Translations under genes and position numbers: made by a program
From: Eubacteriaceae bacterium
GTDB taxonomy: Bacteria; Bacillota; Clostridia; Peptostreptococcales; Anaerovoracaceae
Length of the DNA: 64,000 nt
Direction of reading: 5' to 3'
Assembly: GCA_034927505.1 (NCBI GenBank)
Contig: JAYFPY010000004.1
Location: forward strand, 13,735-77,734
In this document: one piece after another, positions 1 through 64,000 of the stretch
Position numbering within the stretch: the first letter of the stretch is position 1
How the letters are laid out: every line of letters starts with the position of its first letter
Notes under the pieces: model-generated
What the model was told of the DNA's origin: nothing
The model's database searches: none
The model's input: the letters and a program-made list of their open reading frames with translations, nothing else

Positions 1-805
1 GCACGATGCCTATTGCGAACAGTGCCGATTGATGCGCAGGTGTTGCATAACTCATTTCCATTGCTATAGTTCCTGTCATTGTTGCCACTGATGATGTCAG
101 GCCCGTCGGCAGTACTGCCATGTTGCCCGTTACCATCAGGACTGCCATTGTTTCTCCTATTGCTCTGCCCATGCCCAGGATCGCCGAAGAGAATATGCCC
201 GACTTTGCCGCCGGCAGTATCACCTTTGTGATAGTTTCTCTCTTGTCAGCACCCATGGCCAGGGAAGCTTCCCTGTATTCATTGGGAACTGCCGCGATAG
301 CGTTCACCGAGATGCTCACTATGGTCGGCATTATCATTATTGCCAGGATGATCGCTCCTGCAAGGATCGAAAATCCCGTTGTATCTGTGCCGGGATCTAT
401 TGCCTTAGCTATAGTTCTGATCACCGGTACCAGAACTATCAGACCAAAGAACCCGTAAACTACTGATGGTATTCCGGCCAGCAGTTCAATTGCCGACTTG
501 AATAGTGAAGCCTGTCTTTTACCAAGCATTTCGGCCAGAAAGACCGCACAGCTCACTCCCAGAGGAACACCTATTATCAAAGCTCCCAGCGTGACAGCCA
601 TGGTCCCCGCTATCAGGGGGAGTATCCCGTACTGCCCGTTGCCCGGCGACCAGGTGGTCCCCGTTATAAAGCTGAGCGGTCCGTTTTCTGCCATGGCCGG
701 GAGGCCTTTGCTGAAAATGAATATGGTTATGAGAGCTACCGCTGCCACACTGACAGCGGCACATATGAATATTAATTTTTCTATTACCTTTTCACTGCTC
801 TTCAT
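1..805 (-). CDS. pstC: phosphate ABC transporter permease PstC (3' end leaves window)
   Basis: Absent from the ORF track because it runs off the window. Manual minus-strand translation from the ATG at 805 (AAGGAAG 6 nt upstream) gives MKSSEKVIEKLIFICAAV...LLAGIPSVVYGFFGLIVLVP...EYREASLAMGADKRETITKVILPAAKSGIFSSAILGMGRAIGETMAV, which contains the PstC-type EAA loop. Lies directly downstream of pstS. Confidence 0.85.
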   Translation of the reverse strand, partial: MKSSEKVIEKLIFICAAVSVAAVALITIFIFSKGLPAMAENGPLSFITGTTWSPGNGQYGILPLIAGTMAVTLGALIIGVPLGVSCAVFLAEMLGKRQASLFKSAIELLAGIPSVVYGFFGLIVLVPVIRTIAKAIDPGTDTTGFSILAGAIILAIMIMPTIVSISVNAIAAVPNEYREASLAMGADKRETITKVILPAAKSGIFSSAILGMGRAIGETMAVLMVTGNMAVLPTGLTSSVATMTGTIAMEMSYATPAHQSALFAIGIV

Positions 806-814
806 TTTTCTTCC

Positions 815-1726
815 TTATTTCGATTCTGATACCGGAATGTATCCGGCTTCTTTCACTCTTGCCTGACCTTCATCGCTCATTACATAATCTATGAAAGCCT
901 GTGTTGCATCGTCAACTTCATCGCCTACTGCATATATGAACGGTCTTGATATTTTGTATGTCCCGTCCAGAACTGTTTCTGCGCTGGCCTTCACATCTTC
1001 TACTGTTACTGCCTTTACTGTTTTATCTACAGATTCCAGCGATACGTATCCTATGGAATTCGGCGTGGATCCTACAGTCTTTACTACTGCTCCGGTTGAT
1101 GACTGCACTATTGCATCCTTTGTCGTATTGTCAGTCTCTTTGCCGCTGTCATCTTTGGTCAGTACGCCTGTGATCTCTGTAAAAGCTCCCCTGGTTCCCG
1201 AGCCCTCTTCTCTGCTGACAGTTGCGATAGAGGCGTCATCTCCGCCTACATCTTTCCAGTTTGTAATCTCGCCTGTATATATCTTTTTGATCTGGTCCAG
1301 TGTCAGGTTGTCTACACTCACATCTTTGTTTACTACTACTGCAACTCCATCTTTTGCTATTGTGTACTCTTTGCCTACAGAGCTTTTTTCTTCATCGGTG
1401 ATGTCTCTGGACAGAGCTCCTATCTGTGCGATCCCGTCGTTGAGTGATTTGACTGCCTGTCCGGAGCCGCCTCCCTGTACATCGATCTTCACATCACTGT
1501 TGTCCTTCTGATAATTTTCTGCCAGGAACTCCGACAACGGCTGTACCGATGTGGATCCTGCTATTGTTATTTTCCCGCTGCTGTCGGAACGGTTCGCCTT
1601 ATCCGAGCTGCCGCTGCTGCCGCATCCCGTCAATGCCGCGATCCCTATTACGGCCACCAGACCGACTGCTATGAGAGATTTGATCCCTCTTCCGTATTTT
1701 GTTTTTTCTCTTTTTGTCTTCTCCAT
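815..1726 (-). CDS. pstS: phosphate ABC transporter substrate-binding lipoprotein PstS
   Basis: The ORF 815..1840 contains AGSTSVQPL and GGGSGQAV PstS-family motifs. I place the start at internal MEKTKREK (1726), which has a GAGGAAGAG SD and is followed by the lipobox LTGC. The longer ORF would include a terminator hairpin at 1807-1834. Confidence 0.85.
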   Translation of the reverse strand: MEKTKREKTKYGRGIKSLIAVGLVAVIGIAALTGCGSSGSSDKANRSDSSGKITIAGSTSVQPLSEFLAENYQKDNSDVKIDVQGGGSGQAVKSLNDGIAQIGALSRDITDEEKSSVGKEYTIAKDGVAVVVNKDVSVDNLTLDQIKKIYTGEITNWKDVGGDDASIATVSREEGSGTRGAFTEITGVLTKDDSGKETDNTTKDAIVQSSTGAVVKTVGSTPNSIGYVSLESVDKTVKAVTVEDVKASAETVLDGTYKISRPFIYAVGDEVDDATQAFIDYVMSDEGQARVKEAGYIPVSESK

Positions 1727-1799
1727 TTTCTCTTCCTCTTTTTCCTTTCTTCTCTGCGCCGCCCGACGCCCTTTTCTTTTACCTTTGTTATTCTTTATA

Positions 1800-1834
1800 C
1801 CAAAAGAATACCCCCTTTGTGTTAAGGGGGTATT
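1800..1834 (-). terminator. rho-independent terminator after the lipoprotein gene
   Basis: Perfect 11-bp stem AATACCCCCTT / AAGGGGGTATT (1807-1817 / 1824-1834) with a 6-nt loop, followed on the minus strand by CTTTTG. Confidence 0.65.
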
Positions 1835-1884
1835 AAGCATCCTGTTAGATTTCTATTAAAAATGTTAATATTTTGTTAAGCCGA

Positions 1885-2523
1885 TCAGTCGTCACCTTTT
1901 GTCTGATCGGTGATGCTGTATCCGGACGGAACTTTGAACAGGCTTTCATCCACCTTGTTGTCGATGGCATTGACTTTCATCTGAGTCTCTGTGCTGTCAT
2001 TCTTTGCAATGATATAGCACAGCGTATCTCCGTCATAACAGAAGATCGCCGAATCATCTTCATTGGCAAACTCTTCTGTGTCATATGTCTTGCCGTCGAT
2101 CTCTTTTGTGCCTTCCGTACATTTGGACTTGTTGATATCATCAGAAATGTCCGCCATTTCTTCCATACTGTCTTCAAGCCCGAGAGTATCATCATCCGTT
2201 TTGTATCCCACTTTTGTGTCAGGCATAAGAGCGTAGAAATCTTCTCCGTCGTCCAGTGCGATCACATGCTGATCATCAACTGTCGCATCAGCATACAGTT
2301 TGTCGCCTTTGATCTGGAAATCCATTTTTACAGTCTGCTTGCTGACAGTCATCTCCACGTCCATGTGTATCCCCGTGCTTTCAGTGATGCCGTCATATAC
2401 CTTTGCTGTCTTTGTCTGCGGCGCAGTCTCCTCACTGCTGCTCCCGCCGCTGTTCCCGCCTCCGCAGGCCGTCATCGCCAACGCCACTGTCATTGCCAGC
2501 ACCAGCATAATAATCTTTTTCAT
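1885..2523 (-). CDS. hypothetical acidic lipoprotein
   Basis: Start at MKKIIMLVLAMTVALAMTAC (AAGGAGG SD, lipobox MTAC), followed by a Gly/Ser linker. No recognisable catalytic motif. Confidence 0.7.
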   Translation of the reverse strand: MKKIIMLVLAMTVALAMTACGGGNSGGSSSEETAPQTKTAKVYDGITESTGIHMDVEMTVSKQTVKMDFQIKGDKLYADATVDDQHVIALDDGEDFYALMPDTKVGYKTDDDTLGLEDSMEEMADISDDINKSKCTEGTKEIDGKTYDTEEFANEDDSAIFCYDGDTLCYIIAKNDSTETQMKVNAIDNKVDESLFKVPSGYSITDQTKGDD

Positions 2524-2602
2524 AAATACCTCCTTTATAACCAACAAATTATACTTATTGAAATTATACCATGAAACCTTGCTGTCGGTAAACGGATTCT
2601 AC

Positions 2603-2636
2603 AAAAAAGGGCCGCCCATATCGATCGACCCTTTTT
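2603..2636 (-). terminator. possible terminator after the V-ATPase operon
   Basis: Weak GGGTCG...CGGCCC hairpin flanked by an A-run and a T-run (AAAAAAGGGCCGCCC...GACCCTTTTT), just downstream of the ntpD stop. Confidence 0.4.
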
Positions 2637-2674
2637 CAATATATCGAGCATTTGCTCTTGTATAACGTTTTCTA

Positions 2675-3379
2675 TTATTCGCCTTTGCTCTGTGCCTTGA
2701 AATCCTCTATGGCCGCAGCATCCCGGGCCTTTTTCTTTTCAATAGCTTCATGGAGCATCATGTCTTTTACTTTCATAAGACGGGTCTGATTGCCTCGCTC
2801 ATTTTCATCCAGTTTCATCGTTATGTATTTGATGGTGATCTCAAGACGGGGGATCATGACATATTCCAGTGCATTTACACGACGTCTTGTTTTCTCCAGT
2901 TCCGCGGCCAGCAGCGCAGTCTCCTTTTCCTTTGCAGCCAGATCCAGCAGCAGCGGAAAGATATCCGACAGTTTAGAAATGGCGTTGTCCAGTTCACCCG
3001 ATGTACGTGCGAATCCATACGGAAAGATATCTGCAGGATCGGCGGCTGTAGTCTTGAATGAAAAATCGGGAACATCCACACTCATTATGTTTCGGCTTCC
3101 CACTGACAGCTCCACGCCCTGTTTCGGAAACATCAGCGCTTCTTCCATAACTTCCAGACTCATAATGGCCCCGGCGATGGAAAAACTCTTATACACCAAA
3201 GCCAGCTTTTTCTCGACCTCTTCACGAAGCCTTCCGTTTTCTCTGGCCAGATCCAGGAATTCCTTCATCAGCTCATCCCGTTTGTCCTTCAGGAGCTTGT
3301 GGCCCCTTGCTGCTGTGGACAGGCGGCGCTTGAGTGAAGTCAGCATCATCCTGGTCGGATTGACATTCATTCTTTCCAT
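2675..3379 (-). CDS. ntpD: V-type ATP synthase subunit D
   Basis: N-terminus MERMNVNPTRMMLTSLKRRL and a coiled-coil-rich sequence typical of V/A-ATPase subunit D. Last gene of the ntp operon. Confidence 0.9.
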   Translation of the reverse strand: MERMNVNPTRMMLTSLKRRLSTAARGHKLLKDKRDELMKEFLDLARENGRLREEVEKKLALVYKSFSIAGAIMSLEVMEEALMFPKQGVELSVGSRNIMSVDVPDFSFKTTAADPADIFPYGFARTSGELDNAISKLSDIFPLLLDLAAKEKETALLAAELEKTRRRVNALEYVMIPRLEITIKYITMKLDENERGNQTRLMKVKDMMLHEAIEKKKARDAAAIEDFKAQSKGE

Positions 3380-3389
3380 TACTGCTCAC

Positions 3390-4757
3390 CTACCCTATGT
3401 ATTTCTCTATCAGCTCGTCCTTGATCCTCTTCAGCTCTGCCTTCGGCAGCATCCTGAGAAGCTCCCAGCCGATATCCAATGTCTCTTCGATAGTCCTGCC
3501 GTTTTCGTACCCTTGCGAAACATATCTTTTTTCAAACTCTTCACTAAAACGTGCAAAGGTCAGATCCACATCAGTCAAAGCAGCTTCTCCCAGGATAGCC
3601 ATCAGTTCCAGATTTGATTTGCCCTGAGCATAAGCCGCAAACAGCTGGTTCATAGTATCTGCGTGGTCTTCTCGGGTCTTGCCTTCACCGATGCCCTTGT
3701 CCTTCAGTCTTGAAAGAGAAGGAAGAACATCTATAGGCGGTCTGATCCCTTTTCTGTAAAGCTCCCTAGACAGGATTATCTGTCCTTCTGTGATATATCC
3801 TGTAAGGTCCGGTATCGGATGGGTTATGTCATCCTCCGGCATTGTCAGTATAGGTATCAGCGTTATGGATCCTGCGTGTCCTTTCATCCTGCCGGCTCGT
3901 TCATACATGGTGGCCAGGTCAGTATAAAGATATCCCGGATATCCTCGCCTGCCCGGCACTTCTTTTCGTGCTGCCGATACTTCACGAAGAGCCTCTGCAT
4001 AATTGGTTATGTCAGTCATTATTACCAGTACGTGCATGTCCAGTTCGAAAGCCAGATACTCGGCTGCCGTCAGTGCCATTCTCGGCGTGGCTATTCTTTC
4101 TACCGCCGGGTCATTGGCCAGGTTCATGAACATTACTGTTCTGTCTATGGCCCCTGTACGTCTGAAATCCGATGCGAAATAATCGGCTTCCTCATAAGTG
4201 ATGCCTATTGCTGCGAAAACAACAGCGAAATTCCCTGCATCTCCCGGCACTCTTGCCTGTCTGGCGATCTGCGCCGCCAGTTCTGCATGAGGCAGTCCGC
4301 TTCCTGAGAATATCGGCAGCTTCTGACCACGGACCAGGGTATTCAGCCCATCTATGGCAGATACTCCCGTCTCGATGAACTCAGCCGGATAGTCACGAGC
4401 CGACGGATTCATCGGCAGTCCGTTTATATTCAGTTTCTTCGAAGCGATTATGTCGGGGCCGCCGTCTCTGGGATTTCCCATGCCATCGAACACTCGTCCC
4501 AGCATCTCCGGGGATACGGCAAGCTCGGTCCCTCTGCCGGAAAATCTTACAGCACTCTCCTTCAGGTTGATGCCGGCTGCACTTTCAAACAACTGCACCA
4601 ACGCATCGCTGCCGTCGATTTCCAGGACTTTGCAGAGCCTAGTCTCGCCGTTGGGAAGAACGATCTCTCCCAGCTCGTCATATGTAACGCCTTCCACATC
4701 CCGGACCAGCACCAGAGGGCCGGCCACTTCCGATATGGTCTTATATTCTTTTCTCAT
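3390..4757 (-). CDS. ntpB: V-type ATP synthase subunit B
   Basis: 455 aa with the conserved V/A-type B core ([26 protein letters not shown]). ATGA overlap with the ntpA stop. Confidence 0.95.
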
Positions 4758-6529
4758 TGTTCTTCGTCCTCCTCACTGATCAGCTCCGATATTTCCTTTT
4801 TCAATTCCGCGGCGGTATCTTCATATGCCTTAGGCACATCTTTTTCTTCTATATATTTGAATCTGCCGATAGTTTCTCTCACCGGCAGAGCAGCCAGTTG
4901 ATTGAAAGCAGCTCCCTTGCCGATAGCCTGTACGGAAAGTTCGTAGTATGACATGATCAGACGCAGCAGTTTGCACTGCTTGTCCGGTGAAGCAAATGTA
5001 TCCACATCGTGGAACGCATTCTGATGAAGATAGTCCTCACGAATGGATTTGCACGCCTCCAGCTTTATCCTGTCTTCGAATGAAAGGGCATCTACGCCGA
5101 CCAGCTGTACTATTTCCTGCAGCTCGGCTTCCTCCTGCAGCAGCCTGATGGCATTTTCACGCAGTTTTGGAAATTCCGGATCTACATTCTCCTCGTACCA
5201 GCCCGCCAGCCTGTCCACATAAAGCGAATAACTGGACAGCCAGTTGATAGCCGGAAAATGTCTGGCATAAGCCAGCTGAGCATCCAAAGACCAGAACACT
5301 TTTACTATACGCAAAGTTGCCTGGGATACCGGCTCGGAAATATCGCCTCCCGGAGGAGATACCGCGCCTATGGCAGACAGCGCCCCCGGGCGTCCTTCTT
5401 TGCCGAGAGATATAGTCCGGCCGGCACGTTCATAGAACTGAGCCAGACGGGAAGCCAGATAAGCCGGATACCCTTCTTCGCCCGGCATCTCTTCCAGACG
5501 TCCGGACATTTCTCTCAGGGCTTCGGCCCATCTTGAGGTGGAGTCGGCCATCAGCGCCACCGAATATCCCATGTCTCTGAAATATTCAGCAATGGTTATG
5601 CCTGTGTATATGGAAGCTTCACGTGCCGCAACCGGCATGTCTGATGTATTGGCTATCAGTACAGTCCTCTTCATCAGAGACTCGCCGGTCCGAGGATCTT
5701 TCAGTTCAGGAAATTCGTTGAGAACTTCCGTCATCTCGTTTCCTCGCTCGCCGCATCCGATGTACACGACTACATCTGCATCCGCCCACTTGGCCAGCTG
5801 ATGCTGCACTACTGTTTTACCTGAACCGAATGGTCCCGGTACTGCGGCAACTCCGCCCTTTGCTATCGGGAAAAAGGTATCGATGACTCTCTGCCCTGTT
5901 ATAAGCGGCATGTCCGGCATCAACTTTTCCTTATACGGTCTTGCCACCCGGACAGGCCATTTCTGTATCATGGTGATGTCCGATATGCTGCCGTCTTCTC
6001 CTTTGACACGGCACACCGTTTCTTCAATTGTAAAGCTGCCGCTCTCAATGGATTCGATCTTTCCTTTTATCCCTTTGGGAACCATTATTTTCTGTTCTAT
6101 CACGACCGTTTCCTGAACAGTCCCTATGACATCTCCCTCGACGACTTCTTCTCCGGCAGAAACTACAGGGACAAAATCCCATTTCTTTTCTCTGTCCAGA
6201 GGAGCCGCCTGAACGCCTCTTGTGATGTTGGTGCCGTATTTTTCATACATGATCTCCAGCGGTCTTTGTATGCCGTCGTAAATACTTTCGATCAGTCCCG
6301 GTCCCAGCTCCGCCGAAAGCTGTGCTCCGGTGGATACGACAGGTGCCCCCGGTCCCAGGCCTGCTGTGTCTTCATAGACCTGAATGGAAGCCATGTCTTC
6401 TCTCATTTCGATTATTTCTCCGATAAGTCCCAGATCGCCTACTCGCACTACGTCGAACATATCGGCATCCTGCATGCCCGAAGCTACGACCAGCGGTCCC
6501 GAAACCTTTACTACTTTTCCCTGACTCAT
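4754..6529 (-). CDS. ntpA: V-type ATP synthase catalytic subunit A
   Basis: 591 aa. Walker A GPFGSGKT, plus [10 protein letters not shown] and [22 protein letters not shown] motifs. Confidence 0.95.
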
Positions 6530-6852
6530 TTATCATTACCTCCAAACAGTATGTCTGCGCCTACGGCTCTTTTCACCGCTTCTCTCACATTCCTGATACC
6601 ATTGCCGGATGCTCCGTCTTTGTTTGGTATGGGAATGATCGCAGGCAGACGCAGGTCCTTGTATTTGTCTGTTTCTTCTTCTATTTCTGCGGCAAGTCCC
6701 TCGGTGATATATATGATAGCGTATTCCTCGCCTGCCAGTTTGCCTACCAGCTCTGCAGCATGTGCGGCTTCCTCGCAGGGGAACACATCCAGACCTACCG
6801 CTCTGAACCCGGTCACCGTATCCCTGTCGCCTATAACGCCTATTTTATACAT
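6526..6852 (-). CDS. ntpF: V-type ATP synthase subunit F
   Basis: 108 aa, [24 protein letters not shown], typical of subunit F. 4-nt overlap with ntpA. Confidence 0.85.
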
Positions 6853-6864
6853 TGCTATTTCTCC

Positions 6865-7872
6865 TTATACATACGGTATGCGCAAAAGTCTTGTCACATC
6901 TTCCGCCGAAGATCCTGTCAGTTTCCCGTGCAGTATCATTCTAACATTGTCCAGCTCCCCCTCCTTGCCGTACCAGAATCCGGCAATCGGTTCTATGCCG
7001 GTGGTCACGAAGAAAGCTTTTTTGTTGTGTTCCATGAGAGCATCGTCCAGCAGTTTTTCATAAAGGATAAAGTCGCCGTCTTCATCCAGCTCGCGGCCTC
7101 CTTCGGCGAGAGCCTTTTTCAGACCTCCGTCTATCATACGCTCCGCGATCTGAGAAAAAGATTCTTCGTAGCATCCCAGGAAAAAATCTTCCCTGAGGCT
7201 GCCTCCTTCAATGAAAATCTTCTTGAAAAACGACCAGGGCCTGTCTATGATCCTAAGCCTGGCAAAAGACTTCAGGTTCAAAGTATCTATTTTCATTTCC
7301 ATGAAGTCTGTCAGAAACTCCGATTCAGTCTCTCTTACCGAGTCCGCCATGTCTTTGTAACAGGCCTTGTCCAGTATAAGATCTATCTCCTGCGGATCGC
7401 CGCCCCGCCCGTACATGTCCAGTGCCTCTGTCACGGCATCCCTCATAACGAGACGCATCCTGTCGTAATTCCGCTCCCGGATCATTGCCACCATCTCCAT
7501 CCAGTCGATGTCTCCTGTAGATATGAGATAGTTATCGTCGGGAGTGATCCCCAGCAGTTCCGATTTCAGACACACCTTTATGTTGTGATAATCAAAAGGA
7601 AAAAGATAAGGTGCCATTTCTTCTCTGCCCGTCAGATTCTTGAAGATCATTTCGAACAGCTTTGTCTGCTCTCTTCTTATGAACGCCTCTACATCGCCGT
7701 CAGCCAGTTCTTTTGATTCTCCGTACCCGAACTCCTGCAGCACTGATACTGCCGAAGAAAGATCGGGACAGTTCACCATTCTGATCAGATCCTGCCATTT
7801 CATCAGTCTGCTGGCGTAGCACCCCGTATAAGCATCTGCAAATACATATTCGTCTTCATTTCTGACTGCCAT
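6865..7872 (-). CDS. ntpC: V-type ATP synthase subunit C (V0 d-like)
   Basis: 335-aa helical protein lying between the E and F genes in the canonical ntp order. Confidence 0.8.
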   Translation of the reverse strand: MAVRNEDEYVFADAYTGCYASRLMKWQDLIRMVNCPDLSSAVSVLQEFGYGESKELADGDVEAFIRREQTKLFEMIFKNLTGREEMAPYLFPFDYHNIKVCLKSELLGITPDDNYLISTGDIDWMEMVAMIRERNYDRMRLVMRDAVTEALDMYGRGGDPQEIDLILDKACYKDMADSVRETESEFLTDFMEMKIDTLNLKSFARLRIIDRPWSFFKKIFIEGGSLREDFFLGCYEESFSQIAERMIDGGLKKALAEGGRELDEDGDFILYEKLLDDALMEHNKKAFFVTTGIEPIAGFWYGKEGELDNVRMILHGKLTGSSAEDVTRLLRIPYV

Positions 7873-8470
7873 TTTGATCCTCCTGATCCCCGAACAGCAC
7901 TGCCGCGATTTCCGCTGTCAGGTCATTTCTGATCTCCTTTGCTATAGCTTCAATGGAAGCATTGTACCAGGTGCTGCCTTTTCTGATCATAAGCCCACCG
8001 ATGATATCCGCAGTTTCTTTTGAAACAGTGAATCCACCGCCGGTCGCTCCGTCTTTCAGTTTTGCAGTCAGCTTGTCTCCCAGTTCTTCCATGTCTTTTT
8101 TGTTCAGTATTATTTCACCTTCCGTCAGCCCGGAAGCACGCACCGTTCCTGAAAGAAACTCCAGATACTCATCACGGTCTCCCGGCTCCGCCACTTTTTT
8201 CATAGCCGAGTCAAAGCACTCGTCGATGATCTTCTGCTTTTGCTCCAGTATGATGTTCCTGCCGTCGATAGCCGCTACTGCACGTCTGCTTTCCAGCTGT
8301 TTCACTTTGTCTCTCTGCCCGTCTTTTTCAGCCCGAGCAGTTTTTTCTTCAGCTTTTTCCCTGGCGCTTTTTGTAATGGCCTCGGCCTCGCGAACAGCCT
8401 GCAGCATTTCCTCTTCGGCTTCCTTCCGGGCATCATCCGTTATTTTGGAAATGATTTTTTCTATGCTCAT
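7856..8470 (-). CDS. ntpE: V-type ATP synthase subunit E
   Basis: 204 aa with a long charged N-terminal helix (KEAEEEMLQAVREAEAITKSAREKAEEK) and a globular C-terminus, in the expected operon position. Confidence 0.8.
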   Translation of the reverse strand: MSIEKIISKITDDARKEAEEEMLQAVREAEAITKSAREKAEEKTARAEKDGQRDKVKQLESRRAVAAIDGRNIILEQKQKIIDECFDSAMKKVAEPGDRDEYLEFLSGTVRASGLTEGEIILNKKDMEELGDKLTAKLKDGATGGGFTVSKETADIIGGLMIRKGSTWYNASIEAIAKEIRNDLTAEIAAVLFGDQEDQNGSQK

Positions 8471-8487
8471 TTCTTCACATCCTTTGC

Positions 8488-10979
<2,492 letters not shown>

Positions 10980-10993
<14 letters not shown>

Positions 10994-11306
10994 CGGTCCT
11001 CACGATCCTTTCTGCTATCAACGCGGCGGCCTGTTCCTTTTTTGCTGCAGCCTTTTCAGCTATACTGCCGCATTCAGATTTGGTTTTTTCAAGATATTCC
11101 TTATATTCTTTTTCGGCCTGCTGTCTCCCCTCCTCGATCAAAGCATCATAGTCCTGTTTCGCCTTCTTCTCGGCTGCCGCGACTATGTCATCTGCTTCTG
11201 CTCCGGCCTGCGCGATCTTTTTCCTGGATTCTGTTTTTGCATTTTTCGATATCTTTTCGGCCTCATCTTCGCTGCTTTTGATTTTGGATAATTCGTCCAT
11301 GAACAA
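10980..11306 (-). CDS. V-type ATPase small peripheral-stalk subunit (G/H-like)
   Basis: About 105-aa Ala/Glu/Lys-rich coiled-coil protein, the first gene of the operon. AAGGAGG SD. The start is TTG 11306 or ATG 11300, not the track's GTG, which lies inside the SD. Confidence 0.6.
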
Positions 11307-11398
11307 TTCGCTCACCTCCTTGCTCCGGCTTTAGATCCTATAAAAAATGCAGCCCTTACATTTTTTCGGATCTGCAGTCGGCAACTTCCTTATATTCA

Positions 11399-11426
11399 AT
11401 TATACTATGTTTATCAGATAAGTAAA
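11399..11426 (-). promoter_or_regulatory. candidate promoter of the ntp operon
   Basis: Minus strand reads TTTACT-16 nt-TATAAT in the AT-rich 260-bp intergenic region. An AU-rich hairpin (GATCCGAAAAAATG...CATTTTTTATAGGATC) lies in the leader. Confidence 0.3.
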
Positions 11427-11575
11427 TAATTGTCTGAAAATTAACAAGGATTTTTTAACAATTTTGCTGTTATATATTTATTGATATGTGGCTATTTTTA
11501 GAAATTTAATGTTAATATATGGTATTTGTAATAACTTTTAAGCTGCCATTTGCGCCTGTGGCTGACCTTTTGTGT

Positions 11576-12733
11576 TCAGTCAGCCGGGCGCATCATTTTG
11601 TTCTTTACGAACCATCTGGCCGGTTTGAATCCCGGTACTTCCAGACGGCGTTTAACTTTTTTCATCATATCCGGAATCGGTATGGACTGGGGACAGTGCT
11701 CCAGACACTTCCCGCACTGCCTGCACACGCTCGCATATGACGGTTCTTTCGAAAATGCTGTGATCATGAAATACTCTTTGATCCCGTGGAAATATCCGTC
11801 CATATAGCTGGAATTATAGCAGCGGAAACAGGCCGGAATATTGACCCCGAAGGGACACGGCATGCAGTATGCACATCCTGTGCATCCTATTTTTATGCTG
11901 TTGTTTATGCTTTTACACAGTTTTTCATAAAACTCAAAGTCCCCATCCGTCAGACTGTTCTCCGGAGTATTTTCAGCGACTCTGACATTTTCATCGATCA
12001 TTTCGACGGAATTCATTCCGGAAAGGACCATAGTCACATCCGTCTGATCCCACAGCCACTTCAACGCCCACTCTGCGGCAGATCTGCCATGCTCTTCTTT
12101 TTCGATCAGTTCCTTTGCTTCCCCGGGAAGCCGGTCCACCAGCAGCCCGCCTCTCAAAGGTTCCATTATAAATACCGGCACGCCCTTTTCCGCCGCATGC
12201 TCTACGCCCGCCCGTCCGGCCTGACTGTTTTCGTCCATATAGTTGTACTGGACCTGGGCGAATTCCCAGTCATAGGCATCGATCAACTCCATGAAGTTTT
12301 TATTGCCGCCGTGATATGAAAAGCCGATATGCCCTATGGCACCCGAATTCTTCTTTCTTTCGATCCAGTCCGTGATCCCCAAATCGACGAGCCGGTCCCA
12401 CGTCCCAACATCTGGAAGCATGTGCATCAGATAGTAGTCTATATGATCTGTCCGCAGTCTCTTCAGCTGTGTATCGAAATACTTGTCAAAGTCTTCCGGT
12501 TTTTTGAGCATATAGTTGGGGATCTTGGTTGCGATCTTCATCCTGTCCCGGCAGTCGTTCCTTTCGATGATCTTTCCCAGCAGTTCTTCGTTTCCCGAAT
12601 ATATATATGCCGTATCAAAATAGTTTATCCCGCTGTCCAGTGCATGCATTATCATGTTTTCAGTTTTCTCAAGATCTTTGGGCAGGCGCATGCAGCCAAA
12701 ACCCAGTCTCGATATTTCGTTTTTATATATCAT
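11576..12733 (-). CDS. aldo/keto reductase with C-terminal 4Fe-4S domain
   Basis: MIYKNEISRLGFGCMRLP... AKR fold, with a C-terminal CTGCAYCMPCP and CRQCGKCLEHCP ferredoxin-like Cys cluster. The track ORF (to 13003) is over-extended by 90 codons across the promoter region. Confidence 0.85.
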   Translation of the reverse strand: MIYKNEISRLGFGCMRLPKDLEKTENMIMHALDSGINYFDTAYIYSGNEELLGKIIERNDCRDRMKIATKIPNYMLKKPEDFDKYFDTQLKRLRTDHIDYYLMHMLPDVGTWDRLVDLGITDWIERKKNSGAIGHIGFSYHGGNKNFMELIDAYDWEFAQVQYNYMDENSQAGRAGVEHAAEKGVPVFIMEPLRGGLLVDRLPGEAKELIEKEEHGRSAAEWALKWLWDQTDVTMVLSGMNSVEMIDENVRVAENTPENSLTDGDFEFYEKLCKSINNSIKIGCTGCAYCMPCPFGVNIPACFRCYNSSYMDGYFHGIKEYFMITAFSKEPSYASVCRQCGKCLEHCPQSIPIPDMMKKVKRRLEVPGFKPARWFVKNKMMRPAD

Positions 12734-12833
12734 AATATTTTCATTATACCACTTATGCAATCCAACTACACGAGCGGTCTTTTCGAGTGCGAAGAGCCCC
12801 GGCAGATGCTGTTTGCTGAATGTAAACAGCATC

Positions 12834-12876
12834 GGTGCTCGGTCGCCTGTTTTTTGCACGACCGAGCACCTTTTTT
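12834..12876 (+). repeat. terminator-like hairpin element, copy 1
   Basis: Perfect 12-bp inverted repeat GGTGCTCGGTCG / CGACCGAGCACC with a 13-nt loop, followed by TTTTTT on the plus strand. Confidence 0.6.
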
Positions 12877-12948
12877 CAACGTTTCTAAGGGTCAAGCCAA
12901 GACAAACCCTCTTCGCCATCTGCAGTAACCGCTGCAGCCCACGAAATC

Positions 12949-12990
12949 GGTGTCGTGTAAGCATTTTTTTGCACGACCGAGCACCTTTTT
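12949..12990 (+). repeat. terminator-like hairpin element, copy 2 (degenerate left arm)
   Basis: The same right arm and tail as copy 1 (GCACGACCGAGCACCTTTTT), 115 bp downstream. The left arm GGTGTCGTG lacks 5 nt relative to copy 1. Confidence 0.5.
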
Positions 12991-13041
12991 CCGATACGCA
13001 CACCGTTTGCAGAAAATCAGCCCCCGTGATATTCTTGACCT

Positions 13042-13302
13042 ATGGATTATGTATATATATTAGAATGCAGAGACGGCAGCCTTTACACCGGCTGGACCAC
13101 AGATATAGATGCCCGGATCAAAGCACATAATGAAGGCAAAGGCGCAAAATACACCCGAGGCCGGGGCCCGGTAAAGCTGGTCCACCTGGAGACATTCGAC
13201 AACAGATCGGATGCATTAAAAAGAGAGATGGCCATCAAAAAGCTGACCCGCTCACAGAAAGAAAGGCTTATTTCCAAGGGAAGCATTATTTCAAAAGAAT
13301 AA
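13042..13302 (+). CDS. GIY-YIG nuclease family protein (UPF0213/YhbQ-like)
   Basis: MDYVYILECRDGSLYTGWTTDIDARIKAHNEGKGAKYTRGRGPV is the GIY-YIG motif set. 86 aa. Confidence 0.85.
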   Translation: MDYVYILECRDGSLYTGWTTDIDARIKAHNEGKGAKYTRGRGPVKLVHLETFDNRSDALKREMAIKKLTRSQKERLISKGSIISKE

Positions 13303-15169
13303 ATTTATCTACGACCTTGCCTTTATCGTCAACAGTCCTGACCGTCAGTGTTTTCTCTGTCACCGAATATATCTGATATGTGCTTTCCTTAAGACTTATT
13401 TTTGCCGCGTAGTCCGGTTTGCTGCTGTTTTCGCTGTAATAGTGTGTAGGTTTGTAGCCGGAGTCTCCCATCATGTATGTGATGCCGGAGATTTTTTTCG
13501 TACGCATGTAGACGTGCTGGTGACCGCAGTCAACAAGATCGACGCCTGTCTTTTGAAAGATCGGCACCCAGTTCTTTCGTATCTGCTTGTATATGGGATT
13601 GCCGTCGTCGCTGGCCGGATAAGCCGGATGATGCATGAAGACTATCTTCCATTTTGCACTGCTCCCGGACAGATCTTTTTCCAGCCAACTGTTCACTTCT
13701 TTGATCATGGTCTTCCAATTTTTGTTGCCAATGTCTTCCCGTCTTTCATCTGCAAAAATATTGCTGTTTAGGGACACAAAATGACAGTCGCCCCGGTCGA
13801 AAGAATACACTTCCTCCGACAGATCTTTCGGCCCGTTTTCAGGCATAGCTACTATCTGTTTGTATGTGTACGGCGTTATTGACGTCTCGTGATTCCCCGG
13901 CGTGGTCATCACCGGGACCTCTGTGAATGTGCTCTGGGTTTCATCGAGGAAAGAATCCCAGTCGTCCATGTCCGCATTTTTTTCTACCATATCGCCCATC
14001 ATCAATGTGAATTTGATGTTCGGCTCGCTGCGGTAAGCCTTGCTCAGCATGTCGCCCCATTTTTTCATATCTCTGTCACGAAGGCTGTACTGGACATCGC
14101 CCAGAGACATGAATTCAAATGTGCTGCTGTCTTTGCCTCTATCGGCTCCGGTCTCAAATGTGCTTTTATCGCTCCACTTCCTGCCGGCTCCGACTTCATA
14201 GCAGTACTTTGTTCCCGGCTCAAGACCGGTCAACGTTACCTCGTATCTATAATATTCGCCCTCCCTTACAACAGTCATTTTTGCTTTTTCAGAATGATCA
14301 TAGTCTCCCCTGGCCCTGTAACTTTTTTTCGATGCATACCTGACGTACTGATCTGTTTTTTCTTCCAGCTTCCATGATATAGTCTGAGTCGTCTTTGTAT
14401 CTTTAGTCCATGACAGCAATATCTGCGATGGTTTTTCCGCCGGAGTGTCAGCCGCAAGCGCAGGGTCGCTGTGGCTGATATGTATGCCTCCTAAAATAAA
14501 TCCCACACACAAAACCGGGAACAGGATCATCATGAGCCAGTCTCTTTTTTTCAGTTTCAGCTTTCTCATGTATGTGCGTTTCGGCCTTGAACGGAATGCC
14601 CTGGCTTCCATAGAGGCCGACATGTCTCTGGCCCGGCCCATTGCTCCTGCCAGGATCGGCAGACACATTTTTGTATAGATCTTCAGTTTCTTTTTTACAG
14701 AAGTCTTTTTGATCTCCGTTCCGCGGAGCTGTATGCTGTAGTATATGTCCAGTGCTTCCTCTTTCAGCACAGGGAAAAAGTGGAGCCCTGTCATTACCAT
14801 GTAGGCGATTTCATAGGGCACCTTCCACTGGACCAGCGCCAGCAGGTAATCCCGCACATGGCCGGTCATCAGTATCAAAGCGGACATTATTATTATCAGC
14901 AGCCGTATGCACAGCATGCCGCCGATGATCCACCGGCCGAATATGGCCTGGAGGATGAACAGGAAAACGACCATTGCAAAAGCCGCTCGCGCCTGTTTTA
15001 TCTGCCGGGCCGGTTCGACTCCGCCTGACAGCAGCAGTATCACTGTAAATACAAGCAGACCTGCCAGCATGATCAGATCGTCCACCACCATTGCCGCCGT
15101 CGAGATGGCAATTATCATTACTATCTTTGCTCTGGGATCCAGTCTGTCCAATTTAAACATGACTGCCAC
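13286..15169 (-). CDS. ECF transporter T component (EcfT/CbiQ-like) fused to an extracytoplasmic purple-acid-phosphatase-like metallophosphoesterase
   Basis: Residues 1-~215 are polytopic and contain the EcfT coupling region GRARDMSASMEARAFRSRPKRT. An extra TM helix follows (DWLMMILFPVLCVGFILGGI). Next comes an FN3-like PAP N-domain (ILLSWTKDTKTTQTISW...GLEPGTKYCYEV). The last part carries all the metallophosphatase motifs: LGDVQY, MGDMVE, PGNHE, VFMHHP, CGHQHVY. Confidence 0.8.
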   Translation of the reverse strand: MAVMFKLDRLDPRAKIVMIIAISTAAMVVDDLIMLAGLLVFTVILLLSGGVEPARQIKQARAAFAMVVFLFILQAIFGRWIIGGMLCIRLLIIIMSALILMTGHVRDYLLALVQWKVPYEIAYMVMTGLHFFPVLKEEALDIYYSIQLRGTEIKKTSVKKKLKIYTKMCLPILAGAMGRARDMSASMEARAFRSRPKRTYMRKLKLKKRDWLMMILFPVLCVGFILGGIHISHSDPALAADTPAEKPSQILLSWTKDTKTTQTISWKLEEKTDQYVRYASKKSYRARGDYDHSEKAKMTVVREGEYYRYEVTLTGLEPGTKYCYEVGAGRKWSDKSTFETGADRGKDSSTFEFMSLGDVQYSLRDRDMKKWGDMLSKAYRSEPNIKFTLMMGDMVEKNADMDDWDSFLDETQSTFTEVPVMTTPGNHETSITPYTYKQIVAMPENGPKDLSEEVYSFDRGDCHFVSLNSNIFADERREDIGNKNWKTMIKEVNSWLEKDLSGSSAKWKIVFMHHPAYPASDDGNPIYKQIRKNWVPIFQKTGVDLVDCGHQHVYMRTKKISGITYMMGDSGYKPTHYYSENSSKPDYAAKISLKESTYQIYSVTEKTLTVRTVDDKGKVVDKFILLK

Positions 15170-15806
15170 CTTCGATTTTCACCCGATCTTTGGTATACCG
15201 TTCAACGAAATCTCTGTCATGGCTGATTATTATGATGCCGCAGCCCTGTTCCCGATTTATTTTTAAAAGGTATTCTCCCAGCTGCTCCCTGCGCATATAG
15301 TCCAGAGAAGCTGTCGGCTCATCCAGCATGAGCCAGTTTGGTTTCATAGCCAGGACCGACGCCAGGACCAGTCTTTGTTTTTCACCGTGAGAAAGGCTGA
15401 ACGGAAAATCATCTTCTCTTCCCGACAGATCGAAATAATCAAGATACTCTTTCGCCCTCGATTCTTTTTCTTCGTCTTCCAGCCCCAGATTTTCCAGTCC
15501 GTACATTATTTCTTCCCTGACCGAAGTGGAGAATATCTGCCGCGCCGGATTCTGCATCACGTACCCTATCCTCCTGCCTGTTTCTGCAAGTGACAGACTC
15601 TTTGAATCCTCTCCATCTATCAAAACAGATCCGGTTTCGGCTTTCAGTATCCCCATTATCACGCGGGACAGTGTGGTCTTGCCGCTGCCGTTCTTCCCCG
15701 TCAGTGCAGTCATCTGTCCGTCGACAAATTCGGCTGAAAAATCATACAGCACCGGCGCCGATTTTTTATCATATCTGAAAGTGATGTTATCGATCTTTAT
15801 GCTCAC
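15153..15806 (-). CDS. ABC/ECF ATPase component (EcfA-like, short)
   Basis: Walker A GKNGSGKTT, signature LSHGEKQRL, Walker B WLMLDEPT, H-loop IIISHD. Overlaps both neighbouring genes. Confidence 0.85.
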   Translation of the reverse strand: MSIKIDNITFRYDKKSAPVLYDFSAEFVDGQMTALTGKNGSGKTTLSRVIMGILKAETGSVLIDGEDSKSLSLAETGRRIGYVMQNPARQIFSTSVREEIMYGLENLGLEDEEKESRAKEYLDYFDLSGREDDFPFSLSHGEKQRLVLASVLAMKPNWLMLDEPTASLDYMRREQLGEYLLKINREQGCGIIIISHDRDFVERYTKDRVKIEGGSHV

Positions 15807-16464
15807 TGATCTTCCCTTCTTCCATCCACATTATGCGATCTGCAAAATCCAAGGATCTGTAGTCATGATCTACGATCAAAACAGTTTTGCCGCTGCTGCG
15901 CAATTTTATCAAAGTTTTTTTCATCATGATCTTGCCGTCTTCGTCAAGATGGGAAAAAGGTTCATCCATTATCAGCATCTCCGGATCCATCGTCAGAACA
16001 GAGCCGATGGCGACCAGCTGTTTCTGTCCGCCGGACAGCTTTGAAGGGCTCGTCAGCGCCATGTAGCTCAACCCTAAAAGTTCCATCACTTCATCGACCC
16101 GATGACGTATCTCCGTCGGCGGAAGACATATGTTCTCCGGCCCGAAAGCCAGCTCGTCTTCTACTGTAGCAGCGACGATCTGCATGTCCGGATCCTGCAT
16201 GACGAATCCGATCTTCTGTCCCAGTTCTGCAGGGCTCCTGCCGATCATATCCCTGCCAGCCATAGTCAGTTCACCTGTCAGTTCACCGTCGATACAGCAT
16301 GGTATGATCCCTGTCATCACACGGCAAAGAGTGCTCTTGCCGCATCCCGACAATCCTGCCAGGGCGGTGATGCTCTCCTTTTTCAAATCGAAAGACACGC
16401 CGTCAAGGACGTGCCGTTCCGGCGACTCGTCATATGCAAATGTGATGTTCTTTGCTGTGATCAT
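15787..16464 (-). CDS. ABC/ECF ATPase component (EcfA-like, short)
   Basis: Walker A GLSGCGKST, signature LSGGQKQLV, Walker B MLIMDEPF, H-loop LIVDHD. Confidence 0.85.
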   Translation of the reverse strand: MITAKNITFAYDESPERHVLDGVSFDLKKESITALAGLSGCGKSTLCRVMTGIIPCCIDGELTGELTMAGRDMIGRSPAELGQKIGFVMQDPDMQIVAATVEDELAFGPENICLPPTEIRHRVDEVMELLGLSYMALTSPSKLSGGQKQLVAIGSVLTMDPEMLIMDEPFSHLDEDGKIMMKKTLIKLRSSGKTVLIVDHDYRSLDFADRIMWMEEGKISEHKDR

Positions 16465-16465
16465 T

Positions 16466-18079
16466 TTACCTTTTCAGACCTTTCACTTTGGACAAGTTTC
16501 CATATATCTTTTTGCCATTCACCTTTTTGTAAGCTCTTGCTTTATAGTAATATCTCTTTCCTTTTTTGAGTTTCTTGTTCGTATATCTCCTCGTACTGCC
16601 TTTGGTGATCGTCTTTATTTTTTTGTATTTCCCCTTCTTTTTCGACGCCCTGTATATCTGATATCCGGAAGCTCCTTTGACCTTTTTCCATGAAATCTTT
16701 ATTGATCTTGAACCTGATTTTTTCAGTGATATTGATGGGGCTGCAGGCTTTGCATAAGGAACCGGGATCGATGCAGCTGCTGCGGTCGAATAATCTCCGT
16801 AAATCTTGCTTTGTCCTGCATCGACACAGGCTCTTATTCTGTATCGGTATGTCTTGCCGACAGCAGTATCAGTATCGGTCCAGCGGTTATCTTTAACTGT
16901 TGCCATTTTATTATATGGTCCTTTCTCTGTATCAGCCCGATATATTTCATATCCATCTGCATATTTCGCACTGCTCCATGAAAGTGAAACAGCTGAATTT
17001 TTCGCCGAAACACTATTGATGACCGGTGTGCCCGGCTTGACAAGATTTCCTGCAGGATCCTTCACCGATATGGAGGCAACATTATATATGATGCCTCCGT
17101 CTTCACCGACCAGCATGAGTCTGCCGGTCTGCTGCGTTGGAGTATCCGATCTGTCATTATATCCCCAGGCCAGAAATGAGGAACTCATTGTTTTATTATC
17201 CTTTACTGTTTCTTTCCCCGCAGCGTCTGTTACCGTTATCTTATTGCCGTCATCTTCAGCATAATTGATTATGCCCAGAGATCCTGAAACCCTGCTGAAC
17301 GGTATACCTTCGTATTTTCCGTTTTTGAATATCCCCATACGCAGTATGTCAGTCATCGTCAGACTTCTTCCTTCATTGTTTTCCGTTGATATCGCCTTTT
17401 TTTCTTCGCCTGCAATGATATTATCTACGCCTGCTATGAATCTGCAGTTGGTATCTTCGGTGACACTTGTCTGTCCGTACATCAGCACATTATCATCTCG
17501 CGTCAGTTTCTCTGCCGCAGCCGGGACCTGCCCCTGCTCTGAAGTCCACTTGTATCCGTTGGTCGTTTTGTACAGTGCCAGTATGGGCCCGCTCAGCTCT
17601 TCCCCTGTTTCACTGCCCGGAGCAAAATAATAACGGTTTGCAAAAATATTCGGCGCATGAAATGTGATAGAATAATCGTCCGCCCCGGTGATCTTCAGTT
17701 TATCTGCTGAGTCCCCATCGACCCCGACAGTTTCCAGCATGGTTTTTATATCCAGTCCCGCACCTCTGCTGAAATAATATATCGGGTCGCTGTTTATGTG
17801 GTGATCATACGAGGAAAATACTCTGTCGCCGACCCAGCAGCTGCCCAGGCCCAGGCCCTCTGCTGTCTTCTTTTCCTTTGCATCCGAAATCTGCTTTGCT
17901 GTGATATAAGCAAAGTCCTTTTGGAATCCGCATCCCTTTGTTATTCCCTTGCCGTCTATGATCAGTCCCAGCTCTTCATTTGATGTATCTGCTTTTGCCA
18001 TATCTGCATATGTCCCGGCCGGCATCATTGCCGCTGCCAGACATAATATCAGTACAGCGATCATCATTCTTTTTTTCAT
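16466..18079 (-). CDS. secreted surface protein: SUOX-like modules + FN3 + basic FN3-like tail
   Basis: Signal peptide MKKRMMIAVLILCLAAAMMPAGTYA. Module motifs GAGLDIKTML, GADDYSI, PILALYK. FN3 domain (VSLSWSSAKYADGYEIYRA). Lys-rich C-terminus ISWKKVKGASGYQIYRASKKKGKYKK...KKGKRYYYKARAYKKVNGKKIYG. Confidence 0.75.
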   Translation of the reverse strand: MKKRMMIAVLILCLAAAMMPAGTYADMAKADTSNEELGLIIDGKGITKGCGFQKDFAYITAKQISDAKEKKTAEGLGLGSCWVGDRVFSSYDHHINSDPIYYFSRGAGLDIKTMLETVGVDGDSADKLKITGADDYSITFHAPNIFANRYYFAPGSETGEELSGPILALYKTTNGYKWTSEQGQVPAAAEKLTRDDNVLMYGQTSVTEDTNCRFIAGVDNIIAGEEKKAISTENNEGRSLTMTDILRMGIFKNGKYEGIPFSRVSGSLGIINYAEDDGNKITVTDAAGKETVKDNKTMSSSFLAWGYNDRSDTPTQQTGRLMLVGEDGGIIYNVASISVKDPAGNLVKPGTPVINSVSAKNSAVSLSWSSAKYADGYEIYRADTEKGPYNKMATVKDNRWTDTDTAVGKTYRYRIRACVDAGQSKIYGDYSTAAAASIPVPYAKPAAPSISLKKSGSRSIKISWKKVKGASGYQIYRASKKKGKYKKIKTITKGSTRRYTNKKLKKGKRYYYKARAYKKVNGKKIYGNLSKVKGLKR

Positions 18080-18082
18080 GTC

Positions 18083-19693
18083 CTACCTCTTTATGCGTTT
18101 TACACTGGACCATGATCCATATTTTTTGCTGCCTTTTACAGTTCTGTATGCACGGACCTTGAAATAGTATTTCTTTCCTTTTTTAAGCTTGCTGATGGTT
18201 TTCGATTTTGCGCTGTCTTTCTTGACATATACCGTTTTTCTGCTTTTAGTAATTTTTTTATTGGTTCCGTATCTGATCTGGTATCCGTATGCACCGCTTA
18301 CCTTTTTCCATCTCAGTAATGCACTTTTCCTGCCCTTCTTTTTCAGAGATGTGATCGAACTCTTGGAAAGCTGCGGTGTTTTTGATACGACGTTCCCGGT
18401 GCTGCTTTCCAGTGAAACAAAATTCTCTTTTTTAACGGCACTGATTTTATATGAATACTTTGTTCCTGTCAGCAGACTTTTGTCAATATATGAAGTAGAT
18501 GTGGTCTCTGCGATCTTGCTGTATCCGCCCTTGCCTGCCGCACGATAAACTGTATATCCGTCAGCTCCTGCCGATGCGCTCCATTTCAAAGATATACTGT
18601 TATATCTGCTGCCGGTCACTGATGTATTCGCAGGCGCTGACGGTGCTGTTGTTAGTTTCTCCGTATTCCAGATCACCTTTCCCGGTGTGAACAAAGCATA
18701 CTGCGATGTCTGTTCTGAAGGCGTATCCGTACTGTCTGAGAAGCCCCATGCCAGGAATGAAACCTTGATATCAGATCCTGTTATTACTGTCGTCTTCGAT
18801 GATGCCGCATCTGTCACAGCGATCTCGTTCCCCGTCACATTCATTTTCTCCATGACTTTTGTCAAAGGCAGGCCCGTGACATTATAACTGTTTCCTCCAT
18901 AAGAAAATTTGCTCTTATATATTCCCGCACGCAGGATCTCCTGTATATTCATATTCGAATATGAATCGTTCCCGTTTTTGAATATGCCGGTCTGGTCATC
19001 TACAATAATTGTGTCAACATACTTTCCATACAAACAATTGTTGTCTTCATCATACTTCTTCTGACCGAATACAAAGACATTCTCTCCTGCCGGCAGTCTT
19101 GTCACATCTCCCGGATCCTGCACGTCAGCAAAAGTCGACCCCATGCTGTCGGCCCTATAAAGAGCGATCAGCGGCACCCTGGTATTCTCACTTGCTGCTG
19201 TTGTATTCGGATGTGCAAAATAATATCTGTTTCCAAACACATTCTCTTCACCGGTGCTGCGAAGTATTCCGCTGTAACCGTCAGATGAATAATATGTCAA
19301 CTCCTTTACTTTGCCGGTATCTGTGCCCAGAGCAGCGATCATTTTTTTTACATCTATACCGCTTACTTTGCTGCGATGATAGTGCCCTGTTACTCCGTTT
19401 ATTTCACCATGAGGTTCGTGGGAGGAATAAATGGTATTTTCTGTCCAGCTTTCACCTATGTCATATCCGGAAACATTTTTGTTTGTTTTTATCGTTTCCA
19501 TTTCATCCTGTGTCAAATAGAAAACATTCCCCTGGAATCCTTCCTGCCCGGATATCCCTGATCCGCTGACTATCAGCCCCGGTGTCTCCGGCTCATCGGC
19601 AGCGTATCCTGTGCCGAAACTCATCGCCGCGACTACTGCCGCCGCAATCACTATCGCTAACGCTTTATTGATCATTCTTTTTAAAGACTTCAT
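18083..19693 (-). CDS. secreted surface protein: SUOX-like modules + FN3 + basic FN3-like tail
   Basis: Start at MKSLKRMINKALAIVIAAAVV (GGAG SD; the track start at 19735 lacks one). Motifs VSGIDVKKMI, SSDGYSG, PLIALYRA. C-terminus LRWKKVSGAYGYQIRYGTNKK...KKGKKYYFKVRAYRTVKGSKKYG. Confidence 0.75.
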   Translation of the reverse strand: MKSLKRMINKALAIVIAAAVVAAMSFGTGYAADEPETPGLIVSGSGISGQEGFQGNVFYLTQDEMETIKTNKNVSGYDIGESWTENTIYSSHEPHGEINGVTGHYHRSKVSGIDVKKMIAALGTDTGKVKELTYYSSDGYSGILRSTGEENVFGNRYYFAHPNTTAASENTRVPLIALYRADSMGSTFADVQDPGDVTRLPAGENVFVFGQKKYDEDNNCLYGKYVDTIIVDDQTGIFKNGNDSYSNMNIQEILRAGIYKSKFSYGGNSYNVTGLPLTKVMEKMNVTGNEIAVTDAASSKTTVITGSDIKVSFLAWGFSDSTDTPSEQTSQYALFTPGKVIWNTEKLTTAPSAPANTSVTGSRYNSISLKWSASAGADGYTVYRAAGKGGYSKIAETTSTSYIDKSLLTGTKYSYKISAVKKENFVSLESSTGNVVSKTPQLSKSSITSLKKKGRKSALLRWKKVSGAYGYQIRYGTNKKITKSRKTVYVKKDSAKSKTISKLKKGKKYYFKVRAYRTVKGSKKYGSWSSVKRIKR

Positions 19694-19766
19694 AATATTA
19701 TCTCCATAAGACCCTAATAGCCGATGAATTATCATCGGCTATCAGAGCAAATATACTGCTTTTTTA

Positions 19767-21431
19767 TTATTTCTTTTTTGTTTTGAAGGATTTTGTCTTT
19801 GACCATGAACTGTAGAATGTCTTTCCTTCTATCTTCTTATATGATCTGACTTTGAAATAATATTTTTTGTTTTTCTTTAGTTTCTTAACTGTCTTGGATA
19901 CTGTTTTTCCGCTCTTTATAGTGACAGTTTTTTTGCTCTTTGTTATCTTTTTATTTCTACCGTATCGGACCTGATATCCTGTTACAGATGATGCCTTTTT
20001 CCATCTCAGCTTTGCGCTTCTCTTCTTTACCTTTACAGCTTTTTTAACTGACGGTGCTGCAACATTTCCAACGGTTATGATGGCCTTTGCATTTTCTATC
20101 AGTGTAGGTTCTTTGCCGGATATCGGAGTGTAATCACTATCGCCGTCACTGGCTTCGACTTTTGCACTTGTCGTATCGACCAGGACTGAATGATCGTAAT
20201 TAACAGTTTTCCTGTTATAGTCCCATATGTTGCTTGATCTCTTCGACTGCTGATAGCTGTAAGCTACAAAATAGTTGTTTATAGAAGCAGTTATATCCTG
20301 CATGCTTCCGTCTGCCTTGATCACATATGCCTTCTGTCCCGCAGGCACAGTCAGCAGATCCTTCAGCCACTGTCCGTTGTATCTTACATACATAGGTTTG
20401 TTGTATCCCCAGTATTTGTTCGGACTTGCAGTCGGCTGTGCAGGTACCTGTGCAGAACCGTTTATCAGTTCCGATCTGAGCAGGCTTTTTGCTGTTCCGT
20501 TTATGTTCGTTTTAAAATACGGTGTCTCTGTCCAGTAGAATTCTACTGTCTGATCCTCTGCCTTTTCAGCAGCTTTTACAGATACGGAAACTCCGTTGAA
20601 TCCTCTGCTCTGTATTTTGCTCGACAGTTTTGCATATGCCAGATCCACTCTCGGTCTTGCAGGCCATCTCATTCCTGTCGGTACTCCGTATATATCTTTA
20701 TCGTCTGCTACCTGCATGCCGTAATCATCATCACTCATGCTCTTTTCGGTATATCCGCTGTCGCCTTTAAGAGTTTTACCGCTTTTACTGATCACAACTC
20801 CCATGAAATTTTTAAGTACTGATGAGTTGGCTGAGTTGGTCTGTCTGTAAGCTCTCAGCAGCGACGGTTCTACAAATGTTGTGAAATCATAGAACTGTGT
20901 ATCATTTACATTGTTTGCATCCGGCTTGTCATAAGTCATCTTGCACTGATATCCTATAATAGTCTCTTTCGGCGTGCTGCTCGTATCCGTCAAACTTTTG
21001 ACAGTATCTTTATAGCTGTCCTGAGTTGCATGGAATGCATCCTCTTCAGCGTACTGGATCATCCAGTCTTCATCGACCGTTACATCTTTCAGATCTGATA
21101 TCATATTTGAAAGCTTTGCACCTTTGATGGCTGCTGTTTCGCCTTCGCCATGATTGCCATAGTGATAGCCGACCTGATCGCCATAAGCTTTGATCTCGTC
21201 AAGTGTGTAGTAGTAGATCTTATCTGTGTCGCCGGTAACTGTTCCGTTATTGTCGGCATCAACTGCAATATAGAATACTGCATTTTTGATATTGGTCCCT
21301 GCTGTTGCCGGTGATTTCCCCGATGCTGCATTTGCTGTAGCAGTCTGCATAAAACCAAAACATGACATAACCATTGCCAGTGTCAATATGACGGCAATGA
21401 TTTTATTTCTTTTTGAACAAGTGATATCCAT
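19767..21431 (-). CDS. secreted surface protein with basic FN3-like tail
   Basis: A canonical signal peptide MDITCSKRNKIIAVILTLAMVMSCFGFMQTATANA begins at M41 of the track ORF, whose GTG at 21551 overlaps the upstream stop, so the start is uncertain. C-terminus LRWKKASSVTGYQVRYGRNKK...KKNKKYYFKVRSYKKIEGKTFY. Confidence 0.7.
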   Translation of the reverse strand: MDITCSKRNKIIAVILTLAMVMSCFGFMQTATANAASGKSPATAGTNIKNAVFYIAVDADNNGTVTGDTDKIYYYTLDEIKAYGDQVGYHYGNHGEGETAAIKGAKLSNMISDLKDVTVDEDWMIQYAEEDAFHATQDSYKDTVKSLTDTSSTPKETIIGYQCKMTYDKPDANNVNDTQFYDFTTFVEPSLLRAYRQTNSANSSVLKNFMGVVISKSGKTLKGDSGYTEKSMSDDDYGMQVADDKDIYGVPTGMRWPARPRVDLAYAKLSSKIQSRGFNGVSVSVKAAEKAEDQTVEFYWTETPYFKTNINGTAKSLLRSELINGSAQVPAQPTASPNKYWGYNKPMYVRYNGQWLKDLLTVPAGQKAYVIKADGSMQDITASINNYFVAYSYQQSKRSSNIWDYNRKTVNYDHSVLVDTTSAKVEASDGDSDYTPISGKEPTLIENAKAIITVGNVAAPSVKKAVKVKKRSAKLRWKKASSVTGYQVRYGRNKKITKSKKTVTIKSGKTVSKTVKKLKKNKKYYFKVRSYKKIEGKTFYSSWSKTKSFKTKKK

Positions 21432-21547
21432 CTCTTTTTGCACGGTCTCCCGTGCTCTCCTTTCCGTTATACAAAAGTAAAAATAACCATCCTGTTCGAT
21501 TCTATCAGAAAACTGCATTTTATGTCGTTGTTTGAGCAACACTTTAC

Positions 21548-22105
21548 TCACTTTTTACAAATTATTTTCACTAAATACTTCGTGCTCCTGTTTCCGTAGG
21601 TGTCTTTGGCAAAAATTACCTGCAGCGGACCGCTGCCGCCCTTGCTGTACTCGGTCAATGTCTTTCCATTTTTTGAATAAGCTGCAATGATATTATTCTT
21701 TTCTTTGATTTCTTTCTGTGATGCTGCAGAAGAGTAGCCGTCACCGGCTGTAAAAATAAATGTTTTATACTCTTTCACAAGATTCGGATCGGAATCATTC
21801 AACAGATCCATCACTGAAACTCCTGTAAATGTACCTTTTTCATCTGCTTTTGAGGAAGATTCAAGGTCGGCATATACATTTTCGCTTTCCAGTTTCCTGA
21901 TTTCTTTCATGGTATATTTTTTTATCGTTTTTGTTTTCCCTGCAGAGTTTTCGCCAGACACAGTCAGCACATTTTTCCCACCGCCGATACTGCTGCTGTT
22001 GTTGGTCATATTAACAGCAGCGGTAATAATGATCACCGCTGTCAGCACTGCAAAAAATATGATGACGGCTTTATTCCCCAGTTTCAGTTTTCTTCTCTTT
22101 TCCAC
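21548..22105 (-). CDS. membrane-anchored single SUOX/YedY-like module protein
   Basis: N-terminal TM helix (AVIIFFAVLTAVIIITAAV), then FTGVSVMDLL, AGDGYSS, IIAAYSKNGKTL, GPLQVIF, KYLVKI. This is the pattern of the Oxidored_molyb fold. Confidence 0.65.
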   Translation of the reverse strand: MEKRRKLKLGNKAVIIFFAVLTAVIIITAAVNMTNNSSSIGGGKNVLTVSGENSAGKTKTIKKYTMKEIRKLESENVYADLESSSKADEKGTFTGVSVMDLLNDSDPNLVKEYKTFIFTAGDGYSSAASQKEIKEKNNIIAAYSKNGKTLTEYSKGGSGPLQVIFAKDTYGNRSTKYLVKIICKK

Positions 22106-22667
22106 TGTATCCTGCAGCCCTCCTTTTTATCAAATGATACTTGTCCATTACCTTCAGCAATTCCCATGCAATGAGTCCGCCTGCTCCACCCGAAAGAAGA
22201 GCTACAGCTAAAATCAATACCAGATACACGCCCGGTGCCTGAAAAAATACAATATTTACGCAGGCAGTACCTGTCACATTTGCAACTGCCCCGGCCAGTA
22301 CTGCACAGCCGCGACAGCATACTCTATGGCCTGTGATCAGCAATGCCAGATCCATAGCGATACCCGGTGCAATATAAGTAAACAGACTCATGATACCATG
22401 CGAACCAACTACGCCTGTGATCAAAACCAGTATGGCCTGCACGATCGATATGATCGTTGCCGTACCCGGCTTCTTGACGATGCCATATCCTATTACTAGC
22501 CACATCATATAAAGACCGCCTGCCAATGCTCCGCTGGGGATCATCAACGGTCCGGTCACCAGATGCGCAAGAGGCACCACTGCCGGTTTTATTGCTATCC
22601 CGACCGCCGCCATGATCGCCATTACAACCAGATCATATACTGAAAATTTTTGCAGGACTTTGCTCAT
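22071..22667 (-). CDS. ECF transporter S component-like membrane protein (YkoE-like)
   Basis: 198 aa, about 6 TM helices. FSVYDLVVMAIMAAVGIAIKP...GIVKKPGTATIISIVQAIL... resembles ECF substrate-capture (S) proteins of the YkoE type. The specific assignment is from memory only. Confidence 0.65.
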   Translation of the reverse strand: MSKVLQKFSVYDLVVMAIMAAVGIAIKPAVVPLAHLVTGPLMIPSGALAGGLYMMWLVIGYGIVKKPGTATIISIVQAILVLITGVVGSHGIMSLFTYIAPGIAMDLALLITGHRVCCRGCAVLAGAVANVTGTACVNIVFFQAPGVYLVLILAVALLSGGAGGLIAWELLKVMDKYHLIKRRAAGYSGKEKKTETGE

Positions 22668-23263
22668 TTATTTATTACCTCTATTTTTTCGACATATCCG
22701 GCCCAGCCCTGCATGTTATAATCTTTTGTTTCTCTGCTGTCGTATTTTTCCTGCCCGTACACCAGCCGTAGCGGTGTTCCGTCATTTGGATCAAAATCTT
22801 TATTGTTTCCCAGCTTTGTACCTTTTTTTACTATAGCTATCATTGGAGATACCTTTTCGCCCTTTGATGCTGTGCTGTCTTTGAAATAATATAGATCATA
22901 CAGTTTTTCGACCTCATACTCTCTGGTATATCCATCGCTGCATGAGATTTTTACAGTTTCATATTTTTTGAATCCGGCATCCTCCAGCAGCTTTTTCAGG
23001 TCTACACCCGTATATGTTTCCACTGCTCTGTCATTTCCGGTTTTCTTGTTACGGCCGCTGTATATGACTTTTTCAGTTCCGACTTTTTTCAAAGTATCGG
23101 TGGAGTAATATGCTCCCGTATCTGACCCTTCCTCGGTCACCGTCAACACCGTATCTGAACTTTTTTCTATGCTTCCGACATTCGGTTCGCCCTGGCTGCT
23201 GCCGCACGATGCCATAGTGAATACGATCACAAGACATATTATAACTGCAAATATTTTTTTCAT
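22664..23263 (-). CDS. lipoprotein with a single SUOX/YedY-like module
   Basis: Lipobox TMASC, then YTGVDLKKLL, CSDGYTR, MIAIVKKGTKL, TPLRLVYG, WAGYVEKIEV. Confidence 0.7.
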   Translation of the reverse strand: MKKIFAVIICLVIVFTMASCGSSQGEPNVGSIEKSSDTVLTVTEEGSDTGAYYSTDTLKKVGTEKVIYSGRNKKTGNDRAVETYTGVDLKKLLEDAGFKKYETVKISCSDGYTREYEVEKLYDLYYFKDSTASKGEKVSPMIAIVKKGTKLGNNKDFDPNDGTPLRLVYGQEKYDSRETKDYNMQGWAGYVEKIEVINK

Positions 23264-23275
23264 TTTTCCTCCCGT

Positions 23276-25354
23276 TTACTTGCTTACACTTATTTCTTTG
23301 ACATTCTTTACCCATCCGGATACCTGATTTTCCACTATCAGTCGCAGAGGGCCGAAACCGTTGCTCCCGTTGTATCCTTCAGATTTCTTTGTCGGCACCA
23401 GAGGAACTCCGTCTATACTGTAAGCTAAAATAATGTCCCTATGCTGACCTTCCTGATATCTGCTGTCTATTCCATTCCAGACATCATCGACCGGTATTTC
23501 TTTTTTATATCCATCCTGTCCGATCACAGTGATCCCTGCAGGTGTCTTTATTCCCTTTTTCAGATTTTTAGTGATCAACTTTTTCAAGACTGCCCCTTGA
23601 TATCCATTGCTTCCTGCCGATGCGGCAAAAGACTGTCTAACGGTATTTTTACCGGTCAATGCTTCGATTTCACTAAGTTTGTATGTTTTGCCTTCCACTG
23701 CAGATCCGCTTATTTTCAATTTCGTATCAAGGTACTTTCTGTAGTCTCCCTTGCTGTGAGTCCATTGTCCTTTATGTATGCCTACGTTCATGCTGTCCAG
23801 CTCATTTAGTTTGACAACTCCTGCCAGACATACAGAACCTTCTTTATCGGAAAGTGCTTTTCCGTTTTTACGTGTAGCAATTATGTAATTTCCATCTTTC
23901 AACGAGTTTAGTTTCAATTTTATTGTTTCATTATCATTTTCAAATGTTACTGAATATGCATCCACCGTCATGCCTGCATCCTGCAGCAGGTCGTAAACAG
24001 CGACTCCTGTATAGCCCTTTACAGTCTTTGTAATCTCCGGCATATTTTCCAATTCAGCCACGGAGTAAGTTATGCTGGTTTGTATCCCTTTGCCCTTTAT
24101 TGTTATCGTTTTCTCTGCATTGGGATTGTCGCTGAGTTTTTTCCCTGCATAGATATCGATAGAAATGCATTCCTTCTTTGTTGTTCCTTTTTTTATATCC
24201 TTTTTAGCAGGCAGTATAGCGTATATCCTGTCCTTCTCAGTAGGCTCTCCATCTATACTGTAAGCCAGGGCCGGCATCGTGCCCGTAATGGTTTTGCCGC
24301 TTTTTTTCGTAGTATAATCTTCACTGTCGCCCGACAGATTTCTCAGGTATTCCATGTCTATGGTCTCGCTGCTGCCGTCAGCAAAAGAAAATTTTACTTT
24401 TCCTTCCTGTGCGGCCAGATCTGCTTTCTCTTTGATATATCCCCACAGGTATGCACCTTCATAAAAGTTTTTTTCACCATAGTAATTCCTGATGCAGTTT
24501 CCCGTTTTTTTGGCAGCATACTTTTCTACATCTGCTATGGTACACCATGAACTGCTGAGTCTTTTGTTATTTGCATCTTTATCATAGACACTGATTTTTA
24601 CAGTCTTTTCTTCAGATGCTTTTTTGCTGTGCTGTGTATAATTCTTTTTTTTGCCGACGATTATTTTGCTTACCCATTTGACATTGTCCGGTGCATTATA
24701 CTGCTGTGGATCTGTCTGCCCTATTGTAAGTCTGACCGGCCCGCCGATATTGTCTGCATCTTTGACATATCCATCTTTTTCCGTCATTTTCTTGCCGATT
24801 TTCTGACTGCCTGTCGGGCCGACCAGCGGCACATTGTCGCTTCCAAAGGACAATAAAACCGGGACTCTTTTCCCTCTTGTTTTTTTTGCATCCATAGTGC
24901 TGTAATAATTGTACTTGTTTTTTTTGATTTCGCTGATCAAAATAGTTTTGGAATATCCATCTGTAGATACGATCGTAACAGGAGTATTTTTATCCAGATT
25001 TTTACTCATTCCCTGATCTACAAGAAATTCATACAATCTTGCTCCTGTAAAAGTTCTCTTTGAAAAAACTCCGCCGCTGGTCAAAAGGCTGTACTTTCCC
25101 GAGTATCCAATGTCGCTGTTTTCATATGCGGTTTCCTCAATATCTTTTACTGAACATATTTTTTCTTTGCCCATTCCTGTACCTGTAACAGTCACACTGC
25201 TGTACAGGTAATTCCCTGTTCCGTATTTCGACCCCTCGTCATCTGCATGATCTGTATGTGCCGCCTTTTTGTTCATGCATCCGCACATGCAGAGCAGCAT
25301 TATTATCAGTACAGTGATGACCGCAATGGCTGCCGCTTTCCTTTGTGTTTTCAT
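23276..25354 (-). CDS. lipoprotein with 3-4 tandem SUOX/YedY-like modules
   Basis: Lipobox-like LLCMCGC. Repeated motif sets: FTGARLYEFL/STDGYSK/GPVRLTIG/VKWVSKIIV; YTGVAVYDLL; YQGAVLKKLI/GQDGYKK/ILAYSIDGVPL/GPLRLIV/GWVKNVKEISV. Confidence 0.75.
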   Translation of the reverse strand: MKTQRKAAAIAVITVLIIMLLCMCGCMNKKAAHTDHADDEGSKYGTGNYLYSSVTVTGTGMGKEKICSVKDIEETAYENSDIGYSGKYSLLTSGGVFSKRTFTGARLYEFLVDQGMSKNLDKNTPVTIVSTDGYSKTILISEIKKNKYNYYSTMDAKKTRGKRVPVLLSFGSDNVPLVGPTGSQKIGKKMTEKDGYVKDADNIGGPVRLTIGQTDPQQYNAPDNVKWVSKIIVGKKKNYTQHSKKASEEKTVKISVYDKDANNKRLSSSWCTIADVEKYAAKKTGNCIRNYYGEKNFYEGAYLWGYIKEKADLAAQEGKVKFSFADGSSETIDMEYLRNLSGDSEDYTTKKSGKTITGTMPALAYSIDGEPTEKDRIYAILPAKKDIKKGTTKKECISIDIYAGKKLSDNPNAEKTITIKGKGIQTSITYSVAELENMPEITKTVKGYTGVAVYDLLQDAGMTVDAYSVTFENDNETIKLKLNSLKDGNYIIATRKNGKALSDKEGSVCLAGVVKLNELDSMNVGIHKGQWTHSKGDYRKYLDTKLKISGSAVEGKTYKLSEIEALTGKNTVRQSFAASAGSNGYQGAVLKKLITKNLKKGIKTPAGITVIGQDGYKKEIPVDDVWNGIDSRYQEGQHRDIILAYSIDGVPLVPTKKSEGYNGSNGFGPLRLIVENQVSGWVKNVKEISVSK

Positions 25355-25368
25355 TTTTCACCCGTGAT

Positions 25369-26055
25369 TTATTTATTCAGTAGAATATACTTGTCTTTTT
25401 TAAAATCCAATATTCCTTCCCGCCTCATTTTGTTGAGTTCATTGGATAAAGCGGATCGGTTCACTGACAGATAGTTTGCCAGCTGATTCTGTGTCATCAT
25501 AATATGAAAACTGCCGCCGCCGTGTTTCTGCGACATTATCCTCAAATATGTCAGGACCCTGTCCCTCATACCTGCATGTGACAAAACATCTATTTTGTAT
25601 AATTTTTTAATGCTTTCATTCCCCAGTATATTTATTATGTTGCGCATTATGATGTTGCGGTATGAACACGTAAGAAGTCTGTCTCCGTTTATGGCCAAAA
25701 TGACCGCTTCTTCAGAAGCTGCCACAAAGGTCACCGGCGAGATCTTGCTTTCAGTTGAAACATTGTCCAAACTTATGATTTCACCCTGTTCATGCATATC
25801 CACAAGATGTATTTCACCTTCCATATGGAATTTCTCACTCCGTATACTGCCGTTGATCACTATTCCTATATCGGTTTCTTCTTCACCTTCATGAATAATG
25901 ATCGCATCTCTTTTATATTCTTCAAATGTAGGTGCGAGCTCATCACAAAGAATGCTGCACTCCGCTTCAGTAAGACCTTTGAACAGCGGTGCCTGCCTCA
26001 AATATCTTATTAAAGATTTTTTACTAATTTCTTTTTCCATAACGTAATGAATCAT
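25369..26055 (-). CDS. Crp/Fnr family transcriptional regulator
   Basis: cNMP-binding-like N-domain (LFKGLTEAECSILCDEL...IIHEGEEETDIGIVINGSI) and a C-terminal HTH (TQNQLANYLSVNRSALSNELNKMRREGIL). AAGGAG SD before the ATG at 26055. Confidence 0.85.
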   Translation of the reverse strand: MIHYVMEKEISKKSLIRYLRQAPLFKGLTEAECSILCDELAPTFEEYKRDAIIIHEGEEETDIGIVINGSIRSEKFHMEGEIHLVDMHEQGEIISLDNVSTESKISPVTFVAASEEAVILAINGDRLLTCSYRNIIMRNIINILGNESIKKLYKIDVLSHAGMRDRVLTYLRIMSQKHGGGSFHIMMTQNQLANYLSVNRSALSNELNKMRREGILDFKKDKYILLNK

Positions 26056-26130
26056 CAAACTCCTTAATGCTTCATTATACCTCAGTTTCTCGGGAACGAA
26101 TGTTGTTTGAACAATATTTTTGACAATAGT

Positions 26131-26619
26131 TTACTTTTTGAACTGTATTTTTACGATCATTTTAGTCCAATCACTGGATTTTCCGTCCGGTATCAGCAGC
26201 CTAAGCGGTTTTTCAGAATCATTCAGCGCTTTTTCCCCATTGGCAACCGACAGTATTATCGAATCATGATTTGTTAAATAACTATTGTCCAAAACCGTTG
26301 TATACCCGTCTGAAGCAATGAAAATGATTTCGTCATAGTCGGTCTGTCCATGGCCATATTGTTCCAGAAAGGTATCCAGTGTGGGTCCGACAGCCGTAAC
26401 AGTTTTTTTCGTGGATTCCACTTCCCCCGAAGCTTTTGTACATTTCAGGTCCGCAAGTTGATCCGGAGTGATTTTAAAAGCTTTGTCTTTTATCCCCGTT
26501 ATCTGTATCTCTGTTTTGCCGTAGTCGGAAATATCAGCTGTGACCTCTGCACTGCAGCCTGCTGCAATACAGGACAAGATCATGATAAGGATCAGCAATA
26601 CCGCTTTTTGTTTTCTCAT
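26131..26619 (-). CDS. lipoprotein with a single SUOX/YedY-like module
   Basis: Lipobox IAAGC, then AVGPTLDTFL, ASDGYTT, IILSVANGEKAL, KPLRLLIP, DWTKMIVKIQF. Confidence 0.7.
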   Translation of the reverse strand: MRKQKAVLLILIMILSCIAAGCSAEVTADISDYGKTEIQITGIKDKAFKITPDQLADLKCTKASGEVESTKKTVTAVGPTLDTFLEQYGHGQTDYDEIIFIASDGYTTVLDNSYLTNHDSIILSVANGEKALNDSEKPLRLLIPDGKSSDWTKMIVKIQFKK

Positions 26620-26936
26620 TTGTTTTTCCCTTCGACTTTCACGTAGTATTTGCCGGTATCCGGATCCTGATATACAACTCCTTTTTCCTGAAGGCCGCTG
26701 TTGTTTTCTACTTCTTCTACCTGTTTGTCGTTCAGGTTTTCTGCATTATTGAGTTCTTCAACGTTCTGTACAGATGTTACGTCAACGTTCCAATGCATTA
26801 TCAGCGCCAGCATTATACCTACCGCCAAAATAAGCATGGCATCTACCAGATTTGATACTCCATCCATCGGATTTACATCTTCCTGGCTTTTTCTGGATGC
26901 GGTCGACAATCTTCCGCTGCCAAATCGTCTAAGCAT
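26616..26936 (-). CDS. ExbD/TolR-like (DUF2149-like) single-pass membrane protein
   Basis: Start at ATG 26936 (GGGAGGAG SD, 8-nt overlap with the upstream gene). Basic N-terminus, then EDVNPMDGVSNLVDAMLILAVGIMLALI with an Asp at the start of the TM helix, then a small periplasmic-type C-domain. Confidence 0.7.
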   Translation of the reverse strand: MLRRFGSGRLSTASRKSQEDVNPMDGVSNLVDAMLILAVGIMLALIMHWNVDVTSVQNVEELNNAENLNDKQVEEVENNSGLQEKGVVYQDPDTGKYYVKVEGKNK

Positions 26937-27570
26937 CTTTCTCCTCCCGGTTTTCTTCTTCAAGTACGCATTCCATCAAGGTCTCAAGCACTGACATATA
27001 ATTACTGTACCAGGTTTTTCTGATCGATGAAATCAGCAGTGCTATAGCTGCTGCTGCGAGACCTGCGATCGTTGTATCAAATGCCGTCAGCAGTGACTGC
27101 GACAATGTATTCGTATCACCCTGTCCCAGCGCAATGATCCCCGGCCCGAGCGGGATCAATGTACCTAAAAGACCCAGCATCGGTCCTATTTTAGCAATAA
27201 AATCTGTTACCTTGACACGTCTGTCATATATGGCCTGCTCTTCGCTCAAAAGCCTTATTGCCAGACTCTCCCGCATTGTACTGCTCAAATTACTATGCCT
27301 TGTCAATTCCAGCAGTGCAGCCTTTTGTCGTTTCAACAGGTTTCCTTCTTTGATCGTTTGGTTTATTTCTTTTGACTCATCTCTGATGTCATCCACCATA
27401 TGCGGCATGTCAGCCTTCAAATATCTCCTTTCGGTAAATACCTCCGCTATGATCGTTCCTATCAGCACCACTGTTGCTGCCAGTAAAATTATCAACAATA
27501 TTATTACCGGCCATCTCAGTCCTTCCGAGACACTTCTCAATACATCACTAAAACTACTTAATGAAAACAT
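26929..27570 (-). CDS. MotA/TolQ/ExbB proton-channel family protein
   Basis: 213 aa. N-terminal TM helix, cytoplasmic helical insert, then the family signature PMLGLLGTLIPLGPGIIALG...LLTAFDTTIAGLAAAAIALLI. Confidence 0.8.
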   Translation of the reverse strand: MFSLSSFSDVLRSVSEGLRWPVIILLIILLAATVVLIGTIIAEVFTERRYLKADMPHMVDDIRDESKEINQTIKEGNLLKRQKAALLELTRHSNLSSTMRESLAIRLLSEEQAIYDRRVKVTDFIAKIGPMLGLLGTLIPLGPGIIALGQGDTNTLSQSLLTAFDTTIAGLAAAAIALLISSIRKTWYSNYMSVLETLMECVLEEENREEKDA

Positions 27571-27580
27571 TCTTTTTTTA

Positions 27581-29059
27581 TCATCCTTTCCGTTTTAAAA
27601 TAATATCTGCAATACTTCTCTTTCCCGCAGAACGTCTGAAAAACAATATTTCTCCAATTACTCCGCCGCCCAGCAGCAGTCCGGCGGCAGCGGCAGTCAA
27701 CCCGTTCAGTCCTGATTCGGATGAAAAATCCACAGAAGCATTTTCCGGATCGAATTCTACCCATTGGTTTCCTGTTGAGTTCTTACTGTCATTGCTTTCG
27801 AAAGCTTTGTTCTCAGCCTGAGCAATTGCATTCGATGTCTTTTTATCTGCGATCTTCAACCCTCTGTTTTGATTTTGATTTCCGTTATCACCTTTCTGAT
27901 CATTGCTGCCATCGCCCTTCTTCTTATTGCCAGTTCCATTGTTCCCTTTTTTATCATCGTCATTATTTCCTGTGCCGCCTCCTCCATTTCCGGGATCTTT
28001 CTTGTTGTCAGAGTCGTCTGACCCTATCCCTGTCATCCCGGCCTGTGAAGACGCTGTTGTCTGTCCGCTGTATTCCTTTCGAGTATATGAAAACTGCATA
28101 GAAGTATCTCCTTTTCCGACGATTTCCACCTGACACTTTCCATCCTTCAGCATGGATCCTTCAGCCAGTCCGGTAACACTGACAATACTATTGTCGTATC
28201 CTGATACCTTGATATTTGAAAGCACCTGCTTTTTCAAAGCTGCCAGTGATTCTTTCGATAAATAGCTATAGGACTCAGGCAATGATACTGTACATGTCAG
28301 CTGATACTTGCTGCCTTTTTTATCCTTGCTGCCCGAGATCAATTTTTTTTCGATTTTGAGACCGGGACTGCCCTTGAGTTGCACTTCCATCTCGTATACC
28401 CATTTTCCGCTGCTTTGTACATTTTCACTGCCATCGTCAGTTTGACCATATATCAGTCGATATTGAAAATCTTTTGGCAGATCTCCCGTGCTGTACTGCT
28501 TGTAGCTGCCTCCCTGGTTTATCCGCAGTGCTTCGTCTCTGCTGAATTCAGTACATGCTATTGCAAGGATAGTAGGAACGGATTCTGCACCCGCTCCGTA
28601 TTTGGAAAAGCTGAAATCAGAGATCTGACCGTTGGACGGCATCTCTCTTGCCTGGTTTGGCAAATAGTATCTGCTTTTCAAAAGATCGTTGGCCGAAAAA
28701 GTCGTAGTGGATTCCCCGTAGTTGTCCGATGTTTTCATATGCAGATAGTTGACAGATCCCAGATCGATGTTGCAGTCGTTTATCAGGTTTTCCAGACTGG
28801 GCCCCCATCCGTAGCAAACGCGTGCAAAATGCCCGCTGTCTATCCCTGAATATGTGTATATTTCTGTACCGGCCAAATTTTTCATATCGGTCTCGGTGTA
28901 ATTTCCAACTTCGTAATACGGGCCTCCATAGAATCCTGCACTTATTTTTAGATTTCCTGCCTCCGCCTTCTGCGGTATCAACAGGCATGTCAAAATGAAC
29001 ATTAAAATAACTGCAGCGGCAATCGTTCTTTTTCTTTTTTGATGATTGTTTCTAACCAT
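27581..29059 (-). CDS. exported, C-terminally membrane-anchored protein with SUOX-like N-domain and G/N/D/K low-complexity linker
   Basis: Start taken at MVRNNHQKRKRTIAAAVILMFIL (29059), because the track start at 29101 sits inside a terminator hairpin. Signal peptide ends ...QKAEA. Motifs GWGPSLENLI, TSDNYGE, PTILAIA, YRLIYGQ, KWVYEMEV. An approximately 60-aa GNGGGGTGNNDDDKKGNNGTGNKKKGDGSNDQKGDNGNQNQN linker. C-terminal TM helix LTAAAAGLLLGGGVIGEILFF followed by RRSAGKR. Confidence 0.7.
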   Translation of the reverse strand: MVRNNHQKRKRTIAAAVILMFILTCLLIPQKAEAGNLKISAGFYGGPYYEVGNYTETDMKNLAGTEIYTYSGIDSGHFARVCYGWGPSLENLINDCNIDLGSVNYLHMKTSDNYGESTTTFSANDLLKSRYYLPNQAREMPSNGQISDFSFSKYGAGAESVPTILAIACTEFSRDEALRINQGGSYKQYSTGDLPKDFQYRLIYGQTDDGSENVQSSGKWVYEMEVQLKGSPGLKIEKKLISGSKDKKGSKYQLTCTVSLPESYSYLSKESLAALKKQVLSNIKVSGYDNSIVSVTGLAEGSMLKDGKCQVEIVGKGDTSMQFSYTRKEYSGQTTASSQAGMTGIGSDDSDNKKDPGNGGGGTGNNDDDKKGNNGTGNKKKGDGSNDQKGDNGNQNQNRGLKIADKKTSNAIAQAENKAFESNDSKNSTGNQWVEFDPENASVDFSSESGLNGLTAAAAGLLLGGGVIGEILFFRRSAGKRSIADIILKRKG

Positions 29060-29088
29060 TTGTTCTTTCTGTTCATAAAACCCATAAA

Positions 29089-29115
29089 GGGGCTGCCTCA
29101 TTGTGAGTCAGCCCC
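29089..29115 (-). terminator. intra-cluster hairpin (partial terminator or attenuator)
   Basis: Minus strand reads GGGGCUG-A-CUCA-CAA-UGAG-G-CAGCCCC (11 bp in total), followed by UUUAUGGGUUUUAU. Lies 32 nt after the stop of the 1394-aa gene. Confidence 0.45.
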
Positions 29116-29146
29116 AAATGGATCATTGGGTTTGATTTTGTATAGT

Positions 29147-32100
29147 CTATTTTACTTTTACAGTCTTGATAGAAGACCATCCGCCATAGACTTTTGTTTT
29201 ATTTACTGTACGGTAAACTCTTACTTTTACGTAGTATTTTTTACCTTTTTTCAGCTTGGTTTTTTTGTAGCTTTTTTTGCTTACCGGCAATGTTTTGACT
29301 ATTTTTGTCTTCTTCTTGGAAGTCGATATGGAAACCTGATATTTTGAAGCTCCTTTTACTTCCTTCCATGACACTGTCAGCTTTTTCTTACCTGCTTTTG
29401 TTTTGATTTTTGTCTTTGCAGGTGTCGGTCTAAGCCCTTTCACTTCCGAATAATTTCCGTAAACTGTGTGTGTCTGAGCCTTTGAATCTGAATACGTATT
29501 GAACGCTCTTACTTTGTAGTAATACGTTGTTCCGCACTGCAGACCTGTCTGGCTCAAAGAAACTGTCTTTGGATCACTTATTTTTGATATCAGTGAATAT
29601 GTTCCGTTCGCACTGGTCGATCGATACACTTCATAACCCTGTGCGGCACTGACCATATTCCATGACACTTTACCGCTATTGTACGAGGTTGCTGTTGCTG
29701 TCACTGTTATCGGTGAAGCCACCTTTACGCTGGCCAGCTGTGCTTTCAGATCGTCGATCTCATCTAGCTGCATCTGACTGTTTTTATCAGCTTCTTCCAA
29801 TTTTTCCTGAAGATCTCCCATTCCGCTATAGAACCAGTCTGACCATTCCCATGTGAACTGTGGATATCCGGATGTGTCCGTATAGGCTTCACCCAAAGTC
29901 CCCGCCAGTACTTTCAGTTCGTCTGATGTCTTTACTGCCGAATTGTCAGTTACTGTTGCTGCTGCTGAATTTCCTCCAACGGACGATGCTGCTGTACCTG
30001 TCAGATAGAATGTATTGCTTATGCTCGCATCCTTAGGCGTATATCCCATTATCGATCCGGTTTTTACAGTTCCGTTACTGCCCGTTACAATTCCTGCATT
30101 ATAGCAATTCGTCATGTCTGTCACATAATTGCCCTGTGTCCCGACTATTCCGCCGACACCCTGTGTTGCGCTTCCTTCTGAAGCAGTTACTGCACCCAGG
30201 TTGAAACAATTTGTAGTTGTTTTTATATATCCTGTCCCATATATTCCGCCTACTGAATAAGTCCCCTTTACTTCGCCAGTGTTGTAAAGATTGTCAGCAG
30301 TACCGCTTGGCGAAGCATAGTTTCCGGCAACTCCTCCTATATTGCTGGTTCCGCTTATATCTCCGGTATTGCCGCACTTGTACACTGCCTCTCCTGCATT
30401 TCCGACTATTCCTCCGATATTTCCGGCCGTGGCTGTTACATCTCCATTGTTGATGCAATTAGTAACAGTAGTTTTATTGCTCTGTCCGATTATTCCTCCG
30501 ATAAACGAAGTGCCCGCAACCTTTGCAGTATTCTTGCAGTTGATGACCTTTGAAGCATTCGAGCTCCCTACTCCTACAATTCCTCCAGTCTGTGATGATC
30601 CGCTGACTGATGCTCGGTTTATACATCCGGAAACTGTTCCGCTGCCGTAGATCTGTGCAACAATACCTCCGGTATATGATGCTGTAGATTTTACATTCCC
30701 CGAAGTAATTACATTTTTTACCGCACCATTGCTTAATACTCCTACCAACCCTGTATACGCTGTTGTAGAATCCATTCCCATTTTAATGGTTTTACCGCTT
30801 CCGTCAAAAGTTCCATTGTAATAAAACTGCTTTGAATAGTACGGTTTTTTTCCATTGCCGGTCTCTATCGTTATACTCAGTGTTCTTCCTATTGGCGTAT
30901 ACTTTATCTCGGAAAGGTCTATATTCTTTGTTACCTTTGCATTGATATCTGTCTTTCCCATTTTTCCTACCATATCGGAAAATGCCTGTAGCTCTGATGC
31001 ACCTGTAATAAGATATGTGCCCGCTGCGTCCTGTTTCGGTGCATTGGTCATGTCCAACGCTTCCACCTTTATGGTGTCGCTCTTTGTCGTATCTTTATAC
31101 TTGTAACTTACCGTAATGGTATTCGTCCCTGTTGTCAGTGCTGTGTCTGTACACGTGAAACCCTCCGTAAGGGCCTCGGTCTTTCCATTTGTATAGCTTA
31201 CCGTCAGCTTCATGTCTTTTGAGTCGAATTTCTCACCTGCCGCATAGTACATTTTAGTAGGTGCAGTTGTTATACCTACTGAGTCCAGCTGATTTTCTGT
31301 AACCGTTATATTAGTATCAAAGGAAAAATCTTTTCCTTCAAAAGTACCGCTGACAGTTTCTTTTGTATCTGTCGGTTTCAGCTCATCAGTGTTGCTTATC
31401 TTATAATCTACCGCAGTCAAATTCTGAGTAGTACCGTCGCTGTATGTTGCTGTCAGCACCATTCCGGCATCACTGAATGTCTGTCCTTCGACATAGTCAG
31501 TTTTTGTCGGCTGACTTTTCATCTCCACTTTCGTGACCGTAGCTGTACTGTCCGACTGCCACCTGAGTATCGGATAGCCATTATTTACGTTAGTTGCCTT
31601 GTCAGCAACATATGCGCCGCCCAGATCCGTCAGGAATGATGCCGCCTTCATTTCAGCATCTGTTTTCCTGATACCGTTTCTTGCAGTATCTCCTTCAAAA
31701 TCTTTATAATATGCGATCGTATCCAATGCATAATTGTTTACAAGAGTTGTTGTTGCATCTCCTCTTGGTGCAATTGCACAGTAGTCCTTATATCCTTGGT
31801 ATATGGTCCCAACAGTATAGCAGTTAGTTACAGTTGAAGATTTACTTGTGAATCCGGTTATCCCTGCTATCCATCGACTGTCGAAGTAATTTGGCGTGGC
31901 CTCAAGTGCTTTTGTGTTTACTGCACCGGTGTTATAACAGTTCACTATGTGGCCGTTTCCCCATTCAGTATTATTACATCCTGTTCGCCCTGCAATACCT
32001 GCCTGTCCATTGCCGCTGCCGCTGAACTGTGTATATATATTTCCGTGATTATAACATTTTGAAACGGTACCTTCGGTCTCTCCGACGATACCTCCGATCT

Positions 32101-33331
32101 TTTTATATGACTTGATGAATCCCTCATTGCCGCATTCAGTGATGAGTCCTTCAGCTCCATCTATTGTTCTGTTGATATCCTTGCCGGTTGTAGAATCTCT
32201 CCATTTTTCTGCAGCATTGAATCCGGCGATCCCGCCGACATTACCCGACCACAATGCTGTCAAAGCCACTTTTGATATTACCCTTTTGATAGTGCCGCAG
32301 TTGAATCCGGCAACGCTGCCTACAAAATCCGATGTAGGATCTACACCCGTGCTTTTGCCTTCAGTAGATGTACATGTTACCGCTCCTATAACCGTAAGAT
32401 TTTCTATTGTCCCGGCGTTGAAACCGAACAGACCTGTGAAATTAGGTTCTGCTCCGTCAACTGTCTTCGCATTAATATTAAGATTTTTTATCGTTTTACC
32501 GTTACCGTCAAAGGTGCCTTTGAATTTATAAGTTGCAGTTCCGTCTTCCAGTTTAGCACCGCCGCCTATCGGCGTGAACTCCTTGTCATTGAGATCGATG
32601 TTCTTTGACAGTTTTATGTATTTCCCATCGAAAGTGTTCCCGCTGTTTACCTGCGATGACAGATAAGCCATATGTGTGCCATTTGATATGATATAAGGAT
32701 CTGCCTCGGTCCCTGTTCCGGATTCAAATCCGGTCCCTGCGGTTCCATCCCACTCATTTTTTGAAACGGAAATGGTGGTTTTCTCTGTGCTGAAAAGACC
32801 GCTGATCCAGTTTGTTTTATTAAAGTCCTTCGTTCCCGTTTGACCGTATACCAGCATTCCTGTATCTTTTGTAATTATTGGATCCACTTTGACTTTTGTA
32901 TCGTCATCGACCAGCGCTCCGTCCTTCAAAGTAAACGAATATCGATCTGTTCCAAACAGCTCTTTTACCGTCATATCTCTGGAAACGTCATCCGCTGCAG
33001 ATTTAACAGTTATTATCTGCTCTTCATCCAGTTTTGATACATCTATATTCGCCTTTGCAAGAATATCCGCAAGTTTAACTCCTGTATATTCGCTGCTGTC
33101 TACGCCCTTCTTATTTAGCGAACTGTATGTTGCAGTTACAGGTGTCAGGGAATTATACATATCCTCCGTAACTGTTGCAGTATCGCTTCCGTATGCGATT
33201 TTCAATTTTGCAGTGTCATCTGCCGAAGCTTTCGATGTCATGCCTGCAAACAGCGACATTATCATTACTAAAGTAATGAACATCGCTAACATTTTCTGAG
33301 ATTTCTTTCTCACAGTATTATCTGTGTACAT
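29147..33331 (-). CDS. giant secreted surface protein (SUOX-like N-module, GLUG-type repeats, Big_3-like Ig domains, FN3, basic FN3-like tail)
   Basis: Start at ATG 33331 (AAGGGAG SD). Signal peptide MLAMFITLVMIMSLFAGMTSKASA. YTGVKLADIL module. More than 15 G-G-I-[AV]-G repeats (GGIAGFN, IGGIVGET, TGGIVGVG, IGGIIGQS...). Three Ig-like repeats (TKTDYVEGQTFSDAGMVLTATYSDGTTQNL). Coiled coil, FN3, and C-terminus VSWKEVKGASKYQV...KKGKKYYVKVRVYRTVNKTKVYG. Confidence 0.8.
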   Translation of the reverse strand: MYTDNTVRKKSQKMLAMFITLVMIMSLFAGMTSKASADDTAKLKIAYGSDTATVTEDMYNSLTPVTATYSSLNKKGVDSSEYTGVKLADILAKANIDVSKLDEEQIITVKSAADDVSRDMTVKELFGTDRYSFTLKDGALVDDDTKVKVDPIITKDTGMLVYGQTGTKDFNKTNWISGLFSTEKTTISVSKNEWDGTAGTGFESGTGTEADPYIISNGTHMAYLSSQVNSGNTFDGKYIKLSKNIDLNDKEFTPIGGGAKLEDGTATYKFKGTFDGNGKTIKNLNINAKTVDGAEPNFTGLFGFNAGTIENLTVIGAVTCTSTEGKSTGVDPTSDFVGSVAGFNCGTIKRVISKVALTALWSGNVGGIAGFNAAEKWRDSTTGKDINRTIDGAEGLITECGNEGFIKSYKKIGGIVGETEGTVSKCYNHGNIYTQFSGSGNGQAGIAGRTGCNNTEWGNGHIVNCYNTGAVNTKALEATPNYFDSRWIAGITGFTSKSSTVTNCYTVGTIYQGYKDYCAIAPRGDATTTLVNNYALDTIAYYKDFEGDTARNGIRKTDAEMKAASFLTDLGGAYVADKATNVNNGYPILRWQSDSTATVTKVEMKSQPTKTDYVEGQTFSDAGMVLTATYSDGTTQNLTAVDYKISNTDELKPTDTKETVSGTFEGKDFSFDTNITVTENQLDSVGITTAPTKMYYAAGEKFDSKDMKLTVSYTNGKTEALTEGFTCTDTALTTGTNTITVSYKYKDTTKSDTIKVEALDMTNAPKQDAAGTYLITGASELQAFSDMVGKMGKTDINAKVTKNIDLSEIKYTPIGRTLSITIETGNGKKPYYSKQFYYNGTFDGSGKTIKMGMDSTTAYTGLVGVLSNGAVKNVITSGNVKSTASYTGGIVAQIYGSGTVSGCINRASVSGSSQTGGIVGVGSSNASKVINCKNTAKVAGTSFIGGIIGQSNKTTVTNCINNGDVTATAGNIGGIVGNAGEAVYKCGNTGDISGTSNIGGVAGNYASPSGTADNLYNTGEVKGTYSVGGIYGTGYIKTTTNCFNLGAVTASEGSATQGVGGIVGTQGNYVTDMTNCYNAGIVTGSNGTVKTGSIMGYTPKDASISNTFYLTGTAASSVGGNSAAATVTDNSAVKTSDELKVLAGTLGEAYTDTSGYPQFTWEWSDWFYSGMGDLQEKLEEADKNSQMQLDEIDDLKAQLASVKVASPITVTATATSYNSGKVSWNMVSAAQGYEVYRSTSANGTYSLISKISDPKTVSLSQTGLQCGTTYYYKVRAFNTYSDSKAQTHTVYGNYSEVKGLRPTPAKTKIKTKAGKKKLTVSWKEVKGASKYQVSISTSKKKTKIVKTLPVSKKSYKKTKLKKGKKYYVKVRVYRTVNKTKVYGGWSSIKTVKVK

Positions 33332-33418
33332 CTTTTCTCCCTTCATTTTACAATCTGTTTTGCAAATCTATCAATAATTCTTAAGACTTAATCAGACTGA
33401 CATTATACTTCATCATTC

Positions 33419-33447
33419 AAAAAAAGCATGTTGGCTCGCCAACATAC
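33419..33447 (-). terminator. strong intrinsic terminator in the leader upstream of the cluster
   Basis: Minus strand reads GUAUGUUGG-CGAG-CCAACAUGC (9-bp stem with one G.U pair, tetraloop) followed by UUUUUUU. Lies about 85 nt upstream of the 33331 start codon. Confidence 0.7.
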
Positions 33448-33634
33448 TTTGCAATTTCCCGTATTTATTTTCTCTTTTTATCATAATGACAACATTTATC
33501 TATCATATTGGATGCTTTTCGAGCCGCTTCGGCTCTTCTTATTTCTCTTTGTTGTTAAGGTATTCTTTACGGTTCTGGCCTGGCTGTTTATCATTGTCTA
33601 AAATACTGTGGCAGTATCTTGCTCTTCTATTGAT

Positions 33635-33663
33635 ATTATACTGGCTGGCCGTCTGCATTTCAA
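33635..33663 (-). promoter_or_regulatory. consensus sigma-A type promoter facing the cluster
   Basis: Minus strand reads TTGAAA-17 nt-TATAAT (-35 at 33658-33663, -10 at 33635-33640). Predicted TSS about 33627-33628. Confidence 0.55.
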
Positions 33664-33717
33664 CTTGCCGCAAAAACAAACTCGCGCTTTTCTTCCCCGA
33701 TATGATATAATCGCTTC

Positions 33718-34335
33718 ATGAAACATCTATTCATCGAAGGACCCGTACAACAGGGCAAATCAACTTTACTGAGAAAATGTCTGGAACCGTACAAAGACAG
33801 ACTGGGCGGCTTTTCCTCACAGCGACTCATGCGTGCGGGAGAAATACCGGCGGCTTATCGTATCACGGAAGCAGGCGATTTCTGCCTGCAGCGGGAATCC
33901 GACTTGTCTCTTCCGGGCATCTTTCAGATACGCACCCGAGATGGCTCTGAAAAACATCCGGAGATCTTTTCCGAGTTCGGCGTAGAACTTTTAGAGGCAG
34001 CAAAAGATAAGGATCTGATCCTGCTGGACGAGATCGGAGGCTCTGAGCTGCTGGTCCCGGAGTTCCGGGAAAATCTGTATGAGATACTGGGCGGAGACGT
34101 CCCCTGTATCGGTGTGATCAAGCTCAATGAAAAAGCCAGATTCATGAGCGCCAAGGCCGGATACCCGAAAACTGTTTCTGAAATGAACAGCCGCCTTCGA
34201 AAAGATATAACAGAAAGGTTCGACGGCCACATTATTTCTATCTTGGACATGCCGGATCGATCTTCAAATAATTATGCGATACTGAAGAAAAAAATAGAGG
34301 AGTTTTTATGTGGGATATTTACGACAAACTGTTAG
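33718..34335 (+). CDS. P-loop NTPase (THEP1/NTPase_1-like)
   Basis: Walker A at the N-terminus (IEGPVQQGKSTLL) and Walker B LILLDEIGGSEL. 205 aa. Confidence 0.7.
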   Translation: MKHLFIEGPVQQGKSTLLRKCLEPYKDRLGGFSSQRLMRAGEIPAAYRITEAGDFCLQRESDLSLPGIFQIRTRDGSEKHPEIFSEFGVELLEAAKDKDLILLDEIGGSELLVPEFRENLYEILGGDVPCIGVIKLNEKARFMSAKAGYPKTVSEMNSRLRKDITERFDGHIISILDMPDRSSNNYAILKKKIEEFLCGIFTTNC

Positions 34336-35039
34336 CTGAAATACCGAAAGGGCCTACTGTCGACTGCGTACATCAAGGTCCGACGTGGACCCTGGTCAAA
34401 GCCGGCGATCTGACCGGGATCGCAGTCACTATCAACGAAGCCCATCTTTCCATACCGACCTACGATCATCTGGAAGGCCGCAGTCTGAAAGAAGTCGCTG
34501 CACTGTGCAAAGACTGGGATTTCATGACTGCAGGCGTAGGTACCGCTGCGCTCAATGCATGGCTGAGCCACAGTGATTTTGCTGCAGACGGCATCGGCGA
34601 CGCTGTCAGGACCGGCAATACTTTTGACGATTATGCCCAATTCGCAAAAGGAAAAAAAGTAGCCGTCATCGGACACTTCCGCATGCTGGAACGATCCCTT
34701 CTTGACATTTCCCAAGTCTCTATTTTAGAACGGCTTCCCGAACCGGGGGATTATCCCGATTCAGCCTGCGAATATATCTTACCGGAGCAGGACCTTGTTT
34801 TCATCACAGGGTCTGCCTTTACCAACAAAACTCTGCCTAGGCTGCTGGAACTCAGTAAAAATGCCAGGACCGTAATAGTAGGTCCCAGCACTCCATTATC
34901 CGATATTCTGTTTGATTACGGTGTGGATGAACTGTCAGGTCTTGTGCCCGGCGACATACCGGCTACACAGTTCGAGTCCATCGGCTGCGACGAGATCAGT
35001 CTGTCAAAAATCGGCACCCGCATCCGCATAAAAAAATAA
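34308..35039 (+). CDS. DUF4213/DUF364 family protein (putative heavy-metal chelation, Rossmann-like)
   Basis: GAGGAG SD. GKKVAVIGHF...DLVFITGSAFTNKTLPRLLELSKNARTVIVGPSTPL matches the DUF364 C-domain pattern as I recall it. Confidence 0.65.
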   Translation: MWDIYDKLLAEIPKGPTVDCVHQGPTWTLVKAGDLTGIAVTINEAHLSIPTYDHLEGRSLKEVAALCKDWDFMTAGVGTAALNAWLSHSDFAADGIGDAVRTGNTFDDYAQFAKGKKVAVIGHFRMLERSLLDISQVSILERLPEPGDYPDSACEYILPEQDLVFITGSAFTNKTLPRLLELSKNARTVIVGPSTPLSDILFDYGVDELSGLVPGDIPATQFESIGCDEISLSKIGTRIRIKK

Positions 35040-35786
35040 CTACTTGAATTTCAATGTCACTTCGGTACCGTCTTTGTATCCCTTCAGTTTACTGATCATG
35101 CCTTTGACGGAACCTTTCATTATGTCCTTTACAAAATCTACGATCATCACTTCCTCACCGTCAAAAAACAGTTTCACATTCCCATCATCCACGATACATT
35201 CCGACCTGTCTCTTTTGCCCTGCAGCATATCTGCCAGCAGACCTCTGCATCCGGAATCACCGCATGCGATGCAGCAGTCTTTATCGTAGTTGGGCATACG
35301 CTCCGGCGTCCTGTCAACTATGAAATCCAACAGCTTTTCCGGTTCGTCCATGCCATTGAACACAGGCAGCCCCTTATATTCTTTCATCTCTTTTGAGATC
35401 ACTCCGGCGATCCCGATGGTCAGTTCATTGATCTGTTCATCCAGTTCTTCAGTGGATTTTCCGGTAACTATATTAGGGCAGTTGGCTCCGGAGTTTCCCT
35501 CCAGCACGACCCAGTCATTAGTATAGTTTTCCAGTATTTCTTCGATGTCAGCAGATCCGGGTAACATTATGTCCGTCTCTGACAGACCTCTTGCCGTCAC
35601 CGGATGAGCTCCCGCTTTTTTGTGCTGGTCGGTGTCGGTCCCTTCCGTTTCCATGGTAAAACCCTCAAAGTGTATATTCTTTACCGATCCCACTGAAAAA
35701 CCTCTGCCGCAAAGGCCTTTTATCACCTTTGTCACTGTTGTAGTTTTTCCTGTATTAGATATGCCCTTGAACATTATCAGTTTCAT
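35040..35786 (-). CDS. MobB-like P-loop protein with Cys-rich C-terminal extension
   Basis: MKLIMFKGISNTGKTTTVTKVIKGLCGRGFSVGSVKNIH...DQHKKAGAHPV resembles the molybdopterin-guanine dinucleotide biosynthesis protein B N-domain. An extra approximately 100 aa contains CCIACGDSGCRG. Confidence 0.65.
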   Translation of the reverse strand: MKLIMFKGISNTGKTTTVTKVIKGLCGRGFSVGSVKNIHFEGFTMETEGTDTDQHKKAGAHPVTARGLSETDIMLPGSADIEEILENYTNDWVVLEGNSGANCPNIVTGKSTEELDEQINELTIGIAGVISKEMKEYKGLPVFNGMDEPEKLLDFIVDRTPERMPNYDKDCCIACGDSGCRGLLADMLQGKRDRSECIVDDGNVKLFFDGEEVMIVDFVKDIMKGSVKGMISKLKGYKDGTEVTLKFK

Positions 35787-35796
35787 TTTCGTTCCC

Positions 35797-36411
35797 CTAT
35801 TTTATTTCTTTTCCGCTGTAGTCCGCTGCCAGCTGTATCAGCCTCAAGCTGACCAGTGCCGCTCCGATTATCAGCAGCATCTGCGCTGCCATCCCGATGC
35901 CGCCTGAAATGGTGCTCCGGCCTGATGCAAAAAAGCTCCCCAGGACCAGCGCGCATACGACCAGGCCCATATACAGTTTCTTTGCGTATGTCATCCTTTT
36001 ACCGGTCTTTTCATCCCTGTTTTTTTCTGCCAGCGCCCCGGCTCCGTTCATATAATTGTATATGCCCAGCATGAGTATTATAACTGAGGCAAAGTCGATC
36101 GCCAGTGCAAACACCATCAGCGCCGTCGATCCTGTCATGATCCCTCGTATCCCCAGAGGATACGACAGACCCTTCAGGATAGCCGCAGTTATTACAAAGC
36201 CCCGGCCCCAAATAAAGCCCCGGCCGTAGCTTCCCACCAGAGACACTCCGATGATCTCGGCGATCAGCGCCGCTCCGGATACTCCTATGAAAGTAAAGTA
36301 ATAACTATATCCCAAGTCCAGCAGCATGAACAGCCCTGCGACTGCATCGATGACCATGCCCAGCCCGAACCATAAAAATCCATTGAGCCTGTATTGTATT
36401 TTATATTCCAT
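35797..36411 (-). CDS. polytopic membrane protein, unknown function (paralog A)
   Basis: 204 aa, about 6 TM helices. Central amphipathic segment NYMNGAGALAEKNRDEKTGKRM. Abuts the upstream paralog (TAAATG). Confidence 0.6.
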   Translation of the reverse strand: MEYKIQYRLNGFLWFGLGMVIDAVAGLFMLLDLGYSYYFTFIGVSGAALIAEIIGVSLVGSYGRGFIWGRGFVITAAILKGLSYPLGIRGIMTGSTALMVFALAIDFASVIILMLGIYNYMNGAGALAEKNRDEKTGKRMTYAKKLYMGLVVCALVLGSFFASGRSTISGGIGMAAQMLLIIGAALVSLRLIQLAADYSGKEIK

Positions 36412-37044
36412 TTATCTTACTTCCTTTCCATAGACCTTGTCGTACGCCCGAAGCATGAGCATGCACAGACGCAGCTGTGCTGCCAGCACGATCAGCCCCA
36501 TCACTCCGGTTGCTGCGTATTCTATATTCGGATCGAACATCCCTGAAATCGGTATGAGTATGAAACAGATCATTATTATCACAAATGATTTCTTCCCTCT
36601 GCCATCGCATTTTACTGCGATTTTCTCGCTGCCGTTCCTTCTGGCCAGAGAAGCCGCCCCCTGCAGCAAACGGTAGTATGTGTAAAACATCCCTATGATG
36701 GTAATGTAGTTCATCAGCATCACATTGAAAGAAATAAATGCCTGATCGCCCATATTATTATTAATGTTACCGTATGCCATCATTGCTTCGATAAAAACAA
36801 CAGCCATCATTACCGCTGCACATATCATTGTCCTTGCAAAAGCCGGATGATATTTTTTGATCTTGTTGGTCCCCATCAGGATCAGAAACCATGACAGCAG
36901 TAAAAGGCCCATATAGCCGAACTCTGCCAAATTCCATGTTCTGAACATCCTGACAGCTTCAAGAGCCAGCTGATCCAGCGCGATTACCACAAGGCCTATA
37001 ACAGCAGTCTTCAGCCCGCCCAGTTTGTATCTGTTATTTTTCAT
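36412..37044 (-). CDS. polytopic membrane protein, unknown function (paralog B)
   Basis: Start at MKNNRYKLGG (GGAGAG SD). Same layout as paralog A (YYRLLQGAASLARRNGSEKI). The track ORF to 37593 is an antisense over-extension across the ArsR gene. Confidence 0.6.
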   Translation of the reverse strand: MKNNRYKLGGLKTAVIGLVVIALDQLALEAVRMFRTWNLAEFGYMGLLLLSWFLILMGTNKIKKYHPAFARTMICAAVMMAVVFIEAMMAYGNINNNMGDQAFISFNVMLMNYITIIGMFYTYYRLLQGAASLARRNGSEKIAVKCDGRGKKSFVIIMICFILIPISGMFDPNIEYAATGVMGLIVLAAQLRLCMLMLRAYDKVYGKEVR

Positions 37045-37185
37045 AAAAATCTCTCCGCTGTCGGATCGTCCGACTTTTATATTATCCCATACTTGTATGG
37101 GCATTTCAAGGTATTGACATATGCTTTGTAATGTTGTATCGTAATTAGACGATGTTTTATACAGTTTGGGGAAGGGAAGAAAACT

Positions 37186-37503
37186 ATGCGTATACGAAAA
37201 GACAATGACGAAATACTCGATGATGAGGTCTCTTTGATGGCCCAATGCTCCGATGCACTTGCACATCCTGCCAGGATCCGTATGTTCAGGCATATCATGG
37301 CCTGCAACAAATCTCTGGCAAGAGTCTGCAACAAAGATCTTGTAGGGACTTTTGATTATTCCCAGGCAACGATCTCTCAGCATATCAAAAAACTCATCAC
37401 ATCCGGGCTGGTGAATGCAAAACGAGAAGACCGCTACACTTACTACTACGCCAATATCGGCACCCTTATGAAATATCTGGATGTAACTAAAAAGTTTGAA
37501 TAA
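37186..37503 (+). CDS. ArsR/SmtB family transcriptional regulator
   Basis: ALAHPARIRMFRHI...VCNKDLVGTFDYSQATISQHIKKLITSGLV is the ArsR winged-HTH pattern. Divergent from the two membrane-protein genes. Confidence 0.85.
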   Translation: MRIRKDNDEILDDEVSLMAQCSDALAHPARIRMFRHIMACNKSLARVCNKDLVGTFDYSQATISQHIKKLITSGLVNAKREDRYTYYYANIGTLMKYLDVTKKFE

Positions 37504-37504
37504 A

Positions 37505-38002
37505 CTATGAGTTTTGAATAAGCGACAACGAAGGATCACCTGCCATTTTTTCCAGGCGGTTTTTTTGTCCTTCATTTGCAAAGCCAAAACCATACTGGTA
37601 GAAATCTATCACATCAGCATCCTTTACCAGTTCTTCCAACGGCGTTCCCACTTCACTTTTTCTGCTGTGATTTTTTACAGCGATGGCTATTGCTTCGATC
37701 TCACCTTCCGAAAACAATTCCGTTGTCCTCAGAAAATCCTGTACCGGACCGAAACCGAATTCGGCATGGCCTTCCTGTTTCCCGTTTATTATCCTGCCGT
37801 AATCATGGCAGGCGCAGGCGCAGGCCGACAGGATCGGATCCAAGCCTCTATGCTGTGCCAGCATATATCCTACCTTTGCGCAACTGACAAGATGGACCCG
37901 TTCCCACTGTATCCAGTGATCCCTTTCCTCCTCCTGCACCAGCTTTTCATATTTATCTACTTCTTTCAGCAGTGCTCCCTGCAGTCTCAGTATTTTTTTC
38001 AT
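37505..38002 (-). CDS. HD domain-containing phosphohydrolase
   Basis: 165 aa with HDYGR and a downstream DADVIDF. Overlaps the rlmH stop by 4 nt. Confidence 0.7.
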   Translation of the reverse strand: MKKILRLQGALLKEVDKYEKLVQEEERDHWIQWERVHLVSCAKVGYMLAQHRGLDPILSACACACHDYGRIINGKQEGHAEFGFGPVQDFLRTTELFSEGEIEAIAIAVKNHSRKSEVGTPLEELVKDADVIDFYQYGFGFANEGQKNRLEKMAGDPSLSLIQNS

Positions 38003-38448
38003 TTATGATACTTCTCTTTCTTTATTATCTTAAAACTCCTGTATATCTGTTCCAGCAGAATGATCCTCATCATCTGATGGGGGAATGTCATGCTTGAAAA
38101 TGACAGCTTGAGATCGGACCGCCCGCTGACCCGCTCCGATAAGCCGTTGGACCCTCCGATCACAAAGGCCAGGCTGCTGTGTCCCCTGATTCCCAGCTGC
38201 TGTATTTTATCGGCCAGTTCCTCGCTGGAAAAGGCTTTCCCTTTGATCTCGAGAGTTATGACATAGTCTTCCTTTTTGATTTTTTTCAGGATATCTTCCC
38301 CTTCTTCATTGATGTCGTCTGACCGGCTTTCCTTCAGTTCCTGTATCTCGATGCGACAGTAAGCTCCCAGTCTTTTGACATATTCGCCTGCTGCCTGTGT
38401 CCAGTATTTTTCTTTCAGTTTCCCAATGCATATTATTTTTATATTCAC
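37999..38448 (-). CDS. rlmH: 23S rRNA (pseudouridine1915-N3)-methyltransferase RlmH
   Basis: MNIKIICIGKLKEKYW...AFVIGGSNGLSERV...LSFSSMTFPHQMMRIILLEQIYRSFKI is the SPOUT RlmH signature. Confidence 0.9.
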   Translation of the reverse strand: MNIKIICIGKLKEKYWTQAAGEYVKRLGAYCRIEIQELKESRSDDINEEGEDILKKIKKEDYVITLEIKGKAFSSEELADKIQQLGIRGHSSLAFVIGGSNGLSERVSGRSDLKLSFSSMTFPHQMMRIILLEQIYRSFKIIKKEKYHK

Positions 38449-38460
38449 TGTTTTCCTCTT

Positions 38461-39255
38461 TCAGACCTGATATACCGGGCTGACTTTATCACGGACAACT
38501 ACATCCATTTTAAGTCTGCCGCCCGTATGTATCCCGGCTTCCTCCAGTATGTTTTTTATGGTGATCTCGGCCATTTCAGGAGTGTTGTTTTCCCGGCTGA
38601 GATGAGATAAAAGGATCTGTCTTTCCTTGTCGTTTTCTTCCACAAGACGGCAGATGCATTCTCCTGCAGCTTCGTTGGACAGATGACCTTCATCACTGAG
38701 TATCCTTCGTTTGACCTGATACGGGTATCTGCACATCCGCAGTACATCCACATCGTGATTGGCCTCCAGAGCAAGGAGATCGGCGTCTTTTATCTCTTCG
38801 AATATGTCTTCACTGACATATCCTGTGTCGGTCACTATGCTGATCTGCCTTCCGTTGCTTCTGAACGAATACCCGACTGAATCGGCTGCGTCGTGACTGG
38901 TGCTGAATGAATGCACTTCAATATCGCCGACAACAAAACTGTCGCCGCTGATGAATGTTACCTGCCGCTCTTCGGGAACAAGCTCCGCTATATATTGCCA
39001 GGTACTTATGTTTGAATAGGTTATTGCCTCGCAGCTTTTCTTCGCTACTATACGCAGGCTCTTTACATGATCTGAATGTTCATGTGTGATGAGGATACCG
39101 TTTACATCCTCCGGCTCCAGCCCTACACTGTCCAGTCCCGCAAATATTTTTTTCCCGCTGATCCCGCAGTCTACCAGCAGTACAGTCTCATCGGTCCTGA
39201 TCATATATGAATTGCCGCTGCTGCCGCTGGAAAAAGAACAAAATTCCAAATACAT
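38461..39255 (-). CDS. MBL-fold metallo-hydrolase (YycJ/WalJ-like)
   Basis: GSSGNSYMIRTDETVLLVDCG and ITHEHSDHV (HxHxDH) motifs. 264 aa. Confidence 0.85.
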   Translation of the reverse strand: MYLEFCSFSSGSSGNSYMIRTDETVLLVDCGISGKKIFAGLDSVGLEPEDVNGILITHEHSDHVKSLRIVAKKSCEAITYSNISTWQYIAELVPEERQVTFISGDSFVVGDIEVHSFSTSHDAADSVGYSFRSNGRQISIVTDTGYVSEDIFEEIKDADLLALEANHDVDVLRMCRYPYQVKRRILSDEGHLSNEAAGECICRLVEENDKERQILLSHLSRENNTPEMAEITIKNILEEAGIHTGGRLKMDVVVRDKVSPVYQV

Positions 39256-39393
39256 TTACCTTCTTTCTCTGATTCCTTTCGTATCTCTGAATCACATATT
39301 AAATTGTACCACAAATAGCTGCAGGTTGAACCAAAAATCTCCTCTTGCCACAAAAGCCTCTTTGCCCCATAATATACAGGATGGAGGAATGAT

Positions 39394-39939
39394 ATGGCTG
39401 TATTGAAAATATATACTGACGGAGCCTGCTCCGGCAATCAGAATGAAGAGAATGTCGGCGGCTGGGGTGCCGTCCTGGAATACGGAGAGCACCAAAAGGA
39501 ACTTTGCGGCGGGCAGATAAACACTACCAACAATCGTATGGAAATGACTGCGCTGCTGTCTGCTTTTCAGGCTGTAAAAAAGGAAGGACAGACCATAGAG
39601 ATCTATTCCGACAGTTCATACCTGATGGATTGTTTTCGACAGAAATGGTATGTCAACTGGCTGAGGAACGGCTGGAAGACCGCATCGAAAAAGCCGGTGG
39701 AAAACCGGGATCTGTGGGAACAGCTGCTGCCTTATCTCGAGCGGCACAGCATTACTTTTTTCCGTGTCAAAGGACATGTATCGCTGGATCACCCTTCCAC
39801 AAACAAAGAGAAACTGTATAATAAATTTGTTGAATGGAACGGAGCCCGTTTCACTTTTGAAGAATTTGCCTATATTACCGATATGAACAACCGAGCGGAC
39901 AGGCTTGCCAACGACGGTATGGATAAATACCGGGACTGA
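39394..39939 (+). CDS. rnhA: ribonuclease HI
   Basis: IYTDGACSGNQ...TNNRMEMTALL...IYSDSSYL...NRADRLAN carries the DEDD catalytic motifs of type 1 RNase H. Confidence 0.85.
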   Translation: MAVLKIYTDGACSGNQNEENVGGWGAVLEYGEHQKELCGGQINTTNNRMEMTALLSAFQAVKKEGQTIEIYSDSSYLMDCFRQKWYVNWLRNGWKTASKKPVENRDLWEQLLPYLERHSITFFRVKGHVSLDHPSTNKEKLYNKFVEWNGARFTFEEFAYITDMNNRADRLANDGMDKYRD

Positions 39940-40701
39940 CTACAGATATTTTGCGCCGTCCCTTTCGAACATATATCGGCCAAGATCCTGCTCTTTTTTC
40001 TTGCCTCCGTAGAGTATCGCTGTTACCGGACATACATTTATGCAGGCCATGCACTGTGAGCATTTTGCATATTTCCATTCCGGTCTGTCTCCGTCCATTC
40101 TGATGATATCCATATGACATACATCTGCACACATACCGCATCCGGTGCAGTCATCTGTTACAGAAAACACACCTGTTCCTCTTGCGAATTTATTGAATCC
40201 GCCGAACCCGAACGAAGATTTGAGAAATGTTCCGGATCCTCTGCAGACATCCGTGACCGTTCTTTTTTCTTTTACGGCACTGCAGATCTCCGGGATCTTT
40301 TCCCGGGCTTCCGTTATTTTTTTTCGTATGGTCTCTTCATCGTCCAGCGGTGACGGAACGTAATTCGCAGGCATTGCCACAGACCACGCGCCTTTTACAG
40401 GAAAAAATTTCGAAAGTATTTTGATGGTATTTCCCGCTTCAGAACTGCAGGTGCATACAGCGAAGGTATATTTCCCGTCTGCCTTCAACCTGCCTGCAAA
40501 ATCCGAAACGATCTCAGGCGGCCCCCAGGCGTACACCGGAAACACCAGTCCGATCCTTTCGCCTGAAGATATGCTGCAATCATCACCGCACTCACCTTCC
40601 GGATCGCATTTGGTCATGTCAACAGCCTTGTCGTCGAGCCCCTTTGCGATCTCCTCTGCTATCCATTTTGAATTCCCTGTACCTGAAAAATAGTATATCA
40701 T
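39940..40701 (-). CDS. flavodoxin-like + 4Fe-4S ferredoxin fusion (EFR1-family-like)
   Basis: Start at MIYYFSGTGNSKWIAEEIA (ATGA overlap with the upstream stop). C-terminal CTGCGMCADVCH and CSQCMACINVCP. The track ORF is over-extended by 50 codons. Confidence 0.75.
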   Translation of the reverse strand: MIYYFSGTGNSKWIAEEIAKGLDDKAVDMTKCDPEGECGDDCSISSGERIGLVFPVYAWGPPEIVSDFAGRLKADGKYTFAVCTCSSEAGNTIKILSKFFPVKGAWSVAMPANYVPSPLDDEETIRKKITEAREKIPEICSAVKEKRTVTDVCRGSGTFLKSSFGFGGFNKFARGTGVFSVTDDCTGCGMCADVCHMDIIRMDGDRPEWKYAKCSQCMACINVCPVTAILYGGKKKEQDLGRYMFERDGAKYL

Positions 40702-41420
40702 TTTCTCTTCAGCTCCTTCAGTCTTTCTTTCTCTTCCTTTGGGACTCTGTAAGATTCCCTTATTTTTTGTATGGCCTTGTTCTGCGTCACATCGTCCAGC
40801 CTGCCGCTTTGCAGCAGCTCCTCGGTTTCTTCCGGAAATTTCACGAAACACACAGATATTAGCCAGGCGGCCGCCATCATCACATAATATTTTTCTGTAT
40901 CCACTGCAGCCGCATCATTCAATATACTTTTTATATATTCCGGATCCCTGTCCGGCGCGCTGCCGTTGACAAAATGATCCATGATCATTACCAGCCCAAA
41001 CCTTTTTTTAAATTCGCCGTCTGCTTTCAGCAGGCTGCGGAGAAATCTCATCCCCCGCTCCGGCTCTTTCCTTACGATCTTCATTGTTGATGCACAACTG
41101 TCGCATGTAGCCCAGTCGTGAATATAGGGAATAAACTGCGACACCGCCTCTTCCCATTCGTCATAATCATGCGTTGCATATCCTATGGCCATGCCGTGTA
41201 TCATACGTTCCTCATACATGCAGTCCCGGGGAAGCTGATCGATATACTCTTTAAAATTTTCTTTCGCCAGCTTTTTCGCAACAGTACGGACCTTCGGTAT
41301 CCGGATGCCGATAACTTTGTCAGTGTCGACCCCGGGTATCAGCCGGCAGTTGAATTCTTTGTAAGCTTCGTCTTTCGCCGCCATCAGTTCCTGCAAAATT
41401 TCTTCACGCACAGAACTCAT
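40698..41420 (-). CDS. DNA alkylation repair protein (AlkD-like HEAT repeats)
   Basis: FNCRLIPGVDTDKVIGIRIPKVRTVAKKL...IHDWATCDSC pattern of the DNA_alkylation family. Confidence 0.75.
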   Translation of the reverse strand: MSSVREEILQELMAAKDEAYKEFNCRLIPGVDTDKVIGIRIPKVRTVAKKLAKENFKEYIDQLPRDCMYEERMIHGMAIGYATHDYDEWEEAVSQFIPYIHDWATCDSCASTMKIVRKEPERGMRFLRSLLKADGEFKKRFGLVMIMDHFVNGSAPDRDPEYIKSILNDAAAVDTEKYYVMMAAAWLISVCFVKFPEETEELLQSGRLDDVTQNKAIQKIRESYRVPKEEKERLKELKRK

Positions 41421-42112
41421 TACCATGACTCCCTTCCGTCGCCGGTTATGGGAATGGAATCTCCAAGATAAGTCGGCTCCGGTTTATATATGCATTTGAC
41501 AAAATCTTTGTCCCGGGCGACGACCTCCCTCAGGTCTCTCATCGTCTGCCCGCCGTATCTTTTCTGATCTGCAGCAACTCCGCTGACTGTCATACCTAGT
41601 TTTTTACCGATGTACAGTGCTCTGTATTCATGATATCCCTGAGTCACTACCACCGCATTTTTTACATCGAATATGGCTCCTGCACGATACATAGTTTCGT
41701 AAGTCGAAAACCCGGCGTGGTCGAGAAAAATATCTTTTCCCTTCACCCCGTGGTCGATCATGTATTCCTTCATGCATTTTACTTCATTGTATTCGATCTG
41801 CCCGTTGTCTCCTGACAGGAGCAGCTTTTTGCTGACGCCCTGTTTGTACAGATACAGTCCCACATCCAGGCGGTCCTTCAGCATCAGCGTCGGAGATCCG
41901 TCAGCCCTGACTCCGGCTCCCAAAATCAGTATACAATCCGCATTTTGATCCTTCAGCACAGCGAGCTCACTGCCATCCAGAGACACGTCTTCGCTGTCTA
42001 CCGCTGCAGCAATGTCGCCCCCCGCAGAACCCACTACAATAAAGTTGATCCCCAAAACTATGACCGCTGCAGCTATTACGAATATCATGACCCCTTTTAA
42101 GATCTTTCTCAT
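41420..42112 (-). CDS. SanA/YdcF (DUF218) family protein
   Basis: N-terminal TM helix, then ADCILILGAGVRADGSPTLMLKDRLD...LLLSGDNGQIEYNEV...FLDHAGFSTYET. Confidence 0.8.
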   Translation of the reverse strand: MRKILKGVMIFVIAAAVIVLGINFIVVGSAGGDIAAAVDSEDVSLDGSELAVLKDQNADCILILGAGVRADGSPTLMLKDRLDVGLYLYKQGVSKKLLLSGDNGQIEYNEVKCMKEYMIDHGVKGKDIFLDHAGFSTYETMYRAGAIFDVKNAVVVTQGYHEYRALYIGKKLGMTVSGVAADQKRYGGQTMRDLREVVARDKDFVKCIYKPEPTYLGDSIPITGDGRESW

Positions 42113-43320
42113 TTCACGCCTTTCATTCTGCTGACCACGAATCCTACTACGATAGCAGCAACCGCCAGAACAGCCACCATTATAAATGTAGTCCCGTATT
42201 CACCGCCTGCTTTTTCGATCAGAGCACTTGAAATCATCGGTCCGATTATCGCTGCCGGTATGAGAAGGAAATTGCACAGACTGAAATTGACCGGATAATT
42301 TTTCGGGCCGAATGTCTTATGTATATATGCCGACGTTACAGCCGGTGCGCTGCCATAACTCATTCCAATGAGCAGCATGCCTATTATGATCAGCGCTGCA
42401 CTGTCTGCAGATGCTCCGGCAATCAAAAGTATTCCACCGATGAGTATGCACAGTGCCGGCAGCAGTACTGCCGGTCCTTTTCCCCATTTGTCGAAAGTCG
42501 CTCCGAACACTACACGTCCGCAGCCGTTGAACACTGAAACCAGCAGTCCAAGAACGGCCGCTGCGCCAAAGGCAACTGCGATGGTCGCCGCACTGTTGAT
42601 GACCAGAAGGCCTGCCGAGCAGACCAGTATCCCCCATACGAATATCAGCCAGAAAGCCGGTGTCTTCAGCATTTTGCCCGGCGTGATATCCACCGCTGCA
42701 TCTCCTCCGGCTGCAGTTTCCTTTTTAGCACCGATACTGTCCGGCACACGAAGGAACAGTCCTCCGATCACCAGGACTATCGGAACCACTATGGCCAATA
42801 TCAGAAATGCTCTGAACAGGCCGCCTGCCGATACCATGGCGTTTACTGCTGTTCCCAGAATTATCCCGCCGAAACCGAATCCCATCATCTGGATGCCGCT
42901 GGCAAGTCCTGCTTTGTCCGGAAACCATTTGTTCACCGCGCCCAGTATGTTGACGTATCCGATGCCGACTCCTCCTCCGCAGAAGAATCCATACAGCACA
43001 TAGAGAAGGTACAGGCTGGTCGTCGGACTGCCTGTATCCAGTCTGGATACTCCGAAAAATCCGATGAAGAGCATTATTGCCGAAATCATCACTATGATCC
43101 CCGGCTTCATCTTCATAGCCATCTTGCCGCCGGCGAATCCGCCCACGCAGAAGAAAACCATCGATATGGTGAATGTCATCGATATCTGAGATACCGACCA
43201 TGACGGGAAAGCCGCTGACAGCGGCGCTCTGAATATGGACCAGGCGTACAGCAGGCCCAAAAATATCAGCATTATCGTCCCTATGAACAGATATCCCCAT
43301 CTTCTTTTATTCGTTTCCAT
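42109..43320 (-). CDS. MFS transporter (oxalate/formate antiporter-like family)
   Basis: 403 aa, 12 predicted TM helices. N-terminus RWGYLFIGTIMLIFLGLLYAWSIF is typical of OFA-type MFS proteins. Confidence 0.8.
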   Translation of the reverse strand: METNKRRWGYLFIGTIMLIFLGLLYAWSIFRAPLSAAFPSWSVSQISMTFTISMVFFCVGGFAGGKMAMKMKPGIIVMISAIMLFIGFFGVSRLDTGSPTTSLYLLYVLYGFFCGGGVGIGYVNILGAVNKWFPDKAGLASGIQMMGFGFGGIILGTAVNAMVSAGGLFRAFLILAIVVPIVLVIGGLFLRVPDSIGAKKETAAGGDAAVDITPGKMLKTPAFWLIFVWGILVCSAGLLVINSAATIAVAFGAAAVLGLLVSVFNGCGRVVFGATFDKWGKGPAVLLPALCILIGGILLIAGASADSAALIIIGMLLIGMSYGSAPAVTSAYIHKTFGPKNYPVNFSLCNFLLIPAAIIGPMISSALIEKAGGEYGTTFIMVAVLAVAAIVVGFVVSRMKGVK

Positions 43321-44503
43321 TGATTTCCTCCATTAACGCCTTGAATCCCGGCAGTGAATTTATGATCGTATCGTATGATACGCAGTAAGCTATCCTCACA
43401 TATCCCGGACATGCAAAGGAGCTTCCCGGCACTACAAGTATGTTATGATTTTTCGCCATGCGGCAGAATTCTTTGTCATCTTCTATGGGAGATTTTACAA
43501 ACAAATAGAAAGCGCCTTCCGGCTTTATGCACTCATATCCCGCTTTCATCAGACCTCCATAGAGAGCCTGCCTGTTTTTATCATAAGCTGCTATGTCAGT
43601 TGTGCATTTTATACATCTTGCGGCAACCCGCTGCATCAGTGTAGGAGCATTGACAAATCCCAGGACACGGTTCGCAATGTTTGCAGCCGTGAAAAGATCA
43701 TCAAAATCATCTGCTTCTGAAGGGATGACCAGATATCCGATCCTCTCTCCCGGAAGAGAAAGGGATTTGCTCCACGAATATCCCACTATGGTGTTTTTAT
43801 AAAAGCTGGTGACATACGGAACCTTGACTCCGTCATATACCAGTTCTCTGTACGGCTCATCGGATATTATGAAGATATCATGTCCGAATTCTTTTTCCTT
43901 TTTTGAGAGGATGGCCGCCAGTTTTTTCAGGGTCATTTCCGAATACACTACGCCTGTAGGATTGTTGGGAGAATTGATTATGACCGCATGAGTCTTCTCC
44001 GAGATCATCTCTTCCAGCTTTTTCAGATTCGGCATGAAGGTTTCAGTATCCGCCGGAACAGCCTTCAAAACGGCCCCGTGGTTTGCCGCATAGTTTCCGT
44101 ACTCGACAAAGTACGGTGCGAAAGCCAGCACTTCATCCCCCGGATCCAGCAGTGTTTTCATGGCTACATTGAGCCCCCCTGCCGCGCCTACTGTCATTAT
44201 TATGTTCTTTGATGTGAACCATGTTCCGTGAAGCCGGTTGAGATGTCTTGCCACAACCTCTCTTACATCGTCATATCCACTGTTGCTCTGATTGTATCCG
44301 TGGATAAAAGTGGAAGCTTCCTCGGCCAGGATGTCTTTTATGGCCTGTTCCACTTCTTTCGGCGCAGGCACACTGGGATTTCCCAGACTGAAGTCGTATA
44401 CATTCTCAGCGCCGACTTCCTTAGCCATGCGGGCTCCTTCTTCAAACATTGCCCTTATAGCTGAATTCCCCTGTATATAGGGCTTCATACTCTTTGCTGT
44501 CAT
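43307..44503 (-). CDS. PLP-dependent class I/II aminotransferase
   Basis: 398 aa. NPSVPAP, INSPNNPTG, and YSWSKSLSLPGERIGY (the PLP lysine motif). Confidence 0.9.
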   Translation of the reverse strand: MTAKSMKPYIQGNSAIRAMFEEGARMAKEVGAENVYDFSLGNPSVPAPKEVEQAIKDILAEEASTFIHGYNQSNSGYDDVREVVARHLNRLHGTWFTSKNIIMTVGAAGGLNVAMKTLLDPGDEVLAFAPYFVEYGNYAANHGAVLKAVPADTETFMPNLKKLEEMISEKTHAVIINSPNNPTGVVYSEMTLKKLAAILSKKEKEFGHDIFIISDEPYRELVYDGVKVPYVTSFYKNTIVGYSWSKSLSLPGERIGYLVIPSEADDFDDLFTAANIANRVLGFVNAPTLMQRVAARCIKCTTDIAAYDKNRQALYGGLMKAGYECIKPEGAFYLFVKSPIEDDKEFCRMAKNHNILVVPGSSFACPGYVRIAYCVSYDTIINSLPGFKALMEEINGNE

Positions 44504-44515
44504 TTCCTTTTCCTC

Positions 44516-45088
44516 CTACAGTGCGAACCCGGCTTCGAATGCCTTTATGTTCAGCTCTGCAAATCCTTTTTTCACATTATTTTCTATTGCCTTGTGCCAG
44601 TCTACTCCTTCAACATTCATCGCTTTGACAAGAGCGCCAAGAAGTACAACATTCATGGCTTTTGGATTTCCCAGCTTTGCTGCGATCTCTCCCGCCTTTA
44701 TGGACAGTACTTCGGCTTTGGTTTTCAGTTCTTCCAGTATCCCCTCGGGATAATCGACTTTTCCCATGAGGATCGGTGCAGACGGTATTTCAAAATCGTT
44801 GACCACCATCCTGCCGTTGGGTTTGAGATATTCCAGCCATCTCAATGCTTCCATCTTTTCGAAAGCAACAATGACATCGGCTTCTCCCTTTCCGACAATC
44901 GGCGAATAAACTTTTTCTCCGTAACGCACTTGTGTAGATACGCTGCCGCCCCGCTGGCTCATCCCGTGTATCTCGCTCATTTTGACTTCGTATCCGGCTT
45001 CTATCAGGCCGCCTGTGAGGATCTTGCTGGCCAGGATGGTTCCCTGTCCGCCGACGCCCACCAGTAATATATTTTTTACTTCGCTCAT
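44516..45088 (-). CDS. iorB: indolepyruvate:ferredoxin oxidoreductase subunit beta
   Basis: Start at MSEVKNILLVGVGGQGTILASKIL (ATGA overlap with the iorA stop). Pyruvate/2-oxoacid oxidoreductase gamma-type domain. Confidence 0.85.
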   Translation of the reverse strand: MSEVKNILLVGVGGQGTILASKILTGGLIEAGYEVKMSEIHGMSQRGGSVSTQVRYGEKVYSPIVGKGEADVIVAFEKMEALRWLEYLKPNGRMVVNDFEIPSAPILMGKVDYPEGILEELKTKAEVLSIKAGEIAAKLGNPKAMNVVLLGALVKAMNVEGVDWHKAIENNVKKGFAELNIKAFEAGFAL

Positions 45089-46860
45089 TTTCTTACCTCC
45101 CCGATGGCATCGAACGGACATATCTGTGTGCAGACATTACAGCCTGTACAGGATGTCTTGTCGATGTGAACAGATCCCTTCGTGCTGTATATGGCAGGAC
45201 ATCCGCAGTCAACGCACAGTTTGCAGTTCCGGCATTTTTCCTGATCAACTTCGCATTTTTTCGGCGAAAGATCGAAATCGTCTTTGTCCTGCTGTGAAAA
45301 CTTTTTCAGGATGCACGGCCATTTTGTAATGATGACTGTAGGCTCGTCTTTTCCCAGAGCTTCGTCCAGCGCCTTGTCCACTTCATCCAGTTTGTTCGGA
45401 TCCACGATATATACGTTTTCCTTTTTCATACCGATCGCAAGACACAATGCAGGAATATCTACTTCCGGCGCCGGCTCGCCCATGAGAGTATATCCGGTTC
45501 CCGGGTTCTGCTGATGTCCGGTCATGCCGGTGATCCTGTTGTCCAGTATGACGGACACATTGGTTCCTCCATTGTATACCTCGTCGATCAGACTTGTGAT
45601 GCCGCTGTGGAAGAACGTCGAATCGCCTATTACCGATACAACTTTTGTATCCATGCCTGCCCGGTCAAGAGCTATGCTGGCTCCGTGCCCGGTACTGATG
45701 CTGCCGCCCATGCAAAAGCATGTATCTATGGCGTTGAGAGGAGGCGCCGATCCCAGTGTATAGCATCCGATGTCTCCGGTGATCATTACATTTTTTTTCT
45801 TGCTCAGCGTATAGAAAAATCCTCTGTGAGGGCATCCGGCACAAAGTGTAGGCGGCCGGACCACTGCTTCTTTTTCTGATTTCATAGTCTCTGCATTCTT
45901 TCCGAATACTGCAGATTTCACTATATCTGTATTCAGTTCATCGTATTTGGGGATCACATCTTTTCCGATGCATTCGATCCCCGCCATTTTCAAATGGTTT
46001 TCGATGTACGGATCCATTTCCTCGACTACGTATACCTTGTCCACTTTGGCAGCGAATTCCTTCAGCAGAGCTGTCGGCATAGGGAATGTCATTCCCAGCT
46101 TCAGATAGGAAGCATCTTCTCCGAAGGCCTCCCTTGCGTACTGATAAGCGATGCCGCTGGTGATTACGCCGACTTTCGTCCCGTTGTATTCCGGCCTGTT
46201 TATTTCAGCGGTGCATGCATACTGTTCCATGGCTGTCAGTCTGTTTTCCAGTTCAGCACGCATTACTTTACCGTTAGCCGGAGTGGCTACGAATTTCTTG
46301 ATATTCTTTTTATATGGCACAGCTGCTTTCTCGGTACGCTCGCCCAGTTCCACCAGGCTCTTTGAGTGACAGACCCTGGTGGTCATCCTCATGAGAACCG
46401 GCGTATCGAATTTCTCCGACAGTTCCAGCCCCAGCTTCATGAAATCCTTGGACTCCTGGCTGTCAGCCGGCTCCAGCATGAGCAGCCTGGCCGCTGTTGC
46501 ATAGTTTCTGTTGTCCTGTTCGTTCTGAGAACTGTGCATCCCCGGGTCGTCCGCCGAAACCAGCACCAGACCTCCCGTAACTCCCGTGTAAGCAAAAGTG
46601 AACAGCGGGTCCGCCGCTACATTCACTCCCACGTGCTTCATCGTGGCAACAGATCTGACTCCCGCCACCGACGCTCCGATAGCTGCTTCCAGGGCCACCT
46701 TTTCATTGGGCGCCCACTCGCAGTAGAGATCGCCCTTGTACTGCACCATATTTTCCAGGATCTCCGTACTCGGAGTCCCCGGATAAGCGCTGGCAAATGC
46801 CATTCCGCCTTCCCAGGCGCCTCGCGCTGCCGCTTCATTTCCCGACATTATTGTCTTCAT
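45085..46860 (-). CDS. iorA: indolepyruvate:ferredoxin oxidoreductase subunit alpha
   Basis: Start at MKTIMSGNEAAARGAWEGG (GGAGG SD). TPP-binding GDSTFFHSG and a C-terminal CRNCKLCVDCGCP...CTGCNVCTQICP double 4Fe-4S motif. Confidence 0.9.
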   Translation of the reverse strand: MKTIMSGNEAAARGAWEGGMAFASAYPGTPSTEILENMVQYKGDLYCEWAPNEKVALEAAIGASVAGVRSVATMKHVGVNVAADPLFTFAYTGVTGGLVLVSADDPGMHSSQNEQDNRNYATAARLLMLEPADSQESKDFMKLGLELSEKFDTPVLMRMTTRVCHSKSLVELGERTEKAAVPYKKNIKKFVATPANGKVMRAELENRLTAMEQYACTAEINRPEYNGTKVGVITSGIAYQYAREAFGEDASYLKLGMTFPMPTALLKEFAAKVDKVYVVEEMDPYIENHLKMAGIECIGKDVIPKYDELNTDIVKSAVFGKNAETMKSEKEAVVRPPTLCAGCPHRGFFYTLSKKKNVMITGDIGCYTLGSAPPLNAIDTCFCMGGSISTGHGASIALDRAGMDTKVVSVIGDSTFFHSGITSLIDEVYNGGTNVSVILDNRITGMTGHQQNPGTGYTLMGEPAPEVDIPALCLAIGMKKENVYIVDPNKLDEVDKALDEALGKDEPTVIITKWPCILKKFSQQDKDDFDLSPKKCEVDQEKCRNCKLCVDCGCPAIYSTKGSVHIDKTSCTGCNVCTQICPFDAIGEVRK

Positions 46861-46936
46861 TCTTGTTATCCTCCTGTAAACCGGTCTTACAGCCTCTTTT
46901 TTCAGCCTTTGCCGGTGATTTTTTACATACATCGCG

Positions 46937-46964
46937 ATTATATCATAAACGGCCGGTTTTCTAA
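46937..46964 (-). promoter_or_regulatory. candidate promoter of the iorAB-aminotransferase-MFS operon
   Basis: Minus strand reads TTAGAA-16 nt-TATAAT, about 75 nt upstream of the iorA ATG. Confidence 0.4.
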
Positions 46965-47010
46965 AGGTGTGAGTTGTATCCGTTTATCATATCGTCAAAC
47001 GACGTCACTT

Positions 47011-47367
47011 CTACTTTGGGATCGTTCTGAGCAATTTTTTTGACTTCGTCAGTAAAGCCTGTTTTTGCAAAAAAATGTAGATATTTATTCTTTTGATCAA
47101 ACATCTCTGCCTGCTCCTGCAGATCTTTTCAAATACGGCTCCCATAAAATCGTTTAGCTGTGGCCTGACATTTTTCTTATAGACTGTTTCACCGAGACCT
47201 CTTGAAATGCTGCTCACATTAGGCAGTACAAAACGGTACCAGAATACAAATATTGAATCCTCCAGTGAATAGATCGTCTTTCGGCTTTTTTCCGATTCCA
47301 TGCTTGGCACTTCTTTTTTTATCACGCCCAGCGACATAAGAGTTTTGATTTGATTTGTACAGGCCAT
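47011..47367 (-). pseudogene. C-terminal remnant of a DUF234-type ATPase gene
   Basis: SLGVIKKEVP...KTIYSLEDSIFVFWYRFVLPN...FMGAVFEKICR resembles only the winged-helix/DUF234 tail of archaeal-type ATPases. The P-loop part is missing and the frame decays after FEKICR. Confidence 0.45.
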
Positions 47368-47573
47368 TCCTGTTTACGGCTATCGCTTTCTCTGACTATC
47401 TCATCCAGGAACTCGAGCACATCTTTGACGATGTTGACACCTACGGTATCAAGTGCCTTTTTTGTCTCAATGATAAATTGAGATATGTCTTGCTTTTCTT
47501 CAATAATTCTTTTTAAATTATTATTGGTTTCGGTAGTGATAATTTCTGTAATAAACGGTATAATGTTATTCAT
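47322..47573 (-). mobile_element. N-terminal fragment of an ISLre2/UPF0236-like transposase
   Basis: MNNIIPFITEIITTETNNNLKRIIEEKQDISQFIIETKKALDTVGVNIVKDVLEFLDEIVRESDSRKQEW resembles ISLre2-family transposase N-termini as I recall them. About 70 codons remain, with the SD (AAGGAGTG) retained, fused to the DUF234 remnant. Confidence 0.4.
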
Positions 47574-47691
47574 AAGAGCACTCCTTTTTTAATATATTTA
47601 TATTAGTAACTAAATTCTATCATAAAAGTTGTTGCTCTTATTTTTTATTTTTCTTTTTCCCCACTGTAACTTTACACTAAGGTCTCCCCTA

Positions 47692-47719
47692 TAAAAAGAA
47701 CGCCGGTTTCCCGGCGTTC
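47692..47719 (-). terminator. rho-independent terminator after prmC
   Basis: Minus strand reads GAACGCCGG-GAAA-CCGGCGTTC (perfect 9-bp stem) followed by TTTTTAT. Lies 14 nt after the prmC stop. Confidence 0.75.
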
Positions 47720-47732
47720 GCATTTTCAAAGA

Positions 47733-48593
47733 TCATTTTCTCTTGCCGATCAGTCTGGCCGACACAGCTCTGTCGTTTCCTGCCAGATCCTTTGTCGTCT
47801 GCACATCGCAAAATTTCTCTGTATCCATTATCAGCTGTTCCACTTCACTGCTCTGATCGTTCCCGATCTCCAGGACCAAAAGGCCGTCCTTTTTCAAATG
47901 ATCCGGCGCCAGTCCTATTATCGGTCTGTAAAAATCAAGACCGTCTGTGCCTCCGTCCAAGGCAGCGGCAGGTTCATGATCTTTCACCTCCGGCATCAGC
48001 GTCGGTATGATATCGCTCCTTATATACGGCGGATTGGACACAATCATATTATACTTTTTCTTCTTGATGGGTCCGTACAGATCTCCCTGTTTTATATCCA
48101 TCTTTACGCCCCATGCAGTTGCATTCTTTTCTGTAAGAGCCACCGCCTCAGGGCTGACATCCACAGCCGTTACCTTTGTCTTGGGTATCCTGTGAGCCAG
48201 CGATATGCCGATCACGCCGCTTCCGCAGCAGAGATCCAGGATCGTGTCGCCCTTTTTCTCTCTGAACAGTTTTTCTGCAGTTTCAACTACCACTTCTGTA
48301 TCCATTCTAGGCACCAGCACTTTTGGATCCACATCGAATTTCATGCCCATGAATTCCTGTTCGCCGGTCAGATGCTGCAGCGGTATCCGGCTGCATCTCT
48401 TTGCAACTACGTCAAAATACATTTCTGCAGTTCTGTCATCAGTGGGTTCGCCCCATTCGAGAAAAAACTTTGAACGCTCTATTCTTTTGAGCCAGCAGTA
48501 CAGTGCTTCTGCTTCTGTTTTATGTTCTTCGATACCGGCTTCTGTCAATTGCCGGTCTGCCATTTTAACGATGTCTGATACTAATAAACTCAT
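47733..48593 (-). CDS. prmC: release factor glutamine N5-methyltransferase PrmC/HemK
   Basis: LDLCCGSGVIGISLA SAM motif and the catalytic IVSNPPYI motif. Confidence 0.9.
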   Translation of the reverse strand: MSLLVSDIVKMADRQLTEAGIEEHKTEAEALYCWLKRIERSKFFLEWGEPTDDRTAEMYFDVVAKRCSRIPLQHLTGEQEFMGMKFDVDPKVLVPRMDTEVVVETAEKLFREKKGDTILDLCCGSGVIGISLAHRIPKTKVTAVDVSPEAVALTEKNATAWGVKMDIKQGDLYGPIKKKKYNMIVSNPPYIRSDIIPTLMPEVKDHEPAAALDGGTDGLDFYRPIIGLAPDHLKKDGLLVLEIGNDQSSEVEQLIMDTEKFCDVQTTKDLAGNDRAVSARLIGKRK

Positions 48594-49600
48594 TCTTCTT
48601 TCTCTTTTCTTTTTATGATTCTTCCTTTGCCGTCACATATCCCTTCGCCGTAGTCGCCTTCTTCTGCCAGCACTGCTTCCATAGCTGCAATGGCTACTTC
48701 CAGCTGTTTGTCGTCCGGCGTGGCCGTCGTCAGCTTTTGCAGGTAGAGTCCCGGCATGCTGAGCACTTTGACGAACCAGTTGTCCGTGCTGCCCGCCCAT
48801 CTGAGAAGCTCATATGACAGTCCTGCTATCACAGGGATCAGCAGCAGTCTGGACACGATCCTCCAGACCAGGTTCGGCCATCCCAAAAGGGAAAACAGGA
48901 TCAGTGAGATCACCATTACAAACATGAGAAAACTGGTCCCGCATCTCGGGTGGAGTGTATAGAAAGTCTGACAGTTCTCCGGTGTCAGCTCCAGTCCGTT
49001 TTCATAACAGTGTATGCATTTATGCTCTGCGCCATGGAATTGAAATACTCTCTTTATATCCGGCATCTTTGAAATCAGCACTATGTATAAGATAAACAGC
49101 ACGATCCTCAGTATACCTTCGAACAGATTCAGTACAACTCCGTTGTGTGTAACATTTTTCATCAGGCTGGTCAGCGCCGTCGGTCCTATTATGAATATGC
49201 CTACAGTAAATAATATCGCAAACACTACCGACATGTAAAGCATAATATTCCATGCGCCTTTTTTTCCGAATTTTTTTTCCAGCCATAGAGTGAATTTATC
49301 ATCCTCGTATTCCTCTGCGCCTTCTCCTTCATAGCTTTCCAGGACATCCGCCGAGTACATCAGTGTTTTGGTACCCTGCACCAGGCTGGCGACAAATACG
49401 AAGACGCCCCTGATGAGAGGGATCTTTGCTATCCGGCTGGTCTTTGGATTGGATTCGGTCTTAATGTGGAGGCTGTCATCGGGAAGCCTGAGAGCAACCG
49501 ACGTTCTTTCGGCCCCTTTCATCATTATTCCCTCGAGCACCGCCTGTCCTCCGACCTTTGTCGGGCAGGCATCTTTTATAAATATTTTTTTCAGATCCAT
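48590..49600 (-). CDS. DUF1385 family membrane protein (YqhQ-like)
   Basis: VGGQAVLEGIMMKG...FHGAEHKCIHCYE...HPRCGTSF motifs. Sits in the conserved position upstream of prmC. Confidence 0.85.
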   Translation of the reverse strand: MDLKKIFIKDACPTKVGGQAVLEGIMMKGAERTSVALRLPDDSLHIKTESNPKTSRIAKIPLIRGVFVFVASLVQGTKTLMYSADVLESYEGEGAEEYEDDKFTLWLEKKFGKKGAWNIMLYMSVVFAILFTVGIFIIGPTALTSLMKNVTHNGVVLNLFEGILRIVLFILYIVLISKMPDIKRVFQFHGAEHKCIHCYENGLELTPENCQTFYTLHPRCGTSFLMFVMVISLILFSLLGWPNLVWRIVSRLLLIPVIAGLSYELLRWAGSTDNWFVKVLSMPGLYLQKLTTATPDDKQLEVAIAAMEAVLAEEGDYGEGICDGKGRIIKRKEKEE

Positions 49601-49619
49601 TTCACATCCTCGTGCTGTT

Positions 49620-51038
49620 CTACAATTTGATCTTCTTTATTATCTGCACGAATTCCTTATTGTTTCTCGTATGCGACAGATTATCGATTATCATTTCCGT
49701 AACTTCCTGATTGTCTTCATTTCCAAGAGCTCGTCGCATATACCAGATTGCTTCCATTTCATCCTGATCCATCAGCAGATCCTCACGCCTTGTACCTGAC
49801 ATATTCAGATCCAGTGCCGGGAATATCCTCTTTTCCGACAGCTTTCTGTCCAGATGCAGTTCCATATTTCCCGTGCCCTTGAATTCCTCAAAGATCACAT
49901 CGTCCATCCTGCTGCCCGTCTCAACCAGCGCTGTAGCCAGTATGGTAATGCTGCCGCCTTCTTCCATGTTTCGGGCCGCACCGAAGAATTTTTTCGGTTT
50001 GTAAAGAGCCGCCGGATCCAGTCCCCCTGACAAAGTCCTTCCCGAAGGAGGCACCGTCAGGTTGTAAGCTCTTGCCAGCCTTGTAATACTGTCCAGCAGT
50101 ATCACCACATCTTTTCCGTGCTCCACCAGTCTTTTTGCTCTTGCCAGCACCATCTCTGCAACCTTTGCATGATGCTGCGGCTGTTCATCAAACGTGGAAT
50201 ATATTACATCGCCGTGATGAAGAGATCTCTTCATGTCAGTGACTTCCTCCGGTCTTTCATCGACCAGAAGAACGATCAGCTCCATCTCCGGGTATTTCTT
50301 TTCTATACTGTGGGCCACTTTCTTGAGCAGTACAGTTTTTCCTGCCTTTGGAGCCGCCACTATCAGACCTCGCTGGCCTTTTCCTATAGGTGCCACCAAG
50401 TCGATCAGTCTCATTGACAGTTCTCTGGGGCTGTCCTCAAGAGAGATCCTTTCGTTTGGAAATATCGGCGTCAGATCGTCAAAATCCGGTCTGCGTCGTG
50501 CGACCTGCAGATCATCGCCGTTGACCGTACTTACATACAGCAGCGCACCGAATTTTTCATTTTTATTCGGAAGCCGGGATATCCCCTTTATCCTGTCGCC
50601 GGTTTTAAGATTGAATCTGCGTATCTGCTGCGGTGCAACGTATACGTCTCGGTCGCTGGTAAGAAAGTTATCAAATCTGAGAAAGCCGAAACCGCCATCC
50701 GCCAGTTCCAGTATGCCCTCCACTTCCGGTCGGTTCTCTTCCTTCTCTCTTGTCTCTTTATCCTTGTGGTCGTTCTTCTTCACATCGGTCTTTTCTTTCT
50801 TTTCTTTTACAGTTTCGGGCTCTTCAGAGTTTTTCTGTTCTTTTTCAACAGGCTTATTTTCTGCTTTTTTTGCAGTCTTCTCTGTTTTTTCTGCGTTTTT
50901 ACCGGCAGGCTCATCCAAAGAAAGCATCGCCTCTATCAGCTGTGCTTTTTTGAGTTTGCCGTAACCTTCAACGCCAAAGGCCTTTGCGATCTCACGAAGT
51001 TCCGCGACCTTCTTTCCCTTTAGTGTTTTTTCATCCAT
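49620..51038 (-). CDS. rho: transcription termination factor Rho (with K/E-rich insertion)
   Basis: Rho_N ([30 protein letters not shown]), CSD-like RNA-binding domain (GFGFLR), Walker A APKAGKT, and the C-terminal RecA-type core. Confidence 0.95.
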
Positions 51039-51136
51039 AATTACAATAAAAGACTTTCGTCTCCTCCCATTTTCAATTTTTTCTACTTTGGAAAATAATA
51101 AGAATAATATTGCGATACCCCTGTATCTCCGCAGTC

Positions 51137-51166
51137 ATTATACACCCATTGTATGCAGAATGTCAA
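51137..51166 (-). promoter_or_regulatory. candidate rho promoter
   Basis: Minus strand reads TTGACA-18 nt-TATAAT, immediately after the upstream terminator U-tract. Confidence 0.5.
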
Positions 51167-51197
51167 AATCAGCCGGAGCCTGTGGAGCCCCGACTGA
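51164..51197 (-). terminator. rho-independent terminator after the S8 peptidase gene
   Basis: Minus strand reads UCAGUCGGGGC-UCCACAG-GCUCCGGCUGA (11 bp, two G.U pairs) followed by UUUUG. Confidence 0.55.
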
Positions 51198-51220
51198 TCT
51201 GTGTTACTTTTTTTCAAATG

Positions 51221-54200
51221 TTAGAGTGTTACACGTTTCTGGCTTTTTTTGATCGTATAGTATGAACTCTTATCCCCTTTGAGTGCTTTCACTTTGACTT
51301 TGAACTTGTTCCCGCGGAGACCGTATGCTATATCGATACTTGTTTTTTTAGTCTTGTAATACGACCACTTCTTGGTCTTGTAACTGTACAGGCCAACCTT
51401 GTATGCTCCGGCCTTTTTATTCTTCTGCCATTTGACACGCACTTCTCTGTAATAATCGCCTTTGCCGGCATACTTGATTTTCGGAATGCTAAGTCTGGTT
51501 ATCAGGGCCTTTTTCTTTGAGTAAGCAGAACTCAGCGTTTCGCCGAAACCATTTCTGCCAACAGCCTGTACTGCAATCTTGTACTTTCTGTGACCCTGTT
51601 TGGTCTTGATGCTTATGTTTGTTTTTTTGGTCTTGTAATAATACCATTTCTTCTTACTGTACTTGTAGACTTTTACCTTGTAATACTCCGCTCCGGAAAC
51701 ACCTTTCCATTTTGCATTGACGTATATACCGGTCTTGCCCCCCGATGACACCTTCTTTATCGCCGGCGTTTTCAAAGTCTTTTTAGTCTGACCCGGTTGT
51801 TCGATAGTGTCTGCAGAGTCGGCTGCCATTATCCTTCCTTCGGTATCCGTTCCCAGGACATAGTACTTGCTGCCATATGCCGTGGCTGCAAAATTGAACA
51901 GCTTTCCGGTGCTCACCAGCTTTCCGGTCTTGACGAATCCTGCGTTGTTGTCAAAAGTCATCTTGTAGGTATCTGCAGTCGTATTGCCGTCATCGTTTTT
52001 TATCACAGGACCGGTCATTATCATGCCTCCCTTTACAGATCCGATAGTCATAGTTTTATCCTGTTTGTCAGAGATGCCTGAAGGCATTATGCCTGTTTTT
52101 ACGACTTTGCTCGTGGCCTTGCCGCCGCTAAAGCTGATCTTTTCCAGGCTATCGACGATATTTCCGTCCGCATCCGTTCCCCCTGCCATGTATATGTCGG
52201 TCCCTCCGGTGTATGCCGCTGCAGGTTCGTTCCTTACGGTGTCGATTTCTCCGACTTTGGTGAATGTCCTATTCTTCATGTCTATCCGGTATATGTCTTT
52301 CTGCGGTTTCGTTGTCATAGTCTCGGTGAACAGTCTCTGTCCTCCCATATAATATAGACCTTCACCATTGTTTATGATCATCCCGGTCATCAGGATAGGG
52401 GTCTCACTGTTTGTCGCATATACGCTCCATTTATTGCTGTCCGGATCATATGAAGCCAGCATGCTGTCAGCGGTTTTATTGTTGATCACGACCGTTACCA
52501 GTCTGCCTTCATATGTACATGTGCTTTTGACTAAAGGCATAGAGTCGCTGCTCAAGCCCGCCTTTTCGCTCCATTCTTTATTCTTTGTATCATAGCACCA
52601 CATATCGATTCCGTTGTCATCATTTGTCCCTAAACAATACAGCTTGTTATTTAGTGCACATACAGAATACACTGCCATGTTATAAAAACCCTTTGCATCT
52701 TTTGCATCAGGCAGTGTCAGCCTGTCATATAGATTCGGGTCATTGTCCGGATCTATATCAAAATACTGATGTCCTGTTCGACTTTGACTTTTATCGCCGG
52801 CAGTCTGCACTTCTACTTTGTTCCGGCCGGTGTCTATGTTTTCAGACGCATCGATCTTTATTTCCGTATCGCTCCATGCTGCTGTATCGACTTCTTTTCC
52901 TCCGATAGTTACCTTTCCTTTTTCATTGCCGAAAAAGAACCCTCCTATTACCAGTTGACTATTGTCCATTTTAGCGCTGTTTACCACCGGTGATGTATCT
53001 TTGTCAAGTGCTTTTTTCACGCTTGCCAGACCGCCGGATATACTTTTGCCGGCTGTGTTATCTTCTTTCAGAGGTTCCACACTGCCGATTATCCTTGCCG
53101 CCAGTTTGTCAGCCTTATCATCTTTGAAATTTGCTGCCAGGATAGCTGCTTCTCCGGTCACTGCAGGTGCAGCCATTGATGTCCCGCTCATATACTGGTA
53201 TGACCTATTCATATCGGTCAGGGTCATATCATCAAACAGTACAGAGACACCGGCTGCGCCCTTAAATTCAGCTGTTGCTCCGCTGATATACATTTTGACC
53301 GTAAAATCCTCCCAGTCAGTGTTCTCCGGCATCTGGACAGTTCCTATGCTCCACCTATTTACAGAACCCGGCATGATCAACGCGTTATCTTTGGTATCCG
53401 AAGCCCACTTGCCGTTCGTCAGTTTCACATCGACCGTTACCGCTATCATTTCGATATTTTTATCATTGGCACCTATTTTGTATCTAAATGCAAGATATTT
53501 GGCCTTCTTAACCTTTTCTGTACCTTTCGTGATAAAAAAGGCCCCTTCGTCATCCGGATTGTCTGATAAAGAAGTCGCTTTTAGAGCGTTGTCTGCGTTC
53601 CCTTGATCCTTGGCTATCTCCAGGTCAATTTTCTCACTTGTTTCTTTGCTGTAGGTATAATTAAATGTTCCATCGATAACATCTCGGTCATAATTATCGA
53701 CTAGTTTCGCATTCTTAGTATCGTCGACATCCGCAGTGCTGCTTTTGGGCACAGTCGAATAGATATCGACTCCCGGAGCCGCAACGTCTGTGGTAGATGC
53801 ACCGTAATTGGTAAAATACGCAGCCTTTCCATCCTTGTCCGATGCATTTACTGCGACCACATATGGGTTGTTTTTCAATCCCGATACAGTCTGGTTCTCT
53901 ACATCACAGTCCTTGGAATCATTCCCCGAAGCGAAACATGATACTGCACCGGCTTTTCCAACTTCGGAAACGGCTATGTCCACAGAACTGCCGCCTGCTG
54001 TACCTCCCCATGAGTCGTTGACGGCCTTGACATTGACCCCGGACTCGATGGCTGTTTTGATATATTCATAGCCTTTTATGATCGATGATCCATAAAATAT
54101 GCCGTCCTTGTTCCCGGCTTTTACCGCCATGATCTTCTCTCCTGAAGCAGCTCCGCTGATCCCTTTCACGTTCCACTGGGCACCGATAATGCCTGCACAG

Positions 54201-54931
54201 TGGCTGCCGTGGGAGTTGTCGTCCATTGGATCTGTCGAATCTGATGTTGAACCTCCTGCGGTTTCCTTAGTTAGAGAATTGAAACCATATGTGCCCCCGC
54301 CCATTTTCGTGAGTGCGGGATAACTCTTTCCGCTGCTCCACATGACATCCTTCAGGTCTTCATGGTTATAATCCACACCGGTATCCAGTACGGCTACTAC
54401 TACTCCTTCGGCATTGACTTTGGGATTCGGGACACCGCTGCTGTCATATGTGTTCCATCCTTCCACATTGATGCCATAATGTCCTGCACTAAGGCCGGGA
54501 TTATCATATGCATACTGCTTTTTCGAATAATCCGGTGTTTCCCCTGATATGTGATAAACATAATTAGGCTCGGCGAATTCAACACCGGGCATTTTTTCCA
54601 GTTCTTCGATCATTTCATCAGTAGATAGCGAATCGGACTTTACCAATAACAGTTTCTGTGAACTCTTCGCGCTGAATGTTGTCGCCTTGCCTTCAGCTTT
54701 TGTATTATCCAGATCCATCAGTGTTTCTGCATTTTTCAACAGATCCGTCCCTTCGACAGAAGCCGCCCTGGCAGAAGTATTCACGCATACTATTGCTTCT
54801 CCGGCCGCATACTTTCCCCCGCTGCCTTTGGATCCCCCTGTATCGTTCACCGCTGCCGATGCGGCAACTGTGAATATCCCCAGCGTCAGTACCATTACAG
54901 ATACCATTAACAATCGTCTTTTAGTTTTCAT
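51221..54931 (-). CDS. secreted S8 (subtilisin-like) serine peptidase with beta-propeller (Kelch-like) region and two basic FN3-like C-terminal modules
   Basis: Signal peptide MKTKRRLLMVSVMVLTLGIFTVAASA. Catalytic triad motifs AVLDTGVDYNHEDL, HGSHCAGIIGA and SGTSMAAPAVTGEAAIL. The C-terminal 180 aa are extremely Lys/Tyr-rich (KWKGVSGAEYYKVKVYKYSKKKWYYYKTKK...; VKWQKNKKAGAYKVGLYSYKTKKWSYYKTKK...). Confidence 0.85.
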   Translation of the reverse strand: MKTKRRLLMVSVMVLTLGIFTVAASAAVNDTGGSKGSGGKYAAGEAIVCVNTSARAASVEGTDLLKNAETLMDLDNTKAEGKATTFSAKSSQKLLLVKSDSLSTDEMIEELEKMPGVEFAEPNYVYHISGETPDYSKKQYAYDNPGLSAGHYGINVEGWNTYDSSGVPNPKVNAEGVVVAVLDTGVDYNHEDLKDVMWSSGKSYPALTKMGGGTYGFNSLTKETAGGSTSDSTDPMDDNSHGSHCAGIIGAQWNVKGISGAASGEKIMAVKAGNKDGIFYGSSIIKGYEYIKTAIESGVNVKAVNDSWGGTAGGSSVDIAVSEVGKAGAVSCFASGNDSKDCDVENQTVSGLKNNPYVVAVNASDKDGKAAYFTNYGASTTDVAAPGVDIYSTVPKSSTADVDDTKNAKLVDNYDRDVIDGTFNYTYSKETSEKIDLEIAKDQGNADNALKATSLSDNPDDEGAFFITKGTEKVKKAKYLAFRYKIGANDKNIEMIAVTVDVKLTNGKWASDTKDNALIMPGSVNRWSIGTVQMPENTDWEDFTVKMYISGATAEFKGAAGVSVLFDDMTLTDMNRSYQYMSGTSMAAPAVTGEAAILAANFKDDKADKLAARIIGSVEPLKEDNTAGKSISGGLASVKKALDKDTSPVVNSAKMDNSQLVIGGFFFGNEKGKVTIGGKEVDTAAWSDTEIKIDASENIDTGRNKVEVQTAGDKSQSRTGHQYFDIDPDNDPNLYDRLTLPDAKDAKGFYNMAVYSVCALNNKLYCLGTNDDNGIDMWCYDTKNKEWSEKAGLSSDSMPLVKSTCTYEGRLVTVVINNKTADSMLASYDPDSNKWSVYATNSETPILMTGMIINNGEGLYYMGGQRLFTETMTTKPQKDIYRIDMKNRTFTKVGEIDTVRNEPAAAYTGGTDIYMAGGTDADGNIVDSLEKISFSGGKATSKVVKTGIMPSGISDKQDKTMTIGSVKGGMIMTGPVIKNDDGNTTADTYKMTFDNNAGFVKTGKLVSTGKLFNFAATAYGSKYYVLGTDTEGRIMAADSADTIEQPGQTKKTLKTPAIKKVSSGGKTGIYVNAKWKGVSGAEYYKVKVYKYSKKKWYYYKTKKTNISIKTKQGHRKYKIAVQAVGRNGFGETLSSAYSKKKALITRLSIPKIKYAGKGDYYREVRVKWQKNKKAGAYKVGLYSYKTKKWSYYKTKKTSIDIAYGLRGNKFKVKVKALKGDKSSYYTIKKSQKRVTL

Positions 54932-54970
54932 AACATCATCCCCCCTATTTTACAAAAATTAAACTATGAT

Positions 54971-55891
54971 TTATTTCCACAGCTTTTCCGGATACAGCCC
55001 TTTGTCTTTGAGAGACTGCAGAGAAGCCATGACCATTTCCTTGTCTTCTTTATATGTAACGCCATACCATTTGTCCCTTGAAGACAGCACTGTTACAGTT
55101 GCTCGGCCCTCACGGATCAGTTGATCCGTCACTTCCGGGATCAGGTACTCTGCCTTTTCATTATTGTCTTCTTCGGCAGCTCTATCGAGAAAAGCCGGGA
55201 ATCGATCCGCCAGTTCCCGCATCATACCCTTGGAATACCCCCAGAAATTCATAGATACCGGTGTATCCTCTGCCAGAGGAGTCCAGGTCTTTCCGTCATT
55301 TTCCGTATAAGCAATTTTCCCGTCTACACGCATTATCTTTGTTCTTTCGACTATATGTCTTAAGAATCCCTCCTTTGATACGTCGCAAACGCCTCGTGCA
55401 ACATGGCCATTTTCGGTTATGGTGTTCTTCAACTGATAGCTGACCATGGCAAAATCATAGGTGTTCCCTTCAAGATCCTTTGACAGATATTCATATATGC
55501 TGTGGAAGGCTCCCGGTCCATAGTAGTCATCAGCGTTTATCACAACAAAGGGACCATCTACAAGATCACGGCAGCTCATTACCGCATGGGCTGTTCCCCA
55601 TGGCTTTTCCCTTCCGATGACGCCGTATCCCGGCGGAAGATCATCTATCCTTTGGAATGCAAATTCCACGTCCAAATATTTTCCGGCTCTGGGTTCGATC
55701 AGTTCTCTGAATGCCTCTTCCATTTCTTCTTTGATGACAAATATCACTTTTTTGAATCCTGCCATCATGGCATCGTAAAGGGAAAAATCCATAATGATCT
55801 CTCCCTCTGATGTTATTGGATCTATCTGTTTCAGTCCGCCGTAGCGGCTGCCCATTCCTGCTGCCATTATGATCAGTACCGGTTCTTTCAT
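54971..55891 (-). CDS. sugar-phosphate nucleotidyltransferase family protein
   Basis: Start at MKEPVLIIMAAGMGSRYGGLKQ (GGAGG SD). N-terminal G-rich NTP_transferase loop, then PWGTAHAV and INADDYYG. Confidence 0.75.
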   Translation of the reverse strand: MKEPVLIIMAAGMGSRYGGLKQIDPITSEGEIIMDFSLYDAMMAGFKKVIFVIKEEMEEAFRELIEPRAGKYLDVEFAFQRIDDLPPGYGVIGREKPWGTAHAVMSCRDLVDGPFVVINADDYYGPGAFHSIYEYLSKDLEGNTYDFAMVSYQLKNTITENGHVARGVCDVSKEGFLRHIVERTKIMRVDGKIAYTENDGKTWTPLAEDTPVSMNFWGYSKGMMRELADRFPAFLDRAAEEDNNEKAEYLIPEVTDQLIREGRATVTVLSSRDKWYGVTYKEDKEMVMASLQSLKDKGLYPEKLWK

Positions 55892-56074
55892 ATCGCTGCG
55901 CCTCCATTTCTCAGTAAGCAATTGTTTTTGTTTCTTATATAGATCTAGCATAGCACAGTTTTTCCTAGAATATCAACCGCTATGTCTCTTTACTTACTCT
56001 TTCTTTTGTGGTGCCTCTTCCCTGTGTATGATATAATTATTAGGCAAACGTTGGAAAGGAACTAAGGAAATAAA

Positions 56075-56551
56075 ATGAACATATACGTCACCGGACCAAT
56101 AGGGTCTGACAGAAAGAAAGCTGCGCAAAAACTGGCCGAAGAAACCGGATATGACTTTCTTGACTTCGATGCTGAAATCGAAAAGAGAGACGGACGAACC
56201 ATCAGGCGCATTTGCATGATGATGGGCGAACATGAATACAGGAACAAGGAATATGAACTTCTCAACGAACTGGCAGAAAGTGGGCGTTCTGATAAAGAAG
56301 GATATGTCTGCTCCTGCAGCGATGGGATACTCTTCGATCCCATGTGCTCCGAACTTATGAAAAAGGGCCGGATCCTTATTGCTGATGCCGATATGTCTGT
56401 GGATGACCTATGGGAACAGGCAAAGAACGACACCGATCTTCCTTACGCTTTCATGTCCGATCCCAATGAGAATACAAAGAAAAAAAAGTTCATGGAACTG
56501 TATGAACTTCGCAAAAATATTTATATGAAATTTACGGAGGTAATAGAATGA
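56075..56551 (+). CDS. shikimate kinase-like protein with degenerate P-loop
   Basis: MNIYVTGPIGSDRKKAAQKLAEETGYDFLDFDAEIEKRDGRTIRRI resembles AroK, but the Walker A reads GPIGSDRK instead of GxxGxGK[ST]. Confidence 0.6.
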   Translation: MNIYVTGPIGSDRKKAAQKLAEETGYDFLDFDAEIEKRDGRTIRRICMMMGEHEYRNKEYELLNELAESGRSDKEGYVCSCSDGILFDPMCSELMKKGRILIADADMSVDDLWEQAKNDTDLPYAFMSDPNENTKKKKFMELYELRKNIYMKFTEVIE

Positions 56552-57090
56552 TAACAAACAGTATCGATGCAAGACGAAAAGCTGTCCGCGCAGTTGCTGA
56601 GCTGATGGCGACAGCAGCACAGACCGCTCCAAAGGGATGCGGCATGGACAATGTGCGCTCACTCATTGTCGACGGAAATGAAAAAGACACACTCTCTTCC
56701 ATCATGCGGGAAATATGCAAAGAATACGATCAGGATTTCTTCGAAAGAGATGCCTGCAATGTGGATGACAGCCAATGTGTCCTGCTCATCGGCGTTCAGG
56801 ATGCACCTATAGGCCTTGACCACTGCGGTGTCTGCGGATTCAAGAACTGCGGAGAATGTGCAGCGGCGGGCAGTCACTGCGCATTCAATATCACAGACCT
56901 GGGAATAGCCGTCGGCTCGGCAGTTTCTGTTGCCGCAGATCACAGGGTAGACAACAGAGTCCTTTACTCCGCCGGAAAAGCGGCCCTGCGCGCAGGCTGG
57001 TTCGATAACAATGTGAAAGTCTGTTATGCTGTTCCGCTGTCTGCGGAAGCCAAGAACTCCTTCTTTGACAGAGGTGAAGATGACGAATGA
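56548..57090 (+). CDS. DUF2148 family ferredoxin-domain protein
   Basis: TAAQTAPKGCGMDN...HCGVCGFKNCGECA... pattern. ATGA overlap with the upstream gene. Confidence 0.7.
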   Translation: MITNSIDARRKAVRAVAELMATAAQTAPKGCGMDNVRSLIVDGNEKDTLSSIMREICKEYDQDFFERDACNVDDSQCVLLIGVQDAPIGLDHCGVCGFKNCGECAAAGSHCAFNITDLGIAVGSAVSVAADHRVDNRVLYSAGKAALRAGWFDNNVKVCYAVPLSAEAKNSFFDRGEDDE

Positions 57091-57096
57091 TCCTTT

Positions 57097-57258
57097 CTAA
57101 AAATCTGCATAGGTAAATGTCGGCGCATTTGACATATTCGCATATATCACATAGCAGTAAATCACTATCATGAGAGCAAGGAACATCCCGGTATATACCA
57201 GATATTCCTTGCTTATTTTTTTAGTTGTTTTCTTTAGAAAACTTATAAATTTCTTCAT
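57097..57258 (-). CDS. dltX: DltX-like small membrane protein (53 aa, below the ORF-track cutoff)
   Basis: Manual translation: MKKFISFLKKTTKKISKEYLVYTGMFLALMIVIYCYVIYANMSNAPTFTYADF*. It has a basic N-terminus, one TM helix, and a C-terminal F-x-Y-x-x-F that matches the DltX FIYNEF tail. The start overlaps the last 38 nt of dltD in another frame, with AAAGG upstream. Confidence 0.55.
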   Translation of the reverse strand: MKKFISFLKKTTKKISKEYLVYTGMFLALMIVIYCYVIYANMSNAPTFTYADF

Positions 57259-58387
57259 TGACCTTTACCCAGCCTTTCCCGCTGTAGTGTACTGCATCCT
57301 GCATAAAATACGGCGTATATTCATATTTTGAAAGATCCGCTGTCTTTGCGCCATATTCTTCAGCCAGAGCAGCTGTCTTTTTATAGAACGCCTCCCGTCC
57401 TTCCTTTGGAAAGCCGGTATAATCATACCAGTAACCGTTGACCGGCGGCAGTATGAGCAGCGGTTCTATATTTCTCTCCCTGCACAGTTCAAGAAATATT
57501 TTCAGATCGTCGTATTCCGGGGAACTCCCGTAAGATCTCCCCTTGTCGGAATCCTTTTTCTTTTTCATGATCCGCAGTATTTTTTTCCTGAAAGTTTTAT
57601 CTCTCATATAGAACTGATTGGTGGACCTTTTCTTTTCGTATTGATCCGCTTCGCCCTCCAGCAGCTTCCAGTCGGGGCTTTCTCCGGATATGGCTTTTTC
57701 ACTTCCTTTTTTTATCCGGCTGGATCTCATTGCAGTCAGTACGCACAGCCGATCTTTCTCACTGACGAACAGGCCACGCATACGACATGATATTTTATCC
57801 CAGGGATTGCCTCTTTTGTACAGATACACTTTATTGTATTTTTTGACCCTGGCCTTCAAAGTCGCATCCTTCGACAACAGTTTTTCCGTCCGGTCAGCTA
57901 TGCTTTTTCGCAGGGAAAAAGACAATCTGCTGTTCTGAAGCATCGCCGTGTAATCGCTTTCGGAAAATCTCAGTGCAAATGCTTCGGGGCGCACTCCTTC
58001 TTTGTTGAACCACTGCGGGGATACGATCAGTACTACTTTTCTCTTTTTCATGCTTCGTTCAAGGCCTCCGAGAGCAATTGTATGAGTAAGGCTCTGAGAA
58101 AAAGCCGACCCCATGATCATAGGTGTTACATCCTGATCCTTGAACACTTTTTTCGGATAGAATGGTGTTTTCACGCTATGGTTGAATTCTGAAGATCCAA
58201 ACGTGAGTATGGTTTTATTATCCAGGTTGGAAGCTACTGCATCATGACTGGCGTATTTATAGAGATTGTTCCACGTTCCCATTTGAGAAGTCCTGGTATT
58301 GATCTGCTTTACTCCATACACATGCATTCCTGCAACAACAGCAGTAAACATTATCAGCGCCGTGAGAAAAGCCGCTATTTTTTTCAT
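57221..58387 (-). CDS. dltD: D-alanyl-lipoteichoic acid biosynthesis protein DltD
   Basis: N-terminal anchor, with FGSSEF and VSPQWF motifs. Position after dltC. Confidence 0.9.
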   Translation of the reverse strand: MKKIAAFLTALIMFTAVVAGMHVYGVKQINTRTSQMGTWNNLYKYASHDAVASNLDNKTILTFGSSEFNHSVKTPFYPKKVFKDQDVTPMIMGSAFSQSLTHTIALGGLERSMKKRKVVLIVSPQWFNKEGVRPEAFALRFSESDYTAMLQNSRLSFSLRKSIADRTEKLLSKDATLKARVKKYNKVYLYKRGNPWDKISCRMRGLFVSEKDRLCVLTAMRSSRIKKGSEKAISGESPDWKLLEGEADQYEKKRSTNQFYMRDKTFRKKILRIMKKKKDSDKGRSYGSSPEYDDLKIFLELCRERNIEPLLILPPVNGYWYDYTGFPKEGREAFYKKTAALAEEYGAKTADLSKYEYTPYFMQDAVHYSGKGWVKVNEEIYKFSKENN

Positions 58388-58388
58388 T

Positions 58389-58631
58389 TTACTGCCCCTT
58401 CATCTCCCTGACCAATGCTATTACTTTTTCGGGAGTTTCTACTTCCTCTCTGGATACAGCTGATGGCGAAAGAGTGATGTCGAACAATTCCTCCAGCCCC
58501 ACCAGCAGTTCTGTATATCCAAGAGAATCCAGCAGTCCCTCTTCTGACATATTGATATTTCTGTCTTCTTTAACGATCTCGTCATCACATATCTCTGCGA
58601 GCAGATCAAGTATTTTTTCTTCCATTTTCAT
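58389..58631 (-). CDS. dltC: D-alanyl carrier protein DltC
   Basis: 80 aa with the phosphopantetheine attachment motif GLLDSLGYTELL. Confidence 0.9.
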   Translation of the reverse strand: MKMEEKILDLLAEICDDEIVKEDRNINMSEEGLLDSLGYTELLVGLEELFDITLSPSAVSREEVETPEKVIALVREMKGQ

Positions 58632-58647
58632 TCTCCTTTTTTCTCTT

Positions 58648-59814
58648 TTAGTTTATCCATGCTGTAAATAACTCTGTGAACCGGCCTGAAAAAATAAACA
58701 GGCCGAACATAACAAGATTAAAAGTGATAACTGTTGAAGTAATAATGTACCATCTTTCTTTCTTGTGTTTTTTATGTATCTTTGATTTTTTCTGCCATAC
58801 TTCCGTAAGTGCCAGCAGCACTCCGTGATACAGCCCATAGATAATGTAATATACTGTCAGTCCGTGCCACAAGCCCATAACTGTCATGTTTACCATAAAA
58901 CCACAGCTTGCTGCTGTCAGTCTGCTGCTGAATCTTTTCTTTTTTATCCACCGCATCATCAGCCTGGAAAAAAGATAGTCCCTGAACCAGTGGGACAATG
59001 TTATATGCCAGCGGTTCCAGAAATCTGCAATATCTTTGCTTATGAACGGCGCTTTGAAATTGTCCGGCATCCTTATGCCCAGTATGTATGAACATCCTAT
59101 GGCCATCAGACTGTATCCGGCAAAATCAAAGAACAGGTAAAACCCATAGGAATACATATAGATCAGCGCCGATCCCATAGTGTGTTTCATTCCGGCCCAC
59201 AGTATCAGCTGATAGATGGACGCCGCAATGACAAATTTGTACGTCAATCCTATCATTATTTTTACGATGCCTGCACCGGCCTGTTCCAGATAATCCTTCT
59301 TCGGCATTATTCTGTTCAAATCTTCGCCGTACCTTCGGCTCCTGTCGATCGGACCTGACAGCAGCGACGGGAAAAACAATATAAAACTGAAATAATCGAA
59401 AGCCGGTATTTTTTTGATCAGTCCGTCATATACTTCGATCAACATCTGCAGTATACGAAAAGTCATATACGATATGCCTATAAATCCAAATACCGAGATA
59501 TGAGCCGAGGCAAACAGTTTGCTCGCTGCCAAAGGTGCCATCCCAAAAGCGAGAAAGAGAACAAACAGTTTTCCGTTTCTCCCATATCTGTCCACAAGGA
59601 AAAGCCACAGCCTTAGCACGGCAAATTCAAGGAAACAGAACGCAGCCATATATCCCAGTTCTTTTACATTGCCGCCTATGGCAAGCAAAGCAAACACCAA
59701 TGTTGCCCCAAAAGCATAATATTTCAACGGTCTTTCTTTCGCTCCCAATATGACCGCCGGGACCAGGGCGGCGGCCATACAGATGAAAAAGGAGAAATCG
59801 CCGAACAGCATCAT
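58648..59814 (-). CDS. dltB: D-alanyl-lipoteichoic acid acyltransferase DltB (MBOAT)
   Basis: 388-aa polytopic protein with FWNRWHITLSHWFRDY (the MBOAT His motif). Confidence 0.9.
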   Translation of the reverse strand: MMLFGDFSFFICMAAALVPAVILGAKERPLKYYAFGATLVFALLAIGGNVKELGYMAAFCFLEFAVLRLWLFLVDRYGRNGKLFVLFLAFGMAPLAASKLFASAHISVFGFIGISYMTFRILQMLIEVYDGLIKKIPAFDYFSFILFFPSLLSGPIDRSRRYGEDLNRIMPKKDYLEQAGAGIVKIMIGLTYKFVIAASIYQLILWAGMKHTMGSALIYMYSYGFYLFFDFAGYSLMAIGCSYILGIRMPDNFKAPFISKDIADFWNRWHITLSHWFRDYLFSRLMMRWIKKKRFSSRLTAASCGFMVNMTVMGLWHGLTVYYIIYGLYHGVLLALTEVWQKKSKIHKKHKKERWYIITSTVITFNLVMFGLFIFSGRFTELFTAWIN

Positions 59815-61289
59815 CAGATCAGTTCCCTCAAAATCTTTCTATCTGCTTTGCCGTTTGCTGTTACCGGCATACTGTCAAGAAACACTATCTTTTTAGGCAC
59901 CATATATTCAGGCAGTTTTTCCTTTAGCTTATTCTTTATTTTTTTCCCTTCCTGAAAGGAATTTTCAGGGACGCCCAACCCTGAAACGATTGCGACCAGA
60001 CTTTTTACTGCCCCGTCCTTTTCCTTTGGAAGTACCAGCGCATCGCTGATCCCCTGTATTTTCTGCAGGTTGTTTTCTATGTCTCCCAGCTCTATCCTGT
60101 AACCGTGGTATTTTATCTGATCATCCAGTCTTCCGGAAAAATGGAGCATCCCGTTTTTTATGAATCCTTTGTCGCCCGTATGATAACTCCTGTTTCGCCC
60201 GGCAGTAAACGCCCTTGCAGTCTGCTTTTCATCCTTGAAATATCCGGCACTGACGGTATCTCCCGTTATGACTATCTCTCCGGTTTCTTCTTCAGTCTTT
60301 ATCTCTGTATGATATGCAGGCTTTCCTACAGGCAGAGGTTCATCTGCGCTTATCATTTCCCTTGTTATTTCTACTGACGTTACAGCGACCGTAGTTTCTG
60401 TAGGGCCGTATGTATTTATGATTTTTGTGTTTGGAAATCGATCCATCAATTCTCCTGCAAGACTGTTTGTCAGTGTTTCTCCACAGAATATAAATTCTTT
60501 CAGTTCCGGAAGCAGCTTCTGATCAAAGGAGTGATCGCTGCAGCACATAGCTGCAAATGACGGCGTGGAGACCCAATGATTGAATTTTCCCTCCGACATT
60601 TTTTTCATCAGCTGCTTCATGTCGGCCTGAGTCTCTTTGTCAACAGTTCTAAGAGTGCCTCCTTTATAAAGACATGTATAAAGATCCATTACAGAAAGAT
60701 CGAAGGAGAACGGCGCCTGATTCAGGAAAACATTTTCTTCCGTCTGTCCTTCCTCATTTGTCAGTTCGGCAGACCACCGGAGAAAATGATCCAGATTGTC
60801 CGCAGTTATCCTGACGCCCTTTGGCGCGCCGGTACTTCCCGATGTAAAAATAACATAAAAATCATCGCTGCCTCTGACAGCAAATTTTTCGTCTATTGTT
60901 TCTTTTGAGTTTTTGATGATGAGATCGGCCTGCTTTCGGGTGATCACCCTTGGACCGCAGCATTGTATTTCATCTTCTGCCAATACTATTCGACATCCGG
61001 ATTTCTTGATTATATCCGTTATCCTTTTTTTCGGCATTGAAATATCTACTGGGCAATACGCTCTCCCCGACCGTACACATGCCATAAAATATAAGATCAT
61101 TCCCGGCTGTTTATGTCCGTACACCACAACGGGTGTTTTATCATCTTTCAAGATGCTGTTCAGTGATGCAGCCAGTCTGCCCGACCCTTCCCACAGTTCC
61201 CTGTATGTCAAATTCCCTTTTTCGGATATAAAAGCATATCGATCGCCGTGTTCGGCTGCGTACTGCCGTACTTTTGATAATAAACGCAT
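59814..61289 (-). CDS. dltA: D-alanine--D-alanyl carrier protein ligase DltA
   Basis: Start at MRLLSKV (GGAGGG SD). Adenylation motifs IFTSGSTGAPKG, NTYGPTETT, YHTGDKG and GKADRK. Confidence 0.9.
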   Translation of the reverse strand: MRLLSKVRQYAAEHGDRYAFISEKGNLTYRELWEGSGRLAASLNSILKDDKTPVVVYGHKQPGMILYFMACVRSGRAYCPVDISMPKKRITDIIKKSGCRIVLAEDEIQCCGPRVITRKQADLIIKNSKETIDEKFAVRGSDDFYVIFTSGSTGAPKGVRITADNLDHFLRWSAELTNEEGQTEENVFLNQAPFSFDLSVMDLYTCLYKGGTLRTVDKETQADMKQLMKKMSEGKFNHWVSTPSFAAMCCSDHSFDQKLLPELKEFIFCGETLTNSLAGELMDRFPNTKIINTYGPTETTVAVTSVEITREMISADEPLPVGKPAYHTEIKTEEETGEIVITGDTVSAGYFKDEKQTARAFTAGRNRSYHTGDKGFIKNGMLHFSGRLDDQIKYHGYRIELGDIENNLQKIQGISDALVLPKEKDGAVKSLVAIVSGLGVPENSFQEGKKIKNKLKEKLPEYMVPKKIVFLDSMPVTANGKADRKILRELI

Positions 61290-61365
61290 TTGTCCCTCCA
61301 TATTGTCTGTACACTTTCTACTTTCAATCAGTATACAATATATGGATGACTCTGCTGTGACACTA

Positions 61366-62001
61366 CTATAACAATTCTGTCACTTTCTTGGCTTTCACAT
61401 GATCGATGACCATCAACGCGCCTGCAATATTAGCAATCGCAAAAGACCAGCCCGCCAGCACATCTGTAGGGTAGTGCACCCCGACATATATCCTGGAAAG
61501 ACCTATAGCTATGGCAAGGAATCCGCAGAGGATGCAAAGACCTGTTCTTTTACCGCCCTTTTCCATATTTGTCCATATGAGAAATACCAGCAGGCCATAT
61601 ACCGCAAACCCTGTTATTGCATGTCCGCTGGGAAATGAATAGCCTCCCTGATCGATAAGATGCAGAGACACATCCGGTCTGGGTCTTGCCACTATTGGCT
61701 TTACTATGGTCTTTGTCAGGCTTGTTACTGCTGCAACCCCCGCCACAGGCAGTCCGTATTTTATCCTGGTCGACGGATAAGCCAAAAGAAGAAGACATAT
61801 TATCACTATAGCTTCCCAGTTACCCAGATAGGTTATCGACTCAGCCAGCGTGTTGAGCCCGTCCGTACGGGCAGAATAGAACGCCTGACGGATAACATTG
61901 TCAAAACCGGTAGTGCCATATACGACCACTATGTAAGTTATAATGAGAAAGCCGATGACTCCGTCACCGGCTATTATTCCCCGTATTGTTTGTCTGCTCA
62001 T
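61366..62001 (-). CDS. PAP2 family phosphatase
   Basis: KPIVARPRP, PSGH and SRIYVGVHYPTDV are the three PAP2 motifs. Start taken at MSRQTIRG, just after the ybjQ stop. Confidence 0.8.
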   Translation of the reverse strand: MSRQTIRGIIAGDGVIGFLIITYIVVVYGTTGFDNVIRQAFYSARTDGLNTLAESITYLGNWEAIVIICLLLLAYPSTRIKYGLPVAGVAAVTSLTKTIVKPIVARPRPDVSLHLIDQGGYSFPSGHAITGFAVYGLLVFLIWTNMEKGGKRTGLCILCGFLAIAIGLSRIYVGVHYPTDVLAGWSFAIANIAGALMVIDHVKAKKVTELL

Positions 62002-62002
62002 A

Positions 62003-62314
62003 TTACTTGATCTTGACCGCCGTTCCATAAGCCAGTATTTCTGCCGATCCCTGTACGATCTCGGCACCCGAATACCTGACGTTTATCACTGCATCCGCTC
62101 CCAGCTTTTCTGCTTCGTTGACCATTCTTGTAGTGGCTATCTGTCTTGCTTCTGTCAGCATATCCGTATAGCCCTTCAATTCTCCACCCACTAAGCCTTT
62201 CATGCCGGCCATAAAATCTTTGCCCACATTCTTTGACTGAACAACATTTCCTCTTACCATTCCCAGACTTTCTATTTCTTTTCCCGGAACGTAATTGATA
62301 TTCAATAATTCCAT
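62003..62314 (-). CDS. ybjQ: YbjQ/UPF0145 family protein
   Basis: 103 aa: VRGNVVQSKNVGKDFMAGMKGLVGGELKGYTDMLTEARQIA...GADAVINVRY. Confidence 0.85.
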   Translation of the reverse strand: MELLNINYVPGKEIESLGMVRGNVVQSKNVGKDFMAGMKGLVGGELKGYTDMLTEARQIATTRMVNEAEKLGADAVINVRYSGAEIVQGSAEILAYGTAVKIK

Positions 62315-62341
62315 TTTTAAAGTCCTCCTTTTTATATGCCT

Positions 62342-62370
62342 ATTATATTACAGGACCCTGCTCCGTGCAA
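62342..62370 (-). promoter_or_regulatory. candidate promoter for ybjQ-PAP2(-dlt)
   Basis: Minus strand reads TTGCAC-17 nt-TATAAT, about 25 nt upstream of the AAAGGAGG SD of ybjQ. Confidence 0.45.
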
Positions 62371-62398
62371 TTGATATTATAAAAAGGATATTAAATCA

Positions 62399-62900
62399 TC
62401 AGTCCCCTATGGCATCAGTACGATACAGGAATTTTACCGTTCCGTTCGTTCCGCTCCTCTTCTGTGAGAAAGATGTGTAGTCTTCGGAAGCCTGAACTAT
62501 CTTCTTCATCTTGTTGACTGTTGTCTTTATATCGCCGTTATACAGATCAACTATTTTTTTGATCCCGTCACTGTAATATTTATTCAATCCGTTGACCAGC
62601 TTTTTCGGAATTGTTCAGCAGCACATTCATTGTTCCGGACATAATGATGTCCAGTTTCGACACTGCTTTTTCCGGCGCAACGTTCATTCCCTCTCCTAGC
62701 CAATGGAGTGTCCAGATGTTTTATAAGGTCGGGCACTCTGCTGCCAATAACGTCATAGAGGCATTTCCCCAGTTTTTCTCTGTGATTCACCGCACCTGTT
62801 CCTTAAATTTTCATTCCAACAAATCGTATATATCTGCAAAATGATAATAAAAAGTATTTCTGCTGACGCCGCATTCCTTTGTCAATTCCTTTACTGTCAT
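62399..62900 (-). pseudogene. decayed TetR/AcrR-family regulator gene plus out-of-frame fragments
   Basis: The ATG at 62900 gives MTVKELTKECGVSRNTFYYHFADIYDLLE, a TetR HTH, followed by an in-frame TGA at 62811-62813. The rest is split over at least three frames (track ORFs 62584..62790 and 62399..62587). Confidence 0.45.
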
Positions 62901-63695
62901 TTATTTCTCCGGCGGGGTGGCAATCACAAACGGCTGGGGATCCGGTTCACCGGTCAGACTGCTGCTCTCATGCCACATGTAGAAAAATCTTTCTGCTCCT
63001 ACTGTGTAATAACCATCCTGGTACTGATCTGTTGTATCATAAGGATCAGCCATTATCATGACATCATCTCCAAAGTTGTCGTCTGTCCCCATGGTGTCAT
63101 ATCCTATTATTACCTGCCAGTGTCCGTCCCAGTCTGTCCAGTCGACCATTATCGGCTGTTCGGCTTTCAAATTCTTCTGTACCCATTTAGTGAATTTTGC
63201 TGTTGCATTGTCGTCTGTATTATAATCAAAATCGTATTTGCCTGCTTTATCACGCTGAACAGTCCATCCAATTTTCTTGAAGAACTTTGTTACTCCATCA
63301 GGTCCTACCCCATCAGTATCAGTGGTGCCTGACAATTTTGCAATAGACAGTTCATCATATTTTTTTGCATCATATTTTCCATAACTGTTCATTACCATTA
63401 CTATACTTGCTGCTCCACAAGTATATTCCGTTGTCTGCTGATATGTTTTGAATTTTGGTATCACAGTCAGCGAATCTGTTGATTCCATGTTGTAGACATC
63501 CAGCTGCTTGAAATAATCCGATCCAAAGTGGTCATCACAGCCATCATAACTAGATGCTCCCGATGATGTTGTATCATATCCTGAAGGATATGCAATGGTA
63601 TGCTTTTCATAAGCTTCACTGCTCGATCCGCATGCAGCCAGTCCAATAGCAAAGACTACTGCAAGCAATACTATAAGTACTTTTCTGGTTTTCAT
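62901..63695 (-). CDS. lipoprotein with papain-like (C39-like) cysteine peptidase domain
   Basis: Start at MKTRKVLIVLLAVVFAIGLAAC (GAGGTG SD, lipobox LAAC). QQTTEYTCGAASIVM (Cys) and DGHWQVIIGYD (His) match the C39-like catalytic layout. Confidence 0.65.
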   Translation of the reverse strand: MKTRKVLIVLLAVVFAIGLAACGSSSEAYEKHTIAYPSGYDTTSSGASSYDGCDDHFGSDYFKQLDVYNMESTDSLTVIPKFKTYQQTTEYTCGAASIVMVMNSYGKYDAKKYDELSIAKLSGTTDTDGVGPDGVTKFFKKIGWTVQRDKAGKYDFDYNTDDNATAKFTKWVQKNLKAEQPIMVDWTDWDGHWQVIIGYDTMGTDDNFGDDVMIMADPYDTTDQYQDGYYTVGAERFFYMWHESSSLTGEPDPQPFVIATPPEK

Positions 63696-63879
63696 AGGAA
63701 TCACCTCTCTCTTATATGTCAGAATATTCCTACTTTTATTATACACCTTTTGTCAATTCCATATCCGCCTGCTGTGGCATAGCTTTCCGTTATATGCAAT
63801 TAGAATTATATGGTAATTGTTCTTCAAAAGTAATATAATTATACTATCAAACTTAACAATAATAATAAGGAACAATCAA

Positions 63880-64000
63880 TGAAAATCATAAGAAACATCC
63901 CCGGGATCGTGAAGGTACTCTTCTCACTGCCCGAATTACGACATTTGAAGAAAGAAATAGATTCAGCCAGATCCGAAGGCGATGATAAGAGAGAGCAGGC
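63880..64000 (+). CDS. hypothetical protein, 5' fragment (runs off window)
   Basis: AAGGAA SD 7 nt before the ATG. MKIIRNIPGIVKVLFSLPELRHLKKEIDSARSEGDDKREQ... is open to the window edge. No family assignment is possible. Confidence 0.35.

Follow-up and report, generated by a model that had tools for sequence, protein, structure and literature searches.

A sixteen-gene operon joining an ECF importer, cysteine-less SUOX-fold surface modules and a MotA/DUF2149 motor unit is a candidate acquisition system of the W/Mo-cofactor regulon

The lability of free Moco, and the view that most organisms cannot take it up (PMC9026282), speak against a system that would scavenge this cofactor. We searched the literature and found no description of a bacterial Moco transporter, of an ECF system in a Moco regulon, or of the system reported here. 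In PruR, a non-enzymatic pterin-binding protein, Y104, a residue also found in SUOX enzymes, stacks on the pterin (PMC11194511). Moco aptamers without the P3 stem form the proposed tungsten-cofactor class (PMC2408646), and the DUF4213/DUF364 family adjoins molybdate/tungstate transporters (PMC2954201; bioRxiv 10.1101/2024.03.05.583561). We tentatively predict, with confidence a little short of even, that an operon in the 64,000-nucleotide stretch of DNA analysed here (the window) encodes an acquisition system of the W/Mo-cofactor regulon of Gram-positive anaerobes, made of two coupled parts.

The operon consists of 16 minus-strand genes (g01 to g16, 13286-33346, with the promoter from 33663), and the ORF layout and the Pfam/HMM assignments confirmed the gene content that the original prediction had listed. 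The single 72-nt spacer in that prediction lies between g05 and g06; a small slip put the g01/g02 gap, which is 45 nt, below 35 nt. At the remaining junctions, genes overlap by 4-35 nt or are 1-31 nt apart. The same gene set in the same order is found in other Anaerovoracaceae assemblies (L009, L010), and subsets of these genes recur across Clostridia, so the arrangement is more than chance. One gene, g06 (25369-26058, 229 aa), encodes a Crp/Fnr-family regulator with a cNMP-binding domain and an HTH (cNMP_binding and HTH_Crp_2 matches), and has orthologues in 14 related loci. The best promoter match in 25000-33800 is a sigma-70-like element at 33635..33663 on the minus strand (TTGAAA-17-TATAAT, 11/12 positions matching), whose first base, 33663, is non-coding. 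It is followed on the same strand by a leader of ~290 nt (33347..33634) containing a terminator-like hairpin at 33450..33423, with a 12-bp stem and then a T run, and the leader has a folding z-score of -2.76. Rfam gave nothing above noise for this leader, which falls into no known RNA family and is not conserved in related loci; it may act as an attenuator.

The original prediction described nine surface proteins built from a SUOX/YedY-like fold. Indeed, the module HMM and hhalign place the module in all nine, with 15 copies in total. Four copies are in the lipoprotein g07 (23276-25354, 692 aa; Oxidored_molyb 2e-14), and one each in the lipoproteins g05 (26131-26619, 162 aa; lipobox AAGC, Oxidored_molyb 3e-6, module HMM 5e-27) and g08 (22664-23263, 199 aa; Oxidored_molyb and module HMM), in the membrane-anchored g10 (21548-22105, 185 aa; Oxidored_molyb 4e-8), in g01 (residues 50-172, 1.5e-12) and in g02 (residues 60-240). 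The secreted proteins g12 (18083-19735, 550 aa) and g13 (16466-18079, 537 aa) have two copies each, together with two fn3 domains in g12 and fn3 domains in g13. The secreted g11 (19767-21551, 594 aa) has two divergent copies, recognized by hhalign profile-profile comparison with probabilities of 95.6% and 90.3%, and a lysine-rich fn3 domain; its C-terminal domain and the one in g12 share 53% identity. The surface module proteins thus have 1-4 modules each and are anchored by lipoprotein, membrane, SLH or fn3 elements. Shr-like_HID domains are present in one related locus, L037.

The module profile matches sulfite oxidase and PruR, and an AlphaFold2 model of g10 (pLDDT 83) is nearest to PruR (7kos/7kou/7kom, E ~1e-7), with sulfite oxidase and YedY next. 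The module is therefore of the SUOX/YedY fold that had been named, its nearest solved relatives are the non-enzymatic, pterin-binding PruR proteins, and we found no known operon of this composition. The column of the Mo-ligand Cys holds no Cys in 321 related modules. The Trp that PruR has at the Cys position is missing from the modules, a point against our reading. The most conserved motif of the module, D-G-Y, aligns with N102-x-Y104 of PruR. The modules look like putative, non-catalytic pterin receptors, and the most likely ligand is predicted to be a pterin-type cofactor or precursor.

The ECF importer is encoded by four genes. The S component g09 (22071-22667, 198 aa) belongs to a distinct PF09819 subfamily (ABC_cobalt, 2e-16) with 474 relatives in species-representative genomes. 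Its AlphaFold2 model (pLDDT 88) superimposes with a TM-score of 0.73 on its nearest solved relative, YkoE (5edl), whose thiamine-binding residues g09 lacks. On a cytoplasmic loop g09 has an invariant H114-x2-C117-C118-x2-C121 (alignment A1). The S component adjoins a module protein in ~95% of related loci (76-80/84), five loci encode S-TM-module fusions, and g10 is a near-universal neighbour of S. The two ATPases, g14 (A; 15787-16464, 225 aa; ABC_tran 6e-26, TIGR04520 ECF_ATPase_1 1e-57) and g15 (A'; 15153-15806, 217 aa; ABC_tran 9e-31), and the T component are present in 69-73 loci. The last gene, g16 (13286-15169, 627 aa), fuses EcfT (CbiQ, 6e-19) through an extra transmembrane helix to an extracellular purple-acid-phosphatase-like metallophosphoesterase (Pur_ac_phosph_N 3e-18, Metallophos 4e-15), with a match at 1e-12 to the purple acid phosphatase of kidney bean (1kbp). 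The motifs GD, GNHE, HH and GHQH are retained, and Glu replaces the chromophore Tyr of GDxxY. This fusion occurs in ~9 related loci, with a separate phosphatase gene elsewhere. The multi-module anchored proteins, the Shr-like_HID domains and this surface phosphatase give the system a flavour of scavenging.

An Rfam scan of 32 loci placed a Moco riboswitch (RF01055) upstream and in the same orientation in 15 of them, and our own covariance model found it in 25 of 80, frequently in tandem or triple. It also precedes motor/module operons in 9 of 50 loci that were retrieved independently via the MotA-like protein; in L093, the riboswitch is followed by an anchored module protein, MotA, DUF2149, a module and a giant protein. 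The P3 stem is missing from each of the 19 aptamers that were aligned. Given these Moco/Tuco riboswitches in relatives, the cluster is probably an undescribed route to the cofactor or its metal. Neither Rfam nor our covariance model found a Moco riboswitch in the window, so here the Mo/W link rests on orthology and on the adjoining MobB/FeS and DUF364 genes. Divergent from the operon, on the plus strand, are genes for an NTPase_1 (THEP1-like) P-loop protein (33718..34335; PF03266, 5e-15), found beside the cluster in about 25-30 related loci, and a DUF4213/DUF364 protein (34308..35039; PF04016, 1.5e-30), with orthologues in about 15-17. Upstream on the minus strand lies a MobB/FeS-domain protein (35040..35786; PF03205 4.5e-18, NF011064 2e-34), with orthologues in 34 of 80 loci, frequently right after EcfT. 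Other neighbours match XdhC, MocA-like, ModA/ModB, TupA-like, ModE-like HTH, TrmO+FmdE and Mo-hydroxylase families. The earlier proposal, that the system takes up a vitamin, cofactor or metal complex, is narrowed by these riboswitches in relatives and by the MobB, DUF364, XdhC, ModAB and TupA neighbours.

Riboswitch control would fit uptake of the metal equally well, and the ECF module might import tungstate or molybdate itself. In L054-type loci the riboswitch-controlled operon opens with the gene for a TupA-like tungstate-binding protein, which no TupBC adjoins, so there the ECF module could take tungstate. However, a complete ModABC or a Peripla_BP_2/FecCD importer lies within or next to the same operons, which counts against a bare oxyanion; metal import is the less likely reading. 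Equally compatible with the riboswitches is that the operons they control encode proteins that use the cofactor. We favour as the ligand a molybdopterin-type pterin, which could be the W/Mo cofactor, a pterin precursor or a breakdown product, shed by other cells.

The second part of the operon contains a MotA-like pair. The proton-channel subunit g03 (26929-27570, 213 aa) belongs to the MotA/ExbB/TolQ family (MotA_ExbB PF01618, 4e-12); a profile gave weak matches to structures of MotA and ExbB, and g03 carries the invariant block GLLGTLIPLGPG..ALGxGD. Its partner g04 (26616-26963, 115 aa) is a DUF2149 protein (PF09919, 3e-9) of ExbD/TolR-like topology. Across 24 DUF2149 sequences N31, N38 and D41 are invariant, with the invariant Asp in the single transmembrane helix, and of 80 metagenome loci, 78 pair DUF2149 with a MotA-like gene. 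Upstream, g02 (27581-29101, 506 aa) encodes a type I membrane protein in which the signal peptide is followed by the module, a linker rich in G/N/D/K, a transmembrane anchor at the C-terminal end (a hydrophobic segment seen in the translation) and a basic tail. The giant secreted surface protein g01 (29147-33346, 1399 aa) had been described as GLUG/Ig/FN3; Pfam returned only fn3 and Big_3, leaving GLUG unmatched, and GG[IL][VA]G repeat motifs are seen in the translation, with a lysine-rich fn3 domain at the C-terminus. In at least 18 of 24 loci, the gene immediately upstream of MotA encodes a protein with a C-terminal anchor, and in many loci giant g01 homologues come after MotA-DUF2149. The anchored module protein and the giant surface proteins are the constant partners of the motor.

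Many genomes besides this one have the ECF, module and MotA/DUF2149 genes side by side. The partnership is not obligate: of 80 loci with the S component, 24 also have the MotA-DUF2149 pair, and with the MotA-like gene as anchor, S lies within 10 kb in only 2 of 17 well-flanked loci, so linkage does not show an ExbBD pair energising the importer. The motor is a separable unit, often without an adjacent ECF system, and some units lie next to integrases and a giant protein with no detectable module; its role may thus be unrelated to uptake. On both points examined, the family of the module and the conservation of the cluster, the idea was not refuted, and the original prediction, in which capture, energisation and transport direction were inferred, is partly supported as a whole.

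We hypothesize that the first part, a widespread core, couples a dedicated ECF importer (S, A, A' and T) to extracytoplasmic, cysteine-less SUOX/PruR-fold modules that would act as non-catalytic receptors. Secreted, lipid-anchored and membrane-anchored modules might bind the ligand and relay it inward, with g10, beside S, as the last station before S. The ECF module would import it, and cytoplasmic MobB/FeS, NTPase_1 and DUF364 proteins could then take it over. The surface phosphatase fused to EcfT might act ahead of import, trimming a phosphoester or dinucleotide. ApbE and FMN_bind genes, which a simple relay does not need, occur in ~17 operons, a hint of extracytoplasmic redox chemistry. The accessory unit of g02, with its distal module and long linker, g03, g04 and the giant g01 might turn proton-motive force into mechanical work on surface proteins, for example stripping or releasing tightly bound ligand. 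Such work would resemble that of TonB, and g02 would be the TonB-like partner of the motor.

The region between 33346 and 13286 is filled by 16 minus-strand ORFs, as the original prediction had it, which we number g01 to g16 in the order of transcription. Most junctions are tight, with overlaps of 4–35 nt or gaps of 1–31 nt and a spacer of 72 nt between g05 and g06; only the g01/g02 gap, which had been placed below 35 nt, proved to be 45 nt. At 33663, the upper boundary first assigned to the cluster, begins the sigma-70-like promoter (TTGAAA-17-TATAAT) that is the best match in the region. Profile searches recovered the families that had been named from the sequence: MotA_ExbB for g03, DUF2149 for g04, a Crp-family regulator for g06, an ECF S component of family PF09819 for g09 and ECF-type ATPases for g14 and g15, while g16 is indeed a fusion, of CbiQ/EcfT to a purple-acid-phosphatase-like metallophosphoesterase. 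The Oxidored_molyb profile matched g05, g07, g08 and g10. For the giant surface protein g01, GG[IL][VA]G repeats are visible in the translation, but the GLUG domain assigned to it is absent from its Pfam matches. The nearest database proteins belong to named Eubacteriaceae or Anaerovoracaceae MAGs, and an exact-sequence look-up of the MotA-like protein g03 returned no record.

The four secreted proteins g13, g12, g11 and g01 end in a very lysine-rich fn3-like domain (16466-16760, 18083-18380, 19767-20060 and 29147-29440, respectively; motif KKGKKYYFKVRAYR). Between g11 and g12 the identity of this domain is 53%, and it is a candidate non-covalent cell-wall anchor. The surface-protein part (18000-34000) has a G+C content of 0.41-0.43, compared to 0.46-0.52 in the flanks and in the ATPase and EcfT genes, which may reflect lysine-rich composition or separate acquisition.

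Around the cluster, an aldo/keto reductase gene with a C-terminal 4Fe-4S dicluster domain lies directly downstream on the same minus strand (11576-13003), and no such conserved neighbour family emerged when the neighbours of related loci were clustered. Two minus-strand ORFs of 204 and 393 aa (35797-37593), between the MobB/FeS gene and the next operon, had no Pfam or NCBIfam match. Six V-type ATPase subunit genes lie between 3390 and 10993, and an S8 subtilase of 1236 aa with Kelch repeats at 51221-54931. The content of the stretches 1-10993 and 57221-61301 includes PstS and PstC genes; a PBP_like_2 protein (815-1840) that we considered as a TupA candidate is PstS and was rejected. The same two stretches hold dltD together with genes for an MBOAT-family protein and an AMP-binding enzyme, as a dlt operon would, and this fits a teichoic-acid-bearing monoderm host.

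Nine of the cluster's proteins carry a repeated surface domain, here called the module. An HMM built from g10-like proteins and iterated on related loci matched four times in g07, twice each in g12 and g13, and once each in g01, g02, g05, g08 and g10. Direct searching with this HMM gave no match in g11, and single-sequence hhalign gave a match of only 23 residues; the g11 family profile, however, aligns to the module twice, with 95.6% and 90.3% probability. The HMM matches and these two alignments together give 15 modules on nine proteins. The SUOX/YedY-like fold that had been proposed for them was upheld by an AlphaFold2 model of g10 (pLDDT 83), for which the closest structures are those of PruR (7kos, 7kou and 7kom; E ~1e-7), followed by sulfite oxidase and YedY. 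Against 1sox and 1xdq the Foldseek probability was 1.0, which places the model in the SUOX Moco-domain fold, and the module's sequence profile points to the same families as the structure model, PruR and sulfite oxidase.

Although the fold is that of a molybdoenzyme, the metal ligand is missing. We defined the Mo-ligand column with a YedY-like control, the Cys in LDCVEGWS, and among 321 module domains this column holds Ser in 82, Asn in 77, Asp in 36 and Thr in 24, with other residues including R and K in the remainder, and Cys in none. The modules are therefore not canonical molybdoenzymes, and we rejected the reading of them as true ones. The Pro-Trp found at the Cys position in PruR is also absent from the 321 modules, in which the column holds S, N, D or T. 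The best-conserved motif of the module is instead D-G-Y (D122-G-Y124, invariant or nearly so), which aligns with N102-x-Y104 of PruR, the N-D-Y of the V. vulnificus protein, with Asn changed to Asp. Y104 of PruR stacks on the pterin, and this residue recurs in SUOX enzymes (PMC11194511). The signal peptides of the module proteins, read from the translations of the window, are of the Sec or lipoprotein type with no twin-arginine motif. Among the profile matches of the cluster there is no GGDEF/EAL gene, which would encode a regulator partner of the DcpA type. In our favoured model the modules would be non-catalytic receptors for a molybdopterin-type pterin.

The importer itself is a recognizable ECF system. 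The S component g09 matches PF09819 (2e-16), and its AlphaFold2 model has six helices and matches YkoE with a TM-score of 0.73; EcfT matches CbiQ (6e-19), and there are two ABC_tran proteins, one of them ECF_ATPase_1 (1e-57), all in an operon with S. The annotation PF09819/COG4721 would make this a transporter of thiamine, hydroxymethylpyrimidine or another ordinary vitamin, and the only solved relative of the S component is the thiamine-binding YkoE (profile E 3e-4). Furthermore, an APH/Bud32-like small kinase gene is conserved in Alkaliphilus-type versions of the operon (L040, 6017-6757, and 17 other loci), which would suit such a transporter. However, the thiamine-contact residues of YkoE, Y46, W49, E77, Q95 and D131, align to G50, Y53, V81, P101 and V137 of S, so that four of the five, all but W49/Y53, are classed as replaced. 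Rfam scans of the window and of 32 related loci detected no TPP riboswitch, although 15 of these loci have a Moco riboswitch. On the binding residues and the absence of TPP riboswitches we rejected the thiamine or hydroxymethylpyrimidine reading, and we consider an ordinary vitamin substrate extremely improbable.

What the S component conserves is different. Across 19 S sequences at 52-100% identity, H114, C117, C118 and C121 are invariant (H-x2-C-C-x2-C, residues 114-121), a motif that YkoE does not have. In the model it spans the loop that joins helices 4 and 5 and the beginning of helix 5, which, with the usual N-in topology, would put it on the cytoplasmic face; one possibility is that it forms a hand-over or metal site. 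Within the membrane helices, the invariant residues (Y53, W56, Y98, Q77, N130 and N138) are aromatic or amide, and there is no Arg-rich anion site.

The original prediction would have been undermined by gene adjacency restricted to this genome, and we found the layout to be shared. A profile search with the S component across one-genome-per-species contigs gave 474 relatives, of which the best 80 loci were kept with 10-kb flanks and scanned with profiles from the window's proteins; unbiased clustering of neighbours gave per-family counts for 80 non-duplicate loci. These loci come from Anaerovoracaceae, Peptococcaceae and Pelotomaculum, Syntrophomonas, Alkaliphilus, Desulfosporosinus, Halanaerobiales and a few Actinomycetota-labelled MAGs. 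Carriers that can be cultivated include Zhenpiania hominis, Alkaliphilus peptidifermentans, Anaerovirgula multivorans and Pelotomaculum terephthalicicum. In two Anaerovoracaceae MAGs (L009 and L010) almost all of the 16 genes recur in the same order. The ECF, module and EcfT-phosphatase part stands without a motor in Zhenpiania hominis, and Candidatus Formimonas warabiya has the ECF genes, module, MotA, DUF2149 and a separate phosphatase beside a ModABC-like system. A module protein, nearly always flanking S, is present in 76-80 of 84 loci (~95%), and in five loci S, a transmembrane segment and the module are fused in one protein. Both ATPases are found in 73 of the 84 loci and EcfT in 69. Among the 80 non-duplicate loci, a MobB/FeS protein of ~250 aa, often encoded directly after EcfT, occurs in 34, NTPase_1 in 25, DUF364 in 15 and a Crp-family regulator in 14, while the purple-acid-phosphatase-like domain occurs in about 20 loci and is fused to EcfT only in Anaerovoracaceae-like ones. 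Further neighbours, by family match, are XdhC, MocA-like, ModA/ModB, TupA-like, a ModE-like HTH protein, a TrmO+FmdE protein, Peripla_BP_2/FecCD and Mo-hydroxylase. DUF364 is a known companion of molybdate and tungstate transporters (PMC2954201; bioRxiv 10.1101/2024.03.05.583561).

Regulation of the related operons points in the same direction. Rfam detected the RF01055 Moco RNA motif in 15 of 32 related loci with scores of 59-82 bits (cut-off 36), on the operon strand and just upstream of the first gene. A covariance model that we built from 19 of these aptamers found 36 aptamers in 25 of 80 loci, often tandem or triple. The P3 stem is absent from every aligned aptamer, and Regulski et al. 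correlated this P3-less variant with tungsten-cofactor metabolism (PMC2408646). Several arrangements recur: an aptamer followed by FMN_bind, a two-module protein, S, a module protein, both ATPases, EcfT and MobB; by ApbE, S, a giant module protein, an anchored protein, MotA and DUF2149; or by a TupA-like gene, S, both ATPases, EcfT and onward. In L034, promoter, aptamer (189-307) and 12-bp terminator (323-350) stand in succession, a layout typical of a transcription-termination expression platform. Tandem or triple P3-less riboswitches precede operons in L037 (8356-8650), L039 (8186-8652), L063 (6096-6370), L060 (3438-3718) and L066 (6954-7240), and recall the triple arrangement reported for Syntrophomonas wolfei. 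In some riboswitch-controlled relatives the first gene codes for the flavin transferase ApbE or for an FMN_bind protein of the RnfG/NqrC-like kind (L037, 8742-9824 and 10799-14476; L026, 8320-8865), and one of their giant module proteins contains two Shr-like_HID domains and SLH repeats; these genes are hints of extracytoplasmic redox chemistry and protein-directed capture.

At the Rfam gathering threshold, the window itself has no riboswitch, RF01055 included. Its operon begins with a leader of ~290 nt after the promoter (33347-33634, minus strand), in which a terminator-like hairpin with a 12-bp stem lies at 33450..33423. Compared with shuffled controls, the leader folds more stably (z = -2.76). 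The leader matched no Rfam family, with only noise at E up to 10, and is unconserved in the related loci. It may be a lineage-specific attenuator in place of the Moco riboswitch.

A Mo/W regulon would also be expected if the ECF system imported tungsten or molybdenum itself, as tungstate, molybdate, a thio-form or a metal-chelate, with the modules and perhaps the phosphatase-like domain as surface receptors for the oxyanion or metal. The purple acid phosphatase homologue 1kbp has the same sequence as PDB 3kbp and 4kbp, and tungstate and molybdate are tight-binding inhibitors of enzymes in this family. The classical place of P3-less Moco riboswitches is in front of genes for tungstate and molybdate transporters (PMC2408646), DUF364 is typical of the operons of such transporters, and in loci of the L054 type a TupA-like binding protein opens the operon without TupBC. 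Three observations nevertheless make us prefer a pterin to the bare metal as the ligand: conservation in the module falls on the pterin-contact residues; complete importers of the Mod type or of the type II ABC class (ModABC or Peripla_BP_2/FecCD) belong to the same operons or lie next to them, and this speaks for another substrate; and the invariant residues of the S helices resemble those of vitamin-binding S components, with no Arg-rich anion site. We also know of no SUOX-fold protein that binds an oxyanion without a pterin cofactor, which we count against import of the metal. Import of the metal itself is thus possible, though doubtful.

The direction of transport could also be the reverse, with the transporter sending out a pterin or Mo/W cofactor. 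The SUOX-fold surface proteins, exported by Sec, would be loaded with it and would then act as extracytoplasmic redox enzymes, supplied by flavinylated FMN_bind proteins. ECF-type cofactor exporters exist (Listeria EetB/FmnA, PMC9973259), Moco riboswitches also precede genes for enzymes that use the cofactor (PMC2408646), and ApbE or FMN_bind comes first in about 17 riboswitch-controlled operons, although both genes are absent from the window. Because the module proteins are Sec or lipoprotein substrates rather than Tat ones, cofactor insertion would have to take place outside the cell, and the His/Cys cluster on the cytoplasmic face of S and the MobB/FeS protein after EcfT could both form a loading site. 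A catalytic ligand, however, would not be expected to vary as the residue in place of the Cys does (S, N, D, T, R, K). Moreover, the set of 15 modules spread over nine proteins, together with the surface phosphatase, the Shr-like_HID domains and the TonB-like unit, has the look of a capture system and not of a catalytic one. On this evidence we judge export improbable.

We next consider the motor unit, g02-g03-g04, often with g01. The MotA-like protein g03 belongs to the MotA/ExbB/TolQ family (PF01618, 4e-12), keeps the family's conserved helices and has weak profile matches to MotA and ExbB structures. Its partner g04 has an ExbD-like topology with an invariant Asp, D41, in its single transmembrane helix, but its family is DUF2149 and not ExbD, and a search of the PDB found no relative of DUF2149. 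Pfam detected no TonB domain in the cluster, where g02 is at most a C-terminally anchored analogue. MotA and DUF2149 occur in 24 of the 80 S loci, always paired. In at least 18 of these 24, the product of the gene directly 5' of MotA starts with a signal and is anchored in the membrane by its C-terminus, and it is mostly a module protein, as g02 is. The only described context of MotA with DUF2149 that we found is the hmu haem-acquisition operon of Porphyromonas (HmuU and HmuV; PMC11681262).

To retrieve such loci independently of S, we used the MotA-like protein as the anchor in a search of metagenome contigs, and DUF2149 was present in 78 of 80 loci. In a well-flanked subset of 17 loci, with flanks of 5 kb or more to the left and to the right, we scored features within 10 kb of MotA: DUF2149 was found in all 17, a g01-like giant protein in 12, an anchored g02-like protein in 11 and a SUOX-like module in 10, whereas an S component was found in two and EcfT in one. 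These counts indicate that the constant partners of the motor are surface proteins and not the ECF importer. Of the linkage in the original prediction, that between the ExbBD-like pair and the S component is found in 24 of 80 loci when viewed from S and in 2 of 17 when viewed from MotA.

One explanation is modular juxtaposition, in which the anchored protein, MotA, DUF2149 and the giant protein form an independent device for adhesion, surface-protein tensioning or export that shares only regulation or the module fold with the ECF system. The MotA-anchored counts would fit this, as would the motorless ECF and module cluster of Zhenpiania and a subgroup of loci on human-gut metagenome contigs (L154-L162), in which MotA and DUF2149 are accompanied by nothing but a giant protein of 1,400-2,400 aa that lacks both Pfam domains and a detectable SUOX-like module. 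In one of these (L157, 3746-20307), the motor pair and giant protein lie beside two phage-type integrases, and loci of this type may be a mobile, ECF-independent version of the motor unit. However, modules are still present in 10 of the 17 MotA-anchored loci, g01 and g02 of the window both carry one, and a P3-less riboswitch stands directly 5' of the motor operon, before motor or module genes, in 9 of 50 MotA-anchored loci (for example L093). Furthermore, S components can be encoded far from their partners. The motor joins the Mo/W regulon when its partner surface proteins carry the module, and we regard complete independence from the importer as rather unlikely.

The analysis shows the composition of the cluster, the fold of its modules and their loss of the Mo ligand, the linkage or fusion of S with the module, the riboswitch control of orthologous operons and their Mo/W neighbourhoods. 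On top of this we propose the following mechanism. The ligand would be a molybdopterin-type pterin, either the tungsten or molybdenum cofactor or a precursor or derivative. Modules at several depths of the envelope would relay it to g10 and then to the S component, and the extracellular phosphoesterase on EcfT would trim it. The ECF module would then import the ligand, to be handled inside by MobB/FeS, NTPase_1 and DUF364, while the g02-g03-g04 unit, with g01, would put proton-motive force on the capture step in the manner of TonB. In its fullest form, this would be the first bacterial salvage of a Mo/W cofactor or pterin and the first TonB-like energised capture in a monoderm: surface modules would strip cofactor from enzymes that other microbes release, the motor would pull on a wall-spanning receptor, the phosphodiesterase would trim the product, and the ECF system would import it to MobB/FeS-type chaperones. 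We offer this full scheme tentatively, as a possibility. The rivals of the mechanism, metal uptake and outward cofactor delivery, are kept alive by DUF364, by the TupA-like gene that stands as an orphan, and by ApbE and FMN_bind.

If acquisition is the correct reading, anaerobes would have a second route to the tungsten or molybdenum cofactor or metal, one defined by riboswitches and widespread, with 474 S relatives in species-representative genomes. In anaerobes of the gut, digesters and sediments, much of metabolism runs on tungsten and molybdenum enzymes. A function would be offered for DUF2149, DUF364, NTPase_1 and MobB/FeS, all now without one, and for lipoproteins annotated as 'molybdopterin-dependent oxidoreductase' that cannot bind Mo in the usual way. 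Such a system would also bear on the textbook claim that ECF transporters need no binding proteins and would give a concrete case of a MotA/ExbB-type motor acting on Gram-positive surface proteins. Regulski et al. (2008) left unexplained the P3-less RNAs before 'putative sulphite oxidase' genes of Syntrophomonas wolfei (PMC2408646), and the present system may account for them. Our literature search, which had the original ECF survey (Rodionov et al. 2009) outside its scope, returned neither an ECF system described as part of the Moco regulon, nor a bacterial Moco or pterin importer, nor a MotA/ExbB-type motor coupled to surface receptors in a monoderm. Nor did we find this system described in Sun et al. 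2013. The general view is that most organisms do not take up Moco (PMC9026282); the exceptions that our search returned are nematodes that obtain it from the diet.

Several known systems resemble parts of this cluster. The Listeria EetB/FmnA flavin exporter (PMC9973259) also combines ECF-type subunits with extracytoplasmic cofactor-binding proteins, and ApbE/FMN_bind genes occur in some of the relatives described here; its S family differs, however, and our modules lack a catalytic ligand. With ModABC, TupABC and WtpABC (PMC2408646) the system shares its riboswitch class and the neighbours DUF364, MobB and ModE-like, but the transport proteins are not homologous, and those systems often occur together with the ECF system instead of taking its place.

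The motor unit resembles TonB-ExbB-ExbD and Porphyromonas HmuSTUV, in which HmuU is MotA/ExbB and HmuV is DUF2149 and the same pair serves haem acquisition (PMC11681262). All pair a channel with a single-pass partner carrying a transmembrane Asp, encoded directly after a membrane-anchored, extended, ligand-related protein. Here, however, a monoderm host, with a dlt operon in the window, lacks an outer-membrane receptor; a TonB domain, an ExbD Pfam match and a CobN-like HmuS are all absent; and the anchored partner is of type I, with a C-terminal anchor and a SUOX-like module. PruR (7kos, 7kou, 7kom and 7kp2; PMC11194511) is likewise a small secreted SUOX fold without the Mo-binding Cys, the best structural match to the module, with the same pterin-stacking Tyr. 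It differs in having Pro-Trp at the Cys position, where the modules have S, N or D, and in lacking the SUOX-like G-N-R-S-T-K segment that the g10 family keeps. PruR signals to the DcpA diguanylate cyclase/phosphodiesterase in Proteobacteria, whereas the modules are multiplied on Firmicutes surface proteins and linked to a transporter.

In its overall design, the cluster is similar to the Isd/Shr NEAT haem relay, in which several surface proteins, placed at different depths, bear one to four copies of a single binding fold and the chain leads to a membrane transporter, and one relative (L037) even has Shr-like_HID domains. The fold here is SUOX-like and not NEAT, the transporter is ECF, the regulon is Mo/W and not iron, and anchoring is by lipoprotein, transmembrane, SLH or lysine-rich fn3 domains, while no sortase signal was seen. 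By definition, ECF transporters need no extracytoplasmic binding-protein partner; the membrane-anchored module found next to S in about 95% of loci, and fused to it in five, suggests that this system may depart from that rule. The group I systems YkoEDC and CbiMNQO, like this one, encode S, T and two A components together, with a YkoE-like S fold, a CbiQ-type T and ECF-type ATPases. The S component described here differs from theirs in lacking the YkoE thiamine residues, in having a cytoplasmic H-x2-CC-x2-C motif, and in having an extracytoplasmic binding-fold module as its constant partner, in some cases within one fused protein; T carries a surface phosphatase as a fusion, and relatives are under Moco/Tuco riboswitches. 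The parts are of known kinds, and their combination is a substantial variant of these systems.

Follow-up and report, generated by a model that had tools for sequence, protein, structure and literature searches.

Does a single gene join the scaffold (T) subunit of an ECF importer to an extracytoplasmic phosphoesterase, and what would such a transporter carry? The question arises from a 627-aa ORF with a GTG start in the 64,000-nucleotide stretch of DNA analysed here (the window), which an earlier note had read as an EcfT/CbiQ-like domain followed by a purple acid phosphatase (PAP) N-domain and a metallophosphoesterase. Pfam analysis bears out this reading. Matches to CbiQ (residues 7–200, E 5.6e-19), Pur_ac_phosph_N (residues 247–340, E 3.4e-18) and Metallophos (residues 357–554, E 3.6e-15) all lie far over their gathering cut-offs, and every string quoted in the note is present (GRARDMSASMEARAFRS at position 178, GDVQY at 357, GDMVE at 392, GNHE at 425, MHHP at 512 and GHQH at 549). 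The AF2 model of the entire protein has a mean pLDDT of 89.4. For the identical protein (P0001), NCBI places the start at Met4, resulting in 624 aa. The features of the locus are compiled in Table 1.

The possibility that an assembly error or a frameshift had joined two genes could be dismissed. Full-length homologues with 37–62% identity form ~55 protein clusters and keep the reading frame unbroken through the junction; the fusion occurs in 23 GTDB species representatives, among them the cultured isolate Zhenpiania hominis BX12. Since homologues from independent assemblies and from an isolate keep the frame, the fusion is no assembly artefact. Among 1.84 billion representatives it makes up only three or four clusters at 50% identity and thus reflects one lineage-specific event; the fused loci form a single clade in a rough NJ tree. 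As the earlier note had supposed, no description of a T component-phosphoesterase fusion was found in the literature searched.

Table 1. Coordinates of the features in the window, with the evidence for each assignment.
Feature	Position	Strand	Evidence
Fusion gene, ECF T component + extracytoplasmic (predicted) PAP-like metallophosphoesterase	13286..15169	-	ORF list, Pfam, homologues, AF2
EcfT domain, aa 1-232	14474..15169	-	phmmer to solved EcfT, hydropathy, K/R count, AF2 helices, conserved Arg
FN3-like PAP N-terminal domain, aa 247-340	14150..14431	-	PF16656 E 3.4e-18; all-beta 248-339 in AF2 model
Calcineurin-like metallophosphoesterase domain, aa 351-627	13289..14119	-	PF00149, motif table, kidney bean PAP alignment, Foldseek
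ecfA' ATPase	15153..15806	-	ABC_tran E 8.8e-31; ECF_ATPase models E 5e-53
ecfA ATPase, overlaps ecfA'	15787..16464	-	ABC_tran E 5.8e-26; ECF_ATPase_1 E 1.2e-57
Three paralogous secreted proteins (537, 550, 594 aa), very basic C-terminal FN3 modules	16466..21551	-	fn3 matches
Small membrane-anchored SUOX-fold (PruR-like) protein	21548..22105	-	Oxidored_molyb E 3.8e-8, alignment, AF2, Foldseek
ECF S component, PF09819 family, 198 aa	22071..22667	-	ABC_cobalt E 1.7e-16
SUOX-fold lipoprotein (199 aa) and 692-aa protein with at least 3 SUOX-fold repeats	22664..25354	-	Oxidored_molyb, purpose-built HMM
Crp/Fnr-family regulator	25369..26058	-	cNMP_binding + HTH_Crp_2
SUOX-fold lipoprotein (162 aa)	26131..26619	-	Oxidored_molyb E 3e-6; purpose-built HMM E 1.5e-9
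DUF2149 small membrane protein, MotA/ExbB-like channel protein (213 aa), 506-aa bitopic protein	26616..29101	-	MotA_ExbB E 4e-12
1399-aa surface protein: N-terminal SUOX-fold domain, Big_3 + FN3 modules	29147..33346	-	Pfam
NTPase_1	33718-34335	+	Pfam
DUF364/DUF4213	34308-35039	+	Pfam
MobB/FeS-like	35040-35786	-	Pfam; NCBIfam PRK14494 MobB/FeS E 2e-34

The PF02361 profile scores 69.1 bits (cut-off 25), residues 7–200 covering profile positions 5–215 of 216, and phmmer aligns residues 7–221 with L. brevis EcfT (4HUQ_T/4HZU_T, chain residues 30–271 of 280, E ~5e-16). Canonical EcfT comprises five TM helices and three coupling helices, the last TM helix following the coupling helices (PMC4820897). 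The same arrangement is predicted for the fusion protein, with four N-terminal TM helices, three coupling helices bearing R149 and R190, and TMH5 at residues ~208–232 (AF2 helices 12–28, 32–48, 53–76, 80–101, 105–114, 119–148, 158–194 and 208–232). Its Arg-bearing coupling region aligns with RAEDLSTAMEARGY of L. brevis EcfT; among 55 homologues, R149-G150 is invariant and R190 is conserved in at least 90%. Each of the two long (predicted) coupling helices thus bears, at its C-terminal end, the conserved Arg that makes contact with EcfA/A'. Assignment to the cobalt-specific CbiQ was ruled out (NCBIfam equivalog TIGR02454, 38.1 bits versus a cut-off of 111.8), and Pfam detected neither CbiM nor CbiN in the cluster.

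Helix 211–230, which had been taken for an additional TM helix, aligns with the C-terminal helix of the solved L. brevis EcfT. It is the canonical TMH5, and its C-terminus already faces out. No extra helix is needed to put the enzyme outside the cell, and on this point the earlier proposal stands: because ten Lys/Arg residues precede TMH5, an acidic linker follows it (hydropathy and K/R count) and signal or lipoprotein peptides are found on the stand-alone PAP homologues, an extracytoplasmic phosphoesterase domain is predicted.

The linker of ~15 residues leads into the FN3-like PAP N-domain and the catalytic domain. The latter scores 57.3 bits with PF00149 (cut-off 21.5) and contains the five motif blocks GDVQ (D358, Q360), GD (D393), GNHE (N426, H427), HHP (H513) and GHQH (H550, H552), by which it can be assigned to the calcineurin-like metallophosphoesterases. 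In Foldseek, plant PAPs rank first among the matches of its model (E ~1e-23; TM-score on the target ~0.73), and lupin PPD1 (3zk4), a plant PAP that hydrolyses diphosphonucleotides, is among the structural matches. The former statement that every metal-binding motif is intact holds for the five blocks, but not in detail: the Tyr of GDxxY is missing (GDMVE), the position being E, D, V or N across the family, and motif I has Gln (D-x-Q) in place of the His found in canonical metallophosphoesterases (D-x-H). Likewise, the label 'purple acid phosphatase-like' is apt for the two-domain fold only. Purple acid phosphatases have seven invariant metal ligands including a Tyr, the source of the purple Fe(III) charge-transfer band (PMC2267794). 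The fusion retains D358, D393, N426, H513, H550 and H552 and lacks the Tyr, and is therefore not a bona fide member. A 'non-purple' relative with His in place of Tyr is known from animals (PMC2553084).

The five blocks are conserved in 42 of the 55 fusion homologues and degenerate in the remaining 13. In one sub-branch (P0046-P0058; loci L004, L025 and L026), the Asp, Asn and His ligands are gone but the fused domain is kept, from which it follows that catalysis is not its sole role. Some lineages thus do without hydrolysis, and the domain must serve a structural or binding function as well.

Is the phosphoesterase nevertheless part of the transport system? A comparison set of 80 related loci supports a functional tie. 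T is fused to PAP in 23 of these, while 11, from other anaerobes, have PAP as a separate gene inside the cluster; the separate proteins retain the motifs and have a signal or lipoprotein peptide. In addition, an NPP-type (PF01663) phosphodiesterase lipoprotein adjoins S at 23 loci. NPP and PAP are non-homologous and have unrelated folds, and they tend to replace each other: NPP is found at 22/46 loci lacking PAP versus 1/34 with PAP (Fisher p = 4e-6, uncorrected for phylogeny). A single frame encodes S, an additional (seventh) TM helix and NPP at three loci of Thermoleophilia, an apparent S-NPP fusion. No phosphoesterase was found within 10 kb at 24/80 loci. Such recurrence speaks against the least likely alternative, which we consider very improbable, namely that the PAP-like domain is a secreted enzyme of general phosphatase or nuclease-like type that serves phosphate acquisition and has EcfT merely as its membrane anchor, or that it is now only a structural lid or docking platform: a pst-phoU operon lies a few genes downstream in the close relative L001, an Exo_endo_phos gene follows the fusion in L003, the catalytically dead branch persists and PAP-like domains are common in many large surface proteins unrelated to ECF systems, but PAP recurs as a separate gene in related ECF clusters, NPP takes its place next to or apparently fused to S, a Moco riboswitch directly precedes a stand-alone PAP gene (L072) and there is no conserved Pho-type context.

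The fusion gene belongs to a ~22-kb cluster comprising ecfA/A', a PF09819 S component, surface proteins and accessory genes. Its start is overlapped by the 3' end of ecfA', and T is accompanied by a pair of EcfA ATPases, as is typical for ECF T components. An S-component homologue is present in 62/80 related loci and the order S-OM-A-A'-T is unbroken in most of them. With S in the same cluster and on the same strand as ecfAA'T, this is an ECF transporter of the dedicated type (group I). At one fused locus (L003/L022) the neighbourhood lacks an S gene, a situation also seen in shared-module ECF systems. The Pfam name of the S family refers to cobalt transport and the family includes the thiamine-related YkoE, neither of which says anything specific about pterins. 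In many fused loci, homologues of the three secreted FN3 proteins sit between S and ecfA. A Crp homologue adjoins T in 17/80 loci, and the DUF2149-MotA/ExbB-bitopic trio is present in 15/23 PAP loci versus 1/46 non-PAP loci (the DUF2149 ORF of the window was recognised by eye; the cluster representative from related loci matches PF09919). HMMs built from the related loci retrieve the MobB (E 2e-95) and NTPase_1 (E 1.5e-43) ORFs of the window, which have counterparts in 20/80 and 22/80 loci, respectively.

A second hallmark of the cluster is its set of SUOX-fold proteins. The gene of the small one overlaps the S gene, and such a gene lies beside S in most related loci and is fused to it in some. 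The encoded protein has an N-terminal TM anchor, and its AF2 model (pLDDT 81) finds PruR as top Foldseek match (7kos/7kom, E ~1e-6, TM-score 0.67–0.73 on the target). PruR is a periplasmic pterin-binding protein with a degenerate SUOX fold that lacks the Mo-ligand Cys and has Pro-Trp at the Cys position (PMC11194511). In the alignment, a near-invariant Ser83 replaces this Cys; the Pro-Trp motif is absent from the small protein, and generally the SUOX-fold proteins have Ser at the position of the Trp in PruR and of the Cys in true enzymes. Judged by its model, the small protein would thus be a truncated, extracytoplasmic, Cys-less SUOX-fold protein of the PruR type. In the 1399-aa surface protein, the SUOX-fold domain spans residues 39–137 (E 1.9e-4, purpose-built HMM).

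Which cofactor is at issue is indicated by the regulation of the related clusters. Eight unfused ones are preceded by RF01055 Moco/Tuco riboswitches on the operon strand (52–77 bits; Rfam gathering score 36). One of these elements lies directly upstream of the stand-alone PAP gene of L072. L041, which nests within the fused clade, also has a Moco riboswitch, directly followed by a homologue of the 199-aa SUOX-fold lipoprotein gene. RF01055 was not detected in the window, neither at the gathering score nor at E<=1, nor in eight fused loci scanned, in which a Crp/Fnr regulator is present instead. For the fused clade, the Mo/W link therefore rests on relatedness and on shared accessory genes: MobB/FeS, DUF364 and NTPase_1 genes are common to the window and relatives, and PruR-like proteins with a SUOX fold turn up repeatedly. 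Published work connects DUF364 with Mo/W uptake (mod/tup) operons (PMC2954201; bioRxiv 10.1101/2024.03.05.583561). Moreover, the ECF genes of L079 lie between TupA/ModA-like and TupB/C-like genes, and a MOT1 molybdate transporter gene is located downstream in L074. A scan of the window and of 23 related loci yielded no TPP, FMN or other vitamin riboswitch, Moco/Tuco being the sole class found. The ECF system is thus linked to the Mo/W cofactor rather than to TPP, FMN or PLP.

From this context we infer enzymatic activity, inward transport and the nature of the cargo. We see about an even chance that the cluster encodes a Mo/W-regulon ECF importer with a tethered phosphoesterase, the likeliest cargo being a Moco/Tuco-type pterin. 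The T scaffold of this dedicated ABC importer, its gene translationally coupled to ecfA/ecfA', extends from TMH5 via the short linker into a two-domain phosphoesterase, predicted to be extracytoplasmic, of plant PAP-like fold with a non-purple dimetal site (D-x-Q, no Tyr). Partners would be the PF09819 S component and the anchored or surface-exposed, PruR-like, Cys-less SUOX-fold proteins. The latter may bind a scarce micronutrient in phosphorylated or nucleotide-linked form and hand it inward to the phosphoesterase, which would cleave off phosphate or nucleotide at the transporter mouth. The product would be bound by the S component, which topples on the T scaffold in a reaction driven by EcfAA', and cytoplasmic P-loop proteins (MobB/FeS-like and NTPase_1; an APH-like kinase in relatives) may re-activate the cargo. 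The phosphoesterase probably processes a phosphorylated or nucleotide-linked pterin; candidates are molybdopterin, its GMP or CMP dinucleotides, a precursor or a breakdown product.

A bolder version, which we regard as possible though rather doubtful, is that the cluster represents the first prokaryotic system for taking up and salvaging molybdopterin-type cofactors, including Moco/Tuco, their dinucleotides and precursors. A relay of Cys-less SUOX-fold pterin-binding surface proteins would feed the ECF importer; the scaffold, or the S component in other lineages, would carry a pyrophosphatase/phosphatase that strips off nucleotide or phosphate; the MobB/FeS-like protein and kinases would rebuild the cofactor inside; and the Moco/Tuco riboswitch would repress the system when cofactor is plentiful. 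In the literature searched, no bacterial uptake route for the molybdenum/tungsten cofactor was found, and dietary Moco uptake is described for C. elegans only. Moco is chemically labile, which makes scavenging non-trivial.

The best surviving alternative, albeit an unlikely one, is that the cluster encodes a new tungstate/molybdate ECF importer, in which the dimetal centre of PAP or NPP binds the tetrahedral oxyanion in place of phosphate, without hydrolysis, and passes it to S, and in which the SUOX-fold proteins also handle metal. It would account for much of the context, as Moco/Tuco riboswitches are the classical control elements of Mo/W transporters (PMC2408646), DUF364 goes with mod/tup operons, tungstate is an inhibitor bound in the PAP active site (PMC2267794), and PAP and NPP, which replace each other, have only phosphoryl/oxyanion chemistry in common. 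The TupABC-like and MOT1 genes in the same operons cut both ways: they point to oxyanions, but beside such dedicated transporters another one would be redundant. Moreover, the protein encoded next to S is similar to a pterin-binding protein, the APH-like kinase and MobB-like genes point to re-activation of an organic cargo within the cell, and the branch devoid of metal ligands could not bind an oxyanion in this manner. The known metal S components (CbiM/NikM) also belong to a different family than the PF09819 S component.

The substrates named in the earlier note (TPP, TMP, FMN, PLP and NMN), which would be dephosphorylated at the transporter mouth for import of the free vitamin via S, now appear improbable. 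A tethered extracytoplasmic phosphoesterase coupled genetically to the transporter is real, the Pfam family of the S component includes YkoE, and the fused locus without a nearby S gene is reminiscent of a shared module. However, the riboswitch survey speaks for Moco/Tuco, and the accessory genes encode MobB/FeS, DUF364 and SUOX-fold proteins rather than vitamin kinases or salvage enzymes.

Similarly low is the probability of outward traffic, in which the ECF system would export a nucleotide-linked cofactor, trimmed by the phosphoesterase and loaded into Sec-exported SUOX-fold redox enzymes, by analogy with ECF-dependent flavin trafficking for extracytosolic flavinylation in Listeria. Many of the surface SUOX-fold proteins have Sec or lipoprotein rather than Tat signals, Moco riboswitches also precede genes of Moco-using enzymes (PMC2408646), and an ECF system has been implicated in extracytosolic cofactor trafficking (PMC9973259). 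Yet the SUOX-fold proteins have Ser83 instead of a Mo-coordinating Cys and show the same kind of truncation as PruR, which is not an enzyme. Import also agrees better with the cytoplasmic kinase and MobB-like genes, and nearly all ECF transporters that have been studied are importers.

The prevailing picture of ECF transporters is that of minimal importers that work without extracytoplasmic partners. The cluster departs from it: an enzyme is part of the scaffold, the S component has a family of binding-type proteins outside the cell at its side, and the transporter family as a whole belongs to the Mo/W-cofactor regulon. If the cargo is a Mo/W pterin, bacterial sharing and scavenging of Moco becomes directly testable, and a hidden cofactor economy may exist in anaerobic gut and digester communities. 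If it is tungstate or molybdate, the cluster would define a fourth, ECF-type class of Mo/W transporters that employs phosphatase folds as oxyanion receptors. In either case, defined proteins and a cultured host, Z. hominis BX12, are at hand for experiments.

With canonical EcfT/CbiQ (L. brevis 4HUQ/4HZU; L. delbrueckii ECF-FolT2) the fusion is homologous over the whole EcfT including the last TM helix and shares the predicted helix arrangement, the conserved Arg residues and a gene position directly after two EcfA ATPase genes. In contrast, it adds an enzyme of ~390 residues after TMH5, has a shorter TM3-TM4 region (alignment gaps) and represents a distinct T subfamily, accompanied by a PF09819 S component and a SUOX-fold partner. 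With plant PAPs (kidney bean 1KBP/4DSY, sweet potato 1XZW, lupin PPD1 3ZK4) the enzyme shares the FN3-like plus calcineurin-like architecture and 6/7 metal-ligand positions. However, it is only about 20% identical, is membrane-tethered via a transporter subunit and has GDxQ (His in some relatives) instead of GDxG in motif I, so that its M1 site resembles that of ordinary metallophosphoesterases.

The Listeria monocytogenes flavin system likewise comprises an ECF transporter serving extracytoplasmic cofactor-dependent proteins encoded nearby (PMC9973259); it involves flavin instead of a Mo/W regulon, no phosphoesterase fusion is described for it, and direction and partners differ. PruR of Agrobacterium and Vibrio (7KOS, 7KOM, 7KOU), the best structural match of the small S-adjacent protein at 19–25% identity, is equally small, extracytoplasmic, truncated and Cys-less. 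PruR signals to a c-di-GMP enzyme, whereas the gene of the protein described here accompanies that of an ECF S component, in some loci even as a fusion, and the SUOX-fold domain is multiplied on large surface proteins of the cluster. A parallel in logic is provided by Haemophilus influenzae, where NadN and e(P4) convert NAD and NMN to nicotinamide riboside for PnuC: cleavage outside, import of the uncharged core, re-activation inside. While NadN and e(P4) are free periplasmic or lipoproteins serving a non-ECF transporter, the fusion enzyme is covalently built into the scaffold of its transporter and belongs to a Mo/W-cofactor regulon.

The minus-strand ORF that joins an ECF T component (EcfT/CbiQ) to a purple-acid-phosphatase-like (PAP) N domain and a metallophosphoesterase is matched by an identical NCBI protein (P0001), which starts at Met4 and carries only the name 'CbiQ family ECF transporter T component'. 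Pfam analysis revealed all three domains well above the gathering score, namely CbiQ at residues 7–200 (E 5.6e-19), Pur_ac_phosph_N at residues 247–340 (E 3.4e-18) and Metallophos at residues 357–554 (E 3.6e-15). Together with the ORF listing of the window this confirms the fusion described in the earlier note, whose quoted sequence strings were all found at the positions claimed. The stop or frameshift suspected there at 14480–14560 does not exist: this stretch encodes the fifth TM helix (TMH5) of the T component, and its reading frame is maintained across 55 homologues and 23 species, which excludes an assembly artefact. A search of 5.8 billion proteins yielded 73 relatives, ~55 of which are full-length fusions (identity 37–62%) from many independent assemblies, and among GTDB genomes, scanned at one per species, 23 species representatives carry the fusion. 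Carriers belong to the Anaerovoracaceae, the Eubacteriaceae and other Clostridia; one of them, Zhenpiania hominis BX12 (L012), is in culture. When 1.84 billion representatives at 50% identity were searched exhaustively, the full-length architecture was confined to three or four clusters (P0002, P0029, P0046 and a fragment), the remaining hundreds of matches being unfused T components or PAP-like domains of other secreted proteins. The fused loci form one clade in a rough NJ tree of T domains. That is, the fusion is a narrow lineage and no artefact.

Residues 7–221 align in phmmer with residues 30–271 of 280 of Lactobacillus brevis EcfT (4HUQ_T), including the helix past the Arg-rich coupling region. 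As EcfT comprises five TM helices and three coupling helices (PMC4820897), the helix at ~208–232 is, judged by this alignment, the canonical TMH5 and not the extra helix that had been thought necessary to place the phosphatase outside; because EcfT has an odd number of TM helices, its C-terminus normally lies outside already. The predicted extracellular location itself is well supported: ten Lys/Arg residues within residues 193–212 immediately precede TMH5, the 15-residue linker behind it is acidic and Pro/Ala-rich, phosphoesterase homologues encoded on their own have signal or lipoprotein peptides, and an AF2 model (mean pLDDT 89.4, pTM 0.79) displays the expected helices followed by an all-beta and then an alpha/beta domain.

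In the window, the fusion gene is the last of a long cluster encoding an ECF transporter and proteins with Oxidored_molyb matches, i.e. of the sulfite-oxidase-type (SUOX) fold (see table). The S component had no match in NCBIfam, and neither it nor the small SUOX-fold protein matched the PDB by sequence. The four big secreted proteins share near-identical, extremely Lys-rich FN3-like C-terminal modules (e.g. ...KKGKKYYFKVRAY...KIYG.WS..K), which may represent a common cell-wall/surface anchor. No Moco-biosynthesis genes were found at 40–58 kb of the window. The GIY-YIG and aldo-keto reductase genes likewise follow the fusion gene in L001/L007 and L008. In L001, the closest relative with a long contig, the fusion is followed after a few genes by an operon for phosphate uptake (pstSCAB-phoU), which is absent from the corresponding position in the window. 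In one Clostridiales MAG (L003/L022:11770-12525), no S or SUOX-fold genes lie within 10 kb of the fusion gene; the genes directly behind it encode an Exo_endo_phos family protein and a polysaccharide deacetylase.

Coordinates of features in the window and in related GTDB loci (L handles)
Feature	Location	Strand	Remark
Aldo-keto reductase with 4Fe-4S dicluster domain	11576-13003	-	after GIY-YIG gene
Small GIY-YIG protein	13042-13302	+	converges on fusion gene; 17-nt overlap with its 3' end
T component-phosphoesterase fusion	13286-15169	-	627 aa; GTG start codon
ecfA'	15153-15806	-	ECF-type ATPase; 3' end overlaps fusion gene
ecfA	15787-16464	-	ECF-type ATPase; overlaps ecfA'
Three paralogous secreted proteins with FN3	16466-21551	-	upstream of fusion, between S and ecfA genes
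Small membrane-anchored protein	21548-22105	-	weak Oxidored_molyb match; overlaps S gene
S component	22071-22667	-	PF09819
Two further Oxidored_molyb-like proteins	22664-25354	-	
Crp/Fnr regulator	25369-26058	-	
Oxidored_molyb-like lipoprotein	26131-26619	-	
DUF2149, MotA/ExbB-like and 506-aa bitopic protein	26616-29101	-	
1399-aa surface protein	29147-33346	-	N-terminal Oxidored_molyb-like (SUOX-fold) domain
NTPase_1	33718-34335		past gene of 1399-aa protein
DUF364/DUF4213	34308-35039		
MobB/FeS-like	35040-35786		
pstSCAB-phoU	L001:14178-18282		
S-NPP one-frame ORFs	L039:73-1884, L060:1411-3183, L037:4199-8707	-	Thermoleophilia
Degenerate fusion genes	L004:10001-11674, L025:702-2474, L026:10001-11566		
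RF01055 riboswitches, short	L074:3475-3595, L072:9691-9808, L077:182-300		118-121 nt
RF01055 riboswitches, long	L079, L083, L046, L057, L041		135-166 nt
Tandem ROOL RNAs	L041:11874-12400, L041:12452-13086	-	RF03087; 258 and 219 bits

To place this cluster among its relatives, 80 GTDB loci were annotated by BLAST and with family HMMs built for this analysis. At least 57 of them share the core S – small SUOX-fold protein – ecfA – ecfA' – T, and core-bearing loci occur in Clostridia, Peptococcaceae, Syntrophomonadaceae, Thermoleophilia and Dehalococcoidia; several loci encode S and the SUOX-fold protein as a single fusion. PAP is fused to T in 23 loci and encoded by its own gene within the cluster in 11, the separate proteins having intact motifs and secretion signals. 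In 23 loci a lipoprotein gene of the PF01663 type (NPP), a type I phosphodiesterase/nucleotide pyrophosphatase family non-homologous to PAP, adjoins S. This count derives from BLAST with the true NPP part plus the family HMM, and the same kind of search underlies the count of MobB/FeS-like genes, which are present in 20 loci and mostly directly follow T. At least one extracytoplasmic phosphoesterase lies within 10 kb in 56 loci, leaving 24 loci with none at that distance. NPP occurs in only one of the 34 PAP loci as compared to 22 of the 46 others (Fisher p = 4e-6, uncorrected for shared ancestry). In three Thermoleophilia loci, S (6 TM), a seventh TM helix and the NPP domain share one frame, which looks like a second, independent tethering of a phosphoesterase to this transporter type, although an internal start is possible in these GC-rich sequences. 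Related transporters thus have two unrelated phosphoesterases attached to, or encoded beside, two different membrane subunits. Nothing else argues as strongly that the transporter's job includes phosphoester chemistry or, at the least, the recognition of phosphoryl groups or oxyanions.

Further recurring partners are NTPase_1 (22/80 loci), an APH-like kinase, DUF364 and the MotA/ExbB-DUF2149-506-aa trio. The trio is found in 15 of the 34 PAP loci (9/23 fused, 6/11 separate) versus 1 of the 46 PAP-less loci, and here it resides within an uptake cluster of a monoderm. Papers returned by a search on DUF2149 include work on the Hmu haem-uptake system of Porphyromonas and on iron limitation in Bacteroidetes, a hint that a surface step may be coupled to the proton motive force.

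The phosphoesterase had been proposed to be purple-acid-phosphatase-like with intact motifs. Indeed, the motif strings are present and Foldseek ranks plant purple acid phosphatases first (sweet potato 1XZW, kidney bean 4DSY/1KBP, wheat phytase 6GJA, lupin PPD1 3ZK4; E ~1e-23, TM-score ~0.73 on target), followed by PhoD and mammalian PAPs, while the N-terminal part of the fusion matches EcfT structures. However, PAPs possess seven invariant metal ligands, among them the Tyr that gives the colour (PMC2267794), and only six (D358, D393, N426, H513, H550, H552) are found in the fusion. The Tyr position of GDxxY is occupied by Glu and across the family by E/D/V/N. Motif I reads G-D-x-Q with an invariant Gln; as two stand-alone relatives have G-D-V-H instead, Gln360 occupies the place of the D-x-H histidine of ordinary metallophosphoesterases. 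With its PAP-like fold but without the defining ligand, the protein is best called a non-purple PAP-like metallophosphoesterase; a 'non-purple' PAP relative with His for Tyr is known from animals (PMC2553084). In 13 of the 55 fusions (P0046-P0058; loci L004, L025, L026) the Asp, Asn and His ligands are missing (GN, GENE/GDYE, no GHxH). This branch nonetheless retains the PAP domain, the S/SUOX-fold/ecfAA' context and the Crp regulator and thus looks, by sequence, like a pseudo-enzyme kept on the transporter scaffold.

The small SUOX-fold partner is named 'molybdopterin-dependent oxidoreductase' at NCBI. Where a distant YedY-like relative has the Mo-coordinating Cys (LDCVEGW), the alignment shows a near-invariant Ser83 in the partner. 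Its AF2 model (pLDDT 81) best matches PruR of Agrobacterium and Vibrio (7KOS, 7KOM, 7KOU; E ~1e-6, TM-score 0.67–0.73 on target), followed by the Moco domains of sulfite oxidase and YedY. PruR, a periplasmic pterin binder, has a truncated and degenerate SUOX fold that lacks the Cys (PMC11194511). By this analogy, the partners are likelier to bind a ligand than to act as enzymes, and one may reasonably guess at a compound of the pterin type. However, the Pro-Trp motif of PruR is missing from the partner, making the likeness a resemblance rather than membership.

Regulatory RNAs connect these transporters to molybdenum and tungsten. RF01055 Moco/Tuco riboswitches (52–77 bits; gathering score 36) lie on the operon strand upstream of 8 of the 15 unfused loci scanned, and a covariance model trained on three of them recovered exactly these eight from all 83 sources. 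In L041 (Lachnospiraceae), whose T domain is 52% identical to that of the window and nests within the fused clade, the genes immediately behind the riboswitch are SUOX-lipoprotein – S – SUOX-small – A – A' – T – NTPase_1; in L072 the riboswitch lies directly upstream of a stand-alone PAP gene and two SUOX-fold genes. In L079, ECF genes flanked by genes for a TupA/ModA-like binding protein on one side and a TupB/C-like permease and a TOBE-ATPase on the other are all located behind the riboswitch, and in L074 a MOT1-family molybdate transporter is encoded downstream. Riboswitches of this class regulate genes for Mo/W transport, for the synthesis of Moco and for enzymes that use it (PMC2408646), and DUF364 is tied to molybdate/tungstate transport operons, its proposed target being a flavin or pterin derivative (PMC2954201; bioRxiv 10.1101/2024.03.05.583561). 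Thus, the ECF family belongs to the Mo/W-cofactor regulon, the fused clade by relatedness and by its shared MobB/FeS, DUF364 and SUOX-fold genes. The window contained no Rfam riboswitch at gathering score, nor at E<=1 over 12–39 kb, and none was found in eight fused loci. A Crp/Fnr gene lies in or next to the cluster in 8 of 23 fused loci as well as in the window, and the fused clade is probably regulated via this protein. Regulski et al. distinguish a P3-lacking class (tungsten cofactor) from a P3-containing one (molybdenum cofactor), and the short and long riboswitches may represent these two; the L074 example lacks a hairpin found in L079. The ROOL RNAs lie just downstream of the riboswitch-controlled ECF cluster of L041, a Lachnospiraceae MAG.

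Taken together, the best-supported reading is a dedicated importer for a Mo/W-cofactor-family compound with a tethered phosphoesterase. That is, surface SUOX-fold proteins would capture a phosphorylated or nucleotide-linked compound of this family, the tethered phosphoesterase would remove the phosphate or nucleotide, the S component would then bring the core inside, and MobB/FeS-like, NTPase_1 or APH-like proteins might re-activate it. Of this picture, the architecture, the coupling and the regulon are established, and enzyme activity, direction of transport and cargo are inferred. This keeps the logic of the earlier note, i.e. dephosphorylation before uptake, but not its vitamin-phosphate candidates: the context points to the Mo/W cofactor, and TPP, FMN, cobalamin or other vitamin riboswitches were found neither in the window (at gathering score or E<=1) nor in 23 related loci. 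Hydrolysis is an accessory rather than an obligatory step, given the branch with dead motifs and the loci without a phosphoesterase nearby. The main rival holds that tungstate or molybdate itself is the cargo and that the PAP and NPP dimetal centres act as oxyanion receptors, as the PAP active site does bind tungstate (PMC2267794); yet the same operons also encode oxyanion transporters, the partners resemble PruR, there are kinase-like genes and one fusion branch lacks the metal ligands. An export/assembly model is less likely, as is mere phosphate scavenging or anchoring.

A literature search found no paper on an ECF T component fused to a phosphoesterase, in line with the earlier note, whose author knew of no description of this architecture, nor on an ECF system under a Moco riboswitch or on bacterial uptake of Moco. 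The parts are of known kinds, i.e. an ECF transporter, a metallophosphoesterase and the SUOX fold, but they are combined in a new way, and the likely role of the combination, should it be confirmed, would be new biology.

Follow-up and report, generated by a model that had tools for sequence, protein, structure and literature searches.

A pair of overlapping genes in a Eubacteriaceae genome encodes an ExbB-like membrane protein and a small DUF2149 protein, and we read the pair as a Ton-like motor whose client is a tail-anchored receptor of an uptake relay related to molybdenum or tungsten (Mo/W). We put the probability of this reading at about one half. The motor would be a 5:2 assembly, it would contact the receptor through the latter's tail anchor, and energy would pass from ions through the motor to the receptor; the cargo is probably a Mo/W species or a cofactor that contains one. 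The window analysed here is a stretch of 64,000 nucleotides, and the pair lies in it within an array of genes for surface proteins, lipoproteins, and an importer.

The ExbB-like and DUF2149 gene pair

The ExbB-like gene (26929-27570, minus strand) encodes 213 amino acids and the DUF2149 gene (26616-26936, minus strand) encodes 106, with an overlap of 8 nt between them. The longest open reading frame for the DUF2149 gene starts at a TTG at 26963 and gives 115 amino acids. We favoured the ATG at 26936, and hence the 8-nt overlap, because the M[LI]RR N-terminus is conserved in 33 homologues (the protein here begins MLRRFG). The DUF2149 gene sits directly 3' of the ExbB-like gene in 85 of 88 fetched loci, a recurrence that argues against a chance pairing. 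The positions, strand, and overlap of the two genes, which the original prediction had described as translationally coupled, were all confirmed.

The 213-aa protein, which contains GLLGTLIPLGPGIIALG...FDTTIAGLAAAAIALLI, matches the Pfam family MotA_ExbB (PF01618) with an E-value of 4.1e-12 and 46.4 bits (cut-off 22.9) and so belongs to the MotA/TolQ/ExbB superfamily. When its profile was compared with the PDB, the best match once protein A had been set aside was E. coli ExbB (5sv0, E 4.7e-6), with residues 19-201 aligned to residues 23-215. The excluded hits were to Staphylococcus protein A repeats (E 5e-9), a helical repeat that matches the cytoplasmic helices. An AF2 model (pLDDT 84) has the ExbB-type fold, in which membrane helix 1 leads into a long helical domain in the cytoplasm and membrane helices 2 and 3 form a hairpin. 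Foldseek matched this model to E. coli ExbB chains with a probability of 1.00 and TM scores of 0.66-0.71 (about 0.70 over 206 of the 213 residues); the scores were 0.36-0.50 for TolQ and 0.57-0.62 for MotA/PomA. Thr137 and Thr167 are invariant across 32 homologues and pair with Thr148 and Thr181 of ExbB in an alignment of the two sequences. Long ExbB-like homologues (275-318 aa) were considered as possible fusions with DUF2149 and rejected, as they carry cytoplasmic C-terminal extensions instead. The MotA/TolQ/ExbB signature initially assigned to this protein is thus upheld by both PF01618 and the full-length ExbB fold, and we predict that it is the ring (wheel) subunit.

The 106-aa protein, in which SNLVDAMLILAVGIM is present, matches DUF2149 (PF09919, COG4744) at E 3e-9 and 37.5 bits (cut-off 27.1), and PF09919 was matched by 33 of 33 homologues. 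Its N-terminus is basic and is followed by one membrane helix, which carries Asp32, then by an acidic variable linker and a C-terminal hairpin with the motif G-x-V-Y-x-D-x-x-T-G-K-Y-Y. P23, M24, D32, W49, G86, and D91 are invariant across the 33 homologues. An N-in membrane helix with an Asp near its cytoplasmic end, encoded straight after an ExbB-like gene, is the layout of ExbD and TolR, and the helix aligns in register with that of E. coli ExbD (D32 with D25), though weakly (E 0.009, probability 4.6). None of the 33 members matched Pfam ExbD (PF02472) at E<=10, and a PDB comparison at E<=10 returned chance hairpin matches and no ExbD, TolR, or MotB chain. The folded periplasmic domain of ExbD and TolR (about 70-90 residues) is absent from DUF2149, which has a conserved extracellular hairpin of about 20 residues instead, and no OmpA-like peptidoglycan-binding domain was found in the protein with Pfam. 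The description of the second protein as ExbD-like therefore survives for its topology, gene position, and invariant membrane Asp, but not for its Pfam family or its outer domain. Taken together, these sequence features suggest that DUF2149 is the missing small subunit of Gram-positive ExbB-family proteins, and we predict that it forms the axle, equivalent to ExbD.

Both proteins fall in the HmuU/HmuV (TolQ+COG4744) subfamily, which has already been catalogued and is functionally uncharacterised (PMC11681262, PMC9425974). The subfamily has at least 547 matches in species-representative genomes, and among the 80 matches listed the carriers are mostly Clostridia and Coriobacteriia. Carriers include a complete Anaerovoracaceae chromosome (OY764195.2) and the isolates Brotonthovivens ammoniilytica and Faecousia intestinalis. 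Prevotella HmuU is 27% identical to the ExbB-like protein (E 2e-25), Prevotella HmuV aligns with the DUF2149 protein with an hhalign probability of 96.6, and the Prevotella genes have the same order and overlap by 4 nt. The proposed stator pair is indeed a MotA/ExbB-type motor in a monoderm host, but it is not unique to this genome. The possibility had also been raised that the pair would turn out to belong to a well-characterised non-stator family; no HMM, including those of Pfam and PADLOC, makes such an assignment. The presence of ExbB-family proteins in Gram-positive bacteria is itself an acknowledged puzzle.

The gene cluster, its relatives, and the candidate client

The host is a monoderm Eubacteriaceae MAG of the class Clostridia, and the window holds dltA (61301-59814), dltB (59814-58648), and dltD (58387-57221). 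These genes and the placement in Clostridia agree with the monoderm, dlt-bearing host that had been proposed. In a Pfam scan of fifty of the larger ORFs of the window we found no TonB, TonB-dependent transporter, Tol/Pal, flagellar, or gliding genes, as the original prediction had stated, and PADLOC made no defence-system assignment.

All of the cluster genes described here are on the minus strand. The first gene of the same-strand array (29147-33346) encodes a 1399-aa surface protein with Big_3 and fn3 domains (Pfam) and a lysine-rich C-terminus, and a promoter-like site lies ahead of it at 33663-33635. An N-terminal sulfite-oxidase-like (SUOX-like) module can be made out in this protein by eye only; the iterative HMM was negative. 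The array continues through the gene for an upstream protein (UP), the pair, and a gene for a 162-aa lipoprotein with one SUOX-like module (26131-26619; Oxidored_molyb E 3e-6), which overlaps the DUF2149 gene by 4 nt and is thus translationally coupled to it. Beyond these lie a Crp/Fnr-family regulator (25369-26058; Pfam cNMP_binding and HTH_Crp_2), a secreted 692-aa protein (23276-25354; Oxidored_molyb E 1.7e-14) with four SUOX-like modules by iterative HMM, a SUOX-like lipoprotein of 199 aa (23263-22664; Oxidored_molyb), an ECF S-component (22667-22071; ABC_cobalt PF09819, E 1.7e-16), and a SUOX-like protein of 185 aa (22105-21548; Oxidored_molyb). The remaining genes encode three fn3 surface proteins of 594, 550, and 537 aa (16466-21551; Pfam fn3), each with a SUOX-like module by iterative HMM, two ECF ABC ATPases (16464-15787 and 15806-15153; both Pfam ABC_tran), and an ECF T-component fused to a purple-acid-phosphatase-like metallophosphoesterase (15169-13286; CbiQ, Pur_ac_phosph_N, and Metallophos). 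One related locus (L001) also has the fusion of T-component and metallophosphoesterase, and a second fusion there joins the S-component to a SUOX-like module.

Synteny was counted in eighty-four related loci from Firmicutes and Coriobacteriia. The canonical order is [multi-SUOX]-FecCD-ABC-PBP-UP-ExbB-like-DUF2149-SUOX lipoprotein. A FecCD-type ABC importer, the commonest partner, is found beside the pair in about 40 of the 84 loci, while the ECF variant occurs in the window and in seven loci (L001, L009, L015, L018, L034, L045, and L076). The ECF importer originally given as the setting of the pair is therefore present in the window, but it is a minority variant. The iterative HMM detected SUOX-fold modules in 66 of 84 loci. 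The SUOX lipoprotein family lies 3' of the pair in 35-37 of 84 loci (25 of 35 members have a lipobox), and a Crp-family gene occurs in 15 of 84. In one locus (L006), a Shr-like heme-protein-binding domain adjoins the triad.

Among the most constant of these neighbours is UP (27581-29059, minus strand), a Sec-exported protein of 492 aa that is identical to NCBI protein P0213 and whose gene ends 10 nt before the ExbB-like start. In its AF2 model a SUOX-fold domain and an Ig-like domain (together residues ~35-345) are joined by a disordered linker of about 105 residues, rich in G/N/D/K, to a membrane helix at 454-477, and the tail beyond it is basic. The top Foldseek matches of the model were YedY (probability 0.93) and the sulfite dehydrogenase SorT (probability 0.91, E 7.6e-4). 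A UP-family gene is immediately 5' of the pair in 58 of 84 loci, mostly at a spacing of 0-30 nt or with an overlap, and 60 of 67 distinct upstream proteins share the tail-anchor architecture of a C-terminal hydrophobic segment followed by K/R. The motif (GG)VQNWRVYEMSE.A.EL or WV.FD recurs before the helix, and G-G/A-x3-[R/E]-[I/F]-x-[K/R]-[F/Y]-[R/K] at its end. The residue classes of the tail anchor (E or R) track phylogeny. The helix runs N-out/C-in, opposite to that of TonB (N-in/C-out). Three candidate clients had been named for the motor, namely the 492-aa protein, the lipoproteins, and the ECF complex, and these counts favour the first. Judging from this comparative evidence, UP is most likely the client of the motor, which it would contact through its tail anchor.

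Within the motor, the 213-aa protein would form a ring, and the central helices would come from the DUF2149 protein, whose ion-binding Asp32 would lie opposite the conserved Thr137 and Thr167. Monoderm Clostridia and Coriobacteriia have the motor genes at the centre of an operon module that is conserved among them. UP is held in the membrane by its C-terminal helix alone, with the conserved juxtamembrane and cytoplasmic motif alongside, and its linker may be long enough for the SUOX-fold ectodomain to reach into the cell wall. Ion flow would cause the motor to pull or twist the UP tether, as Ton pulls TonB, and this movement would make the SUOX-like modules at the surface release or hand on a ligand that they bind tightly. 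The recipient could be a lipoprotein or the S-component of the adjacent importer (ECF here, FecCD in most relatives).

Cargo and alternative explanations

The association with Mo/W comes first from Moco/Tuco riboswitches (RF01055), which are present on the operon strand in ten loci with scores of 40-72 bits (gathering score 36). In nine of the ten the riboswitch is at the operon head; the tenth (L057) is just after the SUOX lipoprotein gene and ahead of a surface-protein gene. Rfam found no riboswitch in the window or in the leader of the 1399-aa gene (33300-33720, E<=10), and among the seven other ECF-variant loci only one (L076) has a Moco riboswitch. The leader of the first gene contains a 12-bp hairpin at 33450-33423. 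Genes for AFOR (13 of 84 loci), XdhC (9 of 84), and NTPase_1 (9 of 84) are found nearby in related loci, and the window encodes MobB (35040-35786). Enzymes that use Moco are likewise encoded downstream of Moco riboswitches (PMC2408646), and the riboswitch alone is therefore no proof of a Mo/W cargo. Neither the binding protein (PBP) nor the S-component had an informative match to proteins of known ligand. The nearest PDB relatives of the binding protein are unnamed structural-genomics entries, with HI_1472 (MolA) a distant one (4e-5), and its NCBIfam matches, to IsdE, BtuF, and siderophore-binding proteins, are weak; the S-component has no PDB relative. The riboswitches of the ten relatives suggest that the system is tied to the economy of the Mo/W cofactor, and the cargo is probably a Mo/W oxyanion, a Mo/W chelate, or a pterin cofactor.

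One alternative is that the pair, possibly together with UP, takes part in the translocation step itself, as a gate or permease that couples passage of the cargo through the cytoplasmic membrane to ions, and is not a mechanical energiser of a surface receptor. Reviews have proposed that HmuT, HmuU, and HmuV carry heme or iron across the inner membrane in Porphyromonas (PMC12094164, PMC13227078), and the pair is usually embedded in importer operons. However, these loci usually already hold a complete ATP-driven importer (FecCD+ABC+PBP or ECF S/T/A/A'), and the Firmicute loci contain no HmuT-like polytopic partner. The 213-aa protein has the ExbB fold over its full length, and the known proteins of this fold conduct ions, not solutes. 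We consider a permease unlikely.

The SUOX-like surface proteins might instead be genuine Mo enzymes, i.e. extracytoplasmic oxidoreductases that consume Moco, with the motor helping to assemble, position, or regulate them and the importer taking up what they produce or some other nutrient. Oxidored_molyb and the fold matches to SorT and YedY show that the modules are true SUOX-family homologues, and on this view the riboswitches would be there because these enzymes consume Moco. Cofactor-loaded enzymes are normally exported by Tat, but the signals here are of the Sec or lipoprotein type, and even a loose twin-arginine pattern occurs in only 6 of 59 UP and 4 of 35 lipoproteins, so the modules are presumably cofactor-free at export. 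Many modules span only about 100-140 residues, around half of the Pfam Moco domain, and the cysteine at the family's Mo-ligand position is not invariant in the UP alignment. The import systems co-operonic with the pair also count against this explanation, which we regard as quite improbable.

We also considered a housekeeping role similar to that of Tol, in which the ion-motive force would organise or anchor very large wall proteins, or remodel the wall, with no direct part in nutrition. Large surface or SLH proteins (with SLH, fn3, Glug, and Big domains) are indeed present in 49 of 84 loci, and TolQRA sets a precedent for a non-transport role in this class of motors. The most constant neighbours, though, are the tail-anchored SUOX-like protein and importer genes, and not any single family of surface proteins, and control by a cofactor riboswitch fits a nutrient system better than a housekeeping one. 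Moreover, the pair is accessory and in some cases duplicated beside a second importer (L004/L071 on one contig and L049/L075 on another). A role of this kind is very unlikely. Finally, the ideas that the pair is a stator displaced from flagella or gliding machinery, or an anti-phage motor of the Zorya type, deserve almost no credence: such motors belong to the same superfamily and PADLOC gave a weak, sub-threshold ZorA match (E 0.0049, 13.6 bits), but the protein is only 213 aa, without a ZorA tail or a MotB/OmpA-like peptidoglycan-binding domain, ExbB surpasses MotA/PomA as a fold match, PADLOC found nothing for the Zor partners, and flagellar, gliding, or Zor genes were found neither among the scanned ORFs of the window nor in the loci.

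Relation to known systems

The closest known system to the motor and receptor proposed here is hmuYRSTUV of Bacteroidota (Porphyromonas, Prevotella, and Bacteroides), which shares both Pfam families, the gene order, the translational coupling, and direct homology with the pair. HmuV has the DPM motif, the membrane Asp, and the C-terminal G-x-x-Y...G...Y hairpin in common with the DUF2149 protein. Ahead of the pair, both systems encode an extracytoplasmic metal-cofactor protein with a C-terminal anchor: HmuS, the enzyme encoded ahead of hmuTUV, has a signal, a C-terminal anchor, and a basic tail, as UP does. An HMM of the tail-anchor module scored about 0 bits against both HmuS and HmuT, so this parallel is one of architecture and not of homology. 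The systems differ in that the host here is a monoderm and that neither the window nor the eighty-four loci contain the HmuY hemophore, the TonB-dependent HmuR, the CobN-like HmuS, or the polytopic HmuT, a multi-helix protein of about 232 aa that is unlike UP. The anchored partner here has a SUOX fold and is not a chelatase, and the regulation and neighbours point to Mo/W and not to heme. Neither HmuU/HmuV nor the pair described here has been functionally characterised (PMC13227078).

ExbB-ExbD-TonB resembles the system in its full-length ExbB fold with conserved pore threonines, a small one-helix partner with an Asp of the essential type, a third one-helix protein whose spacer is long and flexible and whose outer domain faces the ligand, and operonic association with FecCD-type importers for scarce nutrients. 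Unlike Ton, the system has no outer membrane or TonB-dependent transporter, and its DUF2149 partner lacks the periplasmic domain and any HMM match of ExbD. The third protein has no TonB_C domain, is anchored C-terminally rather than N-terminally, and carries the binding domain itself. TolQ-TolR-TolA and MotA-MotB/PomA-PomB share the superfamily, a presumed ring-and-axle logic, and the Asp on the small subunit; they are poorer fold matches, and the peptidoglycan-binding domain, plug, and flagellar or Pal/TolB partners of those systems are missing here. A link between DUF2149 (COG4744/arCOG03208) and a TolQ-family gene has been reported for one group of methanogenic archaea, in 41 of 48 genomes (PMC9425974), an example of the same family alongside TolQ in organisms without an outer membrane. 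Nutrient capture energised in a TonB-like manner, uncharacterised so far, may operate in bacteria that lack an outer membrane. We found no publication that connects uptake in Gram-positive bacteria, or the Moco riboswitch, with DUF2149 or ExbB.

A functional analogy can also be drawn with the Isd/NEAT relay of Gram-positive cocci, where many copies of one small module work with an ABC importer. Here the repeated module sits on proteins of several kinds, from giant wall proteins and proteins of middle size to lipoproteins and one protein tethered to the membrane, and by analogy a repeated module on differently anchored proteins suggests hand-over across a thick wall. In contrast to Isd, which has no ion-driven motor, the module has a SUOX fold and not a NEAT fold, and the cargo is probably Mo/W-related.

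A broader and more tentative proposal, which we think doubtful but worth stating, is that motors of the HmuU/HmuV type serve in general to power, without ATP, tail-anchored proteins outside the cytoplasm that handle metal cofactors. In Bacteroidota, and perhaps in archaea, a CobN-like dechelatase would be the client; in monoderm Clostridia this part would fall to a SUOX-fold receptor. In the window, the motor would power a relay across the wall, in which SUOX-fold modules free of cofactor capture environmental Mo/W cofactor or molybdopterin for the ECF or FecCD importer. If this is true, it would be the first bacterial pathway for Moco/Tuco salvage and the first Ton-like energised uptake in Gram-positives.

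What had been an annotation oddity becomes a testable system, with a DUF2149 small subunit, a conserved candidate client, importers, and, in ten loci, a riboswitch. The heme operon of Bacteroidota is abundant in the human gut, and its HmuTUV half, so far without an explanation, may follow the same logic, as may the pairing of TolQ with DUF2149 in methanogens. Should the cargo prove to be a Mo or W species, the system would also bear on competition for these trace metals among gut and rumen anaerobes.

A coupled pair of membrane proteins in a probably monoderm host

An ExbB-fold protein and a protein with one Asp-bearing membrane helix are translationally coupled in the window, on the minus strand like all genes discussed around them. 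The ExbB-like gene (27570..26929) encodes 213 aa, with the GLLGTLIPLGPGIIALG...FDTTIAGLAAAAIALLI stretch present in its ORF translation, and matches Pfam MotA_ExbB (PF01618) at 46.4 bits against a cut-off of 22.9. It overlaps by 8 nt the DUF2149 gene (26936..26616), whose 106-aa product starts MLRRFG, contains SNLVDAMLILAVGIM and matches PF09919 at 37.5 bits (cut-off 27.1); the longest ORF for this gene begins at a TTG at 26963. ORF calling and these stretches reproduced the two coupled genes of the original prediction, and the Pfam score and an ExbB fold match bear out its assignment of the first product to the MotA/TolQ/ExbB type.

A profile of thirty-two ExbB-like homologues was searched against solved structures. 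The best relative was E. coli ExbB (E = 4.7e-6, residues 19-201 against 23-215), with MotA at ~1e-3 and TolQ at 0.07. The AlphaFold2 model (pLDDT 84) matches ExbB chains with TM 0.66-0.71 across ~206 residues, MotA/PomA with 0.57-0.62 and TolQ with 0.36-0.50. In a profile alignment to E. coli ExbB, the invariant T137 and T167 align to ExbB T148 and T181, which in the Ton motor are the threonines facing ExbD Asp25. Homologues of 275-318 aa (P0020, P0021, P0065, P0070, P0094, P0107) carry cytoplasmic C-terminal extensions of 60-100 residues, which are low-complexity or helical and not DUF2149 fusions.

The DUF2149 protein has a basic N-terminus, an invariant P23-M24, one membrane helix carrying an invariant Asp (D32), and an invariant W49 followed by a variable, acidic linker and, at the C-terminus, the conserved hairpin G-x-V-Y-x-D-x-x-T-G-K-Y-Y; a folded outer domain is absent. 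Its helix aligns in register with that of ExbD, D32 on D25, at a weak score (E = 0.009, probability 4.6). Searched against the PDB at E<=10, the DUF2149 profile retrieved no ExbD, TolR or MotB sequences, and Pfam ExbD matched 0/33 DUF2149 members. The ExbD-like label first given to this protein thus holds for topology, Asp and gene coupling but not for family membership, so we call it an ExbD-equivalent outside the ExbD family.

The same annotation, MotA/TolQ/ExbB plus DUF2149, applies to HmuU and HmuV, which are encoded by the final two genes of the hmuYRSTUV heme operon of Bacteroidota (PMC11681262, PMC10434189). We fetched two hmu loci for comparison, from Prevotella nigrescens and Bacteroides finegoldii. 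The window's ExbB-like protein shares 27% identity with HmuU (E = 2e-25), HmuV is hit by the DUF2149 profile at a probability of 96.6, and HmuV shares the hairpin and DPM...D...H[YW] features of the window's family. HmuT, HmuU and HmuV have been described as uncharacterised (PMC13227078), and one group depicts HmuU/V as energising HmuR, the outer-membrane receptor (PMC12583661). The pair is also found in other organisms without an outer membrane. For the ExbB-like protein, 3594 relatives came up in a word-indexed search; those with names are from Eubacteriaceae, Mogibacterium, Clostridiales, Oscillospiraceae and Bacillota MAGs. With the DUF2149 profile, a search of 1.84 billion representatives gave 594 clusters at 50% identity. 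Scanning one genome per species gave at least 547 stretches encoding the subfamily, and the best eighty of these are mostly from Clostridia (Anaerovoracaceae, Mogibacterium, Oscillospiraceae, Lachnospiraceae, Peptococcaceae, Thermacetogenium, Dethiobacter) and Coriobacteriia (Eggerthellaceae, Senegalimassilia, Paratractidigestivibacter); two of the eighty records carry diderm names, being bins labelled Bacteroidaceae and Hallerella. A second copy is present in some genomes (loci L004 and L071 share a contig, as do L049 and L075).

The window is 100% identical to the NCBI MAG 'Eubacteriaceae bacterium', of class Clostridia. Because dltA, dltB and dltD are all encoded in it, a monoderm, teichoic-acid-bearing envelope is a reasonable reading, which agrees, as does the class, with the Gram-positive envelope proposed earlier. 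No TonB, Tol/Pal, flagellar or gliding genes were found by Pfam among fifty of the larger window ORFs, again as proposed. The window also encodes a 1236-aa secreted subtilase with Kelch repeats (51221-54931, minus strand) that has no relation to the pair.

A conserved operon with a tail-anchored partner and an importer

We called ORFs in eighty-eight loci (eighty-four non-redundant), ran HMM searches with both proteins and clustered all neighbours. In 85/88 loci DUF2149 lies directly 3' of the ExbB-like gene, mostly with a small overlap (-4 being commonest) when longest-ORF starts are used to measure the gap. The gene ahead of the ExbB-like gene belongs to one homologous family (350-780 aa) in 58/84 loci. 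Together with this tail-anchored SUOX-fold (sulfite oxidase) protein and an importer, the pair makes up a conserved operonic unit, canonically ordered [multi-SUOX protein]-FecCD-ABC-PBP-upstream protein-ExbB-like-DUF2149-SUOX lipoprotein. Enriched near the pair were an ABC ATPase in 43/84 loci, a class-III binding lipoprotein (42/84), a FecCD permease (39/84), a ~165-aa SUOX-like lipoprotein directly behind DUF2149 (35-37/84), a Crp-family regulator (15/84), aldehyde:ferredoxin oxidoreductase, often with ferredoxin (13/84), XdhC (9/84), NTPase_1 (9/84) and an ECF S-component (8/84). The window's 492-aa upstream gene (29059..27581) stops 10 nt ahead of the ExbB-like start, and a downstream 162-aa lipoprotein gene overlaps the DUF2149 gene by 4 nt.

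Sixty-seven distinct upstream proteins reach 300 aa or more; of these, sixty-one have an N-terminal hydrophobic signal, and sixty carry in their final ~70 residues a hydrophobic segment with two or more K/R behind it. These last 70 residues can be aligned. Recurrent motifs precede the anchor helix, either (GG)VQNWRVYEMSE.A.EL, ASMNTHQEEMD.DAEQL or, in the window's clade, WV.FD, and G-G/A-x3-[R/E]-[I/F]-x-[K/R]-[F/Y]-[R/K] recurs at its cytoplasmic end; such conservation exceeds the needs of a generic anchor. For the window's protein, AlphaFold2 predicts a confident ectodomain (residues ~35-345), a disordered G/N/D/K-rich linker of ~105 residues and a C-terminal helix (454-477), in keeping with the tail anchor originally described. 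The best structural relatives of the ectodomain model are SorT sulfite dehydrogenase (E = 7.6e-4, probability 0.91) and YedY (probability 0.93), and it is predicted to be a SUOX fold followed by an Ig-like domain.

An iterative HMM search found the SUOX-like module in 141 proteins from 66/84 loci; within the upstream family, 58/59 members carry it. The window has eight such proteins, one of which (692 aa) holds four modules. In locus L006, a 700-aa protein (5560-7662) whose PF07550 domain is of the Shr-like hemoprotein-interacting type adjoins a Big_2-type tail-anchored protein, the pair and a SUOX-like lipoprotein; given this domain beside the pair, the cargo of the operonic unit may differ by lineage, heme included.

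An ECF importer replaces the FecCD type in the window and in L001, L009, L015, L018, L034, L045 and L076. The window's consists of an S-component (22667-22071), two ATPases and a T-component (CbiQ) fused to a purple-acid-phosphatase-like metallophosphoesterase (13286-15169, minus strand). The same fusion occurs in L001 (16496-18355) and suggests substrate dephosphorylation or dinucleotide cleavage at the transporter. L001 also encodes a 362-aa fusion of an S-component (ABC_cobalt, PF09819) with a SUOX-like module (14091-15179), a direct connection between the surface modules and the importer. The next same-strand gene past the window's cluster (11576-13003, minus strand) encodes an aldo/keto reductase fused to a 4Fe-4S dicluster domain.

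Cofactor riboswitches in ten relatives

In ten relatives the operon is under the control of a cofactor riboswitch. An Rfam scan of thirty-one loci and the window (RF01055, gathering score 36) identified Moco/Tuco aptamers on the operon strand at 40.6-72.2 bits in L071 (3575-3688, equal to L004 20152-20267), L048 (3273-3406), L036 (3240-3375), L084 (2513-2632), L050 (5509-5661), L033 (6577-6714), L019 (5265-5386), L072 (7678-7807), the ECF-type Dethiobacter locus L076 (300-436) and L057 (11530-11649, between the SUOX lipoprotein gene, which it directly follows, and a surface-protein gene); it found none in the window. An nhmmer profile of the ten hits gave no convincing further copies in any locus. 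Nine of the ten aptamers lie at the 5' end of the pair-containing gene string, as in riboswitch-NTPase_1-509aa-FecCD-ABC-PBP-upstream protein-ExbB-like-DUF2149-SUOX lipoprotein (L071), riboswitch-PBP-upstream protein-ExbB-like-...-FecCD-ABC (L048) and riboswitch-upstream protein-ExbB-like-DUF2149-SUOX lipoprotein (L019). A P3-like insert is present in five aptamers and absent from five; Regulski et al. associated the P3-less form with the tungsten cofactor (PMC2408646).

The riboswitch ties the operon to the Mo/W cofactor economy. Since the motif has been placed ahead of genes for molybdate transport, for Moco biosynthesis and for enzymes that use Moco (PMC2408646), it is compatible with any of these roles and does not by itself say which. 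The SUOX-like proteins could on this evidence be real Mo enzymes, a reading we disfavour in view of their truncated modules, a cysteine that is not invariant, and export signals of the Sec or lipoprotein rather than twin-arginine type.

Beside the window's cluster lie genes for NTPase_1 (33718-34335, plus strand), a DUF364/DUF4213 'putative heavy-metal chelation' protein (34308-35039, plus strand) and MobB (35040-35786, minus strand), and XdhC genes flank L001, the closest ECF-type relative. An intergenic leader (33347-33717), for which Rfam offered no family even at E<=10, contains a 12-bp hairpin with a T-run (33423-33450, minus strand), downstream of a strong promoter-like site (33663-33635) and ahead of the start of a 1399-aa gene. 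The hairpin may be an attenuator or an uncatalogued regulatory RNA.

A proposed motor for a surface client

We propose that the two proteins assemble into a ring-and-axle motor that docks the tail-anchor helix, the juxtamembrane motif or both. Ion flow would pull or twist the ~105-residue tether, which could reach roughly 35 nm when fully extended, on the order of a Gram-positive wall. This motion would drive the release of a tightly bound Mo/W-related ligand from the surface SUOX-like modules, or its hand-over to the lipoprotein or S-component of the importer. That the pair is a motor we consider very probable. We lean towards the tail-anchored protein as its client, and a Mo/W-related cargo is likewise somewhat favoured for the family, with even odds for the window's ECF-type locus. 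The statement as a whole has a probability of about 0.5. A complete V/A-type ATPase operon (2675-10993, minus strand; subunits I, c, E, C, A, B and D identified) lies 2 kb past the end of the ECF genes and may bear on whether the motor ion is H+ or Na+.

HmuS of Bacteroidota, a CobN-like heme dechelatase encoded directly ahead of hmuTUV, resembles the Firmicute upstream protein in architecture, with a signal/anchor at the N-terminus, a membrane helix at the C-terminus and a poly-Arg/Lys tail (L088 3257-7666; L089 3559-7641). An HMM of the Firmicute tail-anchor gave no score against the HmuS anchor, and the parallel is architectural only. CobN-type chelatases normally need AAA+ partners; as there is no ATP outside the cytoplasm, an ion motor would be an attractive substitute for the partner of an extracytoplasmic HmuS.

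The pair might instead belong to the membrane translocation step itself, but it is accompanied in every case by a complete ATP-driven importer and ExbB-fold proteins are ion conductors, which makes this improbable. Against a Tol-like role in the wall or with surface proteins speak the constant linkage to importers and the control by a riboswitch. Architecture, together with gene context in the window and the loci, led us to reject a flagellar, gliding or Zorya motor.

As a family the gene pair is already known, and its occurrence in monoderms can be read from databases; we found no paper explaining it. New here are the reading of DUF2149 as an ExbD-equivalent, the finding that the pair has a conserved tail-anchored SUOX-fold partner and is linked to FecCD or ECF importers, the battery of surface modules of the SUOX-like kind and the control by a Moco/Tuco riboswitch. 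We class the system as a Ton-like motor fitted to a wall that has no outer membrane; the client is new, and the class of cargo probably is too.
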